NCBI GenBank assembly: GCA_030684355.1
Contig: JAUXTN010000246.1
Span: 5,272-69,271 of the forward strand
Length of the DNA: 64,000 nucleotides
Reading direction: 5' to 3'
Source: Pseudomonadota bacterium
GTDB lineage: Bacteria > Myxococcota_A > UBA796 > SXON01
The notes under the pieces are model-generated. The model was not told where the DNA came from, did not search any database, and saw only the letters and a program-made list of their open reading frames with translations. Numbering within the stretch: the first letter of the stretch is position 1; each line of letters starts with the position of its first letter. Of this stretch, positions 1-64,000 are shown in pieces. The translations under genes were made by a program, and so were the position numbers.

Positions 1-453
1 CGACTTGACGGCCATGTCCCAGCTCCCCTCCATCTCGCAGATGTAGTCGAAGCGCGCGGGGTACAAGGAGTCGAGCGAGATCGAGAAGTTGCGGACGCCG
101 TAGTCGACCGTCTTCCGGAGGCGCTCCGTGCTCACGCCCACGCCGTTCGTGAGCACGCGCACGTTGAGCCCCACGTCGACGAAGCGCTTGGCGGCCTCCT
201 CGAGGTAGTCGCACGCGTAGGGCTCGCCGCCGCCGATGGAGAGCTGCACCACGCCGAGGCGGGCCATCTTCGCGGCCATCTCCTCGATCTGGGGGATCTC
301 CAGCTCTTCCTTGCGGTTCCCGTAGCGCCAGATGCCGCACATCTTGCACGTCAGGTTGCAGCGGTGGGTGATGCCGAAGTGCGCGTACACCGGCACGCGC
401 CGAGTGACGAAGGCTTCGGCGAGCCGGGCATATCCAGGGAGTTGGAGCTTCAT
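1..453 (-). CDS. Radical SAM protein (N-terminal part; runs off left edge)
   Basis: Manual translation from ATG at 453: MKLQLPGY...HFGITHRCNLTCKMCG...SIGGGEP; CxxxCxxC and GGEP motifs; ATGA overlap with upstream gene. Confidence 0.9.
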   Translation of the reverse strand, partial: MKLQLPGYARLAEAFVTRRVPVYAHFGITHRCNLTCKMCGIWRYGNRKEELEIPQIEEMAAKMARLGVVQLSIGGGEPYACDYLEEAAKRFVDVGLNVRVLTNGVGVSTERLRKTVDYGVRNFSISLDSLYPARFDYICEMEGSWDMAVKS

Positions 454-1508
454 GCTGCACCTCGGCGGGGAGCGCCGGTGCCCGGTGTCGTCGGGGAGCG
501 AAGGGACTTCGCCCACTCCAGCAACGTCGGGGCGTTGAGGTTGTAGAGGTAGTTGTACTCCGTGAGCGCCGTGGAGGTACAGGCGCGGCACGGGTTGTCG
601 CGGAGATGCTCGAAGGCCTTCAGGAATCCACCGTCGCGCACGTTGCGGCCCACGAAACCGCCCGCGAGCAGGGAGCACGGGGTGACGGTGCCGTCGGGCA
701 GCACGGCGCAGTAGAGCTGGCCGGCCATGCAGTGGAGGTCCTCTTGCGGGGCCTTCGACGTGGGTTTCGTGTAGTCCTTCCACGCGAGCAGGTAGCGCAG
801 GTACTTCTCGGTGGCGCCGACGCGGCGGCCGGCGATCCGGGCCTCCAGAAGCCCGCGGAGGGCCTTGCGCAGGGCGGCGTCCTCCGGGGCGAGGTCGGTG
901 GCGCGCCCATCGGAGAGGAACGGGCGCCGCTGGAGCACCTGGAAGTCCGCGACGAACCCGTAGGTGTCGGCGAGATCGAGCACGACGTCGACCTGGTCGA
1001 GGTTGTGGCGCGTGAGCGTGGTGATCGTGTGGAGGTCGATGCCGCGGCGCGCGGCCTCGCCGATCGCCGCCATCGCCTGGGTCCAGGCGCCCGGCTCCCG
1101 GTTGGCGTCGTGCGCGGCCTCGCCGCCGTCGAGCGAGATCATCAGCCGGCCGAGGCCCGCGAGCTCGTCGGCGAGCGCGGGGTAGCGGTAGCCGTTGGTC
1201 TCCAGCGTGGTCCAGATGCCGTGGGCGGTGCAGCGGTCGACGATGGCGCCGATGTCGTCGCGCACGAGGGGCTCGCCCCCGCCGATGCCGACACGGACGC
1301 AGCCGGCGGCGGCCATGTCGTCCACCAGCGCGATCATCTGCCTGGTGTCGAGCTCGGGCTGCCGGCGCAACGGGAGCGCGCAGTAGGTGCAGAGCGCATT
1401 GCAGCGCGTGGTCACCAACAGGGTGACGGAGAGCGGCATGCGGTGCCCGGTGAGGCGGTAGCGCGCCGCGCCCACCCCGCTCTTCAGCAGCGCGCCGCCC
1501 TTGTTCAC
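450..1508 (-). CDS. Radical SAM protein with C-terminal Cys-rich (SPASM/twitch-like) region
   Basis: C-terminal part of ORF 450..2804; RCNALCTYC, GGGEP, HCMAG...TPC...CRAC; GTG start at 1508 overlaps the DegT stop. Confidence 0.88.
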   Translation of the reverse strand: MNKGGALLKSGVGAARYRLTGHRMPLSVTLLVTTRCNALCTYCALPLRRQPELDTRQMIALVDDMAAAGCVRVGIGGGEPLVRDDIGAIVDRCTAHGIWTTLETNGYRYPALADELAGLGRLMISLDGGEAAHDANREPGAWTQAMAAIGEAARRGIDLHTITTLTRHNLDQVDVVLDLADTYGFVADFQVLQRRPFLSDGRATDLAPEDAALRKALRGLLEARIAGRRVGATEKYLRYLLAWKDYTKPTSKAPQEDLHCMAGQLYCAVLPDGTVTPCSLLAGGFVGRNVRDGGFLKAFEHLRDNPCRACTSTALTEYNYLYNLNAPTLLEWAKSLRSPTTPGTGAPRRGAA

Positions 1509-2758
1509 CGGCTGACCTCGAGGCAGGCCGAGCGCACGGCCTCGACCATGTGGGTGAGATCCCGCTGGTCGAGGTTGGGGTGCACCGGGAGGTGGATCTG
1601 CTCGCGCTTGACCGCCGCGGCGTTCGGGCAGAGGCGCCGGAACGAAGGGAACAGCTTGTGATCCGAGCAGTCGTTCATGTAGCCGGTCGTCGTGTCCACG
1701 CCGCGCTTCAGGAGCGCCCGCATGAGCTGGCTGCGCTTCTGGTGGTGGATCACGAAGCTCATGTAGATGGGCTCGGCACCCTGGGGGTACGTCGGCACCG
1801 TGATCCCGGGCACGTTGGCGAGGTGCTCGTCGAGGTAGCGGCCGTTGCGGATGCGCGCGCCGTTGAGCGCCTCGATGCGCTCGAGCTGCTTCATGCCGAC
1901 CGCCGCCTGCACCGCGCGCGGGCGGTTGGTGCGGAAGCTCTTCGGCACCTCGTCGTAGAGGACCTCGGGCTCGCCGAAGCGGTCGTGGATGGGGTCCTTC
2001 CCGAACAGGTTCCCGAGGCGGATCGCCTGGTGGAGCGTGAAGGGGTAGACGAGCGGGTGGGTCGCCACCATCATCGCCACGCCGGTCACGGCCTCCTTCC
2101 TCGCCTTCTTGAAGTCGGCGGGGGTGGACGTGTCGATCTCGTTGCGGACGTAGGCCGCCACGGCGTCGTCGTTCGTGGTGATCATCGCGCCCGAGAGGGT
2201 CGTGATGTTCTTGGTGAGGCCGAAGGTGTAGTAGGCGGCGTCCCCGAGGTTGCCGACGCGGACGCCCTTGTAGCGGGCGCCGGTGGACTGGGCGCAGTCC
2301 TCGATGACCTTGATCCCGTGCTTCCTCGCGATGGCGTTGATGGCGTCCATGTCGCAGGGGGTGCCGTAGAGGTGCGTGGGCACCACGGCCTTGGTCTTCG
2401 GCGTGATCGCCTTCTCGAACTGCGCGGGGTCGAGCACGTGCGAGGTGAGCCCGATGTCCGCGAAGACGGGGCGCACGCCGGCGGTCACCGCCATCGACGG
2501 GATCGCGAAGTAGGTCAGGCCGGGGATGACGACCTCGTCCCCCGGGCCGATGCCCATGGCGCGGAGCAGGAGGTAGAACGCGTACCGCGCGCTCGGCGTC
2601 ATGATCGCGTGCTTCGCGCCGATATAGGACGCGAACTCGCGTTCGAAGCCGCGAACCGCCGGCTCGTCTTCCGGGGGCACGGCGAGGAAGCGGGCCGCGA
2701 TCACGGCCTCCGCGGGCGAGAAGCTGGGGCTGAAGCGGGGGATCCGACCGAAGTACAT
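1505..2758 (-). CDS. DegT/DnrJ/EryC1/StrS family PLP-dependent aminotransferase
   Basis: GIGPGDEVVIP, TKAVVPTHLYG, VIEDCAQS, PLP lysine in FGLTKN, LPVHP. Confidence 0.92.
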   Translation of the reverse strand: MYFGRIPRFSPSFSPAEAVIAARFLAVPPEDEPAVRGFEREFASYIGAKHAIMTPSARYAFYLLLRAMGIGPGDEVVIPGLTYFAIPSMAVTAGVRPVFADIGLTSHVLDPAQFEKAITPKTKAVVPTHLYGTPCDMDAINAIARKHGIKVIEDCAQSTGARYKGVRVGNLGDAAYYTFGLTKNITTLSGAMITTNDDAVAAYVRNEIDTSTPADFKKARKEAVTGVAMMVATHPLVYPFTLHQAIRLGNLFGKDPIHDRFGEPEVLYDEVPKSFRTNRPRAVQAAVGMKQLERIEALNGARIRNGRYLDEHLANVPGITVPTYPQGAEPIYMSFVIHHQKRSQLMRALLKRGVDTTTGYMNDCSDHKLFPSFRRLCPNAAAVKREQIHLPVHPNLDQRDLTHMVEAVRSACLEVSR

Positions 2759-2870
2759 GGATGTCCGGGGGACGAGTGGCCGCGCCCTGTACCGGGTGGA
2801 CCATCGTTCATCAAGCTACAGTACGCTGCCGCCCGTGTCGCGTAAGCGGGCGCACACCCAGGAGAGAGCG

Positions 2871-4916
2871 ATGCGGGCGCCCACCCACGGGGCTTTGTGG
2901 CTGTTGCCCCTCGTGGTCGCCTGCACGGGCCCCGACGCGGACAAGGGCCCGCACGCGCCCTCCGTCATCGTCCTCGTGCTCGACGGGGTGCGCACCGACG
3001 AGCTCACCGCCACGGGCACCTCGGACGTGACCGGCACGAGCGGCGAGGCGTTCGCGACGCACACCTGGGACACCCTCGCGCCCGCCGGCACCGTCGTCCG
3101 CGCCATCCGCAACACCGGGATCACGATCACCGCCCCGGCCCACGCCGCGCTGGTCACCGGGCACGTCGAGACCTTCGCCAACTTCCCCGTCGACGCGACG
3201 ATCGGCCCCGGCCTCTACCGCCCCACGCTCCCGACGATCTTCGAGGCCGCGCGCGACCAGCTCGGGCTCGAAGAGGCGCAGGTGCTGCTGCTCGCGAACA
3301 CCGAGCTCCTCGAGCCCATCGACCGGAGCCTGTACCCGGGCGCCGGCGCCGGCGCGGAGACCTACGAGGTGTTCGACCCCGAGACCGGCCACCCCGTCGG
3401 CGAGGACGCCCCGGTCATCGAGGCCCTGCTCGAGCGCATCGACACGACGGCGCCGCGGCTGGCGGTGGTCAACCTCCACGACGTCGACCGCGCGGGCCAC
3501 TACGGCGGCGGGGACGCCTACCAGGACGGCGTCGCCGCGGTGGACGAGCAGATCGCGCTCTTCTGGGACGAGGTGCAGGCGGCGCGGCCGGCCTACGCCG
3601 ACAGCCTGCTGCTCATCGTCACCGCGGACCACGGGCGCCACCGCCACGACGACGACGACGGCTGGCACAACCACGGGGACTCGTGCACGGGCTGCCGCGA
3701 GGTGCCCCTGATCGTCATCGGCGGCGGGGCGGTGGCCGGGGAGATCCTCGAGGGGACCGTCACCGCGCTCGACCTCGTCCCGGGCATCGCCGCGCACCTC
3801 GGCATCACGATGCCGTGGGCGGAGGGGCTGCCGAACCTGGCGCTGTTTCCGGAGCTCGAGGGGGACACCCGCGAGGGCGACGTCGCGATCGCGGCGGACG
3901 GCGGGTTGACCGCGGTCCAGCGGTGGCTCGACGACGCCGAGCAGCGCAGCGAAGTGCGCGTGGACGACGCCATCGTCTCGACCGCAGGCGTGTTTGCCGC
4001 GGAGGCGCCGACGGTGCTCGACGCCGACGGCGGCGGGCGCGTGTGCTTCCGGGAGCAGGCGCTCGAGGCGGTCGACGAGACCTGGCCGTGGGTGGCGCGG
4101 TGCCTCGCCCGCCCGTCGTCCGGCGGCGACTGGCAGGACATCGGCTTCCCCGACCCGGAGGTGGCGCCCTTCTTCCGGGCGGCGCTGACCGAGCGCGACG
4201 GCGTGACCTGGGCGGCGTGGCCCTACAATCCGCGCGCCGCCGGCGAGCCCGGGGTCGGCGGGCGCATCGGCTTGTCCGTGGCGAGCTGGACCCCTTCTGG
4301 CGACGGCACCGAGGGCGGCTGGAGCGAGGCCGTGACCTCGCCCGGCATCTTCCCGACGGACGCCACGATCGTCCCGACGGACCTCGGTCTGATCGTCGCG
4401 TTCGGGGCCAGCTTCGGGGACCCCGACAGCCGCTACACGCGCCACGTCCGCATCGTGCCGGTCTCCCTCGCGACGGGGGCGGCGGTGCTGGAGACGGAGG
4501 TGAACCTCACGCTCGAGGCGCTGCTCGGCGAGGGCGCCCGCGTCGAGCTCCCCGCGCTCGCGGCCGACGGGGAGCGCGCACGCGTCGCGATGGTGGGCAT
4601 CACCGACGCGGGGGCCACGATCGCGGCGGCGACGAGCGCGGACGCGGGCCGGACCTGGAGCGAGGCGGTCGCCCTGCCCGACGGCGGCCCCGCCCTCCCC
4701 TACCTGGCCCCGGCGTGGGACGGCCCCGAGGTGGTGTGGGGCACGCTGGTCGACGGCGCCGCGCACCTCTGCCGCGCCACCCCCGGCGACACCGACGCCG
4801 TCTGCGTCGACGTGGGCTCGCCGCGCCTCCAGAGCTTCGTCGTGGCGGACGGGGTCGCCACGGTCGTGCGGGACGCCGGGACCGGCGCGTGGGAAGCCGC
4901 GACGGTGACGTGGTGA
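2871..4916 (+). CDS. Alkaline phosphatase/sulfatase-superfamily lipoprotein with C-terminal Asp-box (BNR) propeller
   Basis: GGAGAG RBS before ATG 2871; lipobox-like LVVAC; VLDGVR, HDVDRAGH, TADHG; SADAGRTWS Asp-box. Confidence 0.8.
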   Translation: MRAPTHGALWLLPLVVACTGPDADKGPHAPSVIVLVLDGVRTDELTATGTSDVTGTSGEAFATHTWDTLAPAGTVVRAIRNTGITITAPAHAALVTGHVETFANFPVDATIGPGLYRPTLPTIFEAARDQLGLEEAQVLLLANTELLEPIDRSLYPGAGAGAETYEVFDPETGHPVGEDAPVIEALLERIDTTAPRLAVVNLHDVDRAGHYGGGDAYQDGVAAVDEQIALFWDEVQAARPAYADSLLLIVTADHGRHRHDDDDGWHNHGDSCTGCREVPLIVIGGGAVAGEILEGTVTALDLVPGIAAHLGITMPWAEGLPNLALFPELEGDTREGDVAIAADGGLTAVQRWLDDAEQRSEVRVDDAIVSTAGVFAAEAPTVLDADGGGRVCFREQALEAVDETWPWVARCLARPSSGGDWQDIGFPDPEVAPFFRAALTERDGVTWAAWPYNPRAAGEPGVGGRIGLSVASWTPSGDGTEGGWSEAVTSPGIFPTDATIVPTDLGLIVAFGASFGDPDSRYTRHVRIVPVSLATGAAVLETEVNLTLEALLGEGARVELPALAADGERARVAMVGITDAGATIAAATSADAGRTWSEAVALPDGGPALPYLAPAWDGPEVVWGTLVDGAAHLCRATPGDTDAVCVDVGSPRLQSFVVADGVATVVRDAGTGAWEAATVTW

Positions 4917-7024
4917 GCGGGCTCGCGGGGGGGCGGACCGGGGCGCGCGGCGCCCCTCTCGAGGCCTGGGCGCCCGGCGCGGGGCGCGCGGTGCGCGGCG
5001 TGGCGATCGGCGTCTTCTTCGCCGCGCTCCCGCTGGTCGGCGGCTGCAAGGGCTGCACCTCGGAGCGCGCGCCGCACCCGCCCTCCGTGATGGTGCTCGT
5101 GCTCGACGGCGTACGCACCGACGAGTTCACGCGCGTGGAGACGTCCGACCTCACCGGCATGAGCGGCGAGGCCTACGCCGCGGAGACCTGGGCAACCCTC
5201 GGCGTGCGCGGCACCGTCGTGCGGGCCGCCCTCAACCAGGGGGCCACCACCACGGCCCCGGCCCACGCCGCGCTCGTGAGCGGCCGCCCCGAGACCTTCG
5301 CGAACTTCCCCGTCGACGACGCCCGCGGCCCCGGGCTCTACCGTCCCGAGCTCCCGACGATCTTCGAGGCCGCCCGCGCCTCCCTCGGCCTCGGCGAAGC
5401 CGACGTGGTGCTCCTCGGGAACACCGAGCTCCTCTCGCCGGTCACGAGCAGCCTCGCCCCCGGGTTCGGGGAGGGCGCCCGCTACGACCTCGTCATCGAC
5501 CCCGAGGCCGGCGAGCCCGCCAACGACGACGCCCCGGTGATCGACGCCATCGACGCGCTCCTCGACACCCACCCGCCGCGGCTCCTCGTCGTCAACCTCC
5601 ACGACGCCGACCGCGCCGGGCACAACGGCGACGGCGACGCCTACGCGAACGGCGTGCTCGCGCTCGACGGGCTCCTCGCGGACTTCTGGACGCGCCTCCA
5701 GGAGGAGCACCCCGCCTACGCCGAGAGCCTGCTCCTCATCGTGACCGCGGACCACGGGCGGCACCGCCACGACGAGGACGAGGGCTGGCACAGCCACGGC
5801 GACGCCTGCACCGGCTGCCGCGAGGTCCCGTTGATGCTGGTCGGCGGCACCCGGGCGGGCCTCGAGCTCGACGCCCCGGTGTCCCTGCTCGACATCGCGC
5901 CGACCGTCGCCGCGCACCTCGGCGTGCCGTTGCCGTGGGGCGAGGGCCTGCCGATCACGGAGGCGTTCGTCGACCTGGTCGCGACGGCGCGCGCGGGGGA
6001 CATCGACCTCGTCTCCAGCGGCACGCACGCGGCGGGCCAGCGGTGGCTCGACGAGCGGACGGCGCGGAGCGAGGTGTGGCTCGACGGCGACGTCGTCTCC
6101 ACGCCCGGCACCTACGCGGCGGAGGCCCCTACGCTCGTGGACGGCCCCGATGGCGCCCGGGTCTGCTTCCGCGAGCTCGATCTGCTGGCGGACGCGGGGT
6201 TTTTGCCGTGGCGGGCGCGGTGCCTCGCGGAGCCCGCCGACGGCGAGGAGGGTGCCTGGGTGGAGATGGGGTTCCTCGACGAGGAGGTGGGCCCGTTCTT
6301 CCGCGCCGCGCTGGTGGAGCGCGAGGGGCGGACGTGGGCCGCGTGGCCGACGAACCCGCACTCCAGCACGGACGTGGGCGAGGAGAGCGGCGTCGGGCTC
6401 ACGCTCGCGGCCTGGGAGCCCGAAACCGGCTGGACCGACCGGTCCTGGGCGCGCGCGATCTTCCCGACGGACGTGGCGCTCGTCGCGACGACGCGGGGGC
6501 TCGTGGCGGCGGTCGGCACGAGCCTCGGAGACCCCGACTACCGCTACACCCGTCGGGTCCGCGTCGTGCCGGTGCTGCTCGGGGACGCCGTGCACGTCGA
6601 AGAAGCCGTGGACCTCACGCTCGACTCCCTGCTCGGCGCCGAGACCCGGGTCGAGCACGCCGCCCTGGCCGCCGAGGGGGACCTCGTGCGCGTCGCCATG
6701 GTGGGCCACTCGGCCGCCACCGTCGTGGTGGCCGCGAGCACCAGCGCGGACGGCGGCCGGACCTGGACGGACGCCGTGGCGCTCCCCGTCGGCGGCGCTC
6801 CCCTCCCCCACCTCGCGCCGGCGTGGGACGGCACATTCGTGGTGTGGGGCGTCGCCGGCACCGACGGGGCCGCGTTGTGTCGCGCCACCCTCGACGACAC
6901 CGACCCGGCCTGCGTCGACATCGGCAGCGACCGCCTGCAATCCTTCTCCGTGCGGGACGGGGTGGCGACGGTCGTGCGGGACGACGGGGTGGGCTCCTGG
7001 GGCACGGCCGTCGTCACGTGGTGA
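4913..7024 (+). CDS. Tandem paralog of 2871..4916 (AlkP superfamily + Asp-box)
   Basis: C-terminal part of ORF 2897..7024; VLDGVRTDE, HDADRAGH, TADHGRH, SADGGRTW; GTGA overlap at 4913 (start could be 4991). Confidence 0.8.
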   Translation: MSGLAGGRTGARGAPLEAWAPGAGRAVRGVAIGVFFAALPLVGGCKGCTSERAPHPPSVMVLVLDGVRTDEFTRVETSDLTGMSGEAYAAETWATLGVRGTVVRAALNQGATTTAPAHAALVSGRPETFANFPVDDARGPGLYRPELPTIFEAARASLGLGEADVVLLGNTELLSPVTSSLAPGFGEGARYDLVIDPEAGEPANDDAPVIDAIDALLDTHPPRLLVVNLHDADRAGHNGDGDAYANGVLALDGLLADFWTRLQEEHPAYAESLLLIVTADHGRHRHDEDEGWHSHGDACTGCREVPLMLVGGTRAGLELDAPVSLLDIAPTVAAHLGVPLPWGEGLPITEAFVDLVATARAGDIDLVSSGTHAAGQRWLDERTARSEVWLDGDVVSTPGTYAAEAPTLVDGPDGARVCFRELDLLADAGFLPWRARCLAEPADGEEGAWVEMGFLDEEVGPFFRAALVEREGRTWAAWPTNPHSSTDVGEESGVGLTLAAWEPETGWTDRSWARAIFPTDVALVATTRGLVAAVGTSLGDPDYRYTRRVRVVPVLLGDAVHVEEAVDLTLDSLLGAETRVEHAALAAEGDLVRVAMVGHSAATVVVAASTSADGGRTWTDAVALPVGGAPLPHLAPAWDGTFVVWGVAGTDGAALCRATLDDTDPACVDIGSDRLQSFSVRDGVATVVRDDGVGSWGTAVVTW

Positions 7025-7080
7025 GGCGGCGGTGAGGCCGCCTACGTGAAAGCGACGGGGCGGGAGGCTAAGATCCGCGC

Positions 7081-7638
7081 ATGGCCGTCCTCGACATCCT
7101 CACCGTGCCGAACCCCGTCCTGACGCGCAAGTGCCGGCTCGTCGGGCCCGACGAGTTCCACGATGGGCTCCGCACCTTCATCTCCGACCTCGCCGAGACC
7201 ATGTACGCCGCCCCCGGCGTCGGCCTCGCCGCGCCCCAGGTGGGGGACCTCCGCCGCATCATCGTCGCCGACCCCGGCAACGCCAAGCGCGAGGAGGACG
7301 CCAACGGGCGCCCGCGCCGGCCGCGCTTCGTCGCGATGATCAACCCGGTGATCGTCGAGGCGAGCCGCGACAAGATCACGTGGGAGGAGGGCTGCCTCTC
7401 CGTCCCCGAGTTCAACGAGGACGTCGCGCGGCCGCGCCGCGTGCTCATCAAGTGGTTCGACGAGCACGGCCGCAACCAGCAGCAGTGGTTCGAGGACTAC
7501 GACGCCGTCGTGATCCAGCACGAGATGGACCACCTCGAGGGCACCGTCATCCTCGACAAGGTGTCGCGCCTGAAGAAGAGCCGCTACCTGTCGCGCCGCA
7601 CGAAGGTGCGCGGTCGGGACGAGCTCCTCGTCGAGTAG
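7081..7638 (+). CDS. def: Peptide deformylase
   Basis: GVGLAAPQVG, EGCLSVP, QHEMDHLEG. Confidence 0.97.
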   Translation: MAVLDILTVPNPVLTRKCRLVGPDEFHDGLRTFISDLAETMYAAPGVGLAAPQVGDLRRIIVADPGNAKREEDANGRPRRPRFVAMINPVIVEASRDKITWEEGCLSVPEFNEDVARPRRVLIKWFDEHGRNQQQWFEDYDAVVIQHEMDHLEGTVILDKVSRLKKSRYLSRRTKVRGRDELLVE

Positions 7639-7668
7639 GGCGTCGGTCCGGAATAGAGGGCGGCCACC

Positions 7669-8577
7669 ATGAAGCTCGCGTTCTTCGGCACCCCCGCCTT
7701 CGCCGTCCCGACCCTCCGCGCCCTCCTCGACAGCGAGCACGAGGTCGCCCTCGTCGTGGCGCAGCCCGACAAGCCCGCGGGCCGGGGCAACGCCCTCCAG
7801 ACGCCGCCGACCATCGAGCTGGCGCGCGCCCGCGGCGTCCCGACCCTCCAGCCCGCCAAGGTCAAGACGGGCGAGCTCCCCGAGACGCTCGAGGCCCTCG
7901 GCCTCGACATCGCGGTGGTCGTCGCGTACGGCCGCATCCTGACGCCGCGCCTCCTCGCCGCGCCGCGGCTCGGGTGCATCAACGTGCACGCGTCGCTGCT
8001 CCCGCGGTGGCGCGGGGCCGCGCCGATCCAGTGGTCGGTCCTCGCGGGGGACGCCACCACCGGCGTCGCCACGATGCAGATGGCGGAGGGGCTCGACACC
8101 GGCGACATCCTGCTGATGGAGGAGACCCCCATCGGCCCCGAGGAGACCGCCGCGGACCTCTTCGTCCGCCTCTCCGAGCTCGGCGCCCCGCTGCTCCTGC
8201 GCACGCTCGCCGAGCGCCCCACGCCGATCCCCCAGGACGAGCGCCACGTCACCCTCGCCCCCATGCTGACGAAGGAGCACGCCCGGATCGACTGGACCCG
8301 ACCGGCCCGCGAGCTCGACTGGCAGGTGCGCGGGCTCTCGCCGTGGCCGGGCACCGTCACGACGTTCCGCGGCGAGCCCCTCAAGGTGCTGCGCGCGCGC
8401 CCGGTCGCGCTCTCGGGGCCGCTCGGGGAGCCGGGCACCTTCCTCGACGGGCCGGTCGTCGCGTGCGGCGAAGGCGCCCTCGAGCTCCTCGAGGTGCAGC
8501 TCCCCGGGAAGAAGGGCGTGCGGGGGGTCGACTTCGTCAACGGGAGCCGCGTGAAGCCGGGCGAGCGTCTCGGGTAG
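7669..8577 (+). CDS. fmt: Methionyl-tRNA formyltransferase
   Basis: FFGTPAFA, QPDKPAGRG, NVHASLLPRWRGAAPI; follows def. Confidence 0.97.
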   Translation: MKLAFFGTPAFAVPTLRALLDSEHEVALVVAQPDKPAGRGNALQTPPTIELARARGVPTLQPAKVKTGELPETLEALGLDIAVVVAYGRILTPRLLAAPRLGCINVHASLLPRWRGAAPIQWSVLAGDATTGVATMQMAEGLDTGDILLMEETPIGPEETAADLFVRLSELGAPLLLRTLAERPTPIPQDERHVTLAPMLTKEHARIDWTRPARELDWQVRGLSPWPGTVTTFRGEPLKVLRARPVALSGPLGEPGTFLDGPVVACGEGALELLEVQLPGKKGVRGVDFVNGSRVKPGERLG

Positions 8578-8746
8578 CCAGGCCGGCAATCGCACGGCCT
8601 GTCTGTCGTTATTTGGTCGGCGAAGCTCGACGGCGCCTGGAAGGCCGCGCGACGCGCCCCGGACACCCTCCCGATGCCGCCGGGTTGAACCGGACGCGGC
8701 ACGGCACGCCGTCTCAGGCTAAGGCCCCGCGCCCGCAGGAGCGCCC

Positions 8747-9400
8747 ATGACAATCCGCCCCCTCGTCGCCCCCAGCATCCTCTCCGCCGACTTCGGGCGC
8801 CTCGCCGCCGACATCGAGTCCGTCGAGAGCGCCGACTGGATCCACGTCGACGTGATGGACGGGCGGTTCGTCCCGAACATCACCATCGGGCCGCTCGTGG
8901 TGGAGGCCGTGCGCCGTGCGACGAAGCTGCCGCTCGACGTGCACCTGATGATCGTGGAGCCCGACCGCTACCTCGAGGACTTCCGCAAGGCCGGCGCCGA
9001 CTGGATCAGCGTGCACGCGGAGGCCTGTCCGCACCTCGACCGCAGCGTCCAGGCGATCAAGCAGACCGGCGCGAAGGCGGGCGTGGTCCTCAACCCGCAC
9101 ACCTCGGCGGAGGCCCTCGACTACGTGCTCGACGAGCTCGACCTCGTGCTGCTCATGACGGTGAACCCGGGCTTCGGCGGCCAGTCGCTGATCGAGCGCG
9201 TCTTCCCCAAGATCGAGCGCGTGCGCGAGATGATCGAGAAGCGCGGGCTCAAGACCCTCGTGGAGGTCGACGGCGGCGTGAAGCCGTCGAACGCCCGCCG
9301 CTTCGTGGACGCCGGCGCGCATGTGCTCGTCGCCGGCTCCGCGGTGTTCGGCGCGCCCGACCGCGCCGCCGCCATCCGCGCGATCCGCGGCGAAGCGTAG
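8747..9400 (+). CDS. rpe: Ribulose-phosphate 3-epimerase
   Basis: [40 protein letters not shown]. Confidence 0.97.
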
Positions 9401-9478
9401 CGATCACGTGCCTTCGGGGCGTTGCGGGGGCGGAGCCCCCGCCCCAGGGGAACCCGGAACAGCTCGCTACGTGATCGC
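9400..9478. repeat. REP-like palindromic element
   Basis: GGGGCGTTGCGGGGGCGGAGCCCCCGCCCCA core, flanked by a 10-bp inverted repeat GCGATCACGT/ACGTGATCGC; related copy at 56490-56534. Confidence 0.6.
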
Positions 9479-9606
9479 CCGGCCCGCAACGGGCATCCCG
9501 CGGAACTGCCCGTGACCGTGCACGGCCGCGCCGGGATTTCCGTCCCGGGCAGAGGCGGCGGCCCGCGAATGGTCGCATAGTACGGGTCCCCCTGACCGGC
9601 GCCCCC

Positions 9607-10953
9607 GTGATCCCCATGCTCCTCGCCCTGCTCGCCTGCACCTCGCCCCCGGACTCCGGGTCGGATCCCACCGATCCGGCCGACGACAGCGGGCTGCCCG
9701 CGCTCGACCCCACCGACACCTTCCCGAGCTTCTACGGGGAGGTTCCGAAGAACCTGCTGGTGGTCTCCATCGACACGTTCCGGCGGGACCTGATGGCCCG
9801 CTATGGGGGCGAAGGCCTCGCGCCGTTCCTCGACGGCATGGCGGAGCAGGGCGTGACGCTCGACCAGCACCGGAGCTGCGCGAACTGGACCTTCCCGTCG
9901 GTGCTCTGCTTCAACCACGGCACCGGGAACATCGACGCCGGCTACGTCCCCGACCTCTCCGACCCCGACAACGCCTGGGCCCCCGAAGACCTCCCGACGC
10001 TGGCCACGCGCCTCTCCGACGGCGGGTGGCGCACGATGCTGGTGACCTCGAACAGCTGGTTCTCGATGGACCGGAACACGGACGTCGGGTTCGAGACCTC
10101 CGAGCGCCCGGACGACCGCCGCACCGAGAGCGTGTTCGGCATGGGGCTCGACCGCCTCGGGGAGACGGTCGAGCTGGGGTCCGACCGCTGGTACCTGCAC
10201 CTGCACATCAAGGAGCCCCACCCCTCCTACAATCCGCCCGAAGCCTACCTCGCCGGGCTCGAGGGGCTCCCGCCCGTCGACTACGACCTCACCGACTCCG
10301 ACGAGCAGTACGACGCCGGCGACGCCTGGCCGGCCATGAGCGAGGAGGAGCGAGCGATCCTCCTCCAGCACCTGCTCGTGCGCTACCACGGCGAGGTGCA
10401 GTGGATGAGCGACCAGCTGATCCAGGGCTTCCTGGAGCTGGAGCAGGGCGGCTACCTCGACGACACGCTTGTCGTCTTCTGGACCGACCACGGCGAGCAG
10501 TTCTGGGAGCACGGCGAGCAGACCCACGCCTACGGGCTCAACGTCGAGGAGAACGACGCCGTCGCGTTCTTCTGGGCCAAGAACATCGTGCCCGGCCAGT
10601 GGGACGGGGCGACCTCCCACATCGACCTCGCCCCCACCATCCTCTCGCTCCTCGGGGTCCCGTCGGACGCCGCGATCACGGGCTACCCGGCCGGCGAGGC
10701 CCCGGAGGACCGCGTGCTCGACGCGGTGAGCATCGCGCGGCACGGCGCCATGCAGTCGGTCGTGAAGGATGGCTGGAAGCTCGTGTACCGCTGGCAGACC
10801 GGTGAGCGCTGGCTCTACGACACCACCGACGACCCCGCCGAACTGACCGACCTCTACGACCCCGCCCACCCGCGCGCGGTCGAGCTCGAGGCGGCCCTCG
10901 CGCCGCGCATCGAGGCGCTCGTGCCGCTCACGACGCGCTACACGCCCGGCTGA
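9607..10953 (+). CDS. Sulfatase-like hydrolase/transferase lipoprotein
   Basis: LLALLAC lipobox, NLLVVSIDTFRRD, WTFPS, EPHPSY, TDHGE, HIDLAPTILSLLG. Confidence 0.85.
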   Translation: MIPMLLALLACTSPPDSGSDPTDPADDSGLPALDPTDTFPSFYGEVPKNLLVVSIDTFRRDLMARYGGEGLAPFLDGMAEQGVTLDQHRSCANWTFPSVLCFNHGTGNIDAGYVPDLSDPDNAWAPEDLPTLATRLSDGGWRTMLVTSNSWFSMDRNTDVGFETSERPDDRRTESVFGMGLDRLGETVELGSDRWYLHLHIKEPHPSYNPPEAYLAGLEGLPPVDYDLTDSDEQYDAGDAWPAMSEEERAILLQHLLVRYHGEVQWMSDQLIQGFLELEQGGYLDDTLVVFWTDHGEQFWEHGEQTHAYGLNVEENDAVAFFWAKNIVPGQWDGATSHIDLAPTILSLLGVPSDAAITGYPAGEAPEDRVLDAVSIARHGAMQSVVKDGWKLVYRWQTGERWLYDTTDDPAELTDLYDPAHPRAVELEAALAPRIEALVPLTTRYTPG

Positions 10954-11115
10954 ACGGGGGAGGCGTGGGGGCGCGGCATCGCGACGGCGGTCGCGCACGC
11001 CCTGATGCGGCGCGCCTTCGACGAGCTCGGTGCGGACGGGGTCTCCGCGCGCACGGTACCGGACAACCGGGGGTTCCGCCGCGTGATGGAGAAGCTCGGG
11101 ATGCGGTTCGCGGGC
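10954..11115 (+). pseudogene. C-terminal remnant of a RimJ/RimL-type GNAT acetyltransferase
   Basis: Reads EAWGRGIATAVAHALMRRAFDELGADGVSARTVPDNRGFRRVMEKLGMRF (GNAT motifs A/B); N-terminal half absent. Confidence 0.65.
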
Positions 11116-11210
11116 CCCTGCACGTCTCGGCCCCCGGCTTCGGCACGCTCCACATGCCCGCGCTGGGCGGGGTCCTCTACCTGCGCGGACGCGGCAGCGG
11201 GGTTGGAACC

Positions 11211-11230
11211 GCAACTGGGATGTAGTTGCA
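11211..11230. promoter_or_regulatory. Candidate Fur-family operator upstream of the permease
   Basis: GCAACT-N7-AGTTGC palindrome; same half-site as 14990-15004. Confidence 0.45.
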
Positions 11231-11264
11231 CGGCGGGCCCCGGCGGGGCACGCTGGCGCGCCCG

Positions 11265-13793
11265 ATGCCGACCCTCCTTCTCTCCCTGCTGGCGATGGCG
11301 CTCGCGCCCCTCGCGGACCGCGTGCTGCGTGGCCGTCCGCGCGCGGCGGGGTTCACGGACGGGCTCGTGCAGGTCGTGGTGGGCGGCATCCTGCTCGTGC
11401 ACGTGGTGCCCTTCGGGCTCGCGGCGGCGGGCTGGCCCGCGCTCTTGACGCTCGGCGGCGGCGCGATGGTCGGGCTCCTTGCGCACCAGGTGCCCGGCGG
11501 CGAGCGGTCGGCCGGGGCCCTGGCGGTCTTGGCGCTGCTCCTGCACGCCGGCATCGACGGGGCCGCGCTCGCGGCGCCGGACGAGCACGGGCAGCACGCC
11601 GGCGAGGGCATGCTGGCGTGGGCGGTCGTCCTGCACACGCTCCCGGTGGGGCTCGCCACCTGGCGGATCAGCTCGCAGCGCGCGGGCCCGCGGTTCGCGG
11701 TGGGCCTGCTCGTCGCGACCGGCGCCGTGACCGTGGCGGGATGGTTCGCCGCGGACGGCCTGCTGGCCGGGGCCTCCCCCGCCGCGCTGGGCCTCGCGGA
11801 GTGCGCCGTGGCCGGGGCCCTCCTGCACGTGCTGGGGCACGCCGGCGAGGATCTGCCGCGGCGCCCCGCCGGGTGGGGCGGGCTCGTGGGCGTCGGCATC
11901 GTGGCGGTGCTCGCATACGGAGATCCGCTCCCGCCCGCCCACGCGGGCGAGCTCGACGCGGTGCGGGCGTTCACGACGCTGCTCCTGGAGATCGCGCCCG
12001 CCTTGCTGCTCGGCTACCTCGCGTCCGCCGCGCTCCGGATCGTCGGCCCCGGGTCCGTGGCCGGGTGGCTGGGCGCGCGTACCGACCGGGCGAACGCCGG
12101 CGTGGACGGGGGCGGGGGCGGGGGCGGACGTGGACTCGGAACCGGTGGCGGTGGCCCCGGCGGGCGCCTGGCCGACGCCCTGCGCGGCGTCTTCATGGGC
12201 GTCGCCGTGCCCGTGTCCTCCTGCGCGGCCCCCCCGGCCTACCGCACCGTGCTGGCCCGCGGGGCGCCCATGGCGGCCGCGCTCGCGTTCCTCGTCGCGG
12301 GCCCCGAGGTGGGCGTCGGCACCGTGTTCGTGAGCCTCCCCCTCCTCGGGATGAAGCTCACCGGCCTGCGCATCGCGGCGGCGGTCGCGGTCGCGCTGCT
12401 CGTCGCGCTCCTCCTCGCCCAGCGGAGCGGGCCCGGCCAGCCCGCTCCCCCCGCGTCGCCTCGCCCGCCGCTGTCCGCCCGCATCCGTGCCGGCGTGGCG
12501 TTCGGGCTCGTCGAGACCGTCGACCACACCGCGCCGTGGATCCTCCTCGGGCTCGGCATCGCCGCGCTCACCGAGCCCCTCCTCGCAACCGGCGCGCTCG
12601 CGGCCGTGCCCGGCCCGCTGGCCGTCGTCGTGGCCACGCTCATCGGCCTCCCCGCGTACGTGTGCGCCACGGGAGCCACCCCGCTCGTAGCGATGCTCCT
12701 CCACAAGGGGCTCTCGACGGGCGCCGCCCTCGCGTTCCTGCTCACGGGGCCCGCCACCAACCCCGCGACCTTCGCGCTGCTGCGCCGCCTGCACGGCAAC
12801 GCCGTCGCCCTCCGCTTCGGCCTCGGCGTGGCGCTCGCATCCATCGCGATCGGCCTCGCGGTCGATCTCCTCCTCCCGCCCGTGGCGGTCCCGGCGCTGC
12901 ACGTCGCCTCGGCGAACGAGCCGAGCTGGGTCGCGATCGGCGCCGCGATGGTGGTCCTGGCGCTCTTCGCGGCCGCGCTCGTCCGCAACGGCGCCGCGGG
13001 CTTCCTGGAACCCCTCCTCCACCCCCACGCCTACGCCCACGAGGGCACGAGGCACTCGCACGGGGCGCACTCCCACACCCACGCACACCGGATGGTGGAC
13101 GAGGGGCGCGGGGAGCATGGGCATCGGCACGAGCACGGGCACGGGCGCGATCATGGGCGGGGGCACGGGCACGCGGGCGGGCGCGGCACGGAGGGTGAGA
13201 GCGAGCCTCGGCGGATGGTCGGTACCCGGGAAGCGGACGAGCACGGGGACGGGCACGCGGGCGGGGGCGGCACGGAGGGTGAGAGCGAGCCTCGGCGGAT
13301 GGTCGGTACCCGGGAAGCGGACGAGCACGGGGACGGGCAGGGGCAGCACGAGCACGAGCACGAGCAGCACGAGCACGGGCACGGGCACGGGCACGGGCAC
13401 GGGCACGGGCACGGGCACGGGCAGCACGAGCACGGGCACGGGCACGCGCAGGGGCACGGGCAGGAGCAGCACGAGCACGAGCACGGGCACGGGCACGGGC
13501 ACGGGCAGGGGCAGGGGCACGGGCACGGGCACGGGCAGCACGAGCACGGGCAGGGGCAGGGGCACGAGCACGAGCACGAGCAGGGGCAGGGGCAGGGGCA
13601 GGGGCAGGGGCAGGGGCACGAGCAGCACGAGCACGGGCACGGGCACGTGCACGGGCACGTGGCCGAAACCGAGCGCGAGAGGGAGCCTCGGCTGATGGTC
13701 GGCACCCGGGAACCGGACGTGCGCGAGCACGTTCAGGAGCCGGTGGAGGACGAGGGGTTGAGCCCTCACGGGCCGGGGCGGCGGGAGAGCTGA
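11265..13793 (+). CDS. Metal permease: ZIP-like N-terminal region + ArsP_1/DUF318-type permease + His/Gly-rich tail
   Basis: LLHAGIDG and VVLHTLPVG (ZIP-like); [34 protein letters not shown] (DUF318-like); about 250-aa HG/HE/QG tail. Confidence 0.8.
13167..13730 (+). repeat. 84-bp tandem duplication plus hexamer microsatellite inside the His-rich tail
   Basis: 13167-13250 and 13251-13334 near-identical; (GGGCAC/GAGCAC/GGGCAG)n at about 13335-13660; degenerate third unit about 13655-13730. Confidence 0.9.
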
Positions 13794-13908
13794 CGGCGGT
13801 GGGCGCGCGGCGGGAGCCGCCACGAGCGGGAGCCTCGACCGAGGCCCGGCGCGACGCAGCTCGACGACACCACGGCGACGGCGCCCGGACCGACCGCCAC
13901 GGCGTCCC

Positions 13909-14083
13909 CTGCCATTCGACGGGGGGCCTGCGCCAGGGTTCCCCTCCAGTGGCAGGTAAACGGCCCCGAATCGGCCACTCAGGTGGGGTCCCGGGTCCAG
14001 GCCCCCCTCTGAGTGGCCGATCTCGGTCCTTCTGGCTGCCATTCGAGGGGGGGCCTGCCACAGGGCCCCCCTCGAATGGCAGC
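13909..14083. repeat. Cluster of three related GC-rich hairpins (REP/BIME-like)
   Basis: Hairpins 13909-13955, 13970-14021 (13-bp perfect arms) and 14035-14083 (18-bp perfect arms GCTGCCATTCGAGGGGGG/CCCCCCTCGAATGGCAGC). Confidence 0.75.
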
Positions 14084-14518
14084 GCGGCGTCACGCGATGC
14101 GGGCGTTCGACGCGACCACGCCAGCGGCCCCCGACCGAGCTGTCGACGGTCGACAACCCGATGGCCGACAGCTCGATCCTCCAGAACCGCCCCTCCCTCC
14201 CCGAAGAGCGCGAGGGCACCGGAGGGCGCGCGGGCGCGTCAGCGACCGCGCGGTTCGGCCGCCCCGGCGCGGGCGCCGGGGGAGGCCAACGGAGGAGCGA
14301 AGCGACGACCCCGGAGGCGACCGACCCCGCGTCCGCGCGGGGGCGCGCCCAGACCCGGCCGATCTTCCCGGCGGGTGACCAAACCCAGCCGGGAACACCG
14401 GCGATCCGGAGGCGGCCCGGTTCGGGTGGCTCCGCGCTTGCGCCGGGCGCGAACGGCGCGTAGTAAACGGAGCTTCGCCGACCCGATAACGCCACAGGCC
14501 GTGCGCTAGCCGGCCTGG

Positions 14519-14968
14519 CTACCCCGCGGCCTCGCACCGATCGCAGCGGCCACGGAGCTGGATCGCCACCTTTCCGAGGCGGACCGCGCCCGGGAGCGGC
14601 CCCGACGGGACGGGGATGACCACGTCGGGCAGGCACGCCACGTCCCCGCAGACCGTGCAGAGGAAGTGGGGGTGATCGACGTCCTGGTGGCCCGGGGCGA
14701 GCGGCGCGGTGGCGAGCTCGTAGCGCCACACGTGGTCACCCAGGTCGGCGCGCCGCAGGATGCCGACCTCCGTGAGGTCGACGAGGTTGCGGTAGAGCGT
14801 GGCGCGATCCCAACCGTCTTCGGCGAGCGCGGCGGTGATCTCGGGGTGGCTCGACGCGGTGGCCCGGCCGCCGAGGACCCGGAGCACGGCGACCCGCGCC
14901 GCGGTCGCCCGGAGCCCTGCGGCGCGGAGGCGCTCGCGAAGGTCGGCGTCCGTCGTGGTGTCAGACAT
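14519..14968 (-). CDS. Fur-family (Fur/Zur-like) transcriptional regulator
   Basis: GLRATAAR, DRATLYRNL, HPHFLCTVCG, GRCDRC. Confidence 0.92.
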   Translation of the reverse strand: MSDTTTDADLRERLRAAGLRATAARVAVLRVLGGRATASSHPEITAALAEDGWDRATLYRNLVDLTEVGILRRADLGDHVWRYELATAPLAPGHQDVDHPHFLCTVCGDVACLPDVVIPVPSGPLPGAVRLGKVAIQLRGRCDRCEAAG

Positions 14969-14989
14969 GGGGCCCCGGGCTGCTGCGAC

Positions 14990-15004
14990 TGCAACCGCGT
15001 TGCA
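14990..15004. promoter_or_regulatory. Candidate autoregulatory Fur-family box
   Basis: Perfect TGCAAC-CGC-GTTGCA palindrome just upstream of the Fur-family start codon. Confidence 0.55.
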
Positions 15005-15028
15005 TTAACCACACGGCGGCCGACCTGC

Positions 15029-15195
15029 CTACGCGCACCCGCAGCCGCGGGTGAAGTCCTTCTTCGCCGCGGCGCGCCAGCCCTCGATCCCTTCGCGGGC
15101 GATCAGCGCGGCGCGCCCGAGGGCGGCCGCGCCGGCGGCCCATCACGACGCCGGGCGAGGGTGTAGACGAGGCCGCCGGCGAACAGCACGGCGGA
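15029..15195 (-). pseudogene. Frameshifted C-terminal remnant of a small CDF-like cation transporter
   Basis: SAVLFAGGLVYTLA/GVV/WAAGAAALGRAALIAREGIEGWRAAAKKDFTRGCGCA* reconstructed across two single-base frameshifts; family call from recalled similarity. Confidence 0.45.
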
Positions 15196-15333
15196 CGGCG
15201 CTGACGACGACGGCGGGACCGTGCTGCTCGGGTGGCGCTTCCGGGGGTGGCCATCCCACCGTAGGAGGGCGGCGGCGCCCGGGCACCCGAGCGAGCCGGG
15301 GCGGACGATCGACATCGATCTTGCCCCGGCGGG

Positions 15334-15364
15334 TTGACGCGAAGGGGGGCCTTCGGATAACAAT
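15334..15364 (+). promoter_or_regulatory. Putative sigma70 promoter of tRNA-Pro
   Basis: TTGACG at 15334 and TAACAAT at 15358-15364, directly upstream of the tRNA. Confidence 0.5.
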
Positions 15365-15372
15365 GCGCACGC

Positions 15373-15448
15373 CGGGGTGTGGCGCAGCTGGTAGCGCGCT
15401 TGGTTCGGGACCAAGAGGCCGCAAGTTCGAATCTTGTCACCCCGACCA
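15373..15448 (+). tRNA. tRNA-Pro (anticodon CGG)
   Basis: Acceptor stem CGGGGTG/CACCCCG, anticodon arm CTTGG-TTCGGGA-CCAAG, T-loop GTTCGAAT, encoded CCA; 76 nt. Confidence 0.97.
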
Positions 15449-17014
15449 TACCGGATGGCGCAGGGTCCCACCAAGGGATTCTGCGCCATCCTCGTTTTTG
15501 GCACTCGCGAGTTCTGCAAGTGCATCGAAGGGTTTCCGGTACGTCGGCACCACGACTCCCGAGCGCAATTCGCAGTTCGAAAGAAGCAGATTGAGCAGCT
15601 TCCTCTGTTGCGACGGCTCTTTGGTGAGATACAGGTCGTACGCCGAACTTACGAGTTCTAAGACCTCCAGGGCCGTATCCATGACCTTGTGGTCGACCCG
15701 GGCGTACCGCTCGATGTCCTCGTGGGCGGACTGCATCCCTTCCTCCCACTCCAGGCGCTTGCGGGCGAAGAAGGCCTCGTCGACGCGGCCCTCGAGCTTG
15801 TCCTCGTAGGCCTTGTCGAGCATGCGGCGGAGGCGGTCGTAGCGGGCGCGTGCGTCGGCGAGGCGGATCGTGGTCTCGCGCACGACGTCGACGCGGGACG
15901 CCTTCAACGCGCGCGTGGCGAACGCGAGCTTGTCGGGGGGGAGTTGGAGCCCCTTGACCACCACGTGGGCGAACTGCTCGGTGATGCGCTCCTCGCGCAC
16001 GTAGGAGGACAGCTCGCACAGCTGCGCGCAGCGGTAGTAGGTGTACTTCTTCTTCTTCATCTCGGCGGTGATGGCGGCCCCGCAGCCGCAGGTCATCAGC
16101 CCCTGGTAGACGAAGTTGCGCGGGGCGGGCCGGGTGTCGGGGAACCCGTCGAGGCGGTCCTGCACGCGCTGCCACAGCTCGCGTGTCACCAGGGTGGGAT
16201 CCTTGCCCCGGTAGATGGTGCCCGCGAAGCGGAACTCGCCAGCGTAGATCGGGTTCCGGAGGATGAGGTGCAGCGCGCTGGGGTTGAGCTTGCCCCCGCG
16301 GCGCCCGGTCAGGTTGTAGTTCTTCGAGTACGCGACGAGGTCCTGGATGGAGTGCTGGCCCCGGTCGTAGAGGTCGAACAGGTTGCGCACGAGGACGGCG
16401 CGCTCGGGGTCGGGGACGATGAAGCTCTTGTCCCCGTCGCGCCGGTTCAGGTACCCGAAGGGGGCGACGCTGGGCCAGTACCCCTCCTCGGCCTTCATGA
16501 ACATGCCCTTCTTGACCTCCTCGGAGAGGTTGTCGACGTAGTTCTTGGCCATCAGCACCTTGATGCCGTGCATGAATTTCTCGGAGGACCGCGAGTCCTC
16601 GGAGACGACGATGTTCTCCTTCACCAGGTGGATCTCGGTCTTCATCTCGTCGACCGTGACCCAGTCCTTCAGGTTGCGGTACAGGCGGTCGGTCTTCTCG
16701 ACGAGCACGGCGGGCGGGTTCTGGTGCCGCTTGCGGACGTAGGCGAGCATCCTCTGGAAGTGGACGCGCCCCGTCCGCTTGGCGGTCTCCACGTCGATGA
16801 ACTCTTCGAGGATGTGGAACCCGCGATCGGCTGCGTACTCGCGGAGCAGCTTCTGCTGGGCGGGGATGGAGAAGCCCTCGCGCTCCTGGTCGCGGGAGGA
16901 GACGCGCGCGTACAGGACGGCGGGGCGGCGAGGGGGAGCCGGGGGCTCGACGATGGTGGGCTTCGAGGGGCTGCGGTCGCGACTGCTGTAGCGCACGTTG
17001 AACTCCGGGCCCAC
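15437..17014 (-). CDS. Large serine recombinase (integrase)
   Basis: YARVSSRDQ catalytic Ser, KTDRLYRN, recombinase domain APFGY...ILRNPIYAG, zinc ribbon CGCG...YYRC, coiled coil. Confidence 0.95.
   Translation of the reverse strand: MGPEFNVRYSSRDRSPSKPTIVEPPAPPRRPAVLYARVSSRDQEREGFSIPAQQKLLREYAADRGFHILEEFIDVETAKRTGRVHFQRMLAYVRKRHQNPPAVLVEKTDRLYRNLKDWVTVDEMKTEIHLVKENIVVSEDSRSSEKFMHGIKVLMAKNYVDNLSEEVKKGMFMKAEEGYWPSVAPFGYLNRRDGDKSFIVPDPERAVLVRNLFDLYDRGQHSIQDLVAYSKNYNLTGRRGGKLNPSALHLILRNPIYAGEFRFAGTIYRGKDPTLVTRELWQRVQDRLDGFPDTRPAPRNFVYQGLMTCGCGAAITAEMKKKKYTYYRCAQLCELSSYVREERITEQFAHVVVKGLQLPPDKLAFATRALKASRVDVVRETTIRLADARARYDRLRRMLDKAYEDKLEGRVDEAFFARKRLEWEEGMQSAHEDIERYARVDHKVMDTALEVLELVSSAYDLYLTKEPSQQRKLLNLLLSNCELRSGVVVPTYRKPFDALAELASAKNEDGAESLGGTLRHPVWSG
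15453..15499 (+). terminator. Rho-independent terminator after tRNA-Pro
   Basis: GGATGGCGCAG...CTGCGCCATCC stem followed by TCGTTTTT. Confidence 0.75.
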
Positions 17015-17091
17015 CGTTGGGCCGGTTCAAGTTGACATAATCGGAACCGATTGGAAACCCGCCACCCGATCGTCAGGGGCCGGTTCGTGCT

Positions 17092-19995
17092 TTACGCCGG
17101 TTCGAAGCTATAGAGCGGCGGGTGCCCCTTGCGCGGCTCGTCGCGACGCAGGCGGTAGCGCACATCCCCCACGGGGAACGTCGTTCCGTCGAGGTATCCC
17201 GTGAAGAGCTGGCCGATGATGGTGGCCTGGGCGCGTGCCGCGCGGAGGTTCCCCTTGCCGTCCGAGAGCTTCTCGGCGAGGACGCCGCGGGCCAGAAGGG
17301 TGGCCCACTCGCCTGCCGTCTGCGGGCCTTGCTCGTGATGTGCCGCGCACACGTCAACGAGCAGATCGTAGTCGGGGTCGAATGCGTGCTCGGAGTCGGC
17401 GAAGTTGGTGAGGAAGCCGTCGAAGCCCACACCGCGCAGGATGGCATCCATCGTGGCCGCCCAGCGGCGGTTGGTGCTGTGCGTGGCCGGCTGCTCCGGC
17501 ATCGGCTGACCGGCCCGAAGCCATGCCGCGACCATCCCCGCGAGCTCCGCGACGACGGCGAGCCGGGCGGCGAGGGCGTCACCCACGGGGTCGTCCGTGC
17601 GGTAGCGGTGGCGCCGGACATCGCCATCCACGAGGAGGTTGAGAGGCAGGGCGCGGCGGCGAAGATCCGCCCCCATCTGGGTGAGGTTCATCGTCACGAC
17701 GAACAGCACGTCGTTCAGGGGCCGGGTGATCGCCGTGTTGCTTCCGAGCCGACGAAAGTTCAGCCGGGTGTCGGTGATGCACCGCTCGAGTACGGGGCTC
17801 TCGATGGGACGGGCGGTCTTGGCGTTGTCGATCACCACGATCCGGTCGCCCGCCTCCACACGCGTGGCGAGCTGCTTCTCGAATTCCTCCTCGTTCGGGG
17901 TGAACGAGACGGTGGTGGGCTCGGTGCCCTCGGCGACCACCCCGAGCACTCGCGCAAGGGTGCTCTTCCCGACACCCGGCTTGTTCCCGTTGATGGCGAG
18001 GAAGGGGTGTCCTCGCCCCCAGTGCGGCATGGTCAGGGAGGTGAGGAGCGCGCCGATGAAGTTCACCATGTCGATGGCGTCCTTCCACGGGAAGTCCTGC
18101 ACGACGGCGAGGAGCCGCGTCACGCCGTCCACGGGCACGACCTCGGGCCCGTCGTAGAAGATGCCGCTTGCCGGGTGGAAGCCGGGCCTCCCCACGAAGG
18201 TCCACTGACGGTCGAATAGCGGGGTCCGCGCGTACATGGTGAGCATGGGCAGCTTGGCGGCGACGCGCGGTGAGTGGACGAACGCGCGAGACAGGTCCGA
18301 GGGGAGCACATCGAAGCGCTGGAACGACACGCCCTCGTCGGACGCGGAGAGGAAGCGGATCTCCACCAGCGCGGAGAGGAGCCCGGGCAGGCTGCGCTCG
18401 TCAACGGGGCGGGGCCCGAACCCGCGGCGCACGAACACGATGTCGCGCTCGAAGCGGAAGAAGCGGTTGGCAGGGGCCACCGCGGCCACCAGCGCGTCGA
18501 ACAGCCCGTCGACGGTGTCGCGGTTCTCGATGAAGTCGACGACGGGCAGGCCCGGCCGGGAGGGCGGCGACGCCTGGCTGCGCTGCCTCCGAGCGTCCCG
18601 ACGCGCCTCCACGAGGGCCGCCTCGAACGTCCGGGCGGTCAGACCGGCGATCGTGCGTACCTCCTCCAGCGCCGGCTCACGCGAGAGCGCAGGGAGCGTG
18701 ATCAGCGCTTGGAGCGTCGCGCGCATGGCCGCAGCGCGCGCCTCCGGCCCCGCGGCTGATCCCCAGGCGTCGCGGAAGGTGGCGACCAGGGAATCGATCG
18801 GCGGAGGCCCGGGCACCGGCATTCCTGAGAGCTCAGCGACCCGGGCGGCGGCGGCCCGGAAGTCGGCCGCCTGGCCCCTGCCGATGAGGAAGTCGAACAC
18901 GGAGAGCGACTCCCCCCGGACGAACGAGTGGAACGTGGCACGTTCTGCCTCGCCCGAGCCGTCCGCCACCCCTGCGGACGGATTGCGATCTCCGCTCTCG
19001 GACCAGGGATCGCGGCACTGAAGCCAGCCAGCGCCGGAGGCCTTCCCGGTGAGCAGGCCGCCGTACACGGCGGACAGGGGGAGGCGTTCGAGGGCAGCTC
19101 GCCGCCAATCCGTCCAGGCGGGCGACGGCGGTGTCGCGGGGGTGCTCGGACGTGCCGGCCGCGGCGGGGGCACCGCCGGCGCGGGGGGCACCTCCACATC
19201 GACCTCCGCGACGGCCAGCCGCTCGAACAGGTCCACGTCGTCCGGGATGGTGTCGAGGTCGATTGAGGCAAGTCGATGGGGGTGCTCCGCTGTCGGCGGT
19301 CCCTTCACCGCAACCGTCCCGTAGAGCTTGAGGATGCGCGACGGGTTGAAGGTGGACCGGTCGACCTTGGCGCCAGGCGTGGAGAAGCGGGTGTCGAGCA
19401 GGGCCAGGAGCCGGCGCGAGGCCTGCGCGTACCGCGCAACGTCGTCGCCGAACGCGGGCACCAACGGGACCAGCAGGTGGTAGCCGTTGCCGCTGTCCGC
19501 GAGCATCGGGCGGACGCCGTGCTCGTGGAACCACGCCCCGACCCGTGCCGCGACGGCGAACGCTTCGGCCTTCTCCGCGTCGGTGGCAGAGCGGTCGCGG
19601 GGCCGGCGCTCCGGGTCGATGTCGACGACCAGGAGCGAATAGGCGTGGATGTCTCGGTCCTTCGTGGCGCGGGACACCCGGCGGAGCGGGAGTCCCATCG
19701 GCCGAGCGGCCCCCAGGCCGACCGCCTGCAGGCTGAAGTAGATGCCCGCCTCGCCGCTTCGCGGGTGGTCCCCCTGCGGGACCTCGGCCCGCGGCGTGCC
19801 CGCGGCCGGACGGAGAGCGCCCATCAGGGCGTCCACGTCGCGCGGGCCGACAAAGGCGGACCACACTCCCGATGCCTTGCCCAGGATGCGGATCTCCGTG
19901 GCCCCGCCGAGCGCGGCGTTGCGGTCGAGGATCCATACGAGGAACGCCCGGAGGCAGGGCTCGCCGGCCCCCTCCTGCTTCAGCTCCGGCGGCAT
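17092..19995 (-). CDS. AEP-type primase-polymerase fused to a P-loop (SF3-like) helicase
   Basis: VVDIDP, DSGNGYH, VDRSTFNPSRILKLYGT (AEP motifs I-III); degenerate CHC2-like segment; Walker A GNKPGVGKS, Walker B IVVIDN, motif C TMN. Confidence 0.8.
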   Translation of the reverse strand: MPPELKQEGAGEPCLRAFLVWILDRNAALGGATEIRILGKASGVWSAFVGPRDVDALMGALRPAAGTPRAEVPQGDHPRSGEAGIYFSLQAVGLGAARPMGLPLRRVSRATKDRDIHAYSLLVVDIDPERRPRDRSATDAEKAEAFAVAARVGAWFHEHGVRPMLADSGNGYHLLVPLVPAFGDDVARYAQASRRLLALLDTRFSTPGAKVDRSTFNPSRILKLYGTVAVKGPPTAEHPHRLASIDLDTIPDDVDLFERLAVAEVDVEVPPAPAVPPPRPARPSTPATPPSPAWTDWRRAALERLPLSAVYGGLLTGKASGAGWLQCRDPWSESGDRNPSAGVADGSGEAERATFHSFVRGESLSVFDFLIGRGQAADFRAAAARVAELSGMPVPGPPPIDSLVATFRDAWGSAAGPEARAAAMRATLQALITLPALSREPALEEVRTIAGLTARTFEAALVEARRDARRQRSQASPPSRPGLPVVDFIENRDTVDGLFDALVAAVAPANRFFRFERDIVFVRRGFGPRPVDERSLPGLLSALVEIRFLSASDEGVSFQRFDVLPSDLSRAFVHSPRVAAKLPMLTMYARTPLFDRQWTFVGRPGFHPASGIFYDGPEVVPVDGVTRLLAVVQDFPWKDAIDMVNFIGALLTSLTMPHWGRGHPFLAINGNKPGVGKSTLARVLGVVAEGTEPTTVSFTPNEEEFEKQLATRVEAGDRIVVIDNAKTARPIESPVLERCITDTRLNFRRLGSNTAITRPLNDVLFVVTMNLTQMGADLRRRALPLNLLVDGDVRRHRYRTDDPVGDALAARLAVVAELAGMVAAWLRAGQPMPEQPATHSTNRRWAATMDAILRGVGFDGFLTNFADSEHAFDPDYDLLVDVCAAHHEQGPQTAGEWATLLARGVLAEKLSDGKGNLRAARAQATIIGQLFTGYLDGTTFPVGDVRYRLRRDEPRKGHPPLYSFEPA

Positions 19996-20799
19996 CTACG
20001 ACGCGCTTTCGGGCGGAGTCTCGCGGACCACGGCGACGATCATCCGCGCGCCCTTCTCGTTGTAGGCGAACGAGAGCTGCGGCCCCCCGTCGCGGGCCGC
20101 TCCGACGGCCGCCCGAGAGTAGGCGGGGGCCCCCCGAATCCCGAGCTGCCGGATCGCGAAGGCGACAGCCTCCTCGGACGCCCCCGCGGCGGCGGCGATC
20201 TCCGCCGCCGAGTACCAGCGTTCGTCCGGTTGGGGCTCCGAGAGCGATGTGAACAGGAGCAGTGTGCGAACCGCGCCTCGCACCAGCCCCGACTCCAGGG
20301 CACGCTGGACCAGGTGATCGAACGCGTGCCGTCCGCGCGCTTCTGGCCGGTCGGTACGAGGGACGAGGACGACCAGGACAAGCTCGCTCCCGTCCTTGGC
20401 GGGCGCCGCACGCGGGTGCTGCGCGATGCGCGGGAGCACCCCCTCGTCGAGGACCGAGAGCAGGCGGGCGCCCGCCGGAGTCGGCGTCTTCCCGAGGACC
20501 CGGTGGAGCCCGGCGGACGTGAGGAAGAGTGGGTGAGCCGCGCGCGCCGCGCGAGGGTCGGGTCCGCCGAGCAGCTCGGCGAGCGCCTCCGCCTCGGGGA
20601 TGACGTAGTCCTCGCCTTGCGTGAACTCGCGCTGCCACTCGTTCGTGACCAAGGTGCCCAGGCGGCGGCCGCGGTTCGGGTAGTCGAGGAGCTCTCCCAC
20701 CTGGGTGCATCGCCAGACCGGCTTGCCATCGAGGAGGAAAGTGTCGAGGCGCCGCCCGTCGAGGAGGGAAACGAGAGCGAGGCCAGTGTAGTGATTCAA
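19996..20799 (-). CDS. BRO-N / phage antirepressor-like protein
   Basis: DGKPVW..QVGELLDY, FTQGEDY, FLTSAGLHRVLGKTPTPAG...EGVLPRI; TTG start overlaps upstream stop. Confidence 0.7.
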   Translation of the reverse strand: MNHYTGLALVSLLDGRRLDTFLLDGKPVWRCTQVGELLDYPNRGRRLGTLVTNEWQREFTQGEDYVIPEAEALAELLGGPDPRAARAAHPLFLTSAGLHRVLGKTPTPAGARLLSVLDEGVLPRIAQHPRAAPAKDGSELVLVVLVPRTDRPEARGRHAFDHLVQRALESGLVRGAVRTLLLFTSLSEPQPDERWYSAAEIAAAAGASEEAVAFAIRQLGIRGAPAYSRAAVGAARDGGPQLSFAYNEKGARMIVAVVRETPPESAS

Positions 20800-21083
20800 G
20801 GCATCTCCGGGGGGAACTTCCGGCCGCGGGGCCGGCGCGGGCGCTTCCCGGAGACCATCTCCGGAGGCGCCGCCACTTCCTGCTCCGGTGCCTGAACCTC
20901 CTCGACGGCGCGCGCGTCGGCACGCCACTCGCTGAGGAGCGAGAGCACGTCCGTCACGCTCCGCGTCATGCCGTGCCCCTGATCGAGCGAGAGAGGCTCG
21001 TCGTAGTGGGGCTGGAAGACCTCGATGGCGAGCATCGCGAGGTCGCCAGCGGCGTCGGCGGAAGGCGGTTCAGACCGGAGCAT
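20796..21083 (-). CDS. Small protein of a type found beside serine integrases (candidate RDF)
   Basis: EVFQPHYDEPLS...VTDVLSLLSEW pattern; translationally coupled to BRO-N; function inferred. Confidence 0.5.
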   Translation of the reverse strand: MLRSEPPSADAAGDLAMLAIEVFQPHYDEPLSLDQGHGMTRSVTDVLSLLSEWRADARAVEEVQAPEQEVAAPPEMVSGKRPRRPRGRKFPPEMP

Positions 21084-21162
21084 GGGCGGAAGGTCGCCCG
21101 GCCCGGTTGTTCGTTCACTTGTACGGGAGAGGCCCGCGCCGCGGTGCGCTCACGGACGATCC

Positions 21163-23496
21163 TTAGTTTTCCGGGCGTGGACGCGAACGGCCCTTCAATC
21201 GATCGAGCTCATCGTCGAATCGGAAGCCGCGGGCCCGCAGAGGGGGTCGAAGGCGAATTCCGTTCCTTCCTTGGTTCTCGATGATCGCCTCGGCGGGCGC
21301 CTTGCCGATCTCCCTGCGGAGCCGGAGAAGATGCTGTGCAATCGTGTCGGGGGTCAGGGTGCGGCTCTCGTCGAGGGCGCAGAGGTCCGTGCGCTTCGCG
21401 AATTCGGTCCACCCGTGGCTCTCCCCCCACTCCTGCAGAAGCGCGAAGAGGAGCCTGTACAAAGGCATTTGCGGGCCCAGGATCGTCACGGTCCCCAGGC
21501 GGATGCCTCCGGTGGCGTCGGGCTCCACCCAGAGGGCCTCGTCCGTGTCCGCCGGGGGGGTGGGCTCCTCGTAGGCCCGGAGAATCACCGCCACCCCGTC
21601 GGCGAGGATGTCGGCGAAGCGGATGGAGGGCAGGCCCTGCTCGTCGGTGTGGGGGTCCAGCGCAATCCACCGGCAGCGCGGGGTCCCGGCGGACCGCCAC
21701 TCGGCGCCGGCCACCTCGAGCACCGCGAGCAGGTGCCGGCCGCGAGCGGGAACGCGCTTGCTGAACACACCCGGCTCATCCTCTTCCCACTGGCTGGCCG
21801 TCAGCTCTCCGCGCAGCCACGCCATCGCGGCGAGGACCAGCACCTGTACCCGGACGCGGTGGAGCCACGCGGGCCGGACGCGGTCGAGCGACCACTCGTG
21901 ATCGAAGTCACACACGGCGCGAGCGCCAGGCTCCTGGGCGAACTCGTCCTCGCTGCTCACCGTGCCGAACGGCAAGGTGACCTCCGAGGGGCAGTGGAGA
22001 GAGCCCGGGGGGCGGAAGGCGGCCGGAATACGGGTGTCTCCGCAGCGGAAGACACTCTCATGGCCGACGTGGACCAAGCCACGTTCGACGAGGGCGTTGA
22101 GCTCATCCCGCTGCCACCTGGCCGGCTGGTCGATGCGCCCGGAGAGCAGGATCGCGTAGTGGTCCCCGTCGAGCCGGCGTGGGCTGTTCTCGGCGCCCTG
22201 GTGTCGCCGACGACGGCGAGCGTCCGCCACCTTGGGGTGGATCTCCACACCGAGCTCGTTGAGCATCTTCGCGCGGAAGCGGTCGACCGTGTCCTTGTTG
22301 GTGCTCGTGTCTGCGAGCGAGAGCGCCAGGTCCTTCTCCTCATCGTGGGGCTCCGGAAAGAACAGCGCCATGCGGTAGTGCTCTCCCTCGTCGGCGAAGC
22401 TGATCTTCACGCGGTCGACGTGCCGCGAGTCCCGCGCGAATCCGAAGTGGCGACGCTGCGCCTGGGCGAGCTCCTCGACCCTCCCGCGCCCGGCGCGGTG
22501 GAGGGTGATGAGCGCCGGGTCCGCGTGCCCGGCCGTGGTCCCCACGATCTCGTGCAGCAGGAAGGCGGGGTCGTCGGCGTCGAGGAGCCGCTCGAGGAAG
22601 GCGTCGAGCCGCTCGCGGTTCAGCGGGTCGCGGGCGTGCTTGTACTGGACCTCGGCACCGAAGAGGAGGGTCCCGATCGCCGAGGCCAGCGGCAGGGCGC
22701 GGTCCATGTCGCGGGTGGTGATGTCCACCCTGGCGCCGCGGGCGTGGAAGCGGAGGAAGGTGAGGTCCTCCTTGGACATCGCCCGGGCGCGGTCCTCCTC
22801 GGGATCCCACTGGACCGAAGAGGTGCCGTGCCCGCGGAAGACGAGGAGCGCGTCATCGAGCCAGTCGCGGACGAGGGCCCGTTCGAAACGGAGCCCCTCG
22901 ACCGCGGATGCGGGCAGTCGGGCGTGACGCAGGCCCTCCTCCGCCAGCGTGTCCCAGGACAGCTCCGCGAGCGGCCGAGGGAGGCGTCGCTGGTGCCCCT
23001 GCAGCTTCATCGCCGCGCGTCCGCGTGGCAGCCACGCATCCCAGTAGTAGACGTCGGCGAGGCTCGCTGGCGCGTGCTGGAGAAGCCCGGCGAGCGCCGC
23101 CAGCCGGCGCTGGGCGCCCATCAGGTACGTGGCCCGTAGCGGGTCGGGCAGCGCGCGCCGGCAGGCCGACTCGATCGCTCGGAAGGACTTCTCCTCCGCG
23201 AACCACGCGAGGAGCATCAGGTGGGCGTGCCCGTGTTCGGAGCCCCACGCCTCGAGGAGCGAGCGAGCGACGGCGCGTTCCGTTGATCGGGACCAGAGGC
23301 GGTCGAACTCGGCGCCGACGGCGCCTTGGCGCACGAGACGACCGAGCTCGTTGAAGCGGCCGACGCGGAGCTCGCCGACCCAATAGTCCTCGGCGGGTGG
23401 GGCGAGCGGATTGAACGGCACAAGCACGGACGGGCTCCCCGAACCGGGGATGCGTCTTGGCGGGGAGCCGGACGGCCGCGATTCTGGTTGCCCCAA
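21163..23496 (-). CDS. Large hypothetical protein with C-terminal winged-HTH-like domain
   Basis: 777-aa ORF; C-terminal TPDTIAQHLLRLRREIG...IIENQGRNGIRL resembles an OmpR-type wHTH; start uncertain. Confidence 0.6.
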   Translation of the reverse strand: MGQPESRPSGSPPRRIPGSGSPSVLVPFNPLAPPAEDYWVGELRVGRFNELGRLVRQGAVGAEFDRLWSRSTERAVARSLLEAWGSEHGHAHLMLLAWFAEEKSFRAIESACRRALPDPLRATYLMGAQRRLAALAGLLQHAPASLADVYYWDAWLPRGRAAMKLQGHQRRLPRPLAELSWDTLAEEGLRHARLPASAVEGLRFERALVRDWLDDALLVFRGHGTSSVQWDPEEDRARAMSKEDLTFLRFHARGARVDITTRDMDRALPLASAIGTLLFGAEVQYKHARDPLNRERLDAFLERLLDADDPAFLLHEIVGTTAGHADPALITLHRAGRGRVEELAQAQRRHFGFARDSRHVDRVKISFADEGEHYRMALFFPEPHDEEKDLALSLADTSTNKDTVDRFRAKMLNELGVEIHPKVADARRRRRHQGAENSPRRLDGDHYAILLSGRIDQPARWQRDELNALVERGLVHVGHESVFRCGDTRIPAAFRPPGSLHCPSEVTLPFGTVSSEDEFAQEPGARAVCDFDHEWSLDRVRPAWLHRVRVQVLVLAAMAWLRGELTASQWEEDEPGVFSKRVPARGRHLLAVLEVAGAEWRSAGTPRCRWIALDPHTDEQGLPSIRFADILADGVAVILRAYEEPTPPADTDEALWVEPDATGGIRLGTVTILGPQMPLYRLLFALLQEWGESHGWTEFAKRTDLCALDESRTLTPDTIAQHLLRLRREIGKAPAEAIIENQGRNGIRLRPPLRARGFRFDDELDRLKGRSRPRPEN

Positions 23497-23550
23497 CGCC
23501 GACAGTTGACGTTTATTCGCCGATTCTTCGAGGGCGCGTCGAACGTGCCC

Positions 23551-24360
23551 TCAGTGAGCGTGCCCCCCGTGGTCGTGCCCGCCTGCGGGCGCCGCCTCTC
23601 CGGCCGCTGGATTGAACCCTAGCGAGAAGCTCGTCTCGCCCACCTTTACATCCACCATCACGGGCCGCGTGCCGGCCCCGTCGTGCTTGCCGGAGAGCAC
23701 GCCCGCCGCGGGGTCGAACGTGAGCGGGACCACGGTGTCCCCGTCCTTCAGGGAGCCGGTCACGCCCGTCACCTGCGCACGCTTGGCGTCGGTGACCCAC
23801 ACCCGGTGCTCGCCATCTTTGGGCGCGTACTCGAGGTGGTAGTCCCCCCACATCCCGACCTGACCGCCGTGGAGGGAGGTGTGGTCGTGCTCCTGGAGGC
23901 CCACGGACTTTGTCTCGAAGGACACGCTCTCCGCCTTCCCGCCGAACGTGAGGGTGAGGACCGCGGTGGCTGCGTCCTCCTGCGCGAGCTTCGCCGTGGC
24001 GTGGAGGTGATCCCCCATCGGCGCGAGCGTCACCGTCTCGACGCCGCTGGGGCTCTTCACGACGGCAGTGCCCGCGAAACCCTCCACGGGGAGCGGCTTC
24101 TGGGCGCTGTCGGAGACGTAGAACATGATGCCGCCGGGCATGAAGAGCGCCTCGACGTGGTGCTGGCCCACGGTCTTGACCTCGCCGCCATGGGGGCTTG
24201 CGTGGGCGTGCGCGCCGCTGGCGTGTCCGGAGGCCGCGGGCGCAGCAGGCGCCGCGGGTGCGGGGGGCGCGCTGGGTTGGGCCGGCGCGGCGGGCGCCGG
24301 TGCGGTGGGCTCGGAAGAGCAGGCGGCGACGAGGATGAGGAGCGGGAGCAGGGTGCGCAT
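23551..24360 (-). CDS. His-rich lipoprotein associated with metal RND efflux
   Basis: LVAAC lipobox; two HxHxxxHGG units; C-terminal GHDHGGHAH. Confidence 0.75.
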   Translation of the reverse strand: MRTLLPLLILVAACSSEPTAPAPAAPAQPSAPPAPAAPAAPAASGHASGAHAHASPHGGEVKTVGQHHVEALFMPGGIMFYVSDSAQKPLPVEGFAGTAVVKSPSGVETVTLAPMGDHLHATAKLAQEDAATAVLTLTFGGKAESVSFETKSVGLQEHDHTSLHGGQVGMWGDYHLEYAPKDGEHRVWVTDAKRAQVTGVTGSLKDGDTVVPLTFDPAAGVLSGKHDGAGTRPVMVDVKVGETSFSLGFNPAAGEAAPAGGHDHGGHAH

Positions 24361-24404
24361 GGAGATTTTCCTGGGTGTGAGCTGGGAGGTGGGGGGCGAA
24401 GGAG

Positions 24405-27400
24405 TCACGGAGCCTCGAGCGGATCGACGGTTTCGGAGCTGGCCACCAGCGAACGGAGCGCGTCGCCCCCGAAGCGGAGGAACATGGTGGGAGTCACCAC
24501 CATGTCCAGCAGCGTCGAGGAGAGGAGCCCACCCAGGATCACCTGGGCCACCGGGGTGAGGATCTCCTTCCCCGGCGTGCCGCCTGCGAAGGCGAGCGGG
24601 ATGAGCGCGATGCCAGCGCACAGTGCTGTCATGGCGACCGGGACGAGGCGCTCGAGCGAGCCACGGATGACCATCTCCGGCCCGAAGGATTCGCCCTCGT
24701 GGCGGACGAGGTGGATGTAGTGGGAGATCATCAGGATGGTGTTGCGCGAGGCGATGCCACACAACGTGATGAACCCGACCAGCGTTGCGACCGACAGAGG
24801 CTGGCCCGAGATCCAGATCGCCGCGACCGAGCCAATCAGTGCGAGAGGAATGTTGAGGAGCACCTGGAGCGTCAGCGTGTGCGAGCGGAAGTGTGCGTAG
24901 AGCACCGCGTACATACCGGCGAGCGACAGCAGGGAGAGGAGGCCGATGGTGCGGCTTGCCGACTGCTGGCTTTCGAACTGGCCGCCGATGGTCCAGTAGT
25001 ACCCTGTCGGGAGCGTCAGCCCCGCCAGGGAGGTCTGGATGTCGCCGACGACGCTCCCGACGTCCCGCCCGGCCGTGTTGGCCGAGATGGCGATGCGGCG
25101 CTGGCCGTCCTCATGGACCACCTGGTTGGGCCCGGTTCCCGCGGACACCTCCGCGAGCTGGCCCAACGTGACCGCACGCCCTTCCTCCAGCGATACCGGA
25201 GCGATCCCGATGCGGTCGATGTCCCCGCGCCACTCGGGCGCATATCGCGTCACGAGATCGAGGCTCCGCACGCCGTCGAGCACCTGTGCGACACGTACGC
25301 CGCCGAGCGCGGTCTCGAGGTCCTCCGCGAGGTGCCCCGGCGGTACGCCGAAGCGCTTGGCTGCGTCCCGGTCGATGCGCACCTGCACCTGGGGGATCAG
25401 CACCTGGCGCTCGACCTGGAGATCCACGAGCCCGGGGATGGGCGCGAGCTGCTGCTCGATGCGCGCGGCCTCGCTCCGGAGCGTGGCGAGGTCGGGCCCG
25501 AACACCTTGATGGCGATCTGCGCTCGCACGCCCGAGAGCAAGTGGTCGAGCCGGTGGCCGATCGGCTGGCCGATGTTGATGACCACGCCGGGGAGCCGCG
25601 CGAGCTTCGCGCGGATGTCGGCCAATACCTCCTCGCGCGGGCGGCCCTCCCGCTCGAAGTCGACGTCGATCTCGGTGTAGTGGACCCCCTCGGCGTGCTC
25701 GTCCATCTCCGCGCGCCCCGTGCGGCGGCCGGTGCTCTTGACCTCCGGGACCTCGAGGAGGAGCCGCTCCGCGAGGCTGCCGAGCTTGTCCGACTCGGTG
25801 AGGCTCGTGCCGGGCGTGGCGAGCAGGTTGACCGTCGCCGTGCCCTCGTTGAAGGGTGGCAGGAAGCTCGTACCCAGGAAGGGCACGCTCGCGATCGCCA
25901 GGACGACCGCCGCGGCGACGGCGAACAGGATGGTCTTCGGGCGGGGCAACGCCCAGACGAGCGCCCGACGGTCGAGGCCCTTGAGCTTGCGAACCAACCA
26001 ACCGTCGGCGTGCTCCTTCGCCTGTGTCATCTTCGGGAGCAGGTAGGACGCGAGGACCGGCGTGATGGTCAGGGACACGACCATGGAGGCCAGGATCGAC
26101 GCGATGTAGGCGATCCCGAGCGGCGCGAAGAGCCGGCCCTCGATGCCCGAGAGCGCGAAGAGGGGGATGAAGACCAGGATCACGAGGATCGTCGAGAAGA
26201 CGATGGAGCTCCGGACCTCCACGCTTGCGTCGAGGATGACACGCAACGGAGATCGCGGGTTTGGAAGGATGCGGTTCTCCCGTAGCCGCCGATAGACGTT
26301 CTCCACGTCCACGATCGCGTCGTCTACGAGCTCGCCGATAGCGACGGCGAGGCCGCCGAGCGTCATGGTGTTGATGGTGAGACCGAAGGCCTGCAGGGCG
26401 AGCGCAGCCACGACCATCGAGAGGGGGATCGCCGTGAGGGTGATCGCCGTCGTGCGGACGTTGAGGAGGAACAGGACGAGGATGATGGTGACCAGGATCG
26501 CCCCGTCCCGGAGCGCCTCCTCGACGTTGGCGACGGAGGCCTCGATGAAGTCGGCCTGACGGAAGAGCGGCACCACGTCCACGCCCTGGGGCAGACCGCG
26601 ACGGAGCTCGTCCAGCGCGTGCTCGACCTGCTCGGTCAACACGATCGTGTCGGTGCCCGGCTGCTTCTGCACTGAGAGGATGACCGCCGGCTGGCCGTTC
26701 ACGCCGGCATCACCGCGCATGGTGCCGACGCCCCGGCGCACGTCCGACACGTCCGACAAGGTGATCGGGACGCCGTCCTTCGTGGCCACGACCGTGTCCC
26801 CGATCGCCGCGGGATCGGCCGTGCGGGCGAGGTTGCGGACGACGTACTCCTGGCTCTGCTGCTCCAGGAAGCCGCCCGTCGTGCTGCCCTGCGCGCCGGC
26901 GGCCGCTTCGCGCACATCCCCGAGGGTAAGCCCGCGCTGGGCGAGCCGATCAGGGTGGACCTCTACGTGGAGCTGCTCGACGCCACCGCCAATGGCGATC
27001 ACCTGCGAGATCCCGCCAATCGAGAGGAGGCGCGGGCGGAGCGTCCAGTCGGCGAGCGACCGGAGCTCGGGCCCGGGGACGGTCCCCTCGGGCGACACGA
27101 CGCCGATGAGGAGGATCTCTCCCATGATCGAGCTCACCGGGCCCATCGTCGGCACCACGCCTTCGGGGAGCGACTCGGCGACCTGCGCGGTGCGCTCGGC
27201 CACCTGCTGGCGCGCCCGGTAGATGTCGACGTCCCAATCGAACTCCACCCACACGACTGAGAGCCCGACCGCGGACTGGGAGCGGACTCGCTCGACGCCC
27301 GGGGCGCCGTTCATCGAGGTCTCGATGGGGCGGGTGACGAGAAGCTCGACCTCCTCCGGGGAGAGGCCGCCTGCCTCGGTGAGCAGGGTGACGGTGGGGC

Positions 27401-27530
27401 GATTCAGATCGGGGAACACGTCCACGGGGAGCCGGGTGGCCGTCCACCCGCCCCAGGCGAGCACGACCGCAGCCACGACGAGGACGAAGAGGCGGTTCTG
27501 GAGCGAGAAGCGGATCAGCGCGTTGAACAT
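24405..27530 (-). CDS. CusA/CzcA-family heavy-metal RND permease
   Basis: LPVDVFPD, GELVDDAIVDVEN, FLPPFNEG, GRAEMDEH; 1041 aa. Confidence 0.95.
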   Translation of the reverse strand: MFNALIRFSLQNRLFVLVVAAVVLAWGGWTATRLPVDVFPDLNRPTVTLLTEAGGLSPEEVELLVTRPIETSMNGAPGVERVRSQSAVGLSVVWVEFDWDVDIYRARQQVAERTAQVAESLPEGVVPTMGPVSSIMGEILLIGVVSPEGTVPGPELRSLADWTLRPRLLSIGGISQVIAIGGGVEQLHVEVHPDRLAQRGLTLGDVREAAAGAQGSTTGGFLEQQSQEYVVRNLARTADPAAIGDTVVATKDGVPITLSDVSDVRRGVGTMRGDAGVNGQPAVILSVQKQPGTDTIVLTEQVEHALDELRRGLPQGVDVVPLFRQADFIEASVANVEEALRDGAILVTIILVLFLLNVRTTAITLTAIPLSMVVAALALQAFGLTINTMTLGGLAVAIGELVDDAIVDVENVYRRLRENRILPNPRSPLRVILDASVEVRSSIVFSTILVILVFIPLFALSGIEGRLFAPLGIAYIASILASMVVSLTITPVLASYLLPKMTQAKEHADGWLVRKLKGLDRRALVWALPRPKTILFAVAAAVVLAIASVPFLGTSFLPPFNEGTATVNLLATPGTSLTESDKLGSLAERLLLEVPEVKSTGRRTGRAEMDEHAEGVHYTEIDVDFEREGRPREEVLADIRAKLARLPGVVINIGQPIGHRLDHLLSGVRAQIAIKVFGPDLATLRSEAARIEQQLAPIPGLVDLQVERQVLIPQVQVRIDRDAAKRFGVPPGHLAEDLETALGGVRVAQVLDGVRSLDLVTRYAPEWRGDIDRIGIAPVSLEEGRAVTLGQLAEVSAGTGPNQVVHEDGQRRIAISANTAGRDVGSVVGDIQTSLAGLTLPTGYYWTIGGQFESQQSASRTIGLLSLLSLAGMYAVLYAHFRSHTLTLQVLLNIPLALIGSVAAIWISGQPLSVATLVGFITLCGIASRNTILMISHYIHLVRHEGESFGPEMVIRGSLERLVPVAMTALCAGIALIPLAFAGGTPGKEILTPVAQVILGGLLSSTLLDMVVTPTMFLRFGGDALRSLVASSETVDPLEAP

Positions 27531-27533
27531 TGG

Positions 27534-29237
27534 TCAGCGCCCCGCCATGCTTCGGAGCGTGTAGGTGCCGTCGACCACGACGCGCTCGCCCGGGGCGAGC
27601 CCGCCGAGCACTTCCCAGGAACCGCCGCTGCGTCCGCCGAGGCGGAGATCCCGTGCCTCGAAGGCCTCGGGGCCTGTTTTCACGAAGGCGAGGCGCGCGC
27701 CGTTGCTGTCCACGACCGCGGCCGCGGGGACCACGAGCGCGTCCCTCGTCGCGCCCCGTCCGATCCAGGCCGTGGCGCCCATGCCGGGACGGAGACCGAG
27801 ATCGCCGGCCTCCACCGCGAGCGTGATCGTCACCATGCCCGTCGCGGGATCGGCCTCCTGGCCCGCATCGAGCACGACCGCGGAGAGGGAGCGACCGGGC
27901 GCGGCCGAGGGTGTCACCATCGCAGAGGCTCCGGAGACGAGCCCGAGGGCGAGCCTCTCGGGCACGTTCGCCTCCATCCACAGGCCCACCGTATCGACCA
28001 CGCGGAAGAGCGTGGCGCCAGCCGACACCTGGTCGCCCGGCCGGGCGTTGATGGCGCCGAGGCGCCCGTCCACAGGGGCGCGGATCGCCACCGTGACCCC
28101 GCCCGCGAGCGCTGCGAGCGCCCCCTCGGCCTCCCGGAGCGTGACCCGCGCGACCTCCACGGCGTTCTTGCGCTCGAGCCGCTCCCGCTCGGAGATCGAG
28201 TCGCCCAGCGTGTCGAGCGAGGAGGCGTCCCGCTCCGCGAGGGCCAGCGCACTCTTGGCTTGGGCCACGCGGGTCGCGGCACTCCCCCGCTCCTGCGCAA
28301 TCGAGGCGCGGTCGGCCGTGCTTGGAACCTCCTTCAGTAGCGCGAGCGTGTCCCCGGCCTTGACCGCCTGACCGGGGCTCGGGAAGCCGCCCGGGGGCGC
28401 GACGAGCACGCCGTCGACGGGCGCACCGAGAGTGGCGGCCTCGCCGGGGCGGGCCACGAACCGGCCGAGGGCGGGGACGCGGTCGACGAACACGTCGCGG
28501 GAGAGGATGGCGGTGCGGAGGCCGACGAGGAACTGGCCGTCCATGGGGAGCGCGAGCGTCGCGCCCGCGGGTGCCGTCGGCGCCGCGGACGCCTCGCCAT
28601 GGTCCTCGCCACCGTGGGCAGACACGCGCCGGCTGGCGAGGCCGACCCCGATCGCGAGCAGGGTGGCCGCCGCGGCCGCGCCCCGGCGGCGCCCGAGCAG
28701 GAACCCGAGCCCGAGGCAGACCACGGCGACCCCTCCGATGAGCGCGAGGACGCCGGCCCCCGCGAGCGCCACGGTCCCCGCGCCCATTCCGTCCCCGCTC
28801 TCGACGGAGGGCGGGTCGTAGTGCAGCCCCGAGATCGCGAGCAGATCGCTCGCCGCGGGCGCCGTGACGACGAGCGCGCCGGCGTAGTCGCCGTAGGCCG
28901 GCAACGTCAGGGTGCCGTGGTAGGCGCCGGGCGCCCCGGCGGCACCGAACTCGGCCTGTGATGCTCCCGGCCCGTTCAGCGTGAGCGAGGCGGTCGCGCC
29001 CTCCACCGGTGCGCTTGTCGCGTAGTCGGCGAGCAGGAGCGAGGCTTCCGTTGCGGTTCCCGCAGGCGCCCTGGGGACGCGGACAATGGCCTCGAACGTG
29101 CTGGACGCCGCGCTCATCGAGACAGCGTCCGCCGTCGTGGCGCTCGCGGAGGCCGCCGTGGCGACCGGGGGCCCGTGGTCGTGGTCGTCTCCCCCGCCCG
29201 CGAAGGCGAGCGAAGTAGCGAGGAGCAAGAAGATCAC
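27534..29237 (-). CDS. RND periplasmic adaptor subunit with extra N-terminal His-containing membrane-anchored domain
   Basis: GTG 29237; AGGGDDHDH, internal TM then AHGGEDHG, IRAPVDG, LRPGM, GLAPGERVV. Confidence 0.85.
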   Translation of the reverse strand: MIFLLLATSLAFAGGGDDHDHGPPVATAASASATTADAVSMSAASSTFEAIVRVPRAPAGTATEASLLLADYATSAPVEGATASLTLNGPGASQAEFGAAGAPGAYHGTLTLPAYGDYAGALVVTAPAASDLLAISGLHYDPPSVESGDGMGAGTVALAGAGVLALIGGVAVVCLGLGFLLGRRRGAAAAATLLAIGVGLASRRVSAHGGEDHGEASAAPTAPAGATLALPMDGQFLVGLRTAILSRDVFVDRVPALGRFVARPGEAATLGAPVDGVLVAPPGGFPSPGQAVKAGDTLALLKEVPSTADRASIAQERGSAATRVAQAKSALALAERDASSLDTLGDSISERERLERKNAVEVARVTLREAEGALAALAGGVTVAIRAPVDGRLGAINARPGDQVSAGATLFRVVDTVGLWMEANVPERLALGLVSGASAMVTPSAAPGRSLSAVVLDAGQEADPATGMVTITLAVEAGDLGLRPGMGATAWIGRGATRDALVVPAAAVVDSNGARLAFVKTGPEAFEARDLRLGGRSGGSWEVLGGLAPGERVVVDGTYTLRSMAGR

Positions 29238-30388
29238 CGTTCCTCCAAGGGCAGTTGGCCGGCGAGCTCCCAGAGCGCGAGGCGTGCGCGCTCCAGCCGC
29301 CAGCGGGCGTCGATTGCGCCGCCGAGCGCAGCGAGGGCGAGGTCCCGCTCGGCGACGAACGCCGAAAGCGAGGCCTCGCCGACCTCGTACCGGCGCGCCG
29401 CGGCGTCGAGCGTGGCATCCAGGCCGGGGATGTCCCAAGCGGCGGCCACCCGCTCGGCGATCGCCAGCTCGGCCCGCGCGTCCGCGAGGGAAGCTCGTGC
29501 GTCGAGCATCTCCCGGGACGCGCGCGCGTCCGCGATGTCGGCCTCGGCGCGCGCGACCCGAACCTTCGATGCACCCGGGGCGAAGAGCGGGATCTCGATT
29601 GCCGCGCCATACACCGGTCCGGTCTCGCCTTCGAACGACCACCCGCCGCGAAGGTGGAGATCGGGGACCCGATCGAGCTTCTCGGCGGTCAGCCGCGCGA
29701 GGGCAGCACGGGCCTCGAGCCCCGCGGCCAGGAGGGTGGGAAGCTGGCTTGGCTCCACGGACGGCGGCTCCGGTAGCGTGGGCCATTCCCCGATCCCAGG
29801 CGCATCCTCCTGTCCGATCAGGACGCCGAGCCGACGGCGGGCAGCCTCGGCTTCCCGCTGCAGAGTCAACGCGTCATCGAGCGCGCGCGCCGCCTCCGCA
29901 TGGAGCAGCGCCGACTCGACACGCGAGATGTCACCCGTCTCGGCGCGACGCACGGCCGCGTCGCGGAGTCGGACGGCCAGACCCTCGGCCGCTTCGGCGA
30001 GCTCCGCCTGTTCCCGCGCCCGGACGGCATCCAGGTAGCCCGCGCCAGCGGCGGCTCCGACGGCGGCCCGACCGGCTTCGGCGCGCAGCGACGCTGCGTC
30101 TCGCGACCGGCGCGCCGCGCTCGCCCGCGCAACCGGCTGGCCCGCGATCTCGACGGGCACGGTCACTGAAAGGGTGGTCTCCCCAGGCTGATGCTCGAAG
30201 TCCAGCTCCGGGTTGCCTTGCCAGGCGGCGTACCCACGCGCTTCGGCGCGCGCCCGATCCGCTTCCGCCGAGACGATTTGCGCGTCCGCGCCGTGTTCGA
30301 CGGCCGCGCGGACCGTCGCCTCGAAGGTGAGCGGCTGGACGGGCGCATCCTGGGCGAACCCGAGGGAGACGAAGAAGTACGCGATCAT
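29234..30388 (-). CDS. TolC-family outer membrane efflux protein (CzcC-like)
   Basis: NPEL, RYEVGEAS, IPLF; operon position. Confidence 0.85.
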   Translation of the reverse strand: MIAYFFVSLGFAQDAPVQPLTFEATVRAAVEHGADAQIVSAEADRARAEARGYAAWQGNPELDFEHQPGETTLSVTVPVEIAGQPVARASAARRSRDAASLRAEAGRAAVGAAAGAGYLDAVRAREQAELAEAAEGLAVRLRDAAVRRAETGDISRVESALLHAEAARALDDALTLQREAEAARRRLGVLIGQEDAPGIGEWPTLPEPPSVEPSQLPTLLAAGLEARAALARLTAEKLDRVPDLHLRGGWSFEGETGPVYGAAIEIPLFAPGASKVRVARAEADIADARASREMLDARASLADARAELAIAERVAAAWDIPGLDATLDAAARRYEVGEASLSAFVAERDLALAALGGAIDARWRLERARLALWELAGQLPLEER

Positions 30389-31746
30389 GGGGCGCGGAAC
30401 CTCGCGGGATCGATGCCGTGCCGCTTCAGGAGCCGGTGCATGGACTCGCGCTCCATCCCGGCCTCGGCCGCCGCGTGGGTGACGTTGCCCGACGTGCGCC
30501 GCAAGAGCTGCAGCAGGTAGTCGTGCCCCGCTGCGTCCGAAGCACGCTCACACACGGCACGAAAGCTGCCTGCGGGCGCCTGGGGCACGACGCCGCGGAT
30601 GGACTCGGGGAGGTGGTAGAGCTCGACGGTCTCGTCGGGGGCGATGACGGCGGCGTGCTCCAACGCGTGGCGCAGTTCGCGCACGTTCCCGGGCCAGGGG
30701 GCAGCTTCGAGCGCGGCGAGCGCCTCCGGAGCCAGACGGCGAGCGCGCGTCCCGTACCGCGCCCCTGCCATCTTCAAGAACAGCGTGGCGAGCAAGGAGA
30801 TGTCCTCCACTCGCTGACGCAAGGGCGGCAGGAAGACCTGCACGACCTTCAGCCGAAAGTAGAGATCCTGGCGAAAGGCACCCGATGCCACCATCTTCTC
30901 GAGGTCCCGGTGGGTGGCCGCGACGACGCGCGCCTCGAAGGGGCGGCTACCGGTCTCTCCCACCCGTCGGACGGACCCCTCGTCGAGCACCCGGTTGAGC
31001 TTCACCTGCAGCGGGAGCGGCATGTCGCCGATCTCGTCGAGGAGGAGCGTCCCCCCCTTCGCGGCTTCGAGCAGGCCGGGCCGGTCCGCGGCGGCGCCCG
31101 TGTAGGCCCCGCGCGCCACGCCGAACAACTCGGCCTCCAGCAGGTTCTCGGGGATGGCACCGCAGTTCAGCGCGACGAACTCGCCCTTCCCATGCACCCG
31201 ATGGATCTCCCGGGCGGCGACCTCCTTCCCCGACCCGCTCTCCCCGAGGAGGAGCACCGGAGCGGGGACCCGCCCGACACGTTCAATCCATCGCCGCACC
31301 TCGACCGCGGCGGGCGAGCGCCCGACGAAGGCGCTCTCTTGTCCCGCGACCATCGCCTCGAGCTCCCGCGTGCGTCCGAGCAGCGCGTGCCGCTCCGCTG
31401 CGCGAACGGCGATCCGCAGGAGGTCGTCCGGTTCGAACGGCTTGGCGACATAGTCGTAGGCGCCGGCCCGCAGCGCTTGAACCGCCGCCGGGAGCTCCGC
31501 GTAGGCGGTCATCAACACCACCTCCGGCGGAGGATCGATTGCACGGGCGGCAGCGAGGACGACGGTTCCATCGGCACCGGGCAAGCGCACGTCGGTGATG
31601 ACGAGGGCATAGCAGCCCGAACGCAGCCGCTGCAGCGCCGACTCGGCGTCCGCGACATCATCGACCTCGAACCGCTCCCCCAGGGTGCGCGCGAGCAGCT
31701 TCCGAAGGTTCTCGCGGTCTTCCACGAGCAGGAGGCGTTCAGGCAT
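30385..31746 (-). CDS. Sigma54-dependent response regulator (NtrC/AtoC family)
   Basis: Receiver domain (VED, TDVRLP, KPF), [28 protein letters not shown], Fis-type HTH. Confidence 0.95.
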
Positions 31747-33136
31747 CGAGCCCTCCGAGGGTCCAAACGGCGACCGTGCCCCCGCCGTCGCGATCGAGGT
31801 GTGCGAGCGAGCCACCCTGCGCGCGCGCGATGCGTTGACACACGGCGAGGCCCAGCCCGGTGCCGTCAGGACGCCCCGTGACGAACGGCTCGTACAGCCT
31901 GGGCCGAACGTTCGCAGCGAGGCCGGGCCCCCGGTCCCGCACCTCGAAGACAGGGCCCTGCTTCAACTCGAGCTCGACAGCCGACCCGGCGCTGGACGCC
32001 TCCACCGCGTTCCGGAGCAGGTTGTCGAGGACCTGCCGCACGGCGGATGGGGAGGCGAGGACGGAGATGGGAGCGCCCGGCGAGAGCTGCACCGTCACAT
32101 CCTTCAGGTCCGCCTGCGTGGCGACGCGGTCCACCGCGGCTTCTGCCGCTCGCATCAGATCGACACGGACCGCCGGCTCCTCGCCAGGGCGCGCAAATCC
32201 CAGCAGGCCCTGGACCACGCGTCGCGCGTGTTCCGCCTCCTGCCGCGCCGCGGCGAGCTCCGGGCGCTTCATCTCGGGCTCCCCCAGGATGACCGAGAGC
32301 GGATTGAGGAGCTCGTGCGCGACGGCTCCGCTCATCTCCCCAAGCGCCGCCAACCGCTCCATCTCGACGCGTCGCCGCTCGGATGCCACCACCTTGTCGA
32401 CCATGCGGTTGAACGCCTTCCCGAGCTCGGAGAGCTCGTCGTCGCCCTGCTCGGGCGCGGGGACCGAGCGACCCTCGCCGAAGGCGGCCGCGGCAGTGCG
32501 AAGCTCCCCGACAGGACCGAGAATGCCCCTGGCCAATCGCCATGCGACGAGCAGGCCGAGGGCAGCTCCGCCGATCGTGAGCGCAGCAACCGACAGCCAG
32601 GCGCTCGACGTTGCCTCCGCCACGGCGGACCGCTCCCGCCCCTGCGCCGTTTCGAGCGCACCGAGCACGTCGCTGAGCCGGGCCTCGACCGCGGACGCAT
32701 GAAGCTCGACCTCGTCGTGGAGGCGGGTCGCCGCTTCGGTATCGAGCTTGCCCTCCCGCGCGAGCGGAACGACCTCGGCGGCGAACCAACGGTTGGACGC
32801 CTCGATGGCGGCACGGACGCGCCCGAGATCGACCGATGCCGCTGCACCGGCCGCTTCCGTCTCGATGATCCGGGCGGTCACAGCGGCGGTGACCTCGTCC
32901 AGGTGATCGAGGTGCCCGGGCCCGCGCTCGATGAGCGTGTGGGCCTGGTGGACGTACACCTCGCGGGTGGCGACCGCGAGTCCGAGCACGGCCTCCTGCT
33001 CGCGCGCGAGCACCTGCTGAGCCTCGCCGGCCCGTTGAACCTGGGTCCAGCTCGCGAACCCCAACCCCGTACCCAGGACCTGGAGCCCGACCAGCAGGCC
33101 CGCGTTGGCGAAGACGCGACGGCGGAGCGAGGACAT
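31739..33136 (-). CDS. HAMP-domain sensor histidine kinase
   Basis: Two TMs, His-containing periplasmic domain, DELSELGKAFNRM, AHELLNPL, NLLRNA, DRGPG, GTGLGL. Confidence 0.93.
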   Translation of the reverse strand: MSSLRRRVFANAGLLVGLQVLGTGLGFASWTQVQRAGEAQQVLAREQEAVLGLAVATREVYVHQAHTLIERGPGHLDHLDEVTAAVTARIIETEAAGAAASVDLGRVRAAIEASNRWFAAEVVPLAREGKLDTEAATRLHDEVELHASAVEARLSDVLGALETAQGRERSAVAEATSSAWLSVAALTIGGAALGLLVAWRLARGILGPVGELRTAAAAFGEGRSVPAPEQGDDELSELGKAFNRMVDKVVASERRRVEMERLAALGEMSGAVAHELLNPLSVILGEPEMKRPELAAARQEAEHARRVVQGLLGFARPGEEPAVRVDLMRAAEAAVDRVATQADLKDVTVQLSPGAPISVLASPSAVRQVLDNLLRNAVEASSAGSAVELELKQGPVFEVRDRGPGLAANVRPRLYEPFVTGRPDGTGLGLAVCQRIARAQGGSLAHLDRDGGGTVAVWTLGGLDA

Positions 33137-33221
33137 CAGCTACCTTCCTGGCGCCTTGCCACCGCCCGCCCCTGGCATGTTCCTGCTCGCACCACTGACC
33201 GCTCCGCGTGGCCCGGGTGCA

Positions 33222-33236
33222 GCAATCTTCGTGCCA
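33222..33236 (-). promoter_or_regulatory. Sigma54 -24/-12 promoter of the HK-RR-RND operon
   Basis: TGGCACGAAGATTGC on the minus strand. Confidence 0.85.
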
Positions 33237-33443
33237 GCCGCCTGGGCTCTCCGAGGCGGGTGAAACCCGTGGTTGATCCGATGGCGAGGCGCCCTCGGCC
33301 GTGACGCTGACGGTTACACCGGGGGCCCGAACGTCACGTTTCAAACAGGGCCTGCTCCGCGCGGACGCCCCCGTGACGTGTCCGGTTACTCTTCCGCTCC
33401 GGGCAGGGATTGTCTATAGGGGGCGCGCACTGGAGACCCCTGT

Positions 33444-33836
33444 ATGTTGCGCCTGCTCCTCCCCCTGCTCCTCGCCGCCTGCACCGCGGGCAAGGCCACC
33501 GACGACACCGGCACGGCCGCGGATGACACCTCAGCCGACACCGACACCGAGCCGGCCTGCGCGACGTTGACCTCGGGAGACGACTGGGCGTGGCAGGGCG
33601 AGTGCCCGCAGATGCGCACCCCCTGCGACATCGTGGTCGATGAGTGCTCGGTCACGATCGACTACTCGGCGGACGGGGGCATGACGATGGGAATGCCGTA
33701 CGTGGCGACGATCGATGGCGATACCATCACCTTCGAGGACGGCGACAGCATCATGGGCTGCGTCGGCACCATCGAGGACGCCGACACCGTCACGGGCACG
33801 TGCGACGGGGGCTGCACGTTCACGCTGCGTCGGTAG
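33444..33836 (+). CDS. Small Cys-rich lipoprotein
   Basis: LLAAC lipobox, D/T-rich linker, seven further Cys, GMTMGM. Confidence 0.7.
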   Translation: MLRLLLPLLLAACTAGKATDDTGTAADDTSADTDTEPACATLTSGDDWAWQGECPQMRTPCDIVVDECSVTIDYSADGGMTMGMPYVATIDGDTITFEDGDSIMGCVGTIEDADTVTGTCDGGCTFTLRR

Positions 33837-33906
33837 GCCGATTCGTTCGGGGGGATCCGTGGGTGTAGAGCGCCATGGCCCCCCGTTCGGCTGCTCGTGA
33901 GAGCGG

Positions 33907-34980
33907 CTACGGCTCCAACCGGTAGACGGCGGGCTCGGAGTTGTCGACCACCCACAGAGCGCCGTCCGGGCCGATCTCGATGCCGTAGATCGCGGTGCCC
34001 CCGCGGCCGGAGTCGAGCTCCGACACCGCTTCGCCGTCCTTCGTGAACGCATGGAGGATGCCCGTCGCGTACTCCGCGACGTACAGGTACTCGCCGTCCA
34101 ACGCCAGCCCGCCGGGCTCGTCCAGCCCCTCGACGAGCACGCCCCAGTCCACGTCGACCCACTCGGAATACTCGGCAAGCGGCTCATTCCGAGCGCGAAG
34201 GGCGTCGCCGGACTCGCCCGTGGCGGTGTCGATCCACAATACGCGCCCGTTGCCGGTGTCAGCGACGTAGAGGATGCCGCTCTCGGGGTCGACCATCATG
34301 TGGCTCGGCGCCCCCTCGACCCGAGCCACCTCGAACTCGGTGAGGCGGTCCACGATGCCGTTCGCGTGGTCGTCCTGTCCGATCCCGTGGTCGCTCGCGA
34401 AGTCGTACCGGACGATGTTGTCGTTCTTGCCATCGAAGGCCCAATAGACGTTGTCCCGCTCCCACGCGATGCCGACACAGTAGGGGCTCTGGTGCAGCAT
34501 GTCGAGGTGGCTGCCGAGCCCCTCGGGGTTCTGCTCCGCGAACACCTCGAGGTCGGCCGACCAGAGCACCGGGCCCATGAAGTCATTGGGGGACGCGGCA
34601 TCGTCGTAGGTGTTCCGCGTCTCCCCACAGGAACCGAACTGGGAGTCGTCATCGAAGGACAGAGCCGCGGTCTCCTCCATGAAGTGGTTCGCCGCGGCGT
34701 CCTTCCGGCGTTCGTGGTCCTGCTCGGGCGTCCCAGGGTTGGAGACGATGAAGGTGCGGTCGTCCTCGCGGTTGGCGATCCACAGATTGCCCTCCGCGTC
34801 GAAGCCAAGATCCCGCGGATCCGTCAGCCGCTCCTCCTCGCCGATGATGTAGGTCCACTCGACCTCGGTGGAACCATCCACGGCGCCGAGCGCGGACTGC
34901 TCGGGCGGCGCGTCCTTGCCTTCCCCCGTGTCGTCGATACAAGCTACCAGCGGGAGAAACGTAAGGGCGAAGATGCGCAT
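33907..34980 (-). CDS. NHL/beta-propeller lipoprotein
   Basis: LVAC lipobox; PRDLGFD, LYVADTGNGRV, PGGLALDG, SHLDMLH. Confidence 0.75.
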   Translation of the reverse strand: MRIFALTFLPLVACIDDTGEGKDAPPEQSALGAVDGSTEVEWTYIIGEEERLTDPRDLGFDAEGNLWIANREDDRTFIVSNPGTPEQDHERRKDAAANHFMEETAALSFDDDSQFGSCGETRNTYDDAASPNDFMGPVLWSADLEVFAEQNPEGLGSHLDMLHQSPYCVGIAWERDNVYWAFDGKNDNIVRYDFASDHGIGQDDHANGIVDRLTEFEVARVEGAPSHMMVDPESGILYVADTGNGRVLWIDTATGESGDALRARNEPLAEYSEWVDVDWGVLVEGLDEPGGLALDGEYLYVAEYATGILHAFTKDGEAVSELDSGRGGTAIYGIEIGPDGALWVVDNSEPAVYRLEP

Positions 34981-35122
34981 GCTCGACTCCGAGTGAGACG
35001 AGGACTGCATACACGGTACGCGGCGGCGTGGCATCTGTAACCCCGCCGGTCTGCGCTGTGACCGCGAAGGTTACACCACGCTCCTCACCGCCTGTGTCCT
35101 TCATCGGACGCGGCGAGGAGCG

Positions 35123-35692
35123 TCATCGACTCGTGGCGACCCCCAGGAGCCAGCGGTCCGCAAGGAGCGCACGGCGCGCCTGGATCTCGAAGCCGGCATT
35201 CTCCACCGCCGAGAACCACTCCTCCGGCTCGAAGCGGCCTTGTTCCGGGTGGTCCAGGAGGGCCCGCACCGCGGCCATCCGCGTCAGCTTACCCGTTGGC
35301 TCCTCGAAGTAGAATCGTCCGTGGGGGCGCAGGACTCGCGCGATCTCGCCGATGGCCCTCTGCCACCCGGGCACGTGGTGAAGGATCGCGAAGTCGAACA
35401 CCGCATCGAAGCTCGCGTCTGGTTCGGGGATGTGCTCGGCGTCCGCGACGTACGCGCCGGTGCCCGCGAGGCGGACCATGTCGGGGTCGAGGTCGAACGC
35501 TACGATCTCGGCCGCGCCGAACTCCTCGCGGATGATGCGCATGCCTACCCCACGTCCACAGCCGACCTCCAGCGCGCGGGCGCCGTCGCAGCGCCCCCCG
35601 AGACGACGGAGTGCGGCGCCTTCTCCGTAGCGCTGGATTGCCGCCCGGATCGGGTTGTTCATCAGCGCCTTCTCGACGGGGTTGAGCAGCAT
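35123..35692 (-). CDS. Class I SAM-dependent methyltransferase
   Basis: ALEVGCGRG, FDLDPDM, SFDAV, EIARVLRPHG. Confidence 0.9.
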   Translation of the reverse strand: MLLNPVEKALMNNPIRAAIQRYGEGAALRRLGGRCDGARALEVGCGRGVGMRIIREEFGAAEIVAFDLDPDMVRLAGTGAYVADAEHIPEPDASFDAVFDFAILHHVPGWQRAIGEIARVLRPHGRFYFEEPTGKLTRMAAVRALLDHPEQGRFEPEEWFSAVENAGFEIQARRALLADRWLLGVATSR

Positions 35693-35732
35693 CTACACCT
35701 CGCCCCGCCGGGTCACGGTGGAGGGCATCTCA

Positions 35733-36431
35733 TCAATAGGGATACGCACCGGTGCCGTACGGGGGGTAGTACTGCCTTCGCCACCAGTTGGACTCGCCCC
35801 CGAGCAGCACGCCGAGGCTCACCTGATAGAGCGGGTGGCCAGGCCGGAGCTCGACGTCGGAGAACGCGGCCCGTGTCTCCAAGACCCCGACGAACGGACG
35901 CGCGAAGGTCACCTCCGGCAGGATGCGAACACCCCGTGCGATCCGGATGGAGCCGCCGACCGACACCCCTGCGGCGAGCAGGGTCGACCGCTTGCGCGTT
36001 GCCTGGAGGGTGCGAACGTGGGACCACCCCTGAAGCTTGGGCCCGAGCGTCAACTCGTGGGGGCCGAGGCCGAGGCCGACGAGGAGGGGGACTTGTACGT
36101 GGACGGGCCAGTGCCCGATCGGCACGGTGCTCACGGATGGCGCGACCGCGACGGCCCACGTGCGAGAGCGCTTGTTTGTCAGAGCGAACTTGCTGGACAC
36201 TCCGACCCCCGCCGTTCCGAGCCGAAGACCGAGATCCCAGCGGTCGCCGAAGCCGTACCTCGCCGTGAGGTTGGCAACCGGCGCGGCGCCCGAATCCTTG
36301 ACGTGCCACATGCCGGGCTCGATGCCTACCTGGAGGGACCCCTTGTCGATGGGCCGTGCGGTCTGGTGGGTGCCAAACGTGGCACAAGCCGAACACAACA
36401 TCCCTATTGACGCGAACACGACCCCGCGCAT
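35733..36431 (-). CDS. Hypothetical outer-membrane beta-barrel-like lipoprotein
   Basis: CSAC..FGTHQTAR, ARYGFGDRWDLGLR, alternating beta-strand pattern. Confidence 0.55.
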   Translation of the reverse strand: MRGVVFASIGMLCSACATFGTHQTARPIDKGSLQVGIEPGMWHVKDSGAAPVANLTARYGFGDRWDLGLRLGTAGVGVSSKFALTNKRSRTWAVAVAPSVSTVPIGHWPVHVQVPLLVGLGLGPHELTLGPKLQGWSHVRTLQATRKRSTLLAAGVSVGGSIRIARGVRILPEVTFARPFVGVLETRAAFSDVELRPGHPLYQVSLGVLLGGESNWWRRQYYPPYGTGAYPY

Positions 36432-36532
36432 TCTCCACCCTTCCGGAGAACATAGCGGTGCGGTCGGGAGGGCCTGTGAACGATTGTCGCCTCCGAGCGT
36501 GCCGCGATCCGCATCGGCGCACGACGAGCCGG

Positions 36533-38251
36533 CTACCGATTGCTGACCCGTACGAGCACCTCGGAGAGCGCGGGGTCATCCGCCCGTAAGGCGCCTTCGG
36601 AGGACCAGACGAGCGTACCTGACGCGTCGTACAGGAACGTGCGCGGGAGTGCGCTGACGCCGAGGCGCGCGGCGAGGTTGTCTCCATCCGGATGGAGGAC
36701 GGTCAAGCTGGGTGCCCACGCCTCGGTCATCTTCCGCACGGTCGGGCCCGCGCCGTCGCCGTCCACGGAGAGCGCGAGCACCCGCACGTCCGGGTGCTCT
36801 CGCTGAAGCTCCGCGAGGACGGGCAGTTCCTCTCGGCAGGGCCCGCACCAGGTGGCCCACACGTTGAGGAGCACCGCCGCGCCCCGCAGATCTTCGCCAC
36901 GAACTGCAGCGCCCGACAGGTCGCGAGCTTCGAACGGGGGGAGTGCCGGAGGTGAGGCTGCGGCGGTCGTGGGCTCGGTGGCGTCTTCGACCTCTCGAAC
37001 GAGCGTCGGGTCGAACGAGACGGCGATGTTCCCTCGATCCGGACTCGTCCAGGACACGACGACCTGCGATCCGTGTCGTGCCAGGCGCGGGAACCCCGAC
37101 GCTCGCGCGGTCGCGCTCTGACCCAGTGCCAGGGAGGGGCCGACCCGCCCGTCTCGGGTGACGCGCCGCACGCGCACCTGGCCGTCCTCGTCCTCCGCGG
37201 AGAGCCAGACTACGAGCGCGGTGCCGTCGGGCTCGAGCAGGACGTCCACGCGCCCCAGAGGGCGGGTGTCCGCCGCGGCGTCGACCACGCCGACCGCCGC
37301 TCCAAACGTCGCACCGGCGTCGCTGGAAAAGGCGACACGCACGGCCTGGCGATCGCCCGCCCCCGTGAACCACGCAGTGACGACCGTGTTTTCGCTGGCG
37401 TCCGCGGCCGGCCCGTTGACGGGGCAGCCGTGGATCACCCAGCCGTCGGACCCGAGCGGAGTGCCCGCGAACCGGCCTCCCGAGCCCGCGGAGGCGGCGG
37501 CGATGTCACGCCGCTCTCCCTCGTCACGGTCACGGTAGACCACCACGCCGCGTCCGTTGGCGAGGACCGCGTCGGTTGCACAGCAATCGCACGTCCGAGC
37601 ATCCACCACCTCGTCGGGGAGGAACCCGGCCGACCCGAGTCGCGCCGAGCGAAGCGCCGTCGCGCCGGCGTGGGCGCCGTGGTGGCCGCCGGTGATGTCG
37701 CGCCCGTCGAGCCAGTAGACGCGAAGCCCGTCAGGCTCGGGGGTGTAGGAGACGAACCCGCGCTCGCCGGCGAGCCCCGCCGGGAAGGGAGCCTGGAGCG
37801 GCGTCCACGTGGCCCCGTGGTCGACCGAGCGCGTCATCGCGAACTCGTAGGCGTCGGGGGTGGCGCGGAACCAGTGCGCGACGAGCGCGCCGTCCGCGGC
37901 GACCCCCACCGACGGGAAGTCCGCCCAGTTCGCGAGGATGTCCGTACCCCGTGCGAGGTCGATGGGAACGGACCAGGTGCCGGCGTGCCTCCGGGAGAAG
38001 CGGACGCGCCATGCCTCCGTCTCTTCCGGTGCCGCCGCCGCTCCGTCCGGCTCTTGCCAGACGTAGAGGAGGTCGTCGCCGTCCACGGTGAAGCTCGGCG
38101 TGATCGATCCCGCCCCCGACGGGAGCACGAAGGGAACCGGGCTCGCCGGCTCTGGCGCCGTCGACGCGGCGGGAGCCGGGGCGGTGGGCGCCGATGCCGT
38201 GTCGGAGCATCCAGCGAACAAGATCAGGACGGCGATGGCGGGATGCAGCAA
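36533..38251 (-). CDS. BNR/sialidase-like propeller fused to a TlpA-type thioredoxin
   Basis: NWADFP, SVDHGATW, CDCC, GCPVNGP, SSDAGATF; C-terminal NVWATWCGPCREELP; TTG 38251 chosen because ATG 38299 overlaps the promoter. Confidence 0.8.
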   Translation of the reverse strand: MLHPAIAVLILFAGCSDTASAPTAPAPAASTAPEPASPVPFVLPSGAGSITPSFTVDGDDLLYVWQEPDGAAAAPEETEAWRVRFSRRHAGTWSVPIDLARGTDILANWADFPSVGVAADGALVAHWFRATPDAYEFAMTRSVDHGATWTPLQAPFPAGLAGERGFVSYTPEPDGLRVYWLDGRDITGGHHGAHAGATALRSARLGSAGFLPDEVVDARTCDCCATDAVLANGRGVVVYRDRDEGERRDIAAASAGSGGRFAGTPLGSDGWVIHGCPVNGPAADASENTVVTAWFTGAGDRQAVRVAFSSDAGATFGAAVGVVDAAADTRPLGRVDVLLEPDGTALVVWLSAEDEDGQVRVRRVTRDGRVGPSLALGQSATARASGFPRLARHGSQVVVSWTSPDRGNIAVSFDPTLVREVEDATEPTTAAASPPALPPFEARDLSGAAVRGEDLRGAAVLLNVWATWCGPCREELPVLAELQREHPDVRVLALSVDGDGAGPTVRKMTEAWAPSLTVLHPDGDNLAARLGVSALPRTFLYDASGTLVWSSEGALRADDPALSEVLVRVSNR

Positions 38252-38282
38252 GGAGGCTGACCGGGGCGAAGGGGGCCGTTCA

Positions 38283-38297
38283 GCATAGCGCGTGCCC
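38283..38297 (-). promoter_or_regulatory. Sigma54 -24/-12 promoter
   Basis: GGGCACGCGCTATGC (GG-N10-GC) on the minus strand. Confidence 0.65.
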
Positions 38298-38525
38298 ATG
38301 GGCCGACAGTACCGAAGCGGTGTGACTGGCTGGGTTACATGCGTCGCGTCCTGTCACACCCGCAAGGTGGCTCCGCGCGCGAACGACACTCCGGATCAAA
38401 CGGCACGATCGCTCGAAGTCAGGTTGACGTGGCGGGCCCATGGGGTGCCATGGTAAGGGCGCACGACGGAGGCTCAGCTGCCCATCGCACTCCAGGTAGT
38501 TGTCCCCCTCGCGGCTTGGTGAAGA

Positions 38526-39500
38526 ATGCTGGGTCTGCTATTGATCGCGGGTTGTGTGGCGGAGTCGGACGCCCGGCTGCGCCGCCCGCCCCCGGCGCGC
38601 CCCGGGGGCGAGGAAGATTCCGCCGTGTTCGACACGGCCCCTGACGACAGCCACCTGGAGGAGACGGGAGACTCGAGCTCCGAGCTGGAGACCGGGGACT
38701 CCGGGGACGGGTCCGCGGTCGAGGCCTGCTACCTCGGACCTGGTCGGGACGGGTCGATTTGCCTCCCCGTGGTCGCCTACGACGTGAGTTGGGGAGAGGA
38801 CTACTACTATCCCGATCCCTACGAGGGTTCCGCCCAGTACCTGCCACCGGTCCGTTTCGTGGATCTGGATGACGCGGATCCAATGCTGGAAGTCGCGCCC
38901 AACTTCGCACTCGAAGAGTACATGGCTGCCTGGAAGGGACGCTGGGGCGTCCTCCAGCCGCATGTCGTCGAGCGGGTGCAGGATGTTCGCGACGAGGTCG
39001 GTGCCCCGGTGGCGGTCAACAGTGGGTATCGGAGCCCGGCCTACAACGCAGAGGTGGGGGGAGTGACCTACTCGCGACATCAGTACGGTGACGCCGCGGA
39101 CCTCGATGTGGAGGGGATGTCGGCGGACGAGCTTGCCGACATCTGCGCGGCCCACGGCGCTGACTACGTGGCCACCTACGAAACGGGCCATACCCACTGC
39201 GATTGGCGCGACCACCCCCTGGATCCCGCCTTTTATGACGTTTCGGCGGCACGGGCGGTGGCACGAGGGGCGCGGCCCCTCCACGCCGCCATCCTCGAAC
39301 GAGACGCGCGCGGGTGGACCGCGCCCGCCGACGGGTTCGACGAGGGAGAGCCGTTGCGGCGCTGGAGCGCGTTCGACAAGGACGGAAACGTCTTGGAAAC
39401 CATGGAGGGCCGCCGTTATTCGCCCCCACCCCGAGCCCATCGGATCCGCGTCGATGTCGGGCGTCAGGTCGTGCTCGAGGCCGAACTTGGGCCACTGTGA
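38526..39500 (+). CDS. Peptidase M15 (D-Ala-D-Ala carboxypeptidase-like) lipoprotein
   Basis: LIAGC; NSGYRSPAYN, SRHQYGDAAD, HTHCD. Confidence 0.8.
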   Translation: MLGLLLIAGCVAESDARLRRPPPARPGGEEDSAVFDTAPDDSHLEETGDSSSELETGDSGDGSAVEACYLGPGRDGSICLPVVAYDVSWGEDYYYPDPYEGSAQYLPPVRFVDLDDADPMLEVAPNFALEEYMAAWKGRWGVLQPHVVERVQDVRDEVGAPVAVNSGYRSPAYNAEVGGVTYSRHQYGDAADLDVEGMSADELADICAAHGADYVATYETGHTHCDWRDHPLDPAFYDVSAARAVARGARPLHAAILERDARGWTAPADGFDEGEPLRRWSAFDKDGNVLETMEGRRYSPPPRAHRIRVDVGRQVVLEAELGPL

Positions 39501-39806
39501 CTACGCGCGGGTGCGCATGACCGACCGCGCGGCCGACTTTTCCCAGCGACTCCCTGCGCGGTACACACGGTTCGACCCGGCGTCACCTGTAACATCAGTG
39601 GTCTTGGCTGTGATATCGTAGGTTACACGCCACAAAGAGCATGGCGCGAAACGCCACCCGACAGGGGCATTTCGCACACGAGCTGTTCGCTTTCATCCCA
39701 TGTAACGTGCGAACATCCATGTAACCCCAGCGATCACGCTCCATCTAAGCCGGCGTATACCCATGCCTTTCGTCCGAGCGCCCCCGGAAGCGGCGGACGG
39801 GCCGGG

Positions 39807-39821
39807 CGGCACGGTCCTTGC
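39807..39821 (+). promoter_or_regulatory. Sigma54 -24/-12 promoter
   Basis: CGGCACGGTCCTTGC, 30 bp before ATG 39851. Confidence 0.85.
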
Positions 39822-39850
39822 TTTCGGGTAGGTCACTCACAGAGGTTCGA

Positions 39851-40309
39851 ATGCTCTTCGCCTTTCTGCTCGCAGGCTGCACGGGTTCCAGCGTCCTCGG
39901 CGCACAAACCCTCGACCAGCTCGACACGGTCCAGGCCCTGCTCGACGCGCACACCGAGGCGGTGTCCGCGGCGACGTCCATGGACGACGTCACGACGCTG
40001 GAGGCCGACCACTCCACCGCCATGGGGGTCGCGATGGAGGACATGGGCGGCATGATGTCCGACATGATGGCCTGCGACATGGGCTCGATGATGGATTCGA
40101 TGGCCGACGCGGACTCGCACATGCAGGAGATGATGAGCGTCCCGGGCGCGCACGCGGGCGCCCACTCGGAGCACGGCACGATGGACGACTGCCGCGTCGA
40201 GGAGGATGACTACTCGGTCCGGATGGGCGATCACCTCGACGCGATGAAGGCGGACATGATGGGCTTCGACGCCGAGGCGTCCTGCTCGTCCGGCGGTGGG
40301 ATGATGTAG
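39851..40309 (+). CDS. Met/His-rich helical lipoprotein (candidate Cu/Ag binder)
   Basis: LLAGC lipobox; MEDMGGMMSDMMACDMGSMMDSM. Confidence 0.75.
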   Translation: MLFAFLLAGCTGSSVLGAQTLDQLDTVQALLDAHTEAVSAATSMDDVTTLEADHSTAMGVAMEDMGGMMSDMMACDMGSMMDSMADADSHMQEMMSVPGAHAGAHSEHGTMDDCRVEEDDYSVRMGDHLDAMKADMMGFDAEASCSSGGGMM

Positions 40310-40395
40310 CGGGAGCGGCGGGCACACTGTGACATCTCCAGCCACAGTGTCCGTTTGTCCACGAGCGCGCACGTAGAGGGGACCAGGAGGCGCGC

Positions 40396-41829
40396 GTGCT
40401 CAACCTCGTCGACGTCGGCCCCCGATCCCTCGAGAGCTACCGGGGAATCGCGCCGGAGGGCCTGATCGAGGCGCTCCGAGCCGCGGCGGCCCCGCTTCAG
40501 GGCGCGCGCGTGCTCCACGTGAACGCCACTCCGTACGGCGGCGGCGTGTCCGAGCTTCTCCGCTCCACCGTGCCGCTGCTCCGGGACCTCGGCTTGGTCG
40601 CGCACTGGCGCATCATCAGCGGGGACGAAGCGTTCTTCCGCGTGACCAAGGCCATGCACAACGGCCTCCAGGGCGCCACGCCCGACCTCATGCCAGACCA
40701 GCAGACGGCGTGGCTGGCGACCGCCGAGGCCAACGCCCGGGCCTTCGAGGAGAGCTACGACTTCGTGTTCGTGCACGACCCGCAGCCAGCGGGGCTCCTA
40801 TCGCTCGGAGGCGCGGGAGGCGCCCGCTGGATCTGGCGATGCCACATCGACACGTCGCATCCCAACCCGTCGATTTGGAGTTTCCTGCGGCCCTACCTGG
40901 CCCCGTACGACGCGGCTGTATTCACGATGGCCGAATTCGTGCCCGCCGGGTTCCCGATCTCCCGGGTCGAGATCGTGCCGCCCGCGATCGACCCCTTGAG
41001 CCCGAAGAACCTTGCGCTTCCTCGTGCGACCGCTCGGCAGGTGCTCGATTGGATCGGCGTGCGCACCGACCGGCCCCTCATCACCCAGGTGTCGCGCTTC
41101 GACCCGTGGAAGGACCCGCTCGGCGTCATAGCGGCCTACCGCGCGGCCCGGCGGGAGGTGCCCGATCTCCAGCTGGCCCTCGTCGGCTCCATGGCGCTGG
41201 ACGACCCCGAAGGGGCGGAGATCTACCGGCAGATCCTGGACGAGACGGGCGGCGACCCCCTCGTGCACGTCTTCACCAACCTCGTCGGCGTCGGAAACAT
41301 CGAGGTCAACGCGTTCCAGATGCTCTCGGACGTCGTTGTGCAGAAGTCCATCCGCGAGGGGTTCGGGCTCGTCGTGTCGGAGACCCTCTGGAAGGGCACT
41401 CCCGTGGTCGCCGGCCGCGCCGGGGGCATCCCGCTCCAGATGGCGGACGGCGTCGGCGGGGTGCTGGTCGACAGCGTGGATGCGTGCGCCGAGGCGATCG
41501 TGGCACTCCTCCGCGACCCCGAGCGGGCGCGTGCGTTGGGCGCGGCCGGGCGGGAGCGGGTCCGCGAGCACTTCCTGACGCCCCGGCTGGTGCTGAACGA
41601 CCTGCGTCTGATGCAGGCCCTCCTCGACAAGCAACCGATCGTGCGGCCTCCCGATTGGGACGCGCACCGGGATCCCGTGTGCGGCATGGTCCTGGAGGGG
41701 GCGCCCGTCGTCACCCTCGTGGACGCCGGCCGGACGTGGGAGTTCTGCTCCCAACGCTGCCGCGCGGCGTTCGCCGATGACCCCGAGCTTTACGGGCGCC
41801 AGGCGCGGTTGGGGCTGGCTCCTGCCTGA
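40396..41829 (+). CDS. TreT-like GT4 glycosyltransferase with C-terminal YHS domain
   Basis: [40 protein letters not shown]; tail DPVCGM...[12 protein letters not shown]. Confidence 0.88.
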
Positions 41830-41895
41830 ACATTCGCTGGCGGAGTCAGTGGGGAGCCAGTGGGGACCCCGCGCACCACCCGAGAGGACGATTCG

Positions 41896-42621
41896 ATGAA
41901 GACCACGACACTCGCGCTGCTTGGCCTGCTGCCCCTCCTGGCTTGTGCGCCGAAAGGCAGCCGGCCGCACGACTTGAGCGAGGCGCAACACGAGGCCGAA
42001 GCGGCGCGGCAGGAGAACGCCGCGGCCGCGCACGCCGAGGAGTACGACCCGACCGCGGAGGCCGCGGTGACGCGGTGCAATCCGTCATGGAGCGGGCACA
42101 GCTACCCGATCTGCTGGACCTCGGTGACCAATCCGACGCAGGAACATCTTCGTGCGGCGGAGCGGGCACGCAAGGCCGCGTCGGCTCACCGTGCCGCGTC
42201 CTCGGCGCTCGCCGCCGCCGAGGCACAGGCGTGCCGGGGCATCGCGCCGGACGACCGCGACATCAGCCCGTTCGACCACACTGCGGACATCGCAAGCGTG
42301 GAGAGCCACACGCTGAGCCGGGGCGGTAAGGGAGGCGTTTCCTCCCTGGTCGACGGGGCCACGATCACCTTCCTCGCGGTGCCCGGCCTGACCGCCGAGT
42401 GGCTCCAGCGTGTCGTCGACTGCCACCTTGCCCGCAACGCGGCGCTCGGCCACGATGTGCTCGAGATGCCCGACTGCCCCCTCGTCCCGAAAGGCGCGCA
42501 GGCCCAGGTGAAGTCGACGGGCAGCGGCTTCGCCGTCACCGTCACGTCCACCGAGCCGCACGCCGGCCCGGAGATCCTCTCGCGCGCCCGCCGGCTGGTG
42601 CCTTCGGCGGCGGCCCGGTAG
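41896..42621 (+). CDS. Conserved hypothetical lipoprotein (paralog of 57975..58697)
   Basis: LLAC lipobox; shared GLTAEWLQRVVDCH.ARNAA.GHD..EMP.CPLVPKGA. Confidence 0.8.
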   Translation: MKTTTLALLGLLPLLACAPKGSRPHDLSEAQHEAEAARQENAAAAHAEEYDPTAEAAVTRCNPSWSGHSYPICWTSVTNPTQEHLRAAERARKAASAHRAASSALAAAEAQACRGIAPDDRDISPFDHTADIASVESHTLSRGGKGGVSSLVDGATITFLAVPGLTAEWLQRVVDCHLARNAALGHDVLEMPDCPLVPKGAQAQVKSTGSGFAVTVTSTEPHAGPEILSRARRLVPSAAAR

Positions 42622-42868
42622 GCGCCCGATGTCCCGGGTGTCGAGCTCCACAAGCACCTGAGAAGGGCGGGACGAGCGAGTTCACGGGGAGGCTCCCGGA
42701 AGGATGAGTTCCACCGAGAGGTGCGCTTGCGAGAGGCGCGCCAAAGCAGGAACGAGCAGGCGGCGCGACTCCAAAGGGACGCCGACAGGGCCCGAGCCGG
42801 CCACCTGTGACGCTCGCCGCCACAGTTCCCTGCTCCTCGCGGGCGCCTACCTACGAGTGGAGGTCGAC

Positions 42869-43969
42869 ATGCCAACGGTCAAGGTTCGCGTTGCGGTCAA
42901 CGGTTACGGTGTCATCGGAAAGCGCGTGGCGGACGCCGTGGTTGCGCAGGACGACATGGAGCTGGTTGGCGTGGCGGACATCGCTCCCGACTACCGCCTG
43001 CGCGTGGCGGCCGAGCGGGGCTACCCGATCTTTGCCTCCGTCGAGGACCGGCGCGCTGCCTTGGAGGCCGCAGGCTTGCAAGTTTGTGGATCGTTCGACG
43101 ACCTGCTGGGGGCGGCCGACATCGTGGTGGATTGCACCCCCAAGAAGGTCGGAGCGAGCAACAAACCCCGATACGAGCAGGCGGGAGTGCGCGCGATCTT
43201 TCAGGGAGGGGAAAGCCACGAGCTGGCGGGCTTCTCCTTCGTTGCGCAGGTGAACTACGCCGAAGCCATCGGACGGCCGTTCGCACGGGTGGTCTCTTGC
43301 AACACGACGGCTCTGTGCCGTGTGGTCCACGCATTCTCGAGCAGGGGTTGGAGCAGGCGAGCCCGCGCCGTGCTCATGCGGCGAGCCACTGATCCCTGGG
43401 AGAGCCACGTCAACGGGATGATCAACACCGCGATCCCGGAGACTAAGGTGCCAAGCCACCAGGGACCCGACGCGCAGACGGTCATCCCCGGGCTGGACAT
43501 CGTCACGATGGCAGGGTCGGGTCCCTACAACCTCAGCCACCTCCACTTTCTGATGGTGGAAACCACCCGTCCGGTCGGCCTGGACGAGCTGCGAGACGCC
43601 CTGTGGCAGGAGCCGCGTTTGGCGTTCGTCCGCGCAACGGACGGGCTCGGGGCTCTAAACTCGGTGATGGAGCTGATGCGGGACCTGCGCCGCCCACGCG
43701 GCGACATGTGGGAGGTCGCCATCTGGGAGGACTCCCTCGCGAGCGACGGCCGGGAGCTGTACCTCACCATGCAGGTCCACAACGAGTCCATTGTCATCCC
43801 CGAGAGCATCGACGCCATTCGAGCACTGACCGGAATCGAACATGACAGCGGCCGGTCGATGGAGAAGACCGACGCCTCGCTTGGCATCGTCAAATCGTTC
43901 TTGCCGACCACCAGCCCCGCGCCGACTGCCCTGCCGGCGCCCGGACGCGAGAAGGTAGAGGCAAAGTAG
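42869..43969 (+). CDS. Type II (archaeal-type) glyceraldehyde-3-phosphate dehydrogenase
   Basis: VAVNGYGVIGKRVADAV, IFQGGE, RVVSCNTT, PSHQGPD, HNESIVIPESIDAIRA. Confidence 0.92.
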   Translation: MPTVKVRVAVNGYGVIGKRVADAVVAQDDMELVGVADIAPDYRLRVAAERGYPIFASVEDRRAALEAAGLQVCGSFDDLLGAADIVVDCTPKKVGASNKPRYEQAGVRAIFQGGESHELAGFSFVAQVNYAEAIGRPFARVVSCNTTALCRVVHAFSSRGWSRRARAVLMRRATDPWESHVNGMINTAIPETKVPSHQGPDAQTVIPGLDIVTMAGSGPYNLSHLHFLMVETTRPVGLDELRDALWQEPRLAFVRATDGLGALNSVMELMRDLRRPRGDMWEVAIWEDSLASDGRELYLTMQVHNESIVIPESIDAIRALTGIEHDSGRSMEKTDASLGIVKSFLPTTSPAPTALPAPGREKVEAK

Positions 43970-44189
43970 CGGCGGGAAGGCGCCGTCGCCTGCAGGCACT
44001 CGACGCAGGTGGGGCCTGGCTCCCGCCATACCGCGTGGTCGGATCCCCGCGTCGCATCCACTGTGACCATGAAGGCCACAGTGAAACCCGCGGAGTCGCT
44101 GGGTTGTCCCGCCCGATTGCGTGTGTATGAGCACACAGCCACGCGACGACGACGCCCCCTCGTCGTCGTTCGTCCGCCGCTCCTGACGG

Positions 44190-44204
44190 TGGCACACCGA
44201 TTGC
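44190..44204 (+). promoter_or_regulatory. Sigma54 -24/-12 promoter of the cusCBA-like operon
   Basis: TGGCACACCGATTGC. Confidence 0.8.
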
Positions 44205-44217
44205 CTGGAAACGACTC

Positions 44218-45636
44218 ATGGTGTTGTTCGCCCTCGTCGCCCGCGCCCTGGCGGAGGCCCCCGCGGACCTCGAGGGGCTCGTCGGCCTCGCGCTGGAACG
44301 TGATCCGGAGGCGGCCGCGGCCGAGCTCGACGCCCGTGCCGCCGCGGAAGACGCGCGGGCCGCCGGGCGCCCGATGAACCCGATGTTGATGGTGGGTGGC
44401 GACTCTCTCGGCGCGATGCCCGAGGATCCGGACCCGACGATGTACATGGTCGGCGTCGAGCAGATGCTGCGTGGGTGGGGTGAGGCCCGCGCTTCGGCGG
44501 ATCGCGCCCGCGTGGACGTGACGCGCGCCGAGGCCGACCGCGCCCGCGTCGCCGCTGACCTGCGCCTCCGGCTCTCCCAGGCGGCCGCGCGGATTCGTGC
44601 GTTCCAGGCGGAGCGCGCGTTGTTGGACGAGCAGATCCGCGCGGCGGAGACCCTCTGGCAGGCCGGCGTGCGGCGCTGGGGCGCGGGTGCGGGACGCCCG
44701 GGGATGGGCGGCATGGGCGCGTCCGGGATGGACGAAGGCATGGAGGCCGGTCCCTCCTCCACACCTCCGGCGGTGAAAGGCGGGGGCGGCGGAGGGATGG
44801 GGATGCCCGGTATGGGCGGCGGAGCGGGGGGCGGTGGCCGCGTCCAGGCGCCGGCGGGCGGAATGGAGGGCGACACGGGGATGGGGGGCGGCGGGACCGG
44901 CGGCATGGACCCTGGCGCCGGCGGCATGGGGGGTGGGTCCACCCTGCCCGATCTGTTGCGGGTGGAGGCCGAGGTGGCGCGGCTTCGCGCGGATCGGGTA
45001 GCGCTCGATGCGCGGCTCGTCGGGGAGACCGCGGTCCTCACCCGCTTCGTCGGCGACGAGGCGGCGGCCGCCGTGCACGCGGTACCCGAGGCCTACCTGG
45101 AGGTGCCGTCCTCGACGCCCAGCCGCCCACCCGAGATCGATCTCGCCTCCGCCGACCGAGCCGCCGCCGAGGCGGACCTCCGTGTCGCGCGAACGCGGCT
45201 TGCCCCGGACGTGGAGCTGGGTGCCAGCGTCGGCATCATGCCCGACGGGATGGTGCAGGGCGTGAACGTGATGGTCGGCGTGGAGATGCCGCTCTGGGGC
45301 GCGAACGCCCGCTCGCGGGACGCCGCCTCGGCACGCGTGGAGGCCGCCACCCGGCGCGCGGACACCATCGACCGCGACCTCGCTGCGGCGACGGACGCAG
45401 CTCGGGCGGCCGAGGCTGCGGCGACCGCGCGATCCGGTGTGCTTCGGGACGTCGCGGTGCCGCGCGCGGAGTCGGCATGGAAGGCCGCGCTCGCGAGGTA
45501 CGCCGCGGGGCAGACCGGTGTGGAGGAGGCCCTCCGCGCCTGGGAGGGGCTCCTGGCCGCGCAGCGCGACCTGGTGGCAGCCGAGCGGGATCAGGCGTTG
45601 CGGGCGGCCGAACGTGCGCGCGTGGAGGTTCGATGA
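44218..45636 (+). CDS. TolC-family protein with Met/Gly-rich insertion
   Basis: MNPMLM, EMPLWG, ARYAAGQT; GMGGMG-rich segment of about 80 aa. Confidence 0.82.
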   Translation: MVLFALVARALAEAPADLEGLVGLALERDPEAAAAELDARAAAEDARAAGRPMNPMLMVGGDSLGAMPEDPDPTMYMVGVEQMLRGWGEARASADRARVDVTRAEADRARVAADLRLRLSQAAARIRAFQAERALLDEQIRAAETLWQAGVRRWGAGAGRPGMGGMGASGMDEGMEAGPSSTPPAVKGGGGGGMGMPGMGGGAGGGGRVQAPAGGMEGDTGMGGGGTGGMDPGAGGMGGGSTLPDLLRVEAEVARLRADRVALDARLVGETAVLTRFVGDEAAAAVHAVPEAYLEVPSSTPSRPPEIDLASADRAAAEADLRVARTRLAPDVELGASVGIMPDGMVQGVNVMVGVEMPLWGANARSRDAASARVEAATRRADTIDRDLAAATDAARAAEAAATARSGVLRDVAVPRAESAWKAALARYAAGQTGVEEALRAWEGLLAAQRDLVAAERDQALRAAERARVEVR

Positions 45637-46787
45637 AGACGCTCCCCTGGGTGAGCCTGCTGCTGGCGGCCGCGTGCGCCCGGAACGATCCGCATGCCGG
45701 GCATGCCGAAGCTCCCGCGAGATCCCCCGCCGCGGCCCCCGCTTCTGCTCCGACGGACGAACATGCCGGCCATACAAAGCCCGTGGCTCGGGCGCCCCCC
45801 GCCGACGAACACGCGGGCCACACGATGCCCGCCGCGCCGGGAGCCCCCGCCCCCGATGCAGACATGGCCATGCCCGTGACCGTCAGCCCCGCCGCTGCTG
45901 CCGCGATCGGCGTCCGCACCGTCCCCGCCCGCGCCGGTGCAGCCGCGACGCGGCACCGCGCCCCCGCCTCCGCCACCTTCGACCCCTCGCGCACCCGCCG
46001 CGTCACCGTCACCGCGGGTGGCCAGCTCCGAGAGGAGCGCGTCCCCCGCGTCGGTGAGGCTGTCCGTGCGGGCCAGGTGCTCGCTCGGATCTGGCTCCCG
46101 GAGGTGCGCGCGGCCTTCGAGGAGCAGAACGTCGCCCGTCCGCTCGGCGAGCCGTGGGCCAGCGCAGCTCGGTCCCGCCTCCTCGCGTTGGGCGTGCCCG
46201 CCGCGGACATCGACGCCGCTGGCGACACCGTGCCCGACACCTGGACCGTTCGCGCGCCGGTGTCCGGCATCGTCGTCTCCCGACCCGCTCGAGAGGGCAG
46301 TTGGCTCGGGGCGGGCGGGCTCGTCGCCGAAATCGCCTCGACCGACGCGCGCGTGGTGGAGATGGTCACCGTCGTCCCTCCTCCCGTCGGCACGAACGTG
46401 ACGCTCACGGACGGGTCGAACACCTGGGAGGCCACCGTCTCCGAGATCCTCCCCACCGCGGGACCGGCCGGGCGCAGCGTCCGGCTCCTCCCCAAGGGCG
46501 ACATCGGCGTGGGTCGTCCGCTCACCGCAACCTGGAACGGAGGCGAAACCGAGGGCGTCTGGGTGCCTCGAGGCGCTGTGGTCGACACGGGGACCCGGCA
46601 GCTCGTCTTCGTCGCAGGCGCGGACGGCTACACGCCGCGCCCCGTCTCGCTCGGCGTGCGGACCGCCGACGAGGTGCAGGTGACAACGGGCCTCGCGCCC
46701 GGCGAGCAGGTCGTGGCCGCCGGCACGTTCCTGTTCGACTCCGAGACGCAGATGCAGGGCGGCGGGCACGCCGGGCACGGAGGCTGA
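45633..46787 (+). CDS. cusB: CusB-like RND periplasmic adaptor
   Basis: Three HAGH repeats, VRAPVSG, AVVDTG, GLAPGEQVV..GTFLFDSE. Confidence 0.85.
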   Translation: MKTLPWVSLLLAAACARNDPHAGHAEAPARSPAAAPASAPTDEHAGHTKPVARAPPADEHAGHTMPAAPGAPAPDADMAMPVTVSPAAAAAIGVRTVPARAGAAATRHRAPASATFDPSRTRRVTVTAGGQLREERVPRVGEAVRAGQVLARIWLPEVRAAFEEQNVARPLGEPWASAARSRLLALGVPAADIDAAGDTVPDTWTVRAPVSGIVVSRPAREGSWLGAGGLVAEIASTDARVVEMVTVVPPPVGTNVTLTDGSNTWEATVSEILPTAGPAGRSVRLLPKGDIGVGRPLTATWNGGETEGVWVPRGAVVDTGTRQLVFVAGADGYTPRPVSLGVRTADEVQVTTGLAPGEQVVAAGTFLFDSETQMQGGGHAGHGG

Positions 46788-49700
46788 ATGCTGGCCCGCA
46801 TCATCGACTGGAGCGGACGGAACCGCTTCCTCGTGATCCTCGCCTCGCTCCTCGCGACCGGCGCCGGCCTGCTGGCCGCGCTCCGGAGCCCGATCGACGC
46901 CATCCCCGACCTGTCCGATCCGCAGGTCATCGTGTTCTCCGAGTGGATGGGCCGCTCGCCGCAGCTCGTCGAGGACCAGGTCACCTACCCGCTCGTGACG
47001 GGGCTCCAGGCGCTCCCCGGCGTCAAGGCCGTCCGCGGCTTCACGATGTTCGGCATGTCGTTCACGTACGTGCTGCTCCAGGAGGGCGTGGATCCCTACT
47101 GGGCGCGGACGCGCGTGAGCGAGCGGCTGGACGTGCTGAAGCCCCGCCTCCCCCCCGACGTGGAGGTCTCCCTCGGGCCCGACGCCTCCGCCGTCGGCTG
47201 GGTGTACCAGTACGTCCTCGTCGACCGGACGGGGAAGCTCTCCGTGGCGGACCTGCGTACGCTGCAGGACTGGACCCTCCGGTTCGCGCTGGAGGGCGTC
47301 GACGGCGTCGCGGAGGTCGCGACGCTGGGCGGCTTCGAGAAGCAGTACCAGGCGGTCCTCGACCCCGAGCGCATGCGGGCCGCGGGCATCACCACGAGCG
47401 ACGTCACCTCGGCGCTCGCACGGAACAACCGCGACGTCGGCGGCCGCGTGATCGAGGAGGCCGGCCGCGAGCTCTACGTGCAGGGACGAGGCCTCGTCGG
47501 GGACCTCGCCGACCTCGACCGCGTTCACGTCGGGCTGGACCCACGGGGCACCCCCGTCGCGCTCGGCAGCGTGGCCAGCGTGGAGATCGGGCCCGACATC
47601 CGCCGGGGGATCGCGGACCTCGACGGCAAGGGCGAGGCCGTCGGCGGGCTGGTCGTCGCGCGGCAGGGGGAGAACGCGCTCGCCGTCATCGACGCGGTCA
47701 AGGCGCGGCTCGCAGAGGTTCCACTCCCCGACGGCGTGGAGATCGTCCCCGTCTACGACCGCTCCGACCTCATCCGGGGCTCCGTCGCGACGCTGTTCGA
47801 GTCTATCGGCGAGGAGATCCTGATCATCGCCCTCCTCCTCGGCGTCTTCCTCCTCCACGCCCGCTCGGTGCTCGTCCCGATCCTCGTCCTCCCGTGCGCC
47901 ATCGCCGTCGCGTTCATCCCCATGTACTTCATGGGGTTGACCATCAACATCATGTCGCTCGCAGGCATCATCATCGCGATCGGCGACATGGTCGACGCGG
48001 TCGTGCTGCTCGTCGAGAACGCGGCGCGCCGCATCGAGGACCACCCGGAGGAGGACCGCACCGAGGTCGTCCTCGCGGCCTCCAAGGAGCTCGGCGGGCC
48101 GCTCGTCTCCTCGCTTCTCCTCATCGCGGTCAGCTTCCTGCCCATCTTCGCGCTCGAGGCGCAGGAGGGGCGGCTGTTCACGCCGCTGGCGTGGACCAAG
48201 ACCTTCGCCATGCTCGCCGCGGCGCTGTTCACCCTCACGCTCGCCCCGGCCCTCGCCGTGACGCTCCTTCGCGGTAAAATGCCGCGCGAGGCCGCCAACC
48301 CGGTGAATCGCGCGCTGCGGGCGCTCTACCGGCCGATCGTCGGCCTCGCGACCCGCCACCCCTGGCCCTTCATCGCGATCGCGGCAATCGCCACGGCGAT
48401 CACCGTCCCCGTCTACAACGGGCTCGGCCGCGAGTTCATGCCGCCGTTGTACGAGGGCTCGCTCCTCTACATGCCGATCACCGTGCCCGGCATCTCCGCG
48501 GAGCAGGCCCGCACGCTCTTGCAGGCCCAGGATGCCTTCCTGGTGAGCATCCCGGAGGTCGAGCGCGTCATCGGCAAGGCGGGCCGCGCCGAGACCGCCA
48601 CGGACCCCGCACCGCTCTCGATGTTCGAGACGATCATCACGCTGAAGCCGCGCGACGAGTGGCGTCCCGGCGTCACGGTGGACGACATCATCGCCGAGAT
48701 GGAGGCCGGGATGGACTACCCCGGCGTCCAGAACGCCTTCACCATGCCGATCAAGGCACGCGTGGACATGCTCACGACGGGCATCCGCACGCCCGTCGGC
48801 GTGAAGGTGCTGGGCGACGATCTGCAGACCATCAACGACGCCGGCGAACGCATCGAGGCCGCCCTCCGCGAGGTGCAGGGCACGCGGAGCGTCTACGCCG
48901 AGCGCCAGCTCGCGGCGGTGTTCGTGGAGGTGGTCCCCCGCCGCGACGACGTGCTCCGCTACGGCGCCTCCACCGACGACGTGCTCGACGTCGTCGAGAT
49001 GGGCCTCGGGGGCATGCCCGTGGGGCGCATCTTCGACGGCCGGGAGCGCTACTCGCTCATCGCGCGCTTCGGCCGTGACTTCCGGGCCGACGAGGAGGGC
49101 ATCCGCAGCCTCCCGGTGTCGACGGCACTCGGCGTGGTGCCGCTCGGAACGCTCGCCGACGTGAACCGGGTGCCCGGTCCCGCGATGCTCATCGACGAAG
49201 GGGGGCGCCTCGCGGGGTACATCTACATCGACCCCGGCCAGCGCGACCTCGGCGGCTACGTGGACGAGGCCCGCAAGGTGGTCGAAGGCCTTGGCCTCGA
49301 CCCCTCGCTCCAGATCCAGTGGACCGGCCAGTACGAGTTCCTCGAGCGCGCCCAGGAGCGCCTCGCGATCATGGCGCCGATCACCATCGTGCTCGTGTTC
49401 TTGCTGGTCTACCTCTCCTTCCGGACCATCGGAGAGACGAGCATCGTGCTCCTCACGCTGCCCTTCTCCGTACTCGGCAGCATCTGGTTCCTCGCGGCGG
49501 CCGGCTACGACCTCTCGATCGCCTCCTGGGTCGCGATGATCGCGCTCATCGGGGTGGGGGCGGAGGTGGGGATGGTCCTCGCCGTGTACCTCGACCTCGG
49601 GGTGAAGCGGGCCTTGGAGAAGGGAGAGGTGCTCACCCCCGCGCGGCTCGCCGAGGTGGCCGCGGACAGTGCCGCCGGCCGCATGCGGGGCATGGTCCTC

Positions 49701-49925
49701 GCCATCGCGATGAACCTCTTCGGGCTGCTCCCCGTCCTGTTCAGCCAGGGCGTCGGCTCCGACATGGCCCGCCGCATGGCCGGGCCGATGTTCGGCGGCC
49801 TCGTCACCCTCACGTTCATGACCGCGCTGGTGCTCCCGGCAATGTGGGTGCTCTGGCGCACGCGGCAGCTCAAGAAAGGCACGCTCGCGGCCTCGTTGGC
49901 GGTGTCGAAGGCGCAAGAAGGGTGA
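46788..49925 (+). CDS. cusA: CusA Cu(I)/Ag(I) RND efflux permease
   Basis: DAIPDLSD, LGPDASAVGWVYQY, Met triad LLYMP / PLSMFET / VDMLTTG, GDMVDA. Confidence 0.95.
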   Translation: MLARIIDWSGRNRFLVILASLLATGAGLLAALRSPIDAIPDLSDPQVIVFSEWMGRSPQLVEDQVTYPLVTGLQALPGVKAVRGFTMFGMSFTYVLLQEGVDPYWARTRVSERLDVLKPRLPPDVEVSLGPDASAVGWVYQYVLVDRTGKLSVADLRTLQDWTLRFALEGVDGVAEVATLGGFEKQYQAVLDPERMRAAGITTSDVTSALARNNRDVGGRVIEEAGRELYVQGRGLVGDLADLDRVHVGLDPRGTPVALGSVASVEIGPDIRRGIADLDGKGEAVGGLVVARQGENALAVIDAVKARLAEVPLPDGVEIVPVYDRSDLIRGSVATLFESIGEEILIIALLLGVFLLHARSVLVPILVLPCAIAVAFIPMYFMGLTINIMSLAGIIIAIGDMVDAVVLLVENAARRIEDHPEEDRTEVVLAASKELGGPLVSSLLLIAVSFLPIFALEAQEGRLFTPLAWTKTFAMLAAALFTLTLAPALAVTLLRGKMPREAANPVNRALRALYRPIVGLATRHPWPFIAIAAIATAITVPVYNGLGREFMPPLYEGSLLYMPITVPGISAEQARTLLQAQDAFLVSIPEVERVIGKAGRAETATDPAPLSMFETIITLKPRDEWRPGVTVDDIIAEMEAGMDYPGVQNAFTMPIKARVDMLTTGIRTPVGVKVLGDDLQTINDAGERIEAALREVQGTRSVYAERQLAAVFVEVVPRRDDVLRYGASTDDVLDVVEMGLGGMPVGRIFDGRERYSLIARFGRDFRADEEGIRSLPVSTALGVVPLGTLADVNRVPGPAMLIDEGGRLAGYIYIDPGQRDLGGYVDEARKVVEGLGLDPSLQIQWTGQYEFLERAQERLAIMAPITIVLVFLLVYLSFRTIGETSIVLLTLPFSVLGSIWFLAAAGYDLSIASWVAMIALIGVGAEVGMVLAVYLDLGVKRALEKGEVLTPARLAEVAADSAAGRMRGMVLAIAMNLFGLLPVLFSQGVGSDMARRMAGPMFGGLVTLTFMTALVLPAMWVLWRTRQLKKGTLAASLAVSKAQEG

Positions 49926-52315
49926 CGAGCAACGGTCTCCCCACCCCCCACGGACTCACTGGCGCCGACGCCGCCGCGCGGCTCGCCGAGCACGGCCCGA
50001 ACGAGATCCGCCGGGAGGCCCGCACGCCTCTCTGGCGCATCCTCGCCCGGCAGTTCGCGAGCCCGATGATCGCGCTCCTTGCCGTCGCCGCCGGCGTGGC
50101 GTTCGCGCTCGGCGAGACGGTCGACGCCGTCGCGATCCTCGTGATCGTCGTGTTGAACGGCCTCGTTGGCTTCTTCCAGGAGCACCGCGCGGAGAACGCC
50201 GTCCTGGCGCTGCGAGCGATGACGGCCCCGCGCGCCCGCGTGCTCCGCGACGGACACGCCGTGGTCGTCCCCGCGCGCGACATCGTCGTGGGGGACGTGC
50301 TCCTTCTCGAGGCCGGGGACCTCGTGGCCGCGGACGCCCGCCTCGTCGAGGCGCACGCCCTCGGGGTGAACGAGGCCCCGCTCACCGGCGAGAGCGTGCC
50401 CGTCGAGAAGGATCCGACGCCGCTCCCCGAGGACGCCCCCCTGGCAGACCGTAAGGACCGCGTGTTCACCGGCACCGCGGTCGTCGCCGGCACCGGCCTG
50501 GCCGAGGTCTTCGCGACCGGCATGGACACGCAGCTCGGTCACATCGCCCACCTGCTGGAGACCGCCGAGGAGCAGGCGACGCCGCTCCAGGCACGGCTCG
50601 AGGTCGTCTCGCGCACGCTCATCAAGCTCTGCCTCGGAATCGTCCTGCTCGTGGCCATCCTCGGCTTCGCGCGGGGGATGAGCTGGCTCGAGGTGCTCCT
50701 CTCCTCCGTCTCGCTCGCCGTCGCGGCGGTGCCCGAGGGCCTCCCGGCGGTCGTGACCATCGCGCTCGCCGTGGGCGTGCAGCGGATGGCGGCGCGGAAC
50801 GTCCTCGTGCGCCGCCTGCCCGCCGTGGAGACGCTGGGATCGGCCACTGTCGTCTGCACCGACAAGACCGGGACACTGACCACCGGGCAGATGACGGTAC
50901 GCGAGCTCTGGGGCGAGAATCACGCGGCGCTCCTCTTCGCGGCAGCCGCCAACAACGACGCCGACCTTCCCGCCGGCACGGGCGACCCGACGGAGCTCGC
51001 TCTGCTCGAAGCAGCGCACGAACGGGGCGTAGAGCGAGAGGACATCGAGCGTGAGCGCCCCCGCGTGCACGTGAACCCCTTCGACTCCGAGCGAAAGCGC
51101 ATGTCCGTCCGGCGGACGGACGGCGTGCTCTACGTGAAGGGCGCGCCGGACCTCACCATCCCGCTGTGCACGCGAGGCACGGCGGGCGCGTTGGAGGCGA
51201 ACGCCGAGATGGCCGCGCGCGGGCTCCGGGTGCTCGCGGTCGCCACGGGAGCCGGGGACACTGAAGCCGACCTCACGCTCCTCGGCCTCGTCGGCATCGC
51301 GGACCCGCCCCGCACCGAGGCGATCGAGGCGGTCGCCAATGCGCGCGCCGCCGGCATCACGACGGTGATGATCACGGGCGACCATCCCGTCACCGCGCAG
51401 GCCATCGCCCGGGAGCTCGGCATCCTGCGGCCCGGCGAGCTCGCGGACGAGCGCGTCCACGCCCGGGTGACCCCCGAGGAGAAGCTCCGCATCGTGCGCG
51501 CGCTGAAGGCGAAGGGCGAGATCGTCGCGATGACGGGAGACGGCGTGAACGACGCCCCTGCGCTCCGCGAGGCGCACATCGGCATCGCGATGGGGAAGGC
51601 CGGCACCGAGGTGACGCGCGAGGCCGCGGACATGGTCCTCGCCGACGACAACTTCGCGAGCGTCATCGCGGCGGTGAGCGAGGGACGCGGGATCTTCGAC
51701 AACATCCGCAAGACGCTCGTGTACCTGCTCTCCGGGAACGCCGGAGAGCTGCTCGTGATGCTCGGCGCCGCCATCGCGGGACTGCCCCTCCCACTCCTCC
51801 CGATCCAGCTCCTCTGGATCAACCTGGTGACCGACGGACTCCCGGCGCTCGCGCTGGTCGTCGACCCAACGGACGCGGACGTGCTCAAGCGTCCGCCCCG
51901 GAAGCCGGACGAGCCGATGCTCGGCCGCCCAGAGTGGACGACCGTGGCGTTCACCGGTCTGCTCCAGGCCGTCGTCGCGCTGGGAGTTTTCGCCTGGGTG
52001 CTGCGGGAGGAAGGGCTCGCCGAGGCACGCAACATGGCGTTCACCACGCTGGTGTTCGGTGAGCTGTTCCGTGCTTTCGCGGCGCGGAGCCGGACGAAGC
52101 TGTTCTGGGAGGTCGGGGCGTTCAGCAACATGCGCCTCCTCGGCATCGTGACGTTCTCGGCCGCCCTCCAGATCGCCATGCACCACGTCCCCGTCGCGCA
52201 GGAGATCTTCGGGCTCACGCCCATCTCCCTTCGGGACTGCCTGCTCTCGATCGTGCTGGGGCTCATCCCCGTGAGCGTGCTCGAGCTCTCGAAGTTCTAT
52301 GGGAGGCGCGCGTGA
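49922..52315 (+). CDS. Type II (Ca2+-like) cation-transporting P-type ATPase
   Basis: TGES, VPEGLP, DKTGTLT, KGAP, TGDGVNDAP, WINLVTD; GTGA overlap with cusA. Confidence 0.93.
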   Translation: MTSNGLPTPHGLTGADAAARLAEHGPNEIRREARTPLWRILARQFASPMIALLAVAAGVAFALGETVDAVAILVIVVLNGLVGFFQEHRAENAVLALRAMTAPRARVLRDGHAVVVPARDIVVGDVLLLEAGDLVAADARLVEAHALGVNEAPLTGESVPVEKDPTPLPEDAPLADRKDRVFTGTAVVAGTGLAEVFATGMDTQLGHIAHLLETAEEQATPLQARLEVVSRTLIKLCLGIVLLVAILGFARGMSWLEVLLSSVSLAVAAVPEGLPAVVTIALAVGVQRMAARNVLVRRLPAVETLGSATVVCTDKTGTLTTGQMTVRELWGENHAALLFAAAANNDADLPAGTGDPTELALLEAAHERGVEREDIERERPRVHVNPFDSERKRMSVRRTDGVLYVKGAPDLTIPLCTRGTAGALEANAEMAARGLRVLAVATGAGDTEADLTLLGLVGIADPPRTEAIEAVANARAAGITTVMITGDHPVTAQAIARELGILRPGELADERVHARVTPEEKLRIVRALKAKGEIVAMTGDGVNDAPALREAHIGIAMGKAGTEVTREAADMVLADDNFASVIAAVSEGRGIFDNIRKTLVYLLSGNAGELLVMLGAAIAGLPLPLLPIQLLWINLVTDGLPALALVVDPTDADVLKRPPRKPDEPMLGRPEWTTVAFTGLLQAVVALGVFAWVLREEGLAEARNMAFTTLVFGELFRAFAARSRTKLFWEVGAFSNMRLLGIVTFSAALQIAMHHVPVAQEIFGLTPISLRDCLLSIVLGLIPVSVLELSKFYGRRA

Positions 52316-52620
52316 ACCAAGCGTTCCTCTCGCGCTTCGGCTGCTGCGGCCCGGACCACGTCCGAGGCGTCGTCCGGGAGCTCCTCGCCCACGGCGTGGC
52401 GCGCACGGCGCACGGCCACGGGGTGCGCCTCGTCGCGTTCGGCGCGTCGGGAGTCGTGCCGGGCGTCCTGACGATCCACTTCGGCCACGTCATCGACTTC
52501 CTCCGGACCTACGTCCGGGAGAACTGGGAGGAGATCATGGCCGGTCGAACGAAGGATCCGGCGCTCGACTGGATCGTCATCGAGGAGAAGGCGCGGAGGG
52601 GTCGTGACCGGGACGAATGA
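52312..52620 (+). CDS. Small hypothetical protein (possibly truncated remnant)
   Basis: 102-aa ORF coupled to the ATPase stop and overlapping the ldh start. Confidence 0.45.
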   Translation: MNQAFLSRFGCCGPDHVRGVVRELLAHGVARTAHGHGVRLVAFGASGVVPGVLTIHFGHVIDFLRTYVRENWEEIMAGRTKDPALDWIVIEEKARRGRDRDE

Positions 52621-53560
52621 CACAGTCCGGGTCGCGGTCGTCGGGGCGGGCCATGTGGGCGCGACCTTCGCGTTCGCGCTCGTGCTCTCCGGGCTCGCCT
52701 CCGACATCGTGCTCGTGGACGCCGACATGGCCCGGGCCGAGGGCGAAGCCATGGACCTCGACCACGCGATCCCCTACGGGCGCCCCGCGCGCGTCCACGC
52801 CGGGGGCCTCGACGCGTGTGCGGGTGCCGACGTGGTGGTGCTCACCGCGGGCGCGGGCCAACGGCCTGGCGAGACGCGCCTGGACCTCGCTGCGAAGAAC
52901 GCCGCCATCTTCCGTGGGCTGGTCCCGGAGATCGCGCGCCACGCGCCCGACGCGGTCCTCGTCGTCGCGACCAACCCCGTCGATATCCTGACGCTCGGCA
53001 CCCTGCGCATGTCCGGGTTCCCCCCAGCCCGGGTCATCGGCTCCGGGACGATCCTCGACACCGCCCGCCTCCGCTTCCTCCTCGGCCGCCACTTCGGCGT
53101 GGAGGCGCGGAGCGTGCACGCCCACGTGGTCGGGGAGCACGGCGACAGCGAGGTCGTCGTGTGGTCGACCGCCAACATCGCGGGCGTTCCGCTCGACGAG
53201 CTGTGTCGCGCCGGTACCCTCGCATGCGGCCCGGACGAGCGCGCGGAGATCGAACGCCAGACGCGCGTGGCCGCCTACGAGATCATCCGCCGGAAGGGCC
53301 ACACGGCCTACGCGATCGGCGCCGGCCTCGTGCGCCTCGTAGAGGCCATCGTCCGCGACCAGAAGACGGTGCTCTCGGTGTCGACCCTCCAGGAGGGGCC
53401 CTACGGGCTGTCGGGCGTGTGCCTGAGCTTTCCGACGGTCATCGGGCGAAGCGGCGCCGAGCGCGTGCTCCCCCTGCCGCTCTCGTCGGACGAGCAGGCC
53501 GCCCTGCTCCGCTCCGCGGAGACCATCCGGGAGGCGGGCATCGCCGTGGGGTTCGCGTGA
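52604..53560 (+). CDS. ldh: L-lactate dehydrogenase
   Basis: GAGHVG, GAGQRPGETRLDL (Gln = LDH specificity), NPVD, GTILDTAR, GEHGDS. Confidence 0.93.
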   Translation: MTGTNDTVRVAVVGAGHVGATFAFALVLSGLASDIVLVDADMARAEGEAMDLDHAIPYGRPARVHAGGLDACAGADVVVLTAGAGQRPGETRLDLAAKNAAIFRGLVPEIARHAPDAVLVVATNPVDILTLGTLRMSGFPPARVIGSGTILDTARLRFLLGRHFGVEARSVHAHVVGEHGDSEVVVWSTANIAGVPLDELCRAGTLACGPDERAEIERQTRVAAYEIIRRKGHTAYAIGAGLVRLVEAIVRDQKTVLSVSTLQEGPYGLSGVCLSFPTVIGRSGAERVLPLPLSSDEQAALLRSAETIREAGIAVGFA

Positions 53561-54522
53561 GGATCGCGGTCCTCACGAGCGGCGGCGACGCGCCGGGGAT
53601 GAACGCGGCGATCCGGGCCGTCGTCCGCACCGTGGACGGCGCGGGAGGCGAGGCCGTCGGCGTCCGACACGGCTTCGCGGGGCTCCTGGCGGCAGACTGG
53701 CTGCCCCTCGGGGCGCGGGATGTGGGCGGCATCGTCGACCGCGGCGGCACGATGCTCGGCAGCGCACGTTGCCCAGAGTTCCGCACTGCCGACGCCCAGC
53801 GGCGCGCAGCCGCCAACCTCAACGCAGCGGGCATCGACGGCGTCGTGGTCATCGGCGGCAACGGCAGCCAGACCGGCGCAAACGCGCTCGGGCGCCTCGG
53901 GTTGGCGGTGAACGGCGTGGCCTCGACCATCGACAACGACCTCGAGGGGACGGACATCACCCTCGGGGTCGACACCGCGTTGAACGTGGCCTTGGAATCG
54001 GTGGACCGCCTGCGCACGACAGCGGCGTCGCACGACCGAGCCTTCCTCGTCGAGGTGATGGGCCGCGACTGCGGCTACCTCGCGGTCGCGGCGGCGATCA
54101 CCGGTGGCGCCGAGGCGGTGGTCACGCCGGAGCTCCCCACTACCCCGGACGAGCTGGCTGCTACGCTCGCGGCCTCGCGCGCACGGGGGAAGCGGCACGC
54201 CATCGTGGTCGTCGCCGAAGGGGTTCCCGGCGGCGCGATGGGGTTCGCGCGCGCGTTCGCGGACCGCCCTGACCTCGGGCTCGACCTGAGAGTGACCATT
54301 CTCGGGCACGTGCTACGCGGCGCCCGGCCCGGCGCGTTCGACCGCCTTCTCGGCACGCGTCTCGGGAACGCCGCCGCCACCGCGCTCCTGGAAGGGCGGC
54401 ACGGATTCCTGTTCGGGCTCTCCGAGGAGACGATCCGCGCGGTGCCGCTGGCGCAGGTGGCGGGCCGCACACGTCCGCTCGATCCCGCGCTCCTCCGCCT
54501 GGCGGAGGTGTTGGCCCGGTAA
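53557..54522 (+). CDS. pfkA: ATP-dependent 6-phosphofructokinase
   Basis: TSGGDAPGMNAA, GGNGS, STIDND, EVMGR, VVAEG, LGHVLRG. Confidence 0.93.
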   Translation: MRIAVLTSGGDAPGMNAAIRAVVRTVDGAGGEAVGVRHGFAGLLAADWLPLGARDVGGIVDRGGTMLGSARCPEFRTADAQRRAAANLNAAGIDGVVVIGGNGSQTGANALGRLGLAVNGVASTIDNDLEGTDITLGVDTALNVALESVDRLRTTAASHDRAFLVEVMGRDCGYLAVAAAITGGAEAVVTPELPTTPDELAATLAASRARGKRHAIVVVAEGVPGGAMGFARAFADRPDLGLDLRVTILGHVLRGARPGAFDRLLGTRLGNAAATALLEGRHGFLFGLSEETIRAVPLAQVAGRTRPLDPALLRLAEVLAR

Positions 54523-54531
54523 GCTCCGACC

Positions 54532-54720
54532 CTACTTCTGGGTGGGCGACGCCTGCTTGTCGACGTAGCTGCGTGGATTCTCGTCGAAGCTGCCGGCGCA
54601 CACGTTCGAACAGAAGTAGTACGTGCGGCCCTCGAACTCCCGACGAGCCGCCGCCTTGCGTGGCTCCACGTCCATCCCGCAAACGGGGTCCTTCACGGTC
54701 TCCAACGTCTCGATGGGCAT
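54532..54720 (-). CDS. Stand-alone YHS domain protein
   Basis: DPVCGM...TYYFCSNVCAGSFDENPRSY. Confidence 0.88.
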   Translation of the reverse strand: MPIETLETVKDPVCGMDVEPRKAAARREFEGRTYYFCSNVCAGSFDENPRSYVDKQASPTQK

Positions 54721-54922
54721 CAGGGCTCTCCTCCACTCGGAATGCGCGCGCCCCTGCCCGTTGGCAACCCACGAATCGTTGCGAGGTCCGCGCAACCTAC
54801 GCACGTCTGGCCCCGTAAGCGTGATGTCGACGGATACACGGTGACCGTCGGAGTGCCACCGCTCGGACGCCTCAGCGACCGAAATACCGCCCTCCAAGGA
54901 CATCTTGGCGACCCACCGGACG

Positions 54923-54937
54923 CGGCACAGTCCGTGC
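54923..54937 (+). promoter_or_regulatory. Sigma54 -24/-12 promoter of copA
   Basis: CGGCACAGTCCGTGC, about 30 bp before ATG 54966. Confidence 0.7.
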
Positions 54938-54965
54938 ATACCCCGAGGGGATTCGCGGAATTCTC

Positions 54966-57413
54966 ATGCCCCCGTCTCCCCCTGCGCCGACTCTCGAACG
55001 CACATCGGATCCCGTCTGCGGCATGCAGGTGGACCCCGCGAAAGCCGCCGCCACCGCCGAGTACGGCGGGGCCACCTGGCATTTCTGCAGCAAGGGCTGC
55101 CACGCGAAATTCCAGGCCGATCCGGCGCGCTACACCGGGACGGGACTCGCCTCAAGCGCGGAGGCCGCTCCGTCCGGTGGCCACGGGACGCATGGACATC
55201 ACGACGTCCAGCCCCCCGCTGCTCGGGCGCCTCACGAGCCCGTATCGTTGAAGGCGGGCAAGTGGACCTGCCCCATGCACCCCCAGATCGTGCGGGACGG
55301 TCCCGGGTCGTGCCCGATCTGCGGCATGGCGCTCGAACCGATGGAGGTGACGGCCGAGGAGACGGGCCCCTCGCCCGAGCTCGTGGACATGACCCGTCGT
55401 CTCGTCGGCAGCGCGATCCTGACCGTTCCCGTCCTGCTCCTGGTGATGTCCGAGATGCTTCCCGGGCAGCCCGTCCAGCGGTTCATCCCGGCACAGGTGG
55501 ACGCCTGGATTCAGCTCGCGCTCGCCACCCCCGTCGTGCTCTGGGGTGGCTGGCCCTTCTTCGTGCGCGGCGCGGCCTCGGTGAAGAACCGCTCGCCCAA
55601 CATGTTCACGCTCATCGCTCTCGGGATCGGCGTGGCGTGGGCGTACAGCGTGTTCGCCACGTTGTTCCCCGGCGCGCTCCCCGAGGCCTTCCGGGGCCAC
55701 CACGGGCGGGTGCCGCTCTACTTCGAAGCCGCCGCGGTCATCACCACCCTCGTGCTCGTCGGACAGGTGTTGGAGCTCCGCGCACGCAGCCAGACGAGCG
55801 ACGCCATCAAGAAGCTCCTCTCGCTGGCCCCGCCGAGCGCCCGCATCGTCCGCGACGACGGGCGTGAAGAGGACGTGCCCGTCGAGCAGGTCCAGGTCGG
55901 CGACAAGCTCCGTGTGCGTCCGGGCGAGAAGGTCCCCGTCGACGGCACCCTCCTCGAAGGGGAGAGCCACGTCGACGAGTCGATGGTCACCGGCGAGCCG
56001 CTACCTGTGGCGAAAGGCACAGGCGACCGGGTCATCGGCGCCACCGTGAACACCGCCGGCGGCTTCCTCATGCGGGCCGAGCGCGTGGGCCGCGACACCC
56101 TCCTCGCACAGATCGTCCGGATGGTCGGCGAGGCCCAGCGCAGCCGCGCGCCCATCCAGCGCCTCGCCGACACGGTCTCGGCATGGTTCGTGCCACTCGT
56201 CATGCTCATCGCCGTCGCGACCTTCATCGTCTGGGCGCTGATCGGCCCCGAGCCGCGCTTCTCGTACGCGCTGCTCAACGCCGTGGCGGTGCTCATCATC
56301 GCGTGTCCTTGCGCGCTCGGACTCGCTACTCCGATGGCCATCATGGTCGGCACCGGGCGCGGGGCCACCGCGGGCGTCCTCGTCCGAGACGCCGAAGCGC
56401 TCGAGAACCTCGAGAAGGTCGACACGCTCGTCGTCGACAAGACAGGCACCCTGACGGAGGGGCGCCCAACGCTCGGTGCGGTCGAGGTTGTTTCATGGGG
56501 CGGGGGGCAGGCCCCCCGCAACGCCCCCCAGAACCCGCTGGATGTCGACACCCTCCTCCGCCTCGTCGCCAGCGTGGAGCGCGGCAGCGAACACCCGCTC
56601 GCCACCGCGATCGTGAAGGGCGCCGAGGCGCGGGGGCTGACGCTCGCGCCGCCGCAGGGCTTCAAGTCGCTCACCGGGCGGGGCGTGGAGGGCCAGGTGG
56701 ATGGACGCACCGTCCTCGCCGGCAACGCACGCCTGATGGAGGAACATGGGGTCGACGCCACCGCGCTGATCGCGCGTGCCGAGGCCCTACGCGCCGAGGG
56801 CCAGATCGCGATGCTCGTCGCCATCGACGGACTTCCCGCCGGCGTCGTCGCGGTCACGGACCCCATCAAGGAGTCGACGCCCGACACCATCCGGATGCTC
56901 CGCGCAGAAGGGCTGCGCGTCGTCATGCTCACCGGCGACAGCCGCACCACCGCCCTCGCGGTCGCCCGCAAGCTCGGCATCGACGAGGTCGAAGCCGAGG
57001 TACTCCCCGAGCAGAAGGCGGAGGTGATCCGACGCTTGAAAGCCGAGGGCCGGGTCGTGGCCATGGCGGGGGACGGCATCAACGACGCGCCCGCGCTCGC
57101 GTCCGCGGACGTTGGCATCGCGATGGGGACCGGCACCGACGTGGCGATGGAGAGCGCCGGCGTGACGTTGGTGAAGGGAGACCTGCGCGGCCTGGTCCGG
57201 GCCAGGCGGCTCTCGCGCGCAACGATGCGCGGCATCCGTCAGAACCTGGTGTTCGCGTTCGGCTACAACGCGCTGGGCGTGCCGATCGCGGCGGGGCTGC
57301 TCTTCCCCATCTTCGGCTGGCTGCTCTCGCCGATGATCGCCAGCGCAGCGATGAGCTTGAGCTCGGTGTCCGTGATCGCGAACTCGTTGCGCTTGCGGAA
57401 GGTGGAGCTGTAG
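54966..57413 (+). CDS. copA: Cu(I)-translocating P1B ATPase with YHS and CPMHP metal-binding domains
   Basis: [54 protein letters not shown]. Confidence 0.96.
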
Positions 57414-57494
57414 GCCGGCGCTCGGGCACCGGAGCCACCGGCGCCCCTCCGTGCAACCTCGCCTCCGCACCGCGCAGCGGGTGCCCCGTTCCTG

Positions 57495-57935
<441 letters not shown>

Positions 57936-57974
57936 CGAACACCTCGCCGGAGAGTCTACCGCCGAGTGGGCTGC

Positions 57975-58697
57975 TCAGGGGGTGGTGGACGACGCGGCGG
58001 GCGCGAGCCGCTTCGCCCGCGCGAGGATGTCCTCAGCGGCGGCGGAGTCGTCCGAACGGATGGCGACCGCGAACCCCGTTCCCGTGGAGGACACGGTCGC
58101 GGTGGCGCCCTTCGGCACCAGCGGGCAGCTCGGCATCTCGGGCATGTCGTGCCCGACCGCCGCGTTCCGCGCGACGTGACAGTCCACCACGCGCTGGAGC
58201 CACTCGGCCGTCAGCCCCTCGACCGCGCGCACGGTGACCGTTGCGCCCACGATCCGGTGCTCGGGCGTCTTCCCGCCGCGATGCACGACGAGCGGCTCGA
58301 CGCTGGCGATGTCCGCGCTGTATTGCTCGAAGGGGCTCAGGTCGACGTCGGCGGGGTCGAGACCCACGCAGGCGCTCGCTTCCGCCTCACGGAGGGCCTC
58401 GGAAGCCGCGCGATGGTCGGCGGCCATCCGCCGGTGCTGCTCGGACTCGCGAAGATGAGCCTCCGTGGGGTTCGTCCAACACGGGCGCCGGCCCTTCCCG
58501 GCGCCGCAGAGGTCCTTCTCCAGCGGCGCGTTGGGGTCGAACTGCTCGGCGTGGGTCGTCGCCGCCTGCTCGTGCGTGCCGGCCTCGGCTTCGTGCTGGG
58601 TCTCGCCCATGTCGTGCGGCTTCGCGCCCGGGGTGCGGGCGGCGCAGGCGGCCAGCGCGAGGGGAAGGAGCAGGACCAGAGCAAGACGGACGGTCAT
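57975..58697 (-). CDS. Conserved hypothetical lipoprotein (paralog of 41896..42621)
   Basis: LAAC lipobox; PHDM..QHE, CWTNPT, GLTAEWLQRVVDCH. Confidence 0.8.
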   Translation of the reverse strand: MTVRLALVLLLPLALAACAARTPGAKPHDMGETQHEAEAGTHEQAATTHAEQFDPNAPLEKDLCGAGKGRRPCWTNPTEAHLRESEQHRRMAADHRAASEALREAEASACVGLDPADVDLSPFEQYSADIASVEPLVVHRGGKTPEHRIVGATVTVRAVEGLTAEWLQRVVDCHVARNAAVGHDMPEMPSCPLVPKGATATVSSTGTGFAVAIRSDDSAAAEDILARAKRLAPAASSTTP

Positions 58698-58727
58698 TCG
58701 GATCTCCGGGGAACGAGTGGGACCTAT

Positions 58728-58742
58728 GCACGACACGTGCCA
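58728..58742 (-). promoter_or_regulatory. Sigma54 -24/-12 promoter
   Basis: TGGCACGTGTCGTGC on the minus strand, 30 bp before ATG 58697. Confidence 0.8.
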
Positions 58743-58796
58743 CGTCGAACGGCAGGGCCGGCTGTGACCCTGGCGATCGGCGTGTGACCTCGGATG

Positions 58797-60254
58797 TCAC
58801 ATCCCGTCGTCCATCCCGTCCTCCACCATCAGCATGCCAGCCATGCCTAGCTCCGCGTGCTCGAGGATGTGGCAGTGGTACATCCAGTCCCCCGGGTTGT
58901 CCATCTCGCTCGCCAGGGTGACCGAGGCGTAGGGCGGGATGTCGAAGGTGTCCTTCCAACCTGACAAGGCGGGCGGGATGCCGTCGACGTCGAGCACCTG
59001 GAACCGGTTTCCATGGATGTGGAAGGGGTGGTGCATCTCGGAGTCGTTCTGGACCACGAACGTCGCGGCAACGTCGGCGGACGCCTGCACTTCCGGCACG
59101 TCCGGGTAGGAGAAGCCATCGACGGTGACGATGCCGTTCTCCATGTCCTCGTCGAGAACCCAGGTGTGCACCAGGGGCTCCTCGCCGGTGAAGGACGGGA
59201 GGTCGTCCGAAGGGAGCGTCATGGGCGTGGGCGTGCCCGCCTCGTCGCCGATCACGAAGGTCATCACGGGGTTCTCGCCCTCGCCCATCGGGTCGTACTC
59301 GACCATGTGGGCGTCTTCAGCGTGGAGCTGGAAGCGGGCGCTCATGAGCCGCAGCTCGTCGCCCGGGGCGCCGACCCAATCGACCGCCACGATGTACCGC
59401 TCGCCCGGCGAGACCACGAGGTGGTCCACGGGCACCTCCTCGCCGAGCCAGCCGCCGTCGGTCCCCACGACCCGCATCTGCTGGCCTTCGAGGGTGAGAT
59501 CGAAGTGGCGCGCGTTCGCCGCGTTCACGAGCCGGAGCAGCATCGTTTCGCCGGCCTTCACCTCGACGCGGCGGTCCGAGCGGCCGTTCGCCAGGATCAG
59601 GTTCCCGAGGCGGCCCATGAGCTGCATGTGCTCGGTGTCCTTCGGGGCGATCTGCATCGTGTCCTCGTCGAGGAGGATGTCGTCGAGCACCACGGGGAGG
59701 TCGCAGTCGACCCGGGGCTCGTCCGGGTGGTGCACGATGATGCGGCCGTATAGCCCGCGCTCGAGGTCCTGCTCCGTCGCCATGTGAGGGTGGTACCAGT
59801 AGAAGCCGGCATCCACCATCGGGATCTCGTAGGTGAACGAGCCGCCGGCGGGGACCATGTCGATCATGCGCGCGGCCCCGTCCATGGCGTCCGGCGCGCG
59901 GAAACCGTGCCAGTGGACCGTGGAGTCGTACTCGAGCCCGTTCGTGAACTCGGCGCGCAGCGTCTGGCCCAGGTCGAGCTCCAGTACCGGCCCAGGGATC
60001 TCGGCGTTGTAGGCGAGGCCGTCCGTCAGCATCGTGCCCGTACCGGGGTCCCACTCGAAGGGAGCCTGGGCGAGGTCGACCGCGACCACATCGTCGGCGG
60101 GGTCGAGGTCGGTTGCGGGCGTGTACCCGCAGCGCTCCGTGGGGAGGGGCAAGGGGTCGCCGGTGTCGTCGTCGCCCGCAGAGTCCGCGGGGCTGTCCGA
60201 AGTCTTGTTCCCGGTGCAGGCGGGGAGGAGGAGGGCGAGGAGCGGGAGGAGCAT
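58797..60254 (-). CDS. Multicopper oxidase lipoprotein
   Basis: HWHG, WYHPH, HPFHIHG, HCHILEHAELGM. Confidence 0.95.
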   Translation of the reverse strand: MLLPLLALLLPACTGNKTSDSPADSAGDDDTGDPLPLPTERCGYTPATDLDPADDVVAVDLAQAPFEWDPGTGTMLTDGLAYNAEIPGPVLELDLGQTLRAEFTNGLEYDSTVHWHGFRAPDAMDGAARMIDMVPAGGSFTYEIPMVDAGFYWYHPHMATEQDLERGLYGRIIVHHPDEPRVDCDLPVVLDDILLDEDTMQIAPKDTEHMQLMGRLGNLILANGRSDRRVEVKAGETMLLRLVNAANARHFDLTLEGQQMRVVGTDGGWLGEEVPVDHLVVSPGERYIVAVDWVGAPGDELRLMSARFQLHAEDAHMVEYDPMGEGENPVMTFVIGDEAGTPTPMTLPSDDLPSFTGEEPLVHTWVLDEDMENGIVTVDGFSYPDVPEVQASADVAATFVVQNDSEMHHPFHIHGNRFQVLDVDGIPPALSGWKDTFDIPPYASVTLASEMDNPGDWMYHCHILEHAELGMAGMLMVEDGMDDGM

Positions 60255-60320
60255 GGGGGCCTCGGTGTGACGGGGCGGGTCACGGACCGGCCGGTCGCGG
60301 CGGGTCCACAGACACCCTTA

Positions 60321-60335
60321 GCAAGACGCGGACCA
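60321..60335 (-). promoter_or_regulatory. Sigma54 -24/-12 promoter of the multicopper oxidase
   Basis: TGGTCCGCGTCTTGC on the minus strand. Confidence 0.65.
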
Positions 60336-60380
60336 GCGCGGTTGCCCCCGCTCCCTTGCCCCTCGAGTCCCTCGGCCCGC

Positions 60381-60737
60381 CTACTGCACCGGCGTGCGTC
60401 CCTTCTGCCAGCGCTGAAGCGTCTCGATCTCCTTCGTCTGGTCGTCGATCACCTTCTGGGCGACCGCCCGCAGCTCAGGGTCCGTCCCGTACTGGAGCTC
60501 CACGTTCGCCATGTCGATCGCGCCCTGGTGGTGAGCGATCATCATGCTCGCGAAGTCCTCGTCCGCGTTGCCGACCATGGGCTTCGCCATCATCCCGCGG
60601 TTCATCTTCTCCGCCGCCTGCATGAACGCCTGCTCGGCTGACTGCGCGGTGGCATCCGGCCCTCCGCTCGGCGCGGCACCGAGCAGGAGTCCGAGGCTGA
60701 CGACGGCGGCTCCCAGAAACGTGCGACTGAACGGCAT
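60381..60737 (-). CDS. DUF305 (CopM-like) metal-binding protein
   Basis: DEDFASMMIAHHQGAIDMA..EL.YG.DPEL...QTKEI. Confidence 0.9.
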   Translation of the reverse strand: MPFSRTFLGAAVVSLGLLLGAAPSGGPDATAQSAEQAFMQAAEKMNRGMMAKPMVGNADEDFASMMIAHHQGAIDMANVELQYGTDPELRAVAQKVIDDQTKEIETLQRWQKGRTPVQ

Positions 60738-60813
60738 TTCGCCTCCCTACGTCCTAAGTAAGCGCGTGGGCCACTCCAACCGCGGCCAGCTGACTTCCGT
60801 GCTGGACGCGCAT

Positions 60814-61129
60814 GACCTGGCAGACCTCGGCGGACCTGGTTTGACGGGGGTGTATGCAGATATTGTTCAGGTCGAACGCTCACAATAGGACGCCGCCATA
60901 CCTGGTGGACCTCTTTGGGCCACTCCTGCAGACACGAAGCTTTTCCCACGGCCACGTCGAGGAAGAGGTACTCTTTTGAGTAGACAGCGGTAGAAGGTCT
61001 ACCAAGTCCGCCACTCCGCCAAAGTGTAGGAGATTCGTGTGGAATCGGTGGCAGACAAGGTCCAGATCATAGGTCCGCCGAGGTCCGCCAGGTCTGCCTC
61101 GGCAGGAGATGACTCAGGGAACGTCTACC
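60814..61129. repeat. Array of GGYRGACCT 9-mers in both orientations with a 24-bp inverted repeat (origin-like)
   Basis: Direct copies at 60819, 60829, 60904; inverted at 60995, 61071, 61081, 61090; 60814-60837 vs 61071-61094 differ by one base. Confidence 0.75.
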
Positions 61130-61175
61130 TCGACATAGCAGGCATCCTTGGATGAAGATCGACGAACGGTCTCGG

Positions 61176-61664
61176 CTACGCTGCCTCCACCCCAATCTCC
61201 CCGAAACGCCCCAACGGCACCGCCTTCCGCATCCCCGGCCGAAGCCGCACGGCGAACTCCGCCACCGTCCCTCCGCTCGCCCCCGAGGTGAACCGCGGCC
61301 CGAGCGCATCGCCCGCGGCGAGCTCGGCGGCGAGCTGCGCCCGGAGCACGTCGACGGCGGCCGGCGGCACGATGAGGACGAGCGCGCCGTGGTGATTGTA
61401 GAAGCCGATCTCGCCCATGAGCTTCACCGGGATGGAGAGCCCCTCGCCGTCGGGGATGGCGAGCGGGTACACGTCGACCGGGCCGGCGGTGCCCGACCGC
61501 TGGTACCGCGAGCCGATCATCAGCGGGGCGAGCGCCTCGGCGAGGTCCATGCCGACGAGGGCCTTGAGCCCGTCGAAGGAGAACGGGCCGAGCCGCACGG
61601 CCGTGGTCGGCGCGGTGAGGTTGACCCGCAGCGCCGAGCGGTCCTCGCGAAGAGCCGGGTTCAC
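61176..61664 (-). CDS. Hypothetical protein
   Basis: 162-aa ORF with gene-like codon usage, GTGA-coupled to upstream gene. Confidence 0.7.
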   Translation of the reverse strand: MNPALREDRSALRVNLTAPTTAVRLGPFSFDGLKALVGMDLAEALAPLMIGSRYQRSGTAGPVDVYPLAIPDGEGLSIPVKLMGEIGFYNHHGALVLIVPPAAVDVLRAQLAAELAAGDALGPRFTSGASGGTVAEFAVRLRPGMRKAVPLGRFGEIGVEAA

Positions 61665-62221
61665 GCGCCCTCCGTCGCGTCCGCGGCGGGACGCCGCGCG
61701 TTGGCGGGGAGCACCTCGGGCACGAGGGCGTCCCCGTTGCCGTGGTCCTCCTCCTCCACCTCCATCGCGTCCTCGAGGTCGGTGTCCTCGTCACCCTCGT
61801 CCCCGTCGTCGGCGGGGTCCTCATCGGCATCGTCGTCACCCTCACGCCCGCGGGCCGCGCCCTCGAGCAGGTCGAGCATCTCGTCCTGCCCCTTGGCGAT
61901 GACGACCAGCGCCTTGCGGATGCCGGGGAGGTGCCGCAGGGCGGTGAGCGCCTTCGGGTCGAGCCCGCCGAGCGCGGCCTGGATGCCCTTGAGCGTGGCG
62001 TGGATGTCCGCGAGCGCCTGGACCTGGCGGAAGGTGAGGTGCGCCTGGTGGAACGCCTGCTCCTCGGGCTCCATCTCTGCGAAGGCCTCGGCGGACTCGA
62101 GGAGCGCCTCCTTCGTGCGGCCGTCGAAGCTGTCGGCGTAGAAGCGGTCGATCACATCGGCCCACTCGGGCTTCTTCTCGGTGCGGATGCGGGGCAGACG
62201 GGTAGCGCGGGTCTCCGACAT
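61661..62221 (-). CDS. Hypothetical protein with acidic C-terminal tract
   Basis: GGAGG RBS; helical N-terminus; D/E-rich tail. Confidence 0.75.
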   Translation of the reverse strand: MSETRATRLPRIRTEKKPEWADVIDRFYADSFDGRTKEALLESAEAFAEMEPEEQAFHQAHLTFRQVQALADIHATLKGIQAALGGLDPKALTALRHLPGIRKALVVIAKGQDEMLDLLEGAARGREGDDDADEDPADDGDEGDEDTDLEDAMEVEEEDHGNGDALVPEVLPANARRPAADATEGA

Positions 62222-62257
62222 GGAGCCTCCTGGGGGGTGGACGGTTGGGAGAGCGGG

Positions 62258-63283
62258 TCAGGCCGCGGCGGGCTGGTCCTGCGGCGAAGCGTTCGGGGGC
62301 GCGGCGGAGCGAGCGGCCATCATCAGCAGCTCGGCGAGCTCCTTCCGCGTTTTCTCGTCCCGGAGCATCTTGCGGACCTCCGGGTTCTTCATCGCGTCCA
62401 ACAGCTCGGGCGACGCGTTGACGATCTCGGCGAGCTCCATCAGCTCGGGCGCCATGCCGAACTTGGCGGAGGCGAAGACGCGGCCGAAGGTCCCGAGCTC
62501 TGAGATGAACTGCTTGCCGAGCTCCTCGCGCATGCGGCTCGCGTCCACGTCCTCGCGGCGCGTGGTGTCCGCCTCCGCGACGCCGACGCGCATCTTGACC
62601 ACCTCGCCCATCAGCTCCTCGAGCACCCGCTGGAGCCGCAGGATCTGCGTGTTCTGGTTCGAGATGGTGGTGTTCTGGAGCGTGGCGAGGTGGGCGTAGG
62701 ACTTCTGGAGGAGCTCGATGAGGTGGGTGTAGCCGCCCCCCAGCGCGCCCCAGACACGGGCCTCGGGCAGGGATTCGAGCGAGGGGTGCGCGGGCGCGGC
62801 GGCCACCGTGGGGGCGGGGAAGGACGAAGCCGGGAGCGCGGTGGATGCGGGCACCGACGGCGCGACCGGCGCGTCCGGATCGAACGTCGGATCCATGCAA
62901 CCGAAGCGCGCCGAGAACAGGATCTGTTCGCCCTTCGGGCGCCACACGAACACGCGGAACCGGCACTCGGCCCGACCCGGCATGTTCTGGGAGGCCGTCT
63001 CCCGGATCCAACGACACACTCCCTCGGCGAGGCGCAGCGCGGGGTCGTCTAGCGTGGCCGCGTCACCGAGCTCCCCGAGCTCGCCCGCCTCCTCGAACTC
63101 GACCGGAGGCGCGGGGTCGAACGCATACGGCGCGAGGTCCGTCTCCGTGAAGTCGACACGGCCGATCCCCTCGATGTGGTGGCGGTCCACCACCTCGGAG
63201 ACGGAGACGTAGCCGATGTCCGCGCGCACCTGGCGGATGCGGCGCTCGATCGTTTCCAGGGAGTCGTACACGTATCGCGACAT
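62258..63283 (-). CDS. Hypothetical protein with Pro/Ala linker and C-terminal coiled coil
   Basis: ATG 63283 (MSRYVYDS...); long helical C-terminal region. Confidence 0.75.
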   Translation of the reverse strand: MSRYVYDSLETIERRIRQVRADIGYVSVSEVVDRHHIEGIGRVDFTETDLAPYAFDPAPPVEFEEAGELGELGDAATLDDPALRLAEGVCRWIRETASQNMPGRAECRFRVFVWRPKGEQILFSARFGCMDPTFDPDAPVAPSVPASTALPASSFPAPTVAAAPAHPSLESLPEARVWGALGGGYTHLIELLQKSYAHLATLQNTTISNQNTQILRLQRVLEELMGEVVKMRVGVAEADTTRREDVDASRMREELGKQFISELGTFGRVFASAKFGMAPELMELAEIVNASPELLDAMKNPEVRKMLRDEKTRKELAELLMMAARSAAPPNASPQDQPAAA

Positions 63284-63359
63284 CGGTCGATTTCCGGGGG
63301 CCAGCGAGGTCGCCAACCGTGCTGGAACCGTATCTCAGCACCGCTTCCACGGGCGGAAA

Positions 63360-63635
63360 AACCGCTTACCGCCTCCTACCGCGCTTACCGCGTACGCCTA
63401 CCGCGCCCGGCCGATTCCTTACCGCAGTGGTTTCCGCGGCTTGGAATTGACTTACCGCGCGCCCAAGCGTCGTCTACCGCGCCACGATCGGTTTCGAGGT
63501 GCGCTTACCGCGGCCTCAGGGTGCGCCTACCGCGCGGCGCGCACGCTTTCCACGCGACCCTCATCGTCTACCGCGGCGGGGGTGGCACTTACCGCCAGGA
63601 TGTCGATGGGGCGCGGTAGGAAGCGGTAAGCGGAA
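63360..63635. repeat. Helically phased YTACCGC iteron-like array
   Basis: TACCGC at 63367, 63377, 63386, 63399, 63420, 63453, 63475, 63506, 63528, 63569, 63590; inverted GCGGTA at 63613 and 63623. Confidence 0.85.
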
Positions 63636-63745
63636 GTCCCTTCCTGTGCCGGTTCGGGGCTCATAGTTGGTTTGTGTCGGCCGGGTTGTGCCGGCCCCCC
63701 ACTCTGACCGGCACGGCTGGTCCCATCCCCGAGGAAGTCACCCCC

Positions 63746-64000
63746 ATGAGCACCGCTCTCTCCAAGGCCGTCGCAGGCGAGAAGGTTCCCGACAGCAAGA
63801 AGAACGGCGTCCTCTCCGAGGCGCTCGACAAGGTCAAGAGCCTGGGCGGGCGCATCTCGAAGGCCAAGGAGATGTCGGAGACGCTCGCGGACGCCGTGAT
63901 CGCCACCGCGGAGACGCAGGGCACCGTGTTCGCGGCCTCGTTCGCCGAGGGGTACTTCGGCGAGGAGAAGATGGACGTGGGCCCGGTCGACCTGCGGCTC
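63746..64000 (+). CDS. Hypothetical protein (partial; runs off right edge)
   Basis: GAGG RBS, ATG 63746; MSTALSKAVAGEKVPDSKKNG...FAASFAEGYFGEEKMDVGPVDLRL, open to the window end. Confidence 0.75.
   Translation, partial: MSTALSKAVAGEKVPDSKKNGVLSEALDKVKSLGGRISKAKEMSETLADAVIATAETQGTVFAASFAEGYFGEEKMDVGPVDLRL

Follow-up and report, generated by a model that had tools for sequence, protein, structure and literature searches.

The window analysed here, a 64,000-nt stretch of DNA, comes from the metagenome-assembled genome (MAG) of an uncultured member of the Myxococcota (G000; 93.6% complete, 4.3% contamination). From position 15,373 onward it contains a tRNA-Pro gene, a large serine recombinase (LSR) gene with a replication gene and its neighbours (left arm), a block of cargo, three further genes (right arm), an array of short repeats and the start of a divergent conserved module (Table 1). 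Gene calls agreed with an earlier note on this DNA that the left-arm genes and the three right-arm genes all lie on the minus strand and bracket the cargo.

Table 1. Features of the window from the tRNA-Pro gene to its right-hand end.
Feature	Coordinates	Strand	Basis or remark
tRNA-Pro(cgg)	15373-15448	+	ARAGORN; integration target (attL)
LSR, 525 aa	15437-17014	-	Pfam Resolvase + Recombinase + Zn_ribbon_recom; YARVSSRDQ motif read directly
p967, AEP primase-polymerase fused to SF3/D5-type helicase (replication protein)	17092-19995	-	Motifs and PHROG matches
p267, possible BRO-N-like DNA-binding protein	19996-20799	-	Sub-cutoff Pfam Bro-N
p79, small protein	20796-21035	-	GC3 gene call; 73% paralog in C148
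p754	21163-23427	-	OmpR-like winged-helix motif at C-terminus, by eye only
Cargo, metal-resistance and metabolism block, 37,754 nt	23422-61175		Boundaries by collinearity with G001:C3
p162, conserved core protein	61176-61664	-	70-84% paralogs in C148/C93/C70
p186, conserved acidic core protein	61661-62221	-	60-68% paralogs in C148, C93, C70
p337, most divergent core protein	62258-63271	-	43-70% identity among paralogs; adjoins motif array
Array of 11 CYTACCGC motifs (9 direct, 2 inverted) and 2 TCTACCGC variants	63365-63630		Divergent intergenic region
Start of divergent conserved module; first gene 206 aa, to window coordinate 64366	63746-64000	+	Gene calls

The tRNA-Pro gene and the serine integrase proposed earlier were confirmed by ARAGORN and by Pfam, which identified the three domains of an LSR. 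An N-terminal resolvase catalytic domain with its catalytic serine (Resolvase, 1.3e-21, residues 32-179) is followed by Recombinase (8.8e-13) and zinc beta-ribbon (Zn_ribbon_recom, 6.9e-06) domains, both matched above cutoff, and the LSR gene ends in a 12-nt overlap with the tRNA 3' end. Comparison with other genomes revealed empty tRNA-Pro(cgg) sites in G001, G003 and G005 and occupied sites in G000 and G004, the empty-site sequences parting from the occupied ones directly after ...GACCA. An attR-type junction on contig C51 had only CCCGACCA in common, and the native tRNA-Pro flank was located at C51:27463-27593, immediately following an arm copy. The attP arms resemble the tRNA 3' end (CCCGTTAGGCTCACCA vs CCCGTTGGGATCACCA) and attP/attB identity across the comparative junctions was short, 6-8 nt. 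From these sequences we infer that the crossover took place within the last ~8 nt of tRNA-Pro(cgg), CCCGACCA. The LSR would have inserted the element there, with the tRNA 3' end restored by the element's own end, which would also supply the terminator hairpin. The same enzyme would excise the element and integrate it at the tRNA 3' end, a step well supported by comparison. In a same-genus genome (G001:C3) the LSR is 98.3% identical to that of the window yet lies at tRNA-Pro(ggg), the terminal TCACCCCGACCA being common to both tRNAs, which indicates a recent independent insertion.

Direct reading of p967 gave LLVVDID, SGNGYH (SGNGYHLL) and a P-loop GVGKST at 676, and both AEP motif I (DxD) and motif II (sGxGxH) were present. 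Residues 630-900 matched PHROG primase/helicase families (7e-21 to 8e-14), residues 631-901 matched phrog_19930 'DNA polymerase/primase' (8.2e-14), and the C-terminal part contained a D5/SF3 P-loop helicase. No Pfam AEP model matched p967 and Pfam DUF5906 was sub-threshold (E 0.032); the motifs and PHROG matches support the AEP-helicase assignment made previously. Paralogs of 80% and 55% identity were found in C148 and C93, respectively. Two other assignments in this arm fared less well. For p267, the Pfam Bro-N profile was covered almost in full (positions 8-96 of 96) but the score was below cutoff (E 0.017, 16.2 bits vs 25.6), so that a BRO-N label is only suggested; homologs occur in C148 (57%), G083 (28%), L071 and L072. 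The winged-helix reading of p754 draws on the OmpR-like C-terminal motif, but no tool supported it, as searches of Pfam, PHROG, NCBIfam, PADLOC and PDB gave no match; a 76% paralog in C148 and a 33% homolog in L072 were found.

The three right-arm genes were upheld as belonging to no recognised family: p162, p186 and p337 had no match in Pfam, PHROGs, NCBIfam or PADLOC, apart from a weak, sub-cutoff match of p186 to Pfam DUF3106 (E 0.00052, 20.9 bits vs 24.3). p162 was found in 16 of 33 family genomes. The iteron-like array beside p337 is real, with 14 CYTACCGC motifs in the window vs 2.56 expected (none of 100 shuffles reached 14) and 11 of the 14 lying within the array, and the divergent gene beyond it is present. 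Paralogous copies carry different repeated motifs at the equivalent place, and p337 diverges among paralogs while the array motif differs in each copy. The array is a candidate set of iterons or operators, and we propose p337 as its candidate specificity protein. The intact AEP/SF3 primase-helicase together with the array suggests, from sequence, that the element would be self-replicating. After excision, the primase-helicase is about as likely as not to replicate the circle from or near the array, a putative origin, with each copy-specific array probably read by the p337 encoded beside it. Such arrays offer a testable case for the coexistence of related elements in one cell.

By Pfam the cargo encodes two RND pumps, HlyD proteins, an OEP and two P-type ATPases, as well as a multicopper oxidase, a sigma-54 two-component pair, PFK, LDH and TreT. 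No repeats flanking it were found. The G001:C3 locus is collinear with window positions 15372-23421 (88%) and 61176-63920 (96.4%), and the spacing between these homology blocks is 1.3 kb vs 37.75 kb in the window. This collinearity makes both arms parts of one element, as the earlier note had supposed, and places the cargo in a variable slot, the length of which ranges from 1.3 kb to 37.75 kb between copies. In the window copy, genes for metal efflux, metal oxidation and metabolism fill the slot over 37.75 kb; judging by their families, they would be predicted to benefit a host under metal stress. If self-replicating, the island shows how ~38 kb of metal-resistance genes can be carried along.

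That the two arms are instead separate elements, lying in tandem or joined by chimeric assembly, we regard as highly improbable. The contigs do come from MAGs, tandem remnants are present at tRNA sites, and other arrangements occur: C93 carries both arms rearranged in an inverted, non-canonical order, and in G018:C3 p967 lies on the opposite side of the module, so that either the arrangement of the arms varies or these MAG contigs are chimeric. Against this stand the G001:C3 collinearity over both arms and a gene order shared by G004:C123, G000:C148 and G008:C108, where both arms likewise occur without the cargo and the p967 and p162 matches lie ~5.9 kb, ~14.5 kb and ~11.6 kb apart, respectively. 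No att-like site was found between the arms, the four copies of the CCCGACCA 8-mer within the cargo all being inside coding sequence and lacking arm context. In addition, the X1 unitig bridges the left (p754/cargo) junction at a depth of ~29x, the same as its neighbours. The X2 contig departs from the window at 23550.

We consider it very probable that positions 15.4-64 kb belong to a single element that is integrated at a tRNA gene, mobilised by the LSR and equipped with a replication module and a cargo slot, and that they represent its left two-thirds or less. The element runs on past 64000, and the contig (C164) ends 1.7 kb further on and still within it. The end of C164 overlaps C252 and C253 by 108 nt and forks to both, and ~15 kb of further conserved genes lie on another contig. 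The far end of the window copy is absent from the assembly, and neither the attP junction suggested as a check nor a circular form was found. The backbone reads attL, LSR, p967, p267, p79, p754, variable slot, p162, p186, p337, divergent intergenic repeat array and an operon of ~16 kb.

This operon, the conserved module, encodes small beta-rich, basic and membrane proteins, a C5 methylase, a GHKL ATPase, a lysozyme-like protein (weak Glyco_hydro_46 match, E 0.0014) and a 1710-aa Eco57I-type methylase/SNF2 helicase. Three of the small beta-rich proteins come in succession, one with an Arg-rich arm, and there are also a very basic protein, a 3-TM protein and a Cys-His-Asp peptidase-like protein. 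The module is conserved in all copies and its gene order is kept in 30 fetched loci; conservation of the order down to 30-40% identity across the taxonomic order points to selection on the module. A 485-aa module protein had 113 homologs at E <= 0.001; among the matches listed none carried a Pfam domain, and the named ones were all 'hypothetical protein', mostly from Myxococcota MAGs.

Three further paralogous copies are present in the source genome, at tRNA-Gln, tRNA-Glu and tRNA-Asp. C148 carries both arms, as does the rearranged C93, and the tRNA-Glu copy, C70, carries the right arm with a non-orthologous primase-helicase (PriCT_1, D5_N, DUF5906). C70 is bounded by attL and attR and, by comparison with the empty site in the relative G005, is 41,659 nt long; the sizes of copies span 41.7 kb to 64.9 kb or more, with 112.6 kb as a possible maximum. 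The backbone ORFs are all intact in the four paralogs, and copies variously carry methylases, a GHKL ATPase, type III and type I RM systems and SocA. The G083 copy has a tyrosine integrase in place of the LSR, making the integrase module interchangeable. By eye, 22 of 42 listed p162 places had the ~210-aa module gene 4-13 kb away on the same contig. Of 154 genomes of the order, 55 contained one particular module gene, often in several copies per genome, and 33 of 68 genera were represented. Occupied and empty tRNA-Pro sites both occur within the genus. If the structural reading is right, one element family would account for a major share, not annotated until now, of the mobilome in an order of Myxococcota from soil, sediment and groundwater. 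Current virus and plasmid detectors would miss this family since Pfam, PHROG and NCBIfam have no match for most of its core proteins.

The mode of transfer could be tested directly in a cultured carrier. The earlier note had recognised no conjugation, transposase, terminase or tail genes, and this was upheld, with none of these families, nor a portal, among 30 window proteins scanned with Pfam. The model of the ~210-aa protein has two beta-sandwich/jelly-roll domains (pLDDT 82.9), and Foldseek matched it to XepA and to PRD1, PM2, STIV and PBCV capsid proteins (E 1e-4 to 1e-6). Its predicted self-association score was 0.77 vs 0.00 for the best control; 20 of 30 solved homo-pairs attained the mark for this score, as did 1 of 23 single chains. 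Contact agreement was at least 91% and partner pLDDT at least 83. Atlas searches pointed, as leads only, to clusters of phage XepA and Bbp16 proteins (0.80-0.84). With this predicted self-associating two-jelly-roll protein, the 3-TM protein and the lysozyme-like protein the core looks virion-like, and on a tentative view the operon might build an envelope-associated or particle-like structure moving DNA between cells; failing this, transfer would be passive or by hitch-hiking.

In its full form this becomes one joint claim, which we hold to be possible but rather doubtful: that the conserved ~20-kb core, which runs from p162 past the 485-aa protein, specifies a virion, or else a virus-like DNA-transfer particle, of an unrecognised lineage of tailless, jelly-roll-capsid, possibly membrane-containing temperate Myxococcota viruses. 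These would have small jelly-roll and membrane proteins and no recognisable packaging ATPase, and would combine interchangeable serine and tyrosine integrases, tRNA 3' ends as targets, AEP or D5 primase-helicases, copy-specific iterons and tens of kb of adaptive cargo. The window copy would then be an over-length provirus because of its cargo, and probably packaging-defective. The structural model and cluster leads, the beta-rich trio with the very basic, 3-TM, peptidase-like and lysozyme-like proteins, the exchangeable integrase and the several copies per genome all fit such a provirus, as do copy-specific arrays, which recall immunity groups, and the large methylase-helicase, as in DarB of phage P1. 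PRD1, PM2, STIV and the sphaerolipoviruses offer a parallel in self-associating jelly-roll proteins (predicted here), small membrane proteins and a lysis-type enzyme, and such tailless jelly-roll viruses, which possess inner membranes, include temperate, integrating members. Their hallmark FtsK/HerA-type ATPase, however, was not found here: the module had no ATPase family by Pfam or PHROGs and no Walker A motif ([AG]xxxxGK[ST]) in its proteins from C70, C253 or C164. The element genome is also larger and variable in size, and the range of copy sizes would make packaging in one capsid hard. The capsid matches are weak, with TM only 0.19-0.34, and the best Z (10.5) was to cellular GOLD domains, the fold matches being generic jelly rolls; jelly-roll and DJR-like folds are also reported from cellular proteins (PMC8812541). 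No terminase, portal or capsid family was detected in the arms or module by Pfam or PHROGs, nor an HK97-fold capsid or tail family such as would mark a tailed prophage (Caudoviricetes), and the 485-aa protein had no tblastn match in phage genomes. IMG/VR viral contigs contained no relatives.

Alternatively, the locus could be a grounded genomic island, formerly mobile and now kept for its cargo and RM/defence genes, with the operon serving the host or its defence. The large cargo, the methylases, GHKL ATPase, RM systems and SocA of the various copies, the arm-remnant arrays and LSR fragments near tRNA sites and the lack of recognised transfer machinery would suit this reading, which we nevertheless judge unlikely in view of the intact backbone ORFs in four paralogs, the 98.3%-identical LSR at another tRNA-Pro gene in a relative, the presence/absence polymorphism within the genus and the conserved module gene order. 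An integrative mobilisable or conjugative element, having transfer genes too divergent to recognise or using the conjugation system of a helper, seems to us less likely still. The lysozyme-like protein might be a VirB1-like transglycosylase, membrane proteins are present, large methylase-helicases are also carried by conjugative plasmids, and size plasticity is compatible with conjugation. However, a Pfam scan of 50 element-copy proteins (30 from the window, 10 from the C253 module and 10 from C70) revealed neither a relaxase nor a coupling protein, and no VirB4-type ATPase or further T4SS family, and the module lacks a P-loop ATPase.

Satellites of the PICI/P4 type are ~10-15 kb in size, with terS, capsid-redirecting genes or capsid genes of tailed-phage type. 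The present element resembles them in its integrase and primase-helicase beside a tRNA, its multiple related copies and its interference/defence genes, but the bounded C70 copy is 41.7 kb long, with no terS or capsid family and no evident helper phage. In function the element comes closest to the tycheposons and to further replicative islands integrated at tRNA genes. Tycheposons, known from Prochlorococcus and additional marine bacteria, are described in bioRxiv 10.1101/2020.12.28.424599 as having particular tRNA genes for targets. Their integrase is a tyrosine recombinase or, less often, a large serine recombinase, their replication genes are of the primase/helicase kind, niche-adaptive cargo occupies a modular slot, and degenerate remnants and partial tRNAs pile up beside the tRNA. 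Integration at a tRNA gene by an LSR, a replication module with an exchangeable cargo module and remnants beside the tRNA were all found here. Compared by description, the two differ in host phylum, in the metal-resistance cargo of the present element, in its much larger size (41.7 kb without the big cargo) and in its ~20-kb conserved core of unrecognised proteins, such a core not being described for tycheposons in that text. An undescribed class, as suggested in the earlier note, is plausible for the backbone family, for which there was no Pfam, PHROGs or NCBIfam match and no description in our literature searches, while cargo-bearing replicative islands integrated at tRNA genes are, as a general kind, already known. 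AEP primases fused or linked to a helicase are likewise reported, in Kazlauskas et al. 2018 (PMC5862659), from att-flanked mobile elements found mostly in tRNA genes and integrated by tyrosine or serine recombinases. The AEP-helicase and tRNA integration are common to both, with the difference that p967 is matched by no Pfam AEP model.

Among the large serine integrases of phages and ICEs, phiC31, Bxb1, TnpX and CcrAB have a three-domain architecture and short attP/attB identity, both of which the present LSR shares. It differs in that its clade targets the extreme tRNA 3' end, which the integrase gene overlaps with its own 3' end, as is typical of tyrosine integrases. Our literature searches found no account of such an LSR clade. 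Enzymes with tRNA 3' ends as targets, where the tRNA would be rebuilt from the end of the integrase's own gene, could inform target choice, and the clade could supply integrases whose landing sites are natural and conserved; among metagenome relatives of this LSR, 49 of 66 evaluable loci abut a tRNA.

A close relative of the element was found at tRNA-Pro(ggg) on a contig from a second genome of the same genus (G001:C3), where it aligned with both arms of the element, at 88% over 8,060 nt with 15372-23421 of the window and at 96.4% over 2,745 nt with 61176-63920. The large serine recombinases (LSR) of the two copies were 98.3% identical and the two homology blocks were 1,300 nt apart in the relative. 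The earlier note had inferred that both arms belong to one self-replicating tRNA-Pro element split by cargo; its observation was confirmed and its main inference is supported, the arms being collinear in this relative. Since one block ends at 23421 and the other begins at 61176, the cargo is 37,754 nt long (23422-61175), starting upstream of p754 and ending exactly at the p162 stop codon. The arms also occurred together without the cargo elsewhere, the left-arm protein p967 and right-arm protein p162 lying about 5.9 kb apart on G004:C123 (also at tRNA-Pro(cgg)), about 14.5 kb apart on G000:C148 in the source genome and about 11.6 kb apart on G008:C108. Nothing att-like was found between the arms, as the 8-mer CCCGACCA, which the cargo contains four times, is always within coding sequence and has no arm context, and a search for direct or terminal inverted repeats flanking the cargo found none.

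In contigs of the probable source run the left cargo junction was bridged by one unitig at ~29x depth, equal to that of its neighbours, while in an independent sample a cargo-matching contig diverged at 23550; these contig-level data lend weak support to the junction. The arrangement is not uniform, however, since on G018:C3 p967 lies at the opposite side of the module, the set of conserved genes that begins beyond p337 with a 206-aa gene. On C93 (12.6-58.7 kb), which carries a fourth copy in the source genome, the left-arm genes and the core module were each inverted relative to the LSR and were separated by 12 kb including a tRNA-Leu, reflecting either a rearrangement or a misassembly. A decayed copy that keeps pieces of both arms was observed at G001:C27:58986-60492, where a truncated p967 (residues 15-397) lies beside a p162 fragment with an in-frame TAG.

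The window covers C164:5272-69271; this contig is 70,996 bp long and comes from a 7.7-Mb metagenome-assembled genome of ~70% GC; most named homologs of one window protein carry a Myxococcota label. Because raw ORF lists were noisy at this GC content, genes were called by third-position GC.

Features of the two arms of the element in the window
Feature	Position	Strand	Remarks
tRNA-Pro(cgg)	15373-15448		
LSR, 525 aa		minus	covers last 12 nt of tRNA-Pro(cgg); three Pfam domains, all above cutoff
p967	17092-19995	minus	left arm
p267	19996-20799	minus	left arm
p79	20796-21035	minus	left arm
p754	21163-23427	minus	left arm
p162	61176-61664	minus	right arm
p186	61661-62221	minus	right arm
p337	62258-63271	minus	right arm
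206-aa gene	starts 63746	divergent	first gene of module

None of p967, p267, p79 and p754 had a Pfam match at E <= 0.01. The description of p967 as an AEP-helicase was borne out by the primase signatures LLVVDID and SGNGYH and a P-loop, GVGKST, at residue 676 (all read directly), and by three PHROG primase/helicase families matching residues 630-900 (7e-21 to 8e-14); DUF5906, a D5-type helicase domain, appeared under the cutoff in a permissive Pfam pass (E 0.032), and a sequence search of the PDB gave 0 matches. The assignment of p267 to BRO-N is weakly supported, the permissive pass matching nearly the complete Bro-N profile, but at E 0.017, under the cutoff; its one PADLOC match, to mad1, was marginal (E 0.00014 over 30 residues). 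The wHTH proposed for p754 was seen by eye alone as an OmpR-like C-terminal motif, but found no counterpart in Pfam, and both of its 2 PDB matches were at chance level. Right-arm proteins p162, p186 and p337 had no match in Pfam, PHROGs, NCBIfam or PADLOC except a below-cutoff Pfam match of p186 to DUF3106 (E 0.00052).

Between p337 and the 206-aa gene is an interval of 474 nt which contained 11 of the 14 CYTACCGC motifs in the window (2.56 expected; 0/100 shuffles reached 14) together with two TCTACCGC variants, so that the iteron-like array reported beside p337 was upheld. Each copy of the element had its own set of motifs in this intergenic region: CTTACCGC; CCTACAGC; AACCGCG with CCTACCGC; or CTTGCCGC. 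The most divergent right-arm protein was p337 (43-70% identity among paralogs), and the copy-specific motifs may be iterons or operators that diverged together with a binding protein, which would let related copies coexist. As leads only, ESM Atlas placed p337 at 0.92 to unnamed viral and Myxococcota clusters, with recognition under its mark.

The cargo genes recognized by Pfam span 24.4 to 60.6 kb of the window and encode two RND pumps with HlyD-type adaptors and an outer-membrane factor; two P-type ATPases, of which one has a heavy-metal-binding domain, along with a multicopper oxidase; a sigma-54 activator and its histidine kinase; thioredoxin-like proteins, methyltransferase proteins and an M15 peptidase; and trehalose synthase, lactate/malate dehydrogenase and phosphofructokinase. 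Pfam scans of 30 window proteins detected no transposase, integrase, relaxase, T4SS, terminase, portal or tail family, in agreement with the earlier note, which had recognized no conjugation, transposase, terminase or tail genes. Within the cargo, close to its right end, is a 24-nt inverted repeat of AGGTCCGCC units (60814-60837 / 61071-61094, 96% complementary), possibly an operator or the scar of a recombination event. Six cargo segments (23533-28639, 45827-49920, 49941-52299, 52619-54521, 55007-57409 and 58807-60272) had second copies of 80-92% identity on C111, C141, C76 and C226 of the same assembly; these could represent another metal-resistance island or a co-binned related strain.

The window contig ends after the 206-aa gene, its last 108 nt overlapping the ends of both C252 and C253, and the same operon follows on C252, C253, C70, C93 and G004:C123. 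It encodes, in order, proteins of about 254, 184-213, 138, 190, 269, 218, 485-546 and 84 aa, then a 1710-1730-aa protein (Eco57I-type methylase, SNF2 and Helicase_C by Pfam), a 282-aa protein with a weak, lysozyme-like Glyco_hydro_46 match, a 97-aa protein, a C5 cytosine methylase and an 820-903-aa protein with weak GHKL ATPase matches. The first eight had no match in Pfam or PHROGs, and the two of them scanned with NCBIfam (269 and 485 aa) had none there, where 10 backbone proteins gave 0 families; apart from mad1, PADLOC returned generic SNF2 and C5-methylase matches only.

The ~210-aa module gene was detected in 55/154 genomes of the order (25/61 of the high-quality genomes), representing 33/68 genera and each of the 7 families; single genomes had as many as 8 matches. 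The gene order 203/246/~210/138/188 was kept in 30 fetched loci, down to 30-40% identity, and the 188-aa family had invariant Cys67, His123 and Asp137/138. For the 485-aa protein 113 homologs were obtained at E <= 0.001; among the matches listed, none had a Pfam domain and all with names were 'hypothetical protein', mostly from Myxococcota metagenome-assembled genomes. Within the family p162 was present in 16/33 genomes and p967 in 17/33. Compared by eye, 22 of the 42 listed p162 places had a listed ~210-aa match 4-13 kb away on their own contig; most of the other 20 were close to a contig end or on a short contig. The copy on C70 has another primase-helicase (PriCT_1, D5_N, DUF5906) in the place of p967 and also carries a type III RM pair, SocA and a small resolvase, with no transfer genes. 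A related element with a tyrosine integrase was found at tRNA-Glu in a complete genome made up of a single contig (G083). This element, at tRNA-Lys/tRNA-Glu (L059-L061, G083:C1:1,557,000-1,606,000), contains a sigma-54 activator, a MoxR-type AAA protein, DUF3644 and a type I RM system, and the genome had 7 matches to the ~210-aa module gene.

The LSR paralogs of the source genome occupied tRNA-Gln(ttg) (C148), tRNA-Glu(ttc) (C70) and tRNA-Asp(gtc) (C93), the LSR 3' end overlapping the tRNA 3' end in each. At empty tRNA-Pro(cgg) sites in three relatives (G001, G005, G003) the tRNA was followed by its own terminator, and the occupied sites in G000 and G004 diverged right after ...GACCA. The native tRNA-Pro flank of the source genome was located at C51:27463-27593, directly preceded by an arm (...GGCCATCCCGACCA) which has only CCCGACCA in common with the tRNA end. 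Both ends of the C70 copy were on a single contig, where the empty tRNA-Glu site of G005 places the native flank at C70:53359 and gives an element of 41,659 nt; its attR was located by this comparison, an 8-mer search having given no information. The C70 attR arm ...CCCGTTAGGCTCACCA mimics tRNA ...CCCGTTGGGATCACCA, and after the last mismatch the identity is TCACCA only. Serine recombinases need a short core such as this. The element replaces the last bases of the tRNA and brings a terminator hairpin.

The element of the window is at least 64.9 kb in size, or 112.6 kb should its attR be the arm copy at C252:15187; the core of that arm, CCGACCA, fits tRNA-Pro, and the C253 core, CCAACCA, fits tRNA-Gln. 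Assembly-graph walks ended after one or two steps. No second copy of the 3' end of any of the four tRNAs was found at >= 14 nt in the source assembly, an arm motif search gave nothing in the remaining contig of G004 or in C70, C93, C148 or C164 (the window contig), and no attB or attP joint could be interpreted in contig data from four runs, where the numerous short-sided joints (side 21-30) were taken as repeat noise. Other exact 12-mers of the tRNA-Pro end were set aside, those on C1 (twice), C141 and C170 having coding-like context and that on C124 being an unoccupied tRNA-Pro(ggg). C178, which has an arm, a core and a 116-nt LSR 3' remnant (93% identical), was rejected as a simple attR as it continues with element-type sequence instead of native flank.

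Eighty metagenome loci with LSR relatives (42-63% identity) were fetched, of which 66 could be judged. An opposite-strand tRNA abutted or overlapped the LSR 3' end in 49 of these (47 found by script, with L071 and L139 added from its printed rows), and targeting of tRNA 3' ends is a clade-wide habit of these LSRs. Backbone genes were shared by the two closest loci only; the 17 evaluable loci lacking a tRNA had none, so none could be read as attP. The clade (L071-L150) was very widespread, with at least 509 confirmed relatives among at least 600 pattern matches, chiefly at tRNA-Asn(gtt) and tRNA-Gln(ctg/ttg), and with recurring overlaps of 12-66 nt, mostly 15, 42 and 63.

The core could conceivably encode a virion or DNA-transfer particle, as the module proteins look virion-like: three consecutive small beta-rich proteins, of which one has acidic repeats as well as an Arg-rich arm, are accompanied by a strongly basic protein, another with three hydrophobic segments and the lysozyme-like protein. 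However, the Walker A motif was absent from all module proteins, no terminase, portal, capsid or ATPase family was found with Pfam or PHROGs, scans of IMG/VR with profiles A1 and A2 gave zero relatives, and the copies differ in size, between 41.7 kb and 64.9 kb or more. We therefore regard a particle as a rather unlikely role for the core.

Structural comparisons were made for two module proteins. The ~210-aa protein was modelled as all-beta with two sandwich domains (pLDDT 82.9, 26-row alignment), and in Foldseek this model matched capsid proteins from PRD1/PR772, PM2, STIV and PBCV-1 as well as XepA and a secreted protein of Bacteroides (E 3e-6 to 1e-3), although TM was only 0.19-0.34; an independent aligner gave values within the range its tool calls common. 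Three copies were predicted to associate head-to-tail (score 0.77 vs 0.00 for the best control; contact agreement >= 91%, partner pLDDT >= 83), a mark reached by 20/30 solved homo-pairs and 1/23 single chains, the run having used its own alignment and three copies, which differs from the tool's calibration. ESM Atlas gave 0.80-0.84 for this protein, as leads only. By hhalign the ~210-aa and 138-aa families were unrelated, and profiles A4 and A5 matched nothing in the PDB below E 0.2. Foldseek of the 485-aa protein gave no PDB match at E <= 0.001 and one BFVD row at 4e-4, but with TM 0.18 and rmsd 26.6; VIA-wide matches were generic helical bundles only (residues 300-420), and tblastn of phage genomes found no match.

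The element is of a known kind, a tRNA-integrating, cargo-carrying island predicted to be self-replicating; distinctive here is the widespread conserved core of unrecognised proteins. It showed none of the defining features tested for ICE/IMEs, tailed prophages and PICI-type satellites. Closest in function are the tycheposons, which are tRNA-integrated by a tyrosine or, in 27/937, a large serine recombinase, combine replication genes with adaptive cargo and leave remnants that accumulate beside the tRNA (10.1101/2020.12.28.424599). The element also resembles the AEP-bearing elements integrated in tRNA genes that Kazlauskas et al. described (PMC5862659). Full-text literature searches found no description of this family.

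Arrays of a ~100-nt 'arm' repeat, each ending in a pseudo-tRNA 3' end (...CCGACCA or ...CCAACCA) and then a terminator hairpin, were observed at C51:21.9, 24.9, 27.4 and 30.0 kb, C253:5.3, 9.2, 10.9 and 16.4 kb, C252:15.2 kb, C1:3.8-4.3 kb, C178:5.7-6.0 kb and L012 2437-2742, with a spacing of 1.7-5.5 kb. LSR gene fragments accompany some of them (C178, C1 and the 'empty' locus of G001), and the arrays resemble a pile-up of remnants left by earlier insertions at tRNA hotspots. Directly upstream of tRNA-Pro (14207-14522), two short repeat families that recur at 79-94% identity on many contigs of the source genome and its relatives may be a small dispersed repeat or miniature element; the bin 14401-14801 had a very high summed contig depth (376) in the source run. 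At 10938-13793, overlapping long open frames on both strands (943 aa minus, 855 aa plus) with high GC3 on both and extreme AT skew (-0.31 to +0.33) may be a repetitive or low-complexity gene, outside the element finding.

Follow-up and report, generated by a model that had tools for sequence, protein, structure and literature searches.

The window analysed here, the whole stretch of 64,000 nucleotides, contains at 63367-63628 a dense group of TACCGC hexamers, eleven direct and two inverted copies, between the divergent gene sets of an integrated element. The leftward operon consists of three genes: that of protein A (62258..63283, minus strand; 341 aa), that of p186 (61661..62221, minus strand) and that of p162 (61176..61664, minus strand; gene call with GC1>GC2/GC3), whose product is beta-rich and belongs to no known family. 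Homology to other copies begins at p162, the conserved module reaching leftward to about 61174-61183. To the right, gene B (63746..64000, plus strand, ending 366 bases past the window; 206 aa) heads a conserved module of about 20 kb that looks structural, with small beta-rich proteins, basic arms, membrane proteins, a lysozyme-like protein and a DarB-like methylase/helicase. The preliminary description had called the flanking genes divergent and of no known family, and in searches of Pfam, PHROG and NCBIfam neither A, nor B, nor p162 found a match.

The left end of the integrated element lies at 15373..17014, where a tRNA-Pro(cgg) gene (15373-15448, plus strand, ARAGORN) abuts the gene of a large serine recombinase (15437-17014, minus strand) with Resolvase, Recombinase and Zn_ribbon_recom domains and a match to the phrog_95 integrase (E 7.5e-66). 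A primase/helicase-like protein of 967 aa is encoded at 17092-19995 (phrog_19930, E 8e-14), about 43 kb from the array with cargo between; the cargo of the window's element, about 38 kb, concerns metal resistance and efflux.

Sites and their helical phasing

The direct copies start on the plus strand at 63367, 63377, 63386, 63399, 63420, 63453, 63475, 63506, 63528, 63569 and 63590, and the inverted copies on the minus strand at 63613 and 63623, all being exact matches; our recount gives the same numbers and positions as first reported, eleven direct and two inverted copies in about 270 bp. Sites with one mismatch occur at 63339, 63360 and 63432 on the plus strand and at 63353 and 63630 on the minus strand. 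The window holds 42 TACCGC matches, 13 of them in the array, and 100 dinucleotide shuffles give an expectation of 17.3 +/- 3.9 for the whole window. Over the 7.71-Mb assembly the density of the hexamer is 0.43 per kb, counting both strands, and at least five copies within 300 bp are found in only four places, the runner-up to the 13 copies of the array being a tandem repeat of seven copies on another contig.

Comparison of the 13 sites yields the consensus cgC-Y-TACCGC-G, with C at -4 in 10/13, C at -2 in 11/13, Y at -1 in 13/13 and G at +6 in 9/13. The repeat had been described as only 6-7 bp long; the full site extends beyond 6 bp. The nine inner direct sites (63386..63595, plus strand) follow each other at 13, 21, 33, 22, 31, 22, 41 and 21 bp, and by our own reading the longer gaps are filled by the weaker sites TTCCGC (63432) and TTCCAC (63548, the latter recognized by eye). 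As had been stated before, the array is neither a CRISPR, which would need repeats of at least 23 bp with unique spacers of similar length, nor a microsatellite or other tandem repeat: the conserved unit measures 6-11 bp, the spacings range overall from 9 to 41 bp, and TRF detects just 3.2 copies of a 9-bp unit, at 63363-63392.

The offsets counted from 63399 (21, 54, 76, 107, 129, 170 and 191 bp) were reproduced, and the proposal that the sites lie on one face of the helix is upheld by the periodicity of the eleven direct sites, whose Rayleigh R is highest, at 0.85, for a period of 10.7 bp. Sites placed at random do as well with P = 0.005-0.006 if periods between 9 and 12 bp are scanned, and with P = 0.002 if the period is fixed at 10.6 bp. 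Among 14 related arrays of six motif classes, for which the per-class patterns were picked by eye, the best period is 10.6-10.9 bp in 14/14 and the scan gives P <=0.01 in 12/14, tests that are not independent because the arrays share descent; the commonest spacing is 21-22 bp.

Repeats of this kind might be the short iterons of a replication origin, bound by an initiator of the element such as the 967-aa protein, in the manner of the SaPI origin or of the ori and crr of P4; we judge this quite improbable. It would agree with the unit spacing of plasmid iterons, which resembles the 21-22 bp of the array, with the eleven direct and two inverted sites, which match iteron sets having some members in opposite orientation, and with the primase/helicase-like protein encoded by the element. 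Against it, an AT-rich unwinding stretch was sought in 60-bp windows over 63250-63700 and is absent, the GC content being 0.60-0.75 in every one of them; and no initiator gene is adjacent, the primase/helicase-like gene standing beyond the cargo. Furthermore, the array travels with A and B even where the replication gene differs: homologues of the 967-aa protein occur only on C164 (the window copy), C148 and C93, and the array-bearing C70 encodes instead an unrelated primase/helicase-like protein of 725 aa. The same cores also recur at a second, promoter-like locus described below. A second iteron cluster was looked for near the replication genes, at 23400-24450, and none was found. According to the portions consulted of PMC9371898, SaPI origins contain 6-12 penta- or hexanucleotide iterons, island-specific and some of them opposed, which are bound by the winged-helix domain of the Rep helicase. 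The array resembles them in its very short, element-specific repeats, some in opposite orientation; the SaPI iterons, however, directly follow rep and surround an AT-rich centre, whereas the array has neither and keeps a fixed geometry to promoter-like hexamers.

Element-specific cores at a constant layout

The A/B pair recurs in many Myxococcota genomes. Matches to A are present in 31/61 related genomes, this one counted, with four matches in this genome, and the starts of A and B face each other across 376-549 bp in 25/46 loci examined. The conservation that had been looked for beside homologues of 62258..63283 is found, every copy read having a phased array with its own core. The cores across elements are TACCGC, TACAGC/TTACCAC, CAACAGC, TTGCCGC/CTGGCCGC, TTGCTGC, [ATG]ACCGC, CTCCCC[AG]C and TCCGCC, and the four copies in this genome have four different ones; the core word changes from one element to another, and its position and spacing stay. 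No relatives of A or B were found among the INPHARED phages or the PLSDB plasmids, nor any relative of A among the 2.9 million viral contigs of IMG/VR, and no prior description of such an element or phased array came up in the literature searched.

Between C164 and its orthologues in two other genomes, 0/78 motif columns and 42/184 spacer columns vary (Fisher P = 1.3e-7): the motif word is under purifying selection while the spacers drift. In the sequencing runs, which are weak evidence and did not serve as a main argument, the near-identical contigs of three runs vary inside the array at the spacer positions 63393, 63411 and 63487 alone; one more distant contig shows changes inside a site, at 63387 and 63389. 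The recurrence of the same 6-mer at least five times upstream of A, seen in 34/44 loci, was dropped as a statistic, the coding controls being similar.

The core of an element is also found at a second locus, 9-14 kb from the array and upstream of the gene of the 1730-aa methylase/helicase, where an insertion separates this gene from the preceding ones. It consists of two or three sites that point to the gene, read [core]AAG[CT]GAAA and stand about 20 bp from each other; a TA-centred hexamer comes about 31 nt past the sites (a spacing counted by eye in the three loci L062, L065 and L066), and then the start codon. In the 7/7 elements having both loci on one contig, the core of the second locus matches the element's own array, in which it occurs in 4-11 copies, as against 0-2 in arrays of other motif classes; the core thus covaries between the two loci of one element. 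In L031/L067 this core is GCGGTA, which is a minority variant of the array (4 copies) and not the B-proximal pair, and two elements lacking that intergenic gap upstream of the 1730-aa gene have no such sites. The contigs C252 and C253 are the right halves of C164- and C148-type elements, which the assembly leaves unpaired, the C164 end having an overlap of 108 bp with each of the two, and C253 was therefore left out of the count of seven.

Putative promoters and candidate binding proteins

Each end of the array is formed by a double site. The A-proximal one, cTTACCGC-ctcc-TACCGC (63365..63382), reads GCGGTA-ggag-GCGGTAAG on the minus strand and is directed to gene A; a double site of this type, with the respective cores, opens the arrays of C148, C93, L024, L025, L032, L033 and L038. 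The B-proximal one, GCGGTA-ggaa-GCGGTAAG (63613..63630, plus strand), is inverted with respect to the rest and directed to gene B, and it is the single occurrence of GCGGTAAGYGRAA in the whole genome. Thirty nucleotides downstream of the A-proximal site, toward gene A, lies the TA-centred, -10-like hexamer GATACG (63329..63334, minus strand), of which 'gtatc' is retained in most related copies, and 31 nt after the B-proximal site lies the corresponding hexamer of the rightward operon, CATAGT (63662..63667, plus strand), retained as CATAG/CAATG in 10/10 aligned copies. By their sequence and position, GATACG and CATAGT would be the -10 boxes of two promoters. The array with its direct and inverted short repeats adjoins the presumed promoters of both divergent operons, each with a gene-directed end pair, a site-to-hexamer distance of 30-31 nt and no -35 consensus. 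A scan of the region for sigma-70-type promoters found none, which fits factor-dependent promoters. The constant spacer between the B-proximal site and its hexamer contains the palindrome GGAAG-tcc-CTTCC (63632..63644, plus strand), read from the sequence, whose 'cccttcc' is conserved in the alignment of ten copies, and the presumed leader of gene B contains a GC-only hairpin, GGCCGG-N6-CCGGCC (63679..63696, plus strand), followed by a second palindrome; the region gave no match in Rfam and no terminator-like site in a terminator scan.

As to the protein that would occupy these sites, the wHTH, BRO-N and primase-helicase proteins named in the preliminary description are encoded some 40 kb away, in a module whose conservation does not follow that of the array: C70 has a different primase/helicase-like gene, and a protein of 777 aa is restricted to C164 and C148. 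Between C164 and C148, the two closest co-resident elements, identity is 236/341 (69%) for A, 188/206 (91%) for B, 61% for p186 and 84% for p162, so that p186, the most divergent, and A are among the proteins that differ most; B is highly conserved and therefore unlikely to set specificity. Across 18 elements, protein identity correlates with the number of shared repeated 6-mers at 0.43 for A, 0.22 for p186 and 0.08 for B, a weak correlation, which shared descent confounds and which was therefore not used to name the binder. The best candidates for the binder of the array are A and p186, p186 possibly as a regulator or partner.

The AF2 model of A (mean pLDDT 82) predicts an N-terminal alpha/beta domain with two beta hairpins, then a helix of about 100 residues (173-275) and a C-terminal helical bundle. 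Searched as a whole protein, A has no Pfam match, its wide structural alignments with VIA return coiled coils only (Z 7-8), Foldseek gave no hit at E <=0.001 in the PDB or BFVD, and a PDB profile search gave no match. All 82 homologues found are unnamed or 'hypothetical protein', and none has a Pfam domain. For p186, modelled as five helices (mean pLDDT 66) and thus all-helical, with an acidic tail, the PDB profile search gave E >=1.6 and the best structural match with VIA a Z of 5.1. No recognized DNA-binding fold, RHH and HTH included, appears in the models of A or p186, that of p186 having a pLDDT of just 66. In the ESM Atlas, which we take as a lead only, A falls among unnamed clusters, the next two listed being mostly viral (scores 0.91-0.92), and p186 finds nothing above 0.76. 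One loop of a beta hairpin of A, residues 33-37 ('DR-xxx-E'), differs with every motif class.

A long helix encoded beside phased repeats also evokes a centromere-like segrosome site that would be autoregulating as well: the coiled-coil protein A, perhaps with the helical p186, would coat the phased sites and tether the element, once excised and replicating, for its segregation, and by the same binding would regulate the promoters beside the array. We consider this reading unlikely. At least ten phased short repeats by a promoter are typical of parC, that of R1 comprising, in the sections available of PMC2241845, two sets of five 11-bp iterons that flank the par promoter. The likeness extends to the position of about ten short direct repeats on one helix face beside a promoter, ParR binding being cooperative and autoregulating in the same sections (PMC2241845). 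The iterons of R1 are, however, contiguous and serve one promoter, whereas those of the array are for the most part separated by 21-22 bp and are enclosed by two presumed divergent promoters, with extra sites at a distant promoter and no gene of a ParM-like motor found in the module. Indeed, no NTPase domain of the ParA, ParM or TubZ type was detected with Pfam, PHROGs or NCBIfam in p162, p186, A, B and 13 other proteins of the module.

KfrA of RA3 offers a second comparison. As the excerpts seen of PMC7783346 present it, KfrA is a coiled-coil autoregulator that acts together with a second helical protein and whose operator is built of five repeats of 9 bp, two in inverted orientation; the number and orientation of the repeats matter. 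The modelled outline of A, a globular head with a helix of about 100 residues, would be KfrA-like, and its gene likewise stands beside direct and inverted short repeats and shares its operon with a second helical protein, p186. In KfrA, however, the HTH is N-terminal and the five 9-bp repeats adjoin one another, overlapping one promoter, whereas the array has 13 sites in 260 bp, and the head of A is modelled as alpha/beta without an HTH, A having no sequence-family match. The primase/helicase-like gene makes an episomal phase of the element plausible, and in the myxobacterial plasmid pMF1, as far as the part seen of PMC3235114 goes, the ParB sites are likewise dispersed along the replicon. Against a centromere, the element was found integrated, and the sites at the distant locus are oriented to the gene and stand, in the loci counted by eye, about 31 nt from a promoter-like hexamer, an arrangement that speaks for transcription.

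The array might further be a recognition site for packaging or transfer, of the pac, clt or oriT kind, that a DNA-translocating machine from the conserved module would read; we hold this to be very improbable. Pac and clt sites elsewhere are marked by arrays of short, element-specific repeats, and the array does head a conserved module of structural appearance. Profile scans, however, detected no terminase, portal, FtsK/HerA-type ATPase or relaxase in this module, and the viral, phage and plasmid collections searched above contain no relative of A (IMG/VR) or of A and B (deposited phages and plasmids).

A model for the control of the element

Since related elements keep the layout and have their own word, the array most likely serves an element-specific gene regulator as its docking platform. 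That it is a platform for cooperative binding of a protein, as first proposed, is supported by the selection confined to the sites, by the phasing that recurs in 14/14 arrays and by the exchange of the core at a fixed layout; for a protein made by the element, this conclusion is strongly, though indirectly, supported by the sequences. Among the four functions originally listed, that of a switch or transcription control is favoured by the 30-31 nt geometry and by the second locus with the same core, and those of an origin, a parC-like centromere and a packaging site are weaker, no AT-rich stretch, adjacent initiator, partition NTPase or terminase having been found. The explanation that we propose, and that on balance we hold to be the probable one, is that the array is a cis-regulatory hub, made up of the operator or activator sites of an element-specific regulator that the element itself encodes, in a conserved module of integrative elements of Myxococcota.

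In this model, a protein encoded by the element would read a word of about 8-11 bp, here cgCYTACCGCG, and would line up head to tail along a single face of the helix, in steps of mostly two turns (21-22 bp). The two end pairs, mutually inverted, would each stand immediately upstream of one divergent promoter, and the proximal site, ending 30-31 nt before the hexamer, would place the sites at roughly -43 to -60. The end pairs sit just upstream of the hexamers and therefore probably recruit or gate the RNA polymerase at promoters devoid of a -35 box, and the effect of the regulator, as we infer it, would be an activation. The nine further phased sites, all directed to the A/p186/p162 operon, would provide a cooperative, switch-like occupancy, resulting in autoregulation if this operon encodes the binder, and the same protein would act at one or more further promoters of the element that contain two or three copies of the core. 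Two sites suffice at these other promoters, so that the nine extra ones may serve another purpose (centromere, packaging signal or origin), for which the model does not account.

Parallels to such a regulator exist. The sites of OmpR/PhoB- and SARP-type activators are direct repeats of 6-7 bp with a periodicity of 11 or 22 bp, upstream of promoters without a -35 box, and these activators bind in a head-to-tail row along one face; in P2 and 186, Cox and Apl bind phased direct repeats in the switch region between opposing promoters. The array differs in being longer and bracketed by inverted pairs that would serve two putative divergent promoters, and scans of the conserved module brought out neither an OmpR-type nor a Cox-type domain. 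In lambdoid immunity regions, operator and cognate protein differ between relatives at divergent promoters, which permits their coexistence in one cell. There, however, HTH dimers bind to a small number of palindromic 17-bp operators located between repressor genes, whereas the array has 13 asymmetric phased sites between operons of structural appearance. With core words that differ from one element to the next, relatives in one cell would keep their control circuits apart, as in heteroimmunity.

A bolder version of the model, which we advance tentatively and regard as possible but doubtful, makes the array the hub of an undescribed, possibly virus-like family of Myxococcota elements, in which the alpha/beta head of A would be a new kind of DNA-binding protein that sets the specificity, its oligomers reading phased asymmetric sites, and in which orthogonal pairs of regulator and operator would let up to four or more related elements coexist per genome; the phased track may in this version double as a centromere or packaging signal.

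In conclusion, a core word of about 6 bp is swapped at the array and, together with it, at a remote promoter-like locus while the architecture stays constant, which, if the regulatory model holds, would show how related mobile elements in one cell keep their control circuits separate. The arrays would also supply ready, testable natural operator variants for one regulator in the Myxococcota, a phylum with few genetic tools, and they mark out a widespread family of elements that is missing from the standard collections of phages, plasmids and viral contigs.

A phased TACCGC array between two divergent operons

The array lies between two operons of opposite direction, whose genes were called from codon-position GC. 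On the minus strand, gene A (62258-63283, 341 aa) is followed by p186 (61661-62221) and p162 (61176-61664); on the plus strand, gene B (63746 onward, 206 aa) is followed by a 254-aa protein and by more beta-rich proteins up to the contig end, 1.7 kb past the window. A, p186, p162, B and the rightward neighbours have no match in Pfam, PHROGs or NCBIfam. The 254-aa protein (L001 9692-10456, a fetched copy of the locus; on C164, the contig whose positions 5272-69271 make up the window, just beyond the right end) consists of about 11 tandem (F/L)GDDD repeats, an arginine/lysine-rich stretch and a beta-rich domain, in that order.

By motif count, eleven TACCGC copies lie on the plus strand (63367-63595) and two on the minus strand (63613 and 63623). 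The array is real and far beyond chance: the 64-kb window holds 42 matches, 13 of them in the array, against 17.3 +/- 3.9 in the shuffled window. The density across the genome (G000; 7.71 Mb, 258 contigs, 71% GC) is 0.43 per kb, and only four places hold at least five copies within 300 bp, the array with 13 and the next, an unrelated tandem repeat on contig C1, with 7. TACCGC/GCGGTA clusters unrelated to the A/B module are found at G000:C1:177498-177712 (units of roughly 21-24 bp containing GCGCTACCGCGCTG) and at G000:C146:26545-26816 (a ~37-bp repeat at the end of C146).

The direct sites are separated by 10, 9, 13, 21, 33, 22, 31, 22, 41 and 21 bp, and the Rayleigh peak for the sites falls at 10.7 bp (R = 0.85), with P ~0.005 against random placements in a period scan of 9-12 bp. 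Apart from 3.2 copies of a 9-bp unit at its left edge, the array holds no tandem repeat according to TRF. Counts, periodicity and TRF thus agree with the preliminary description of eleven direct and two inverted phased copies that do not form a microsatellite. The conserved unit exceeds six bases and reads cgC-Y-TACCGC-G.

The array starts with an A-side double site, cTTACCGC-ctcc-TACCGC (63365-63382), and ends with its inverted copy, GCGGTA-ggaa-GCGGTAAG (63613-63630). A GATACG hexamer directed toward A (63334-63329) stands 30 nt past the A-proximal site, and a CATAGT hexamer directed toward B (63662-63667) 31 nt past the B-proximal one, both distances being counted by hand; all 11 direct sites are oriented toward A and only the last two toward B. 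The same layout, built on their own cores, is present in C148, C93, L024, L025, L032, L033 and L038, and 10/10 aligned copies conserve CATAG/CAATG, the spacer 'ccttcc' and a pair of GC hairpins in the leader of B. Scans of the array region for sigma-70 consensus promoters, terminators and Rfam families gave no hit. In the presumed B leader (63679-63740), the two conserved GC-rich hairpins or palindromes are GGCCGG-N6-CCGGCC and, in sister copies, GACCGGC..GCCGGTC; they have no Rfam match and no U-tract after them.

The integrated element and its conserved module

A tRNA-Pro(cgg) abuts a large serine recombinase (15373-17014), which is followed, up to 23496, by a 967-aa primase/helicase-like protein (phrog_19930, weak DUF5906 match), a protein with a weak BRO-N match (E 0.017) and a 777-aa protein without family, whose C-terminus resembles by eye an OmpR-type winged helix that Pfam does not detect. 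C164 and C148, another contig of this genome with an array, share exactly two blocks, from the recombinase through the 777-aa gene (15425-23417, 78% identity) and from 61183 to the contig end (80% identity), with differing cargo between them; the array is therefore part of an integrated element, the conserved right-hand module of which starts at p162. Left of p162 are copper-resistance and RND efflux genes, and the cargo of about 38 kb (23500-61170) includes two AcrB-type RND pumps, an NtrC-type two-component pair, a copper P-type ATPase, a multicopper oxidase, a DUF305 protein and a malate dehydrogenase, where the sister element on C148 carries only about 11 kb of different genes. Elsewhere in the window, an ArsP-type permease ORF with long C-terminal His/Gly/Glu-rich repeats (HGHGHG..., HEHEQ...) lies at 11226-13793. 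The assembly breaks within the conserved module at the ends of C164, C148, C252 and C253, and the end of C164 shares an identical 108-bp overlap with the ends of both C252 and C253, so that sister elements collapse in the assembly graph and these right halves are unassignable.

The full module, readable in contigs C93 and C70, measures about 21-22 kb and encodes, in this order, B, a D-rich protein, two small beta-rich proteins, a 192-aa protein, a basic 268-aa protein, membrane proteins, a 478-aa protein, a 1730-aa methylase/SNF2 helicase matching DarB-like PHROGs, a lysozyme-like protein, a C5 methylase and an 861-aa protein. The 192-aa protein (C93 copy, L016 8542-9120) has no family match; its Cys...His...Asp pattern, read by eye, is suggestive of a transglutaminase-like cysteine protease. 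An RFIRAR motif at the C-terminus of B recurs at the N-terminus of the 268-aa protein and may serve in processing or docking. Searches of the module turned up neither a terminase nor a portal, partition NTPase, relaxase or known initiator, and a packaging or transfer site is a very improbable reading of the array.

Matches to A occur in 31 of 61 related genomes, this one included (4 here, 21 in G022 and 15 in G036, as matches rather than copy numbers), and named relatives are Myxococcota or 'proteobacterium' MAGs. Deposited phages and plasmids contain no relatives of A or B, nor IMG/VR any of A, and we take no side on whether the module is viral. Neither this element family nor its array is described in the literature searched. 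Two copies, L006 (G022:C375) and L008 (G007:C135), retain A and, upstream of it, the beginning of the array, but from mid-array on unrelated genes take the place of the B promoter and B. Both copies may be elements in decay, or the array may form a boundary prone to recombination.

Element-specific words at two loci

Of 46 loci fetched, 25 have the A and B starts facing across a gap of 376-549 bp, and every gap read holds a series of short repeats at the same place, with a differing word: TACCGC in C164 and its orthologues L004 and L020; TACAGC with TTACCAC in C148, L021, L022 and L025; CAACAGC in L024; TTGCCGC with CTGGCCGC in C93, L028, L032 and L033; TTGCTGC in L038 and L040; [ATG]ACCGC in C70, L031 and L034; CTCCCC[AG]C in L050 and L053; and TCCGCC in L051. 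The four array copies of this genome have four different words. The best period is 10.6-10.9 bp in 14/14 arrays tested (six motif classes), with P <=0.01 against random placement in 12 and a dominant spacing of 21-22 bp, for per-class patterns picked by eye in arrays related by descent. When C164 is compared with its orthologues from two further genomes, variable columns number 0/78 in the motif and 42/184 in the spacers (P = 1.3e-7); such motif-only conservation marks a word bound by protein rather than a structural or slippage repeat.

C93 has two more copies of its own word directly upstream of the 1730-aa gene, a place also read in seven more elements. Wherever an insertion sets this gene off from the preceding genes, two to three gene-directed sites of the form [core]AAG[CT]GAAA occur about 20 bp apart; in L064 and C252, gap and sites are both absent. 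The core is GCGGCA in C93, L065, L061 and L062, GCTGTA in L063 and L066, and GCGGTA in L067. In L062, L065 and L066, counted by eye, a TA-centred hexamer (ACTATT, ACTACG, GGTACG) comes about 31 nt after the last site and precedes the start codon; the remaining loci have similar hexamers (ACTAAT, GGTACA). In the 7/7 elements with both loci on one contig, the element's own array holds the core 4-11 times, against 0-2 times in arrays of other classes, L067/L031 being a weaker case in which the core matches just a minority variant; C253, which shows GCTGTA, is left out of this count as not independently assignable to C148. A single trans-acting, element-specific protein best explains why two loci 9-14 kb apart change word together, and the fixed position of the sites upstream of promoter-like hexamers points to transcription control.

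The array as a probable target of an element-specific regulator

Four functions had been offered for the array as a platform for cooperative binding, and transcription control is now favoured over origin, centromere and packaging. In the portions of the sources drawn on here, the par promoter in R1 parC is surrounded by two sets of five 11-bp iterons (PMC2241845), the operator of RA3 KfrA consists of five 9-bp repeats (two inverted) bound by a coiled-coil autoregulator with a helical partner (PMC7783346), and SaPI origins have 6-12 island-specific iterons of 5-6 nt around an AT-rich centre beside rep (PMC9371898); short, phased, element-specific repeats are, within those portions, common to all three and the array. 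A centromere-like role would be compatible with an operator, but no partition motor gene was detected in the module, and we regard such a role as unlikely. A replication origin is less probable still: the array has neither an AT-rich element (GC is at least 0.60 in every 60-bp window of its region) nor an adjacent initiator. Its geometry fits factor-dependent promoters. We take OmpR/PhoB/SARP-type sites and the Cox/Apl arrays of P2/186 to be its nearest functional analogues, and lambdoid immunity regions its nearest evolutionary one.

The winged-helix, BRO-N and primase-helicase proteins, proposed earlier as binders, are unlikely ones, since the 777-aa protein is confined to C164 and C148 and C70 lacks the 967-aa protein, while the arrays of C93 and C70 are full. 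Between the C164 and C148 types, the closest pair of co-resident elements, identities are 91% for B, 84% for p162, 82% for the recombinase, 80% for the 967-aa protein, 76% for the 777-aa protein, 69% for A and 61% for p186; between the right halves C252 and C253 they are 93, 91, 84, 78, 98, 95 and 97%, only two membrane proteins being lower (57% and 63%). The array-adjacent A and p186 are thus the most divergent soluble proteins. In the confident model of A (mean pLDDT 82), residues 1-55 and 81-130 form an alpha/beta head, and there are also a helix some 100 residues long and a helical bundle; structure searches, dominated by the long helix, matched no known DNA-binding fold. A hairpin loop of A (residues 33-37) differs with every motif class, in a manner inseparable from descent. 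The poor model of p186 (pLDDT 66) has five helices and an acidic tail, with no match.

On balance, the array is probably a phased set of operator or activator sites for an element-specific regulator, which would govern both divergent operons as well as at least one other promoter.
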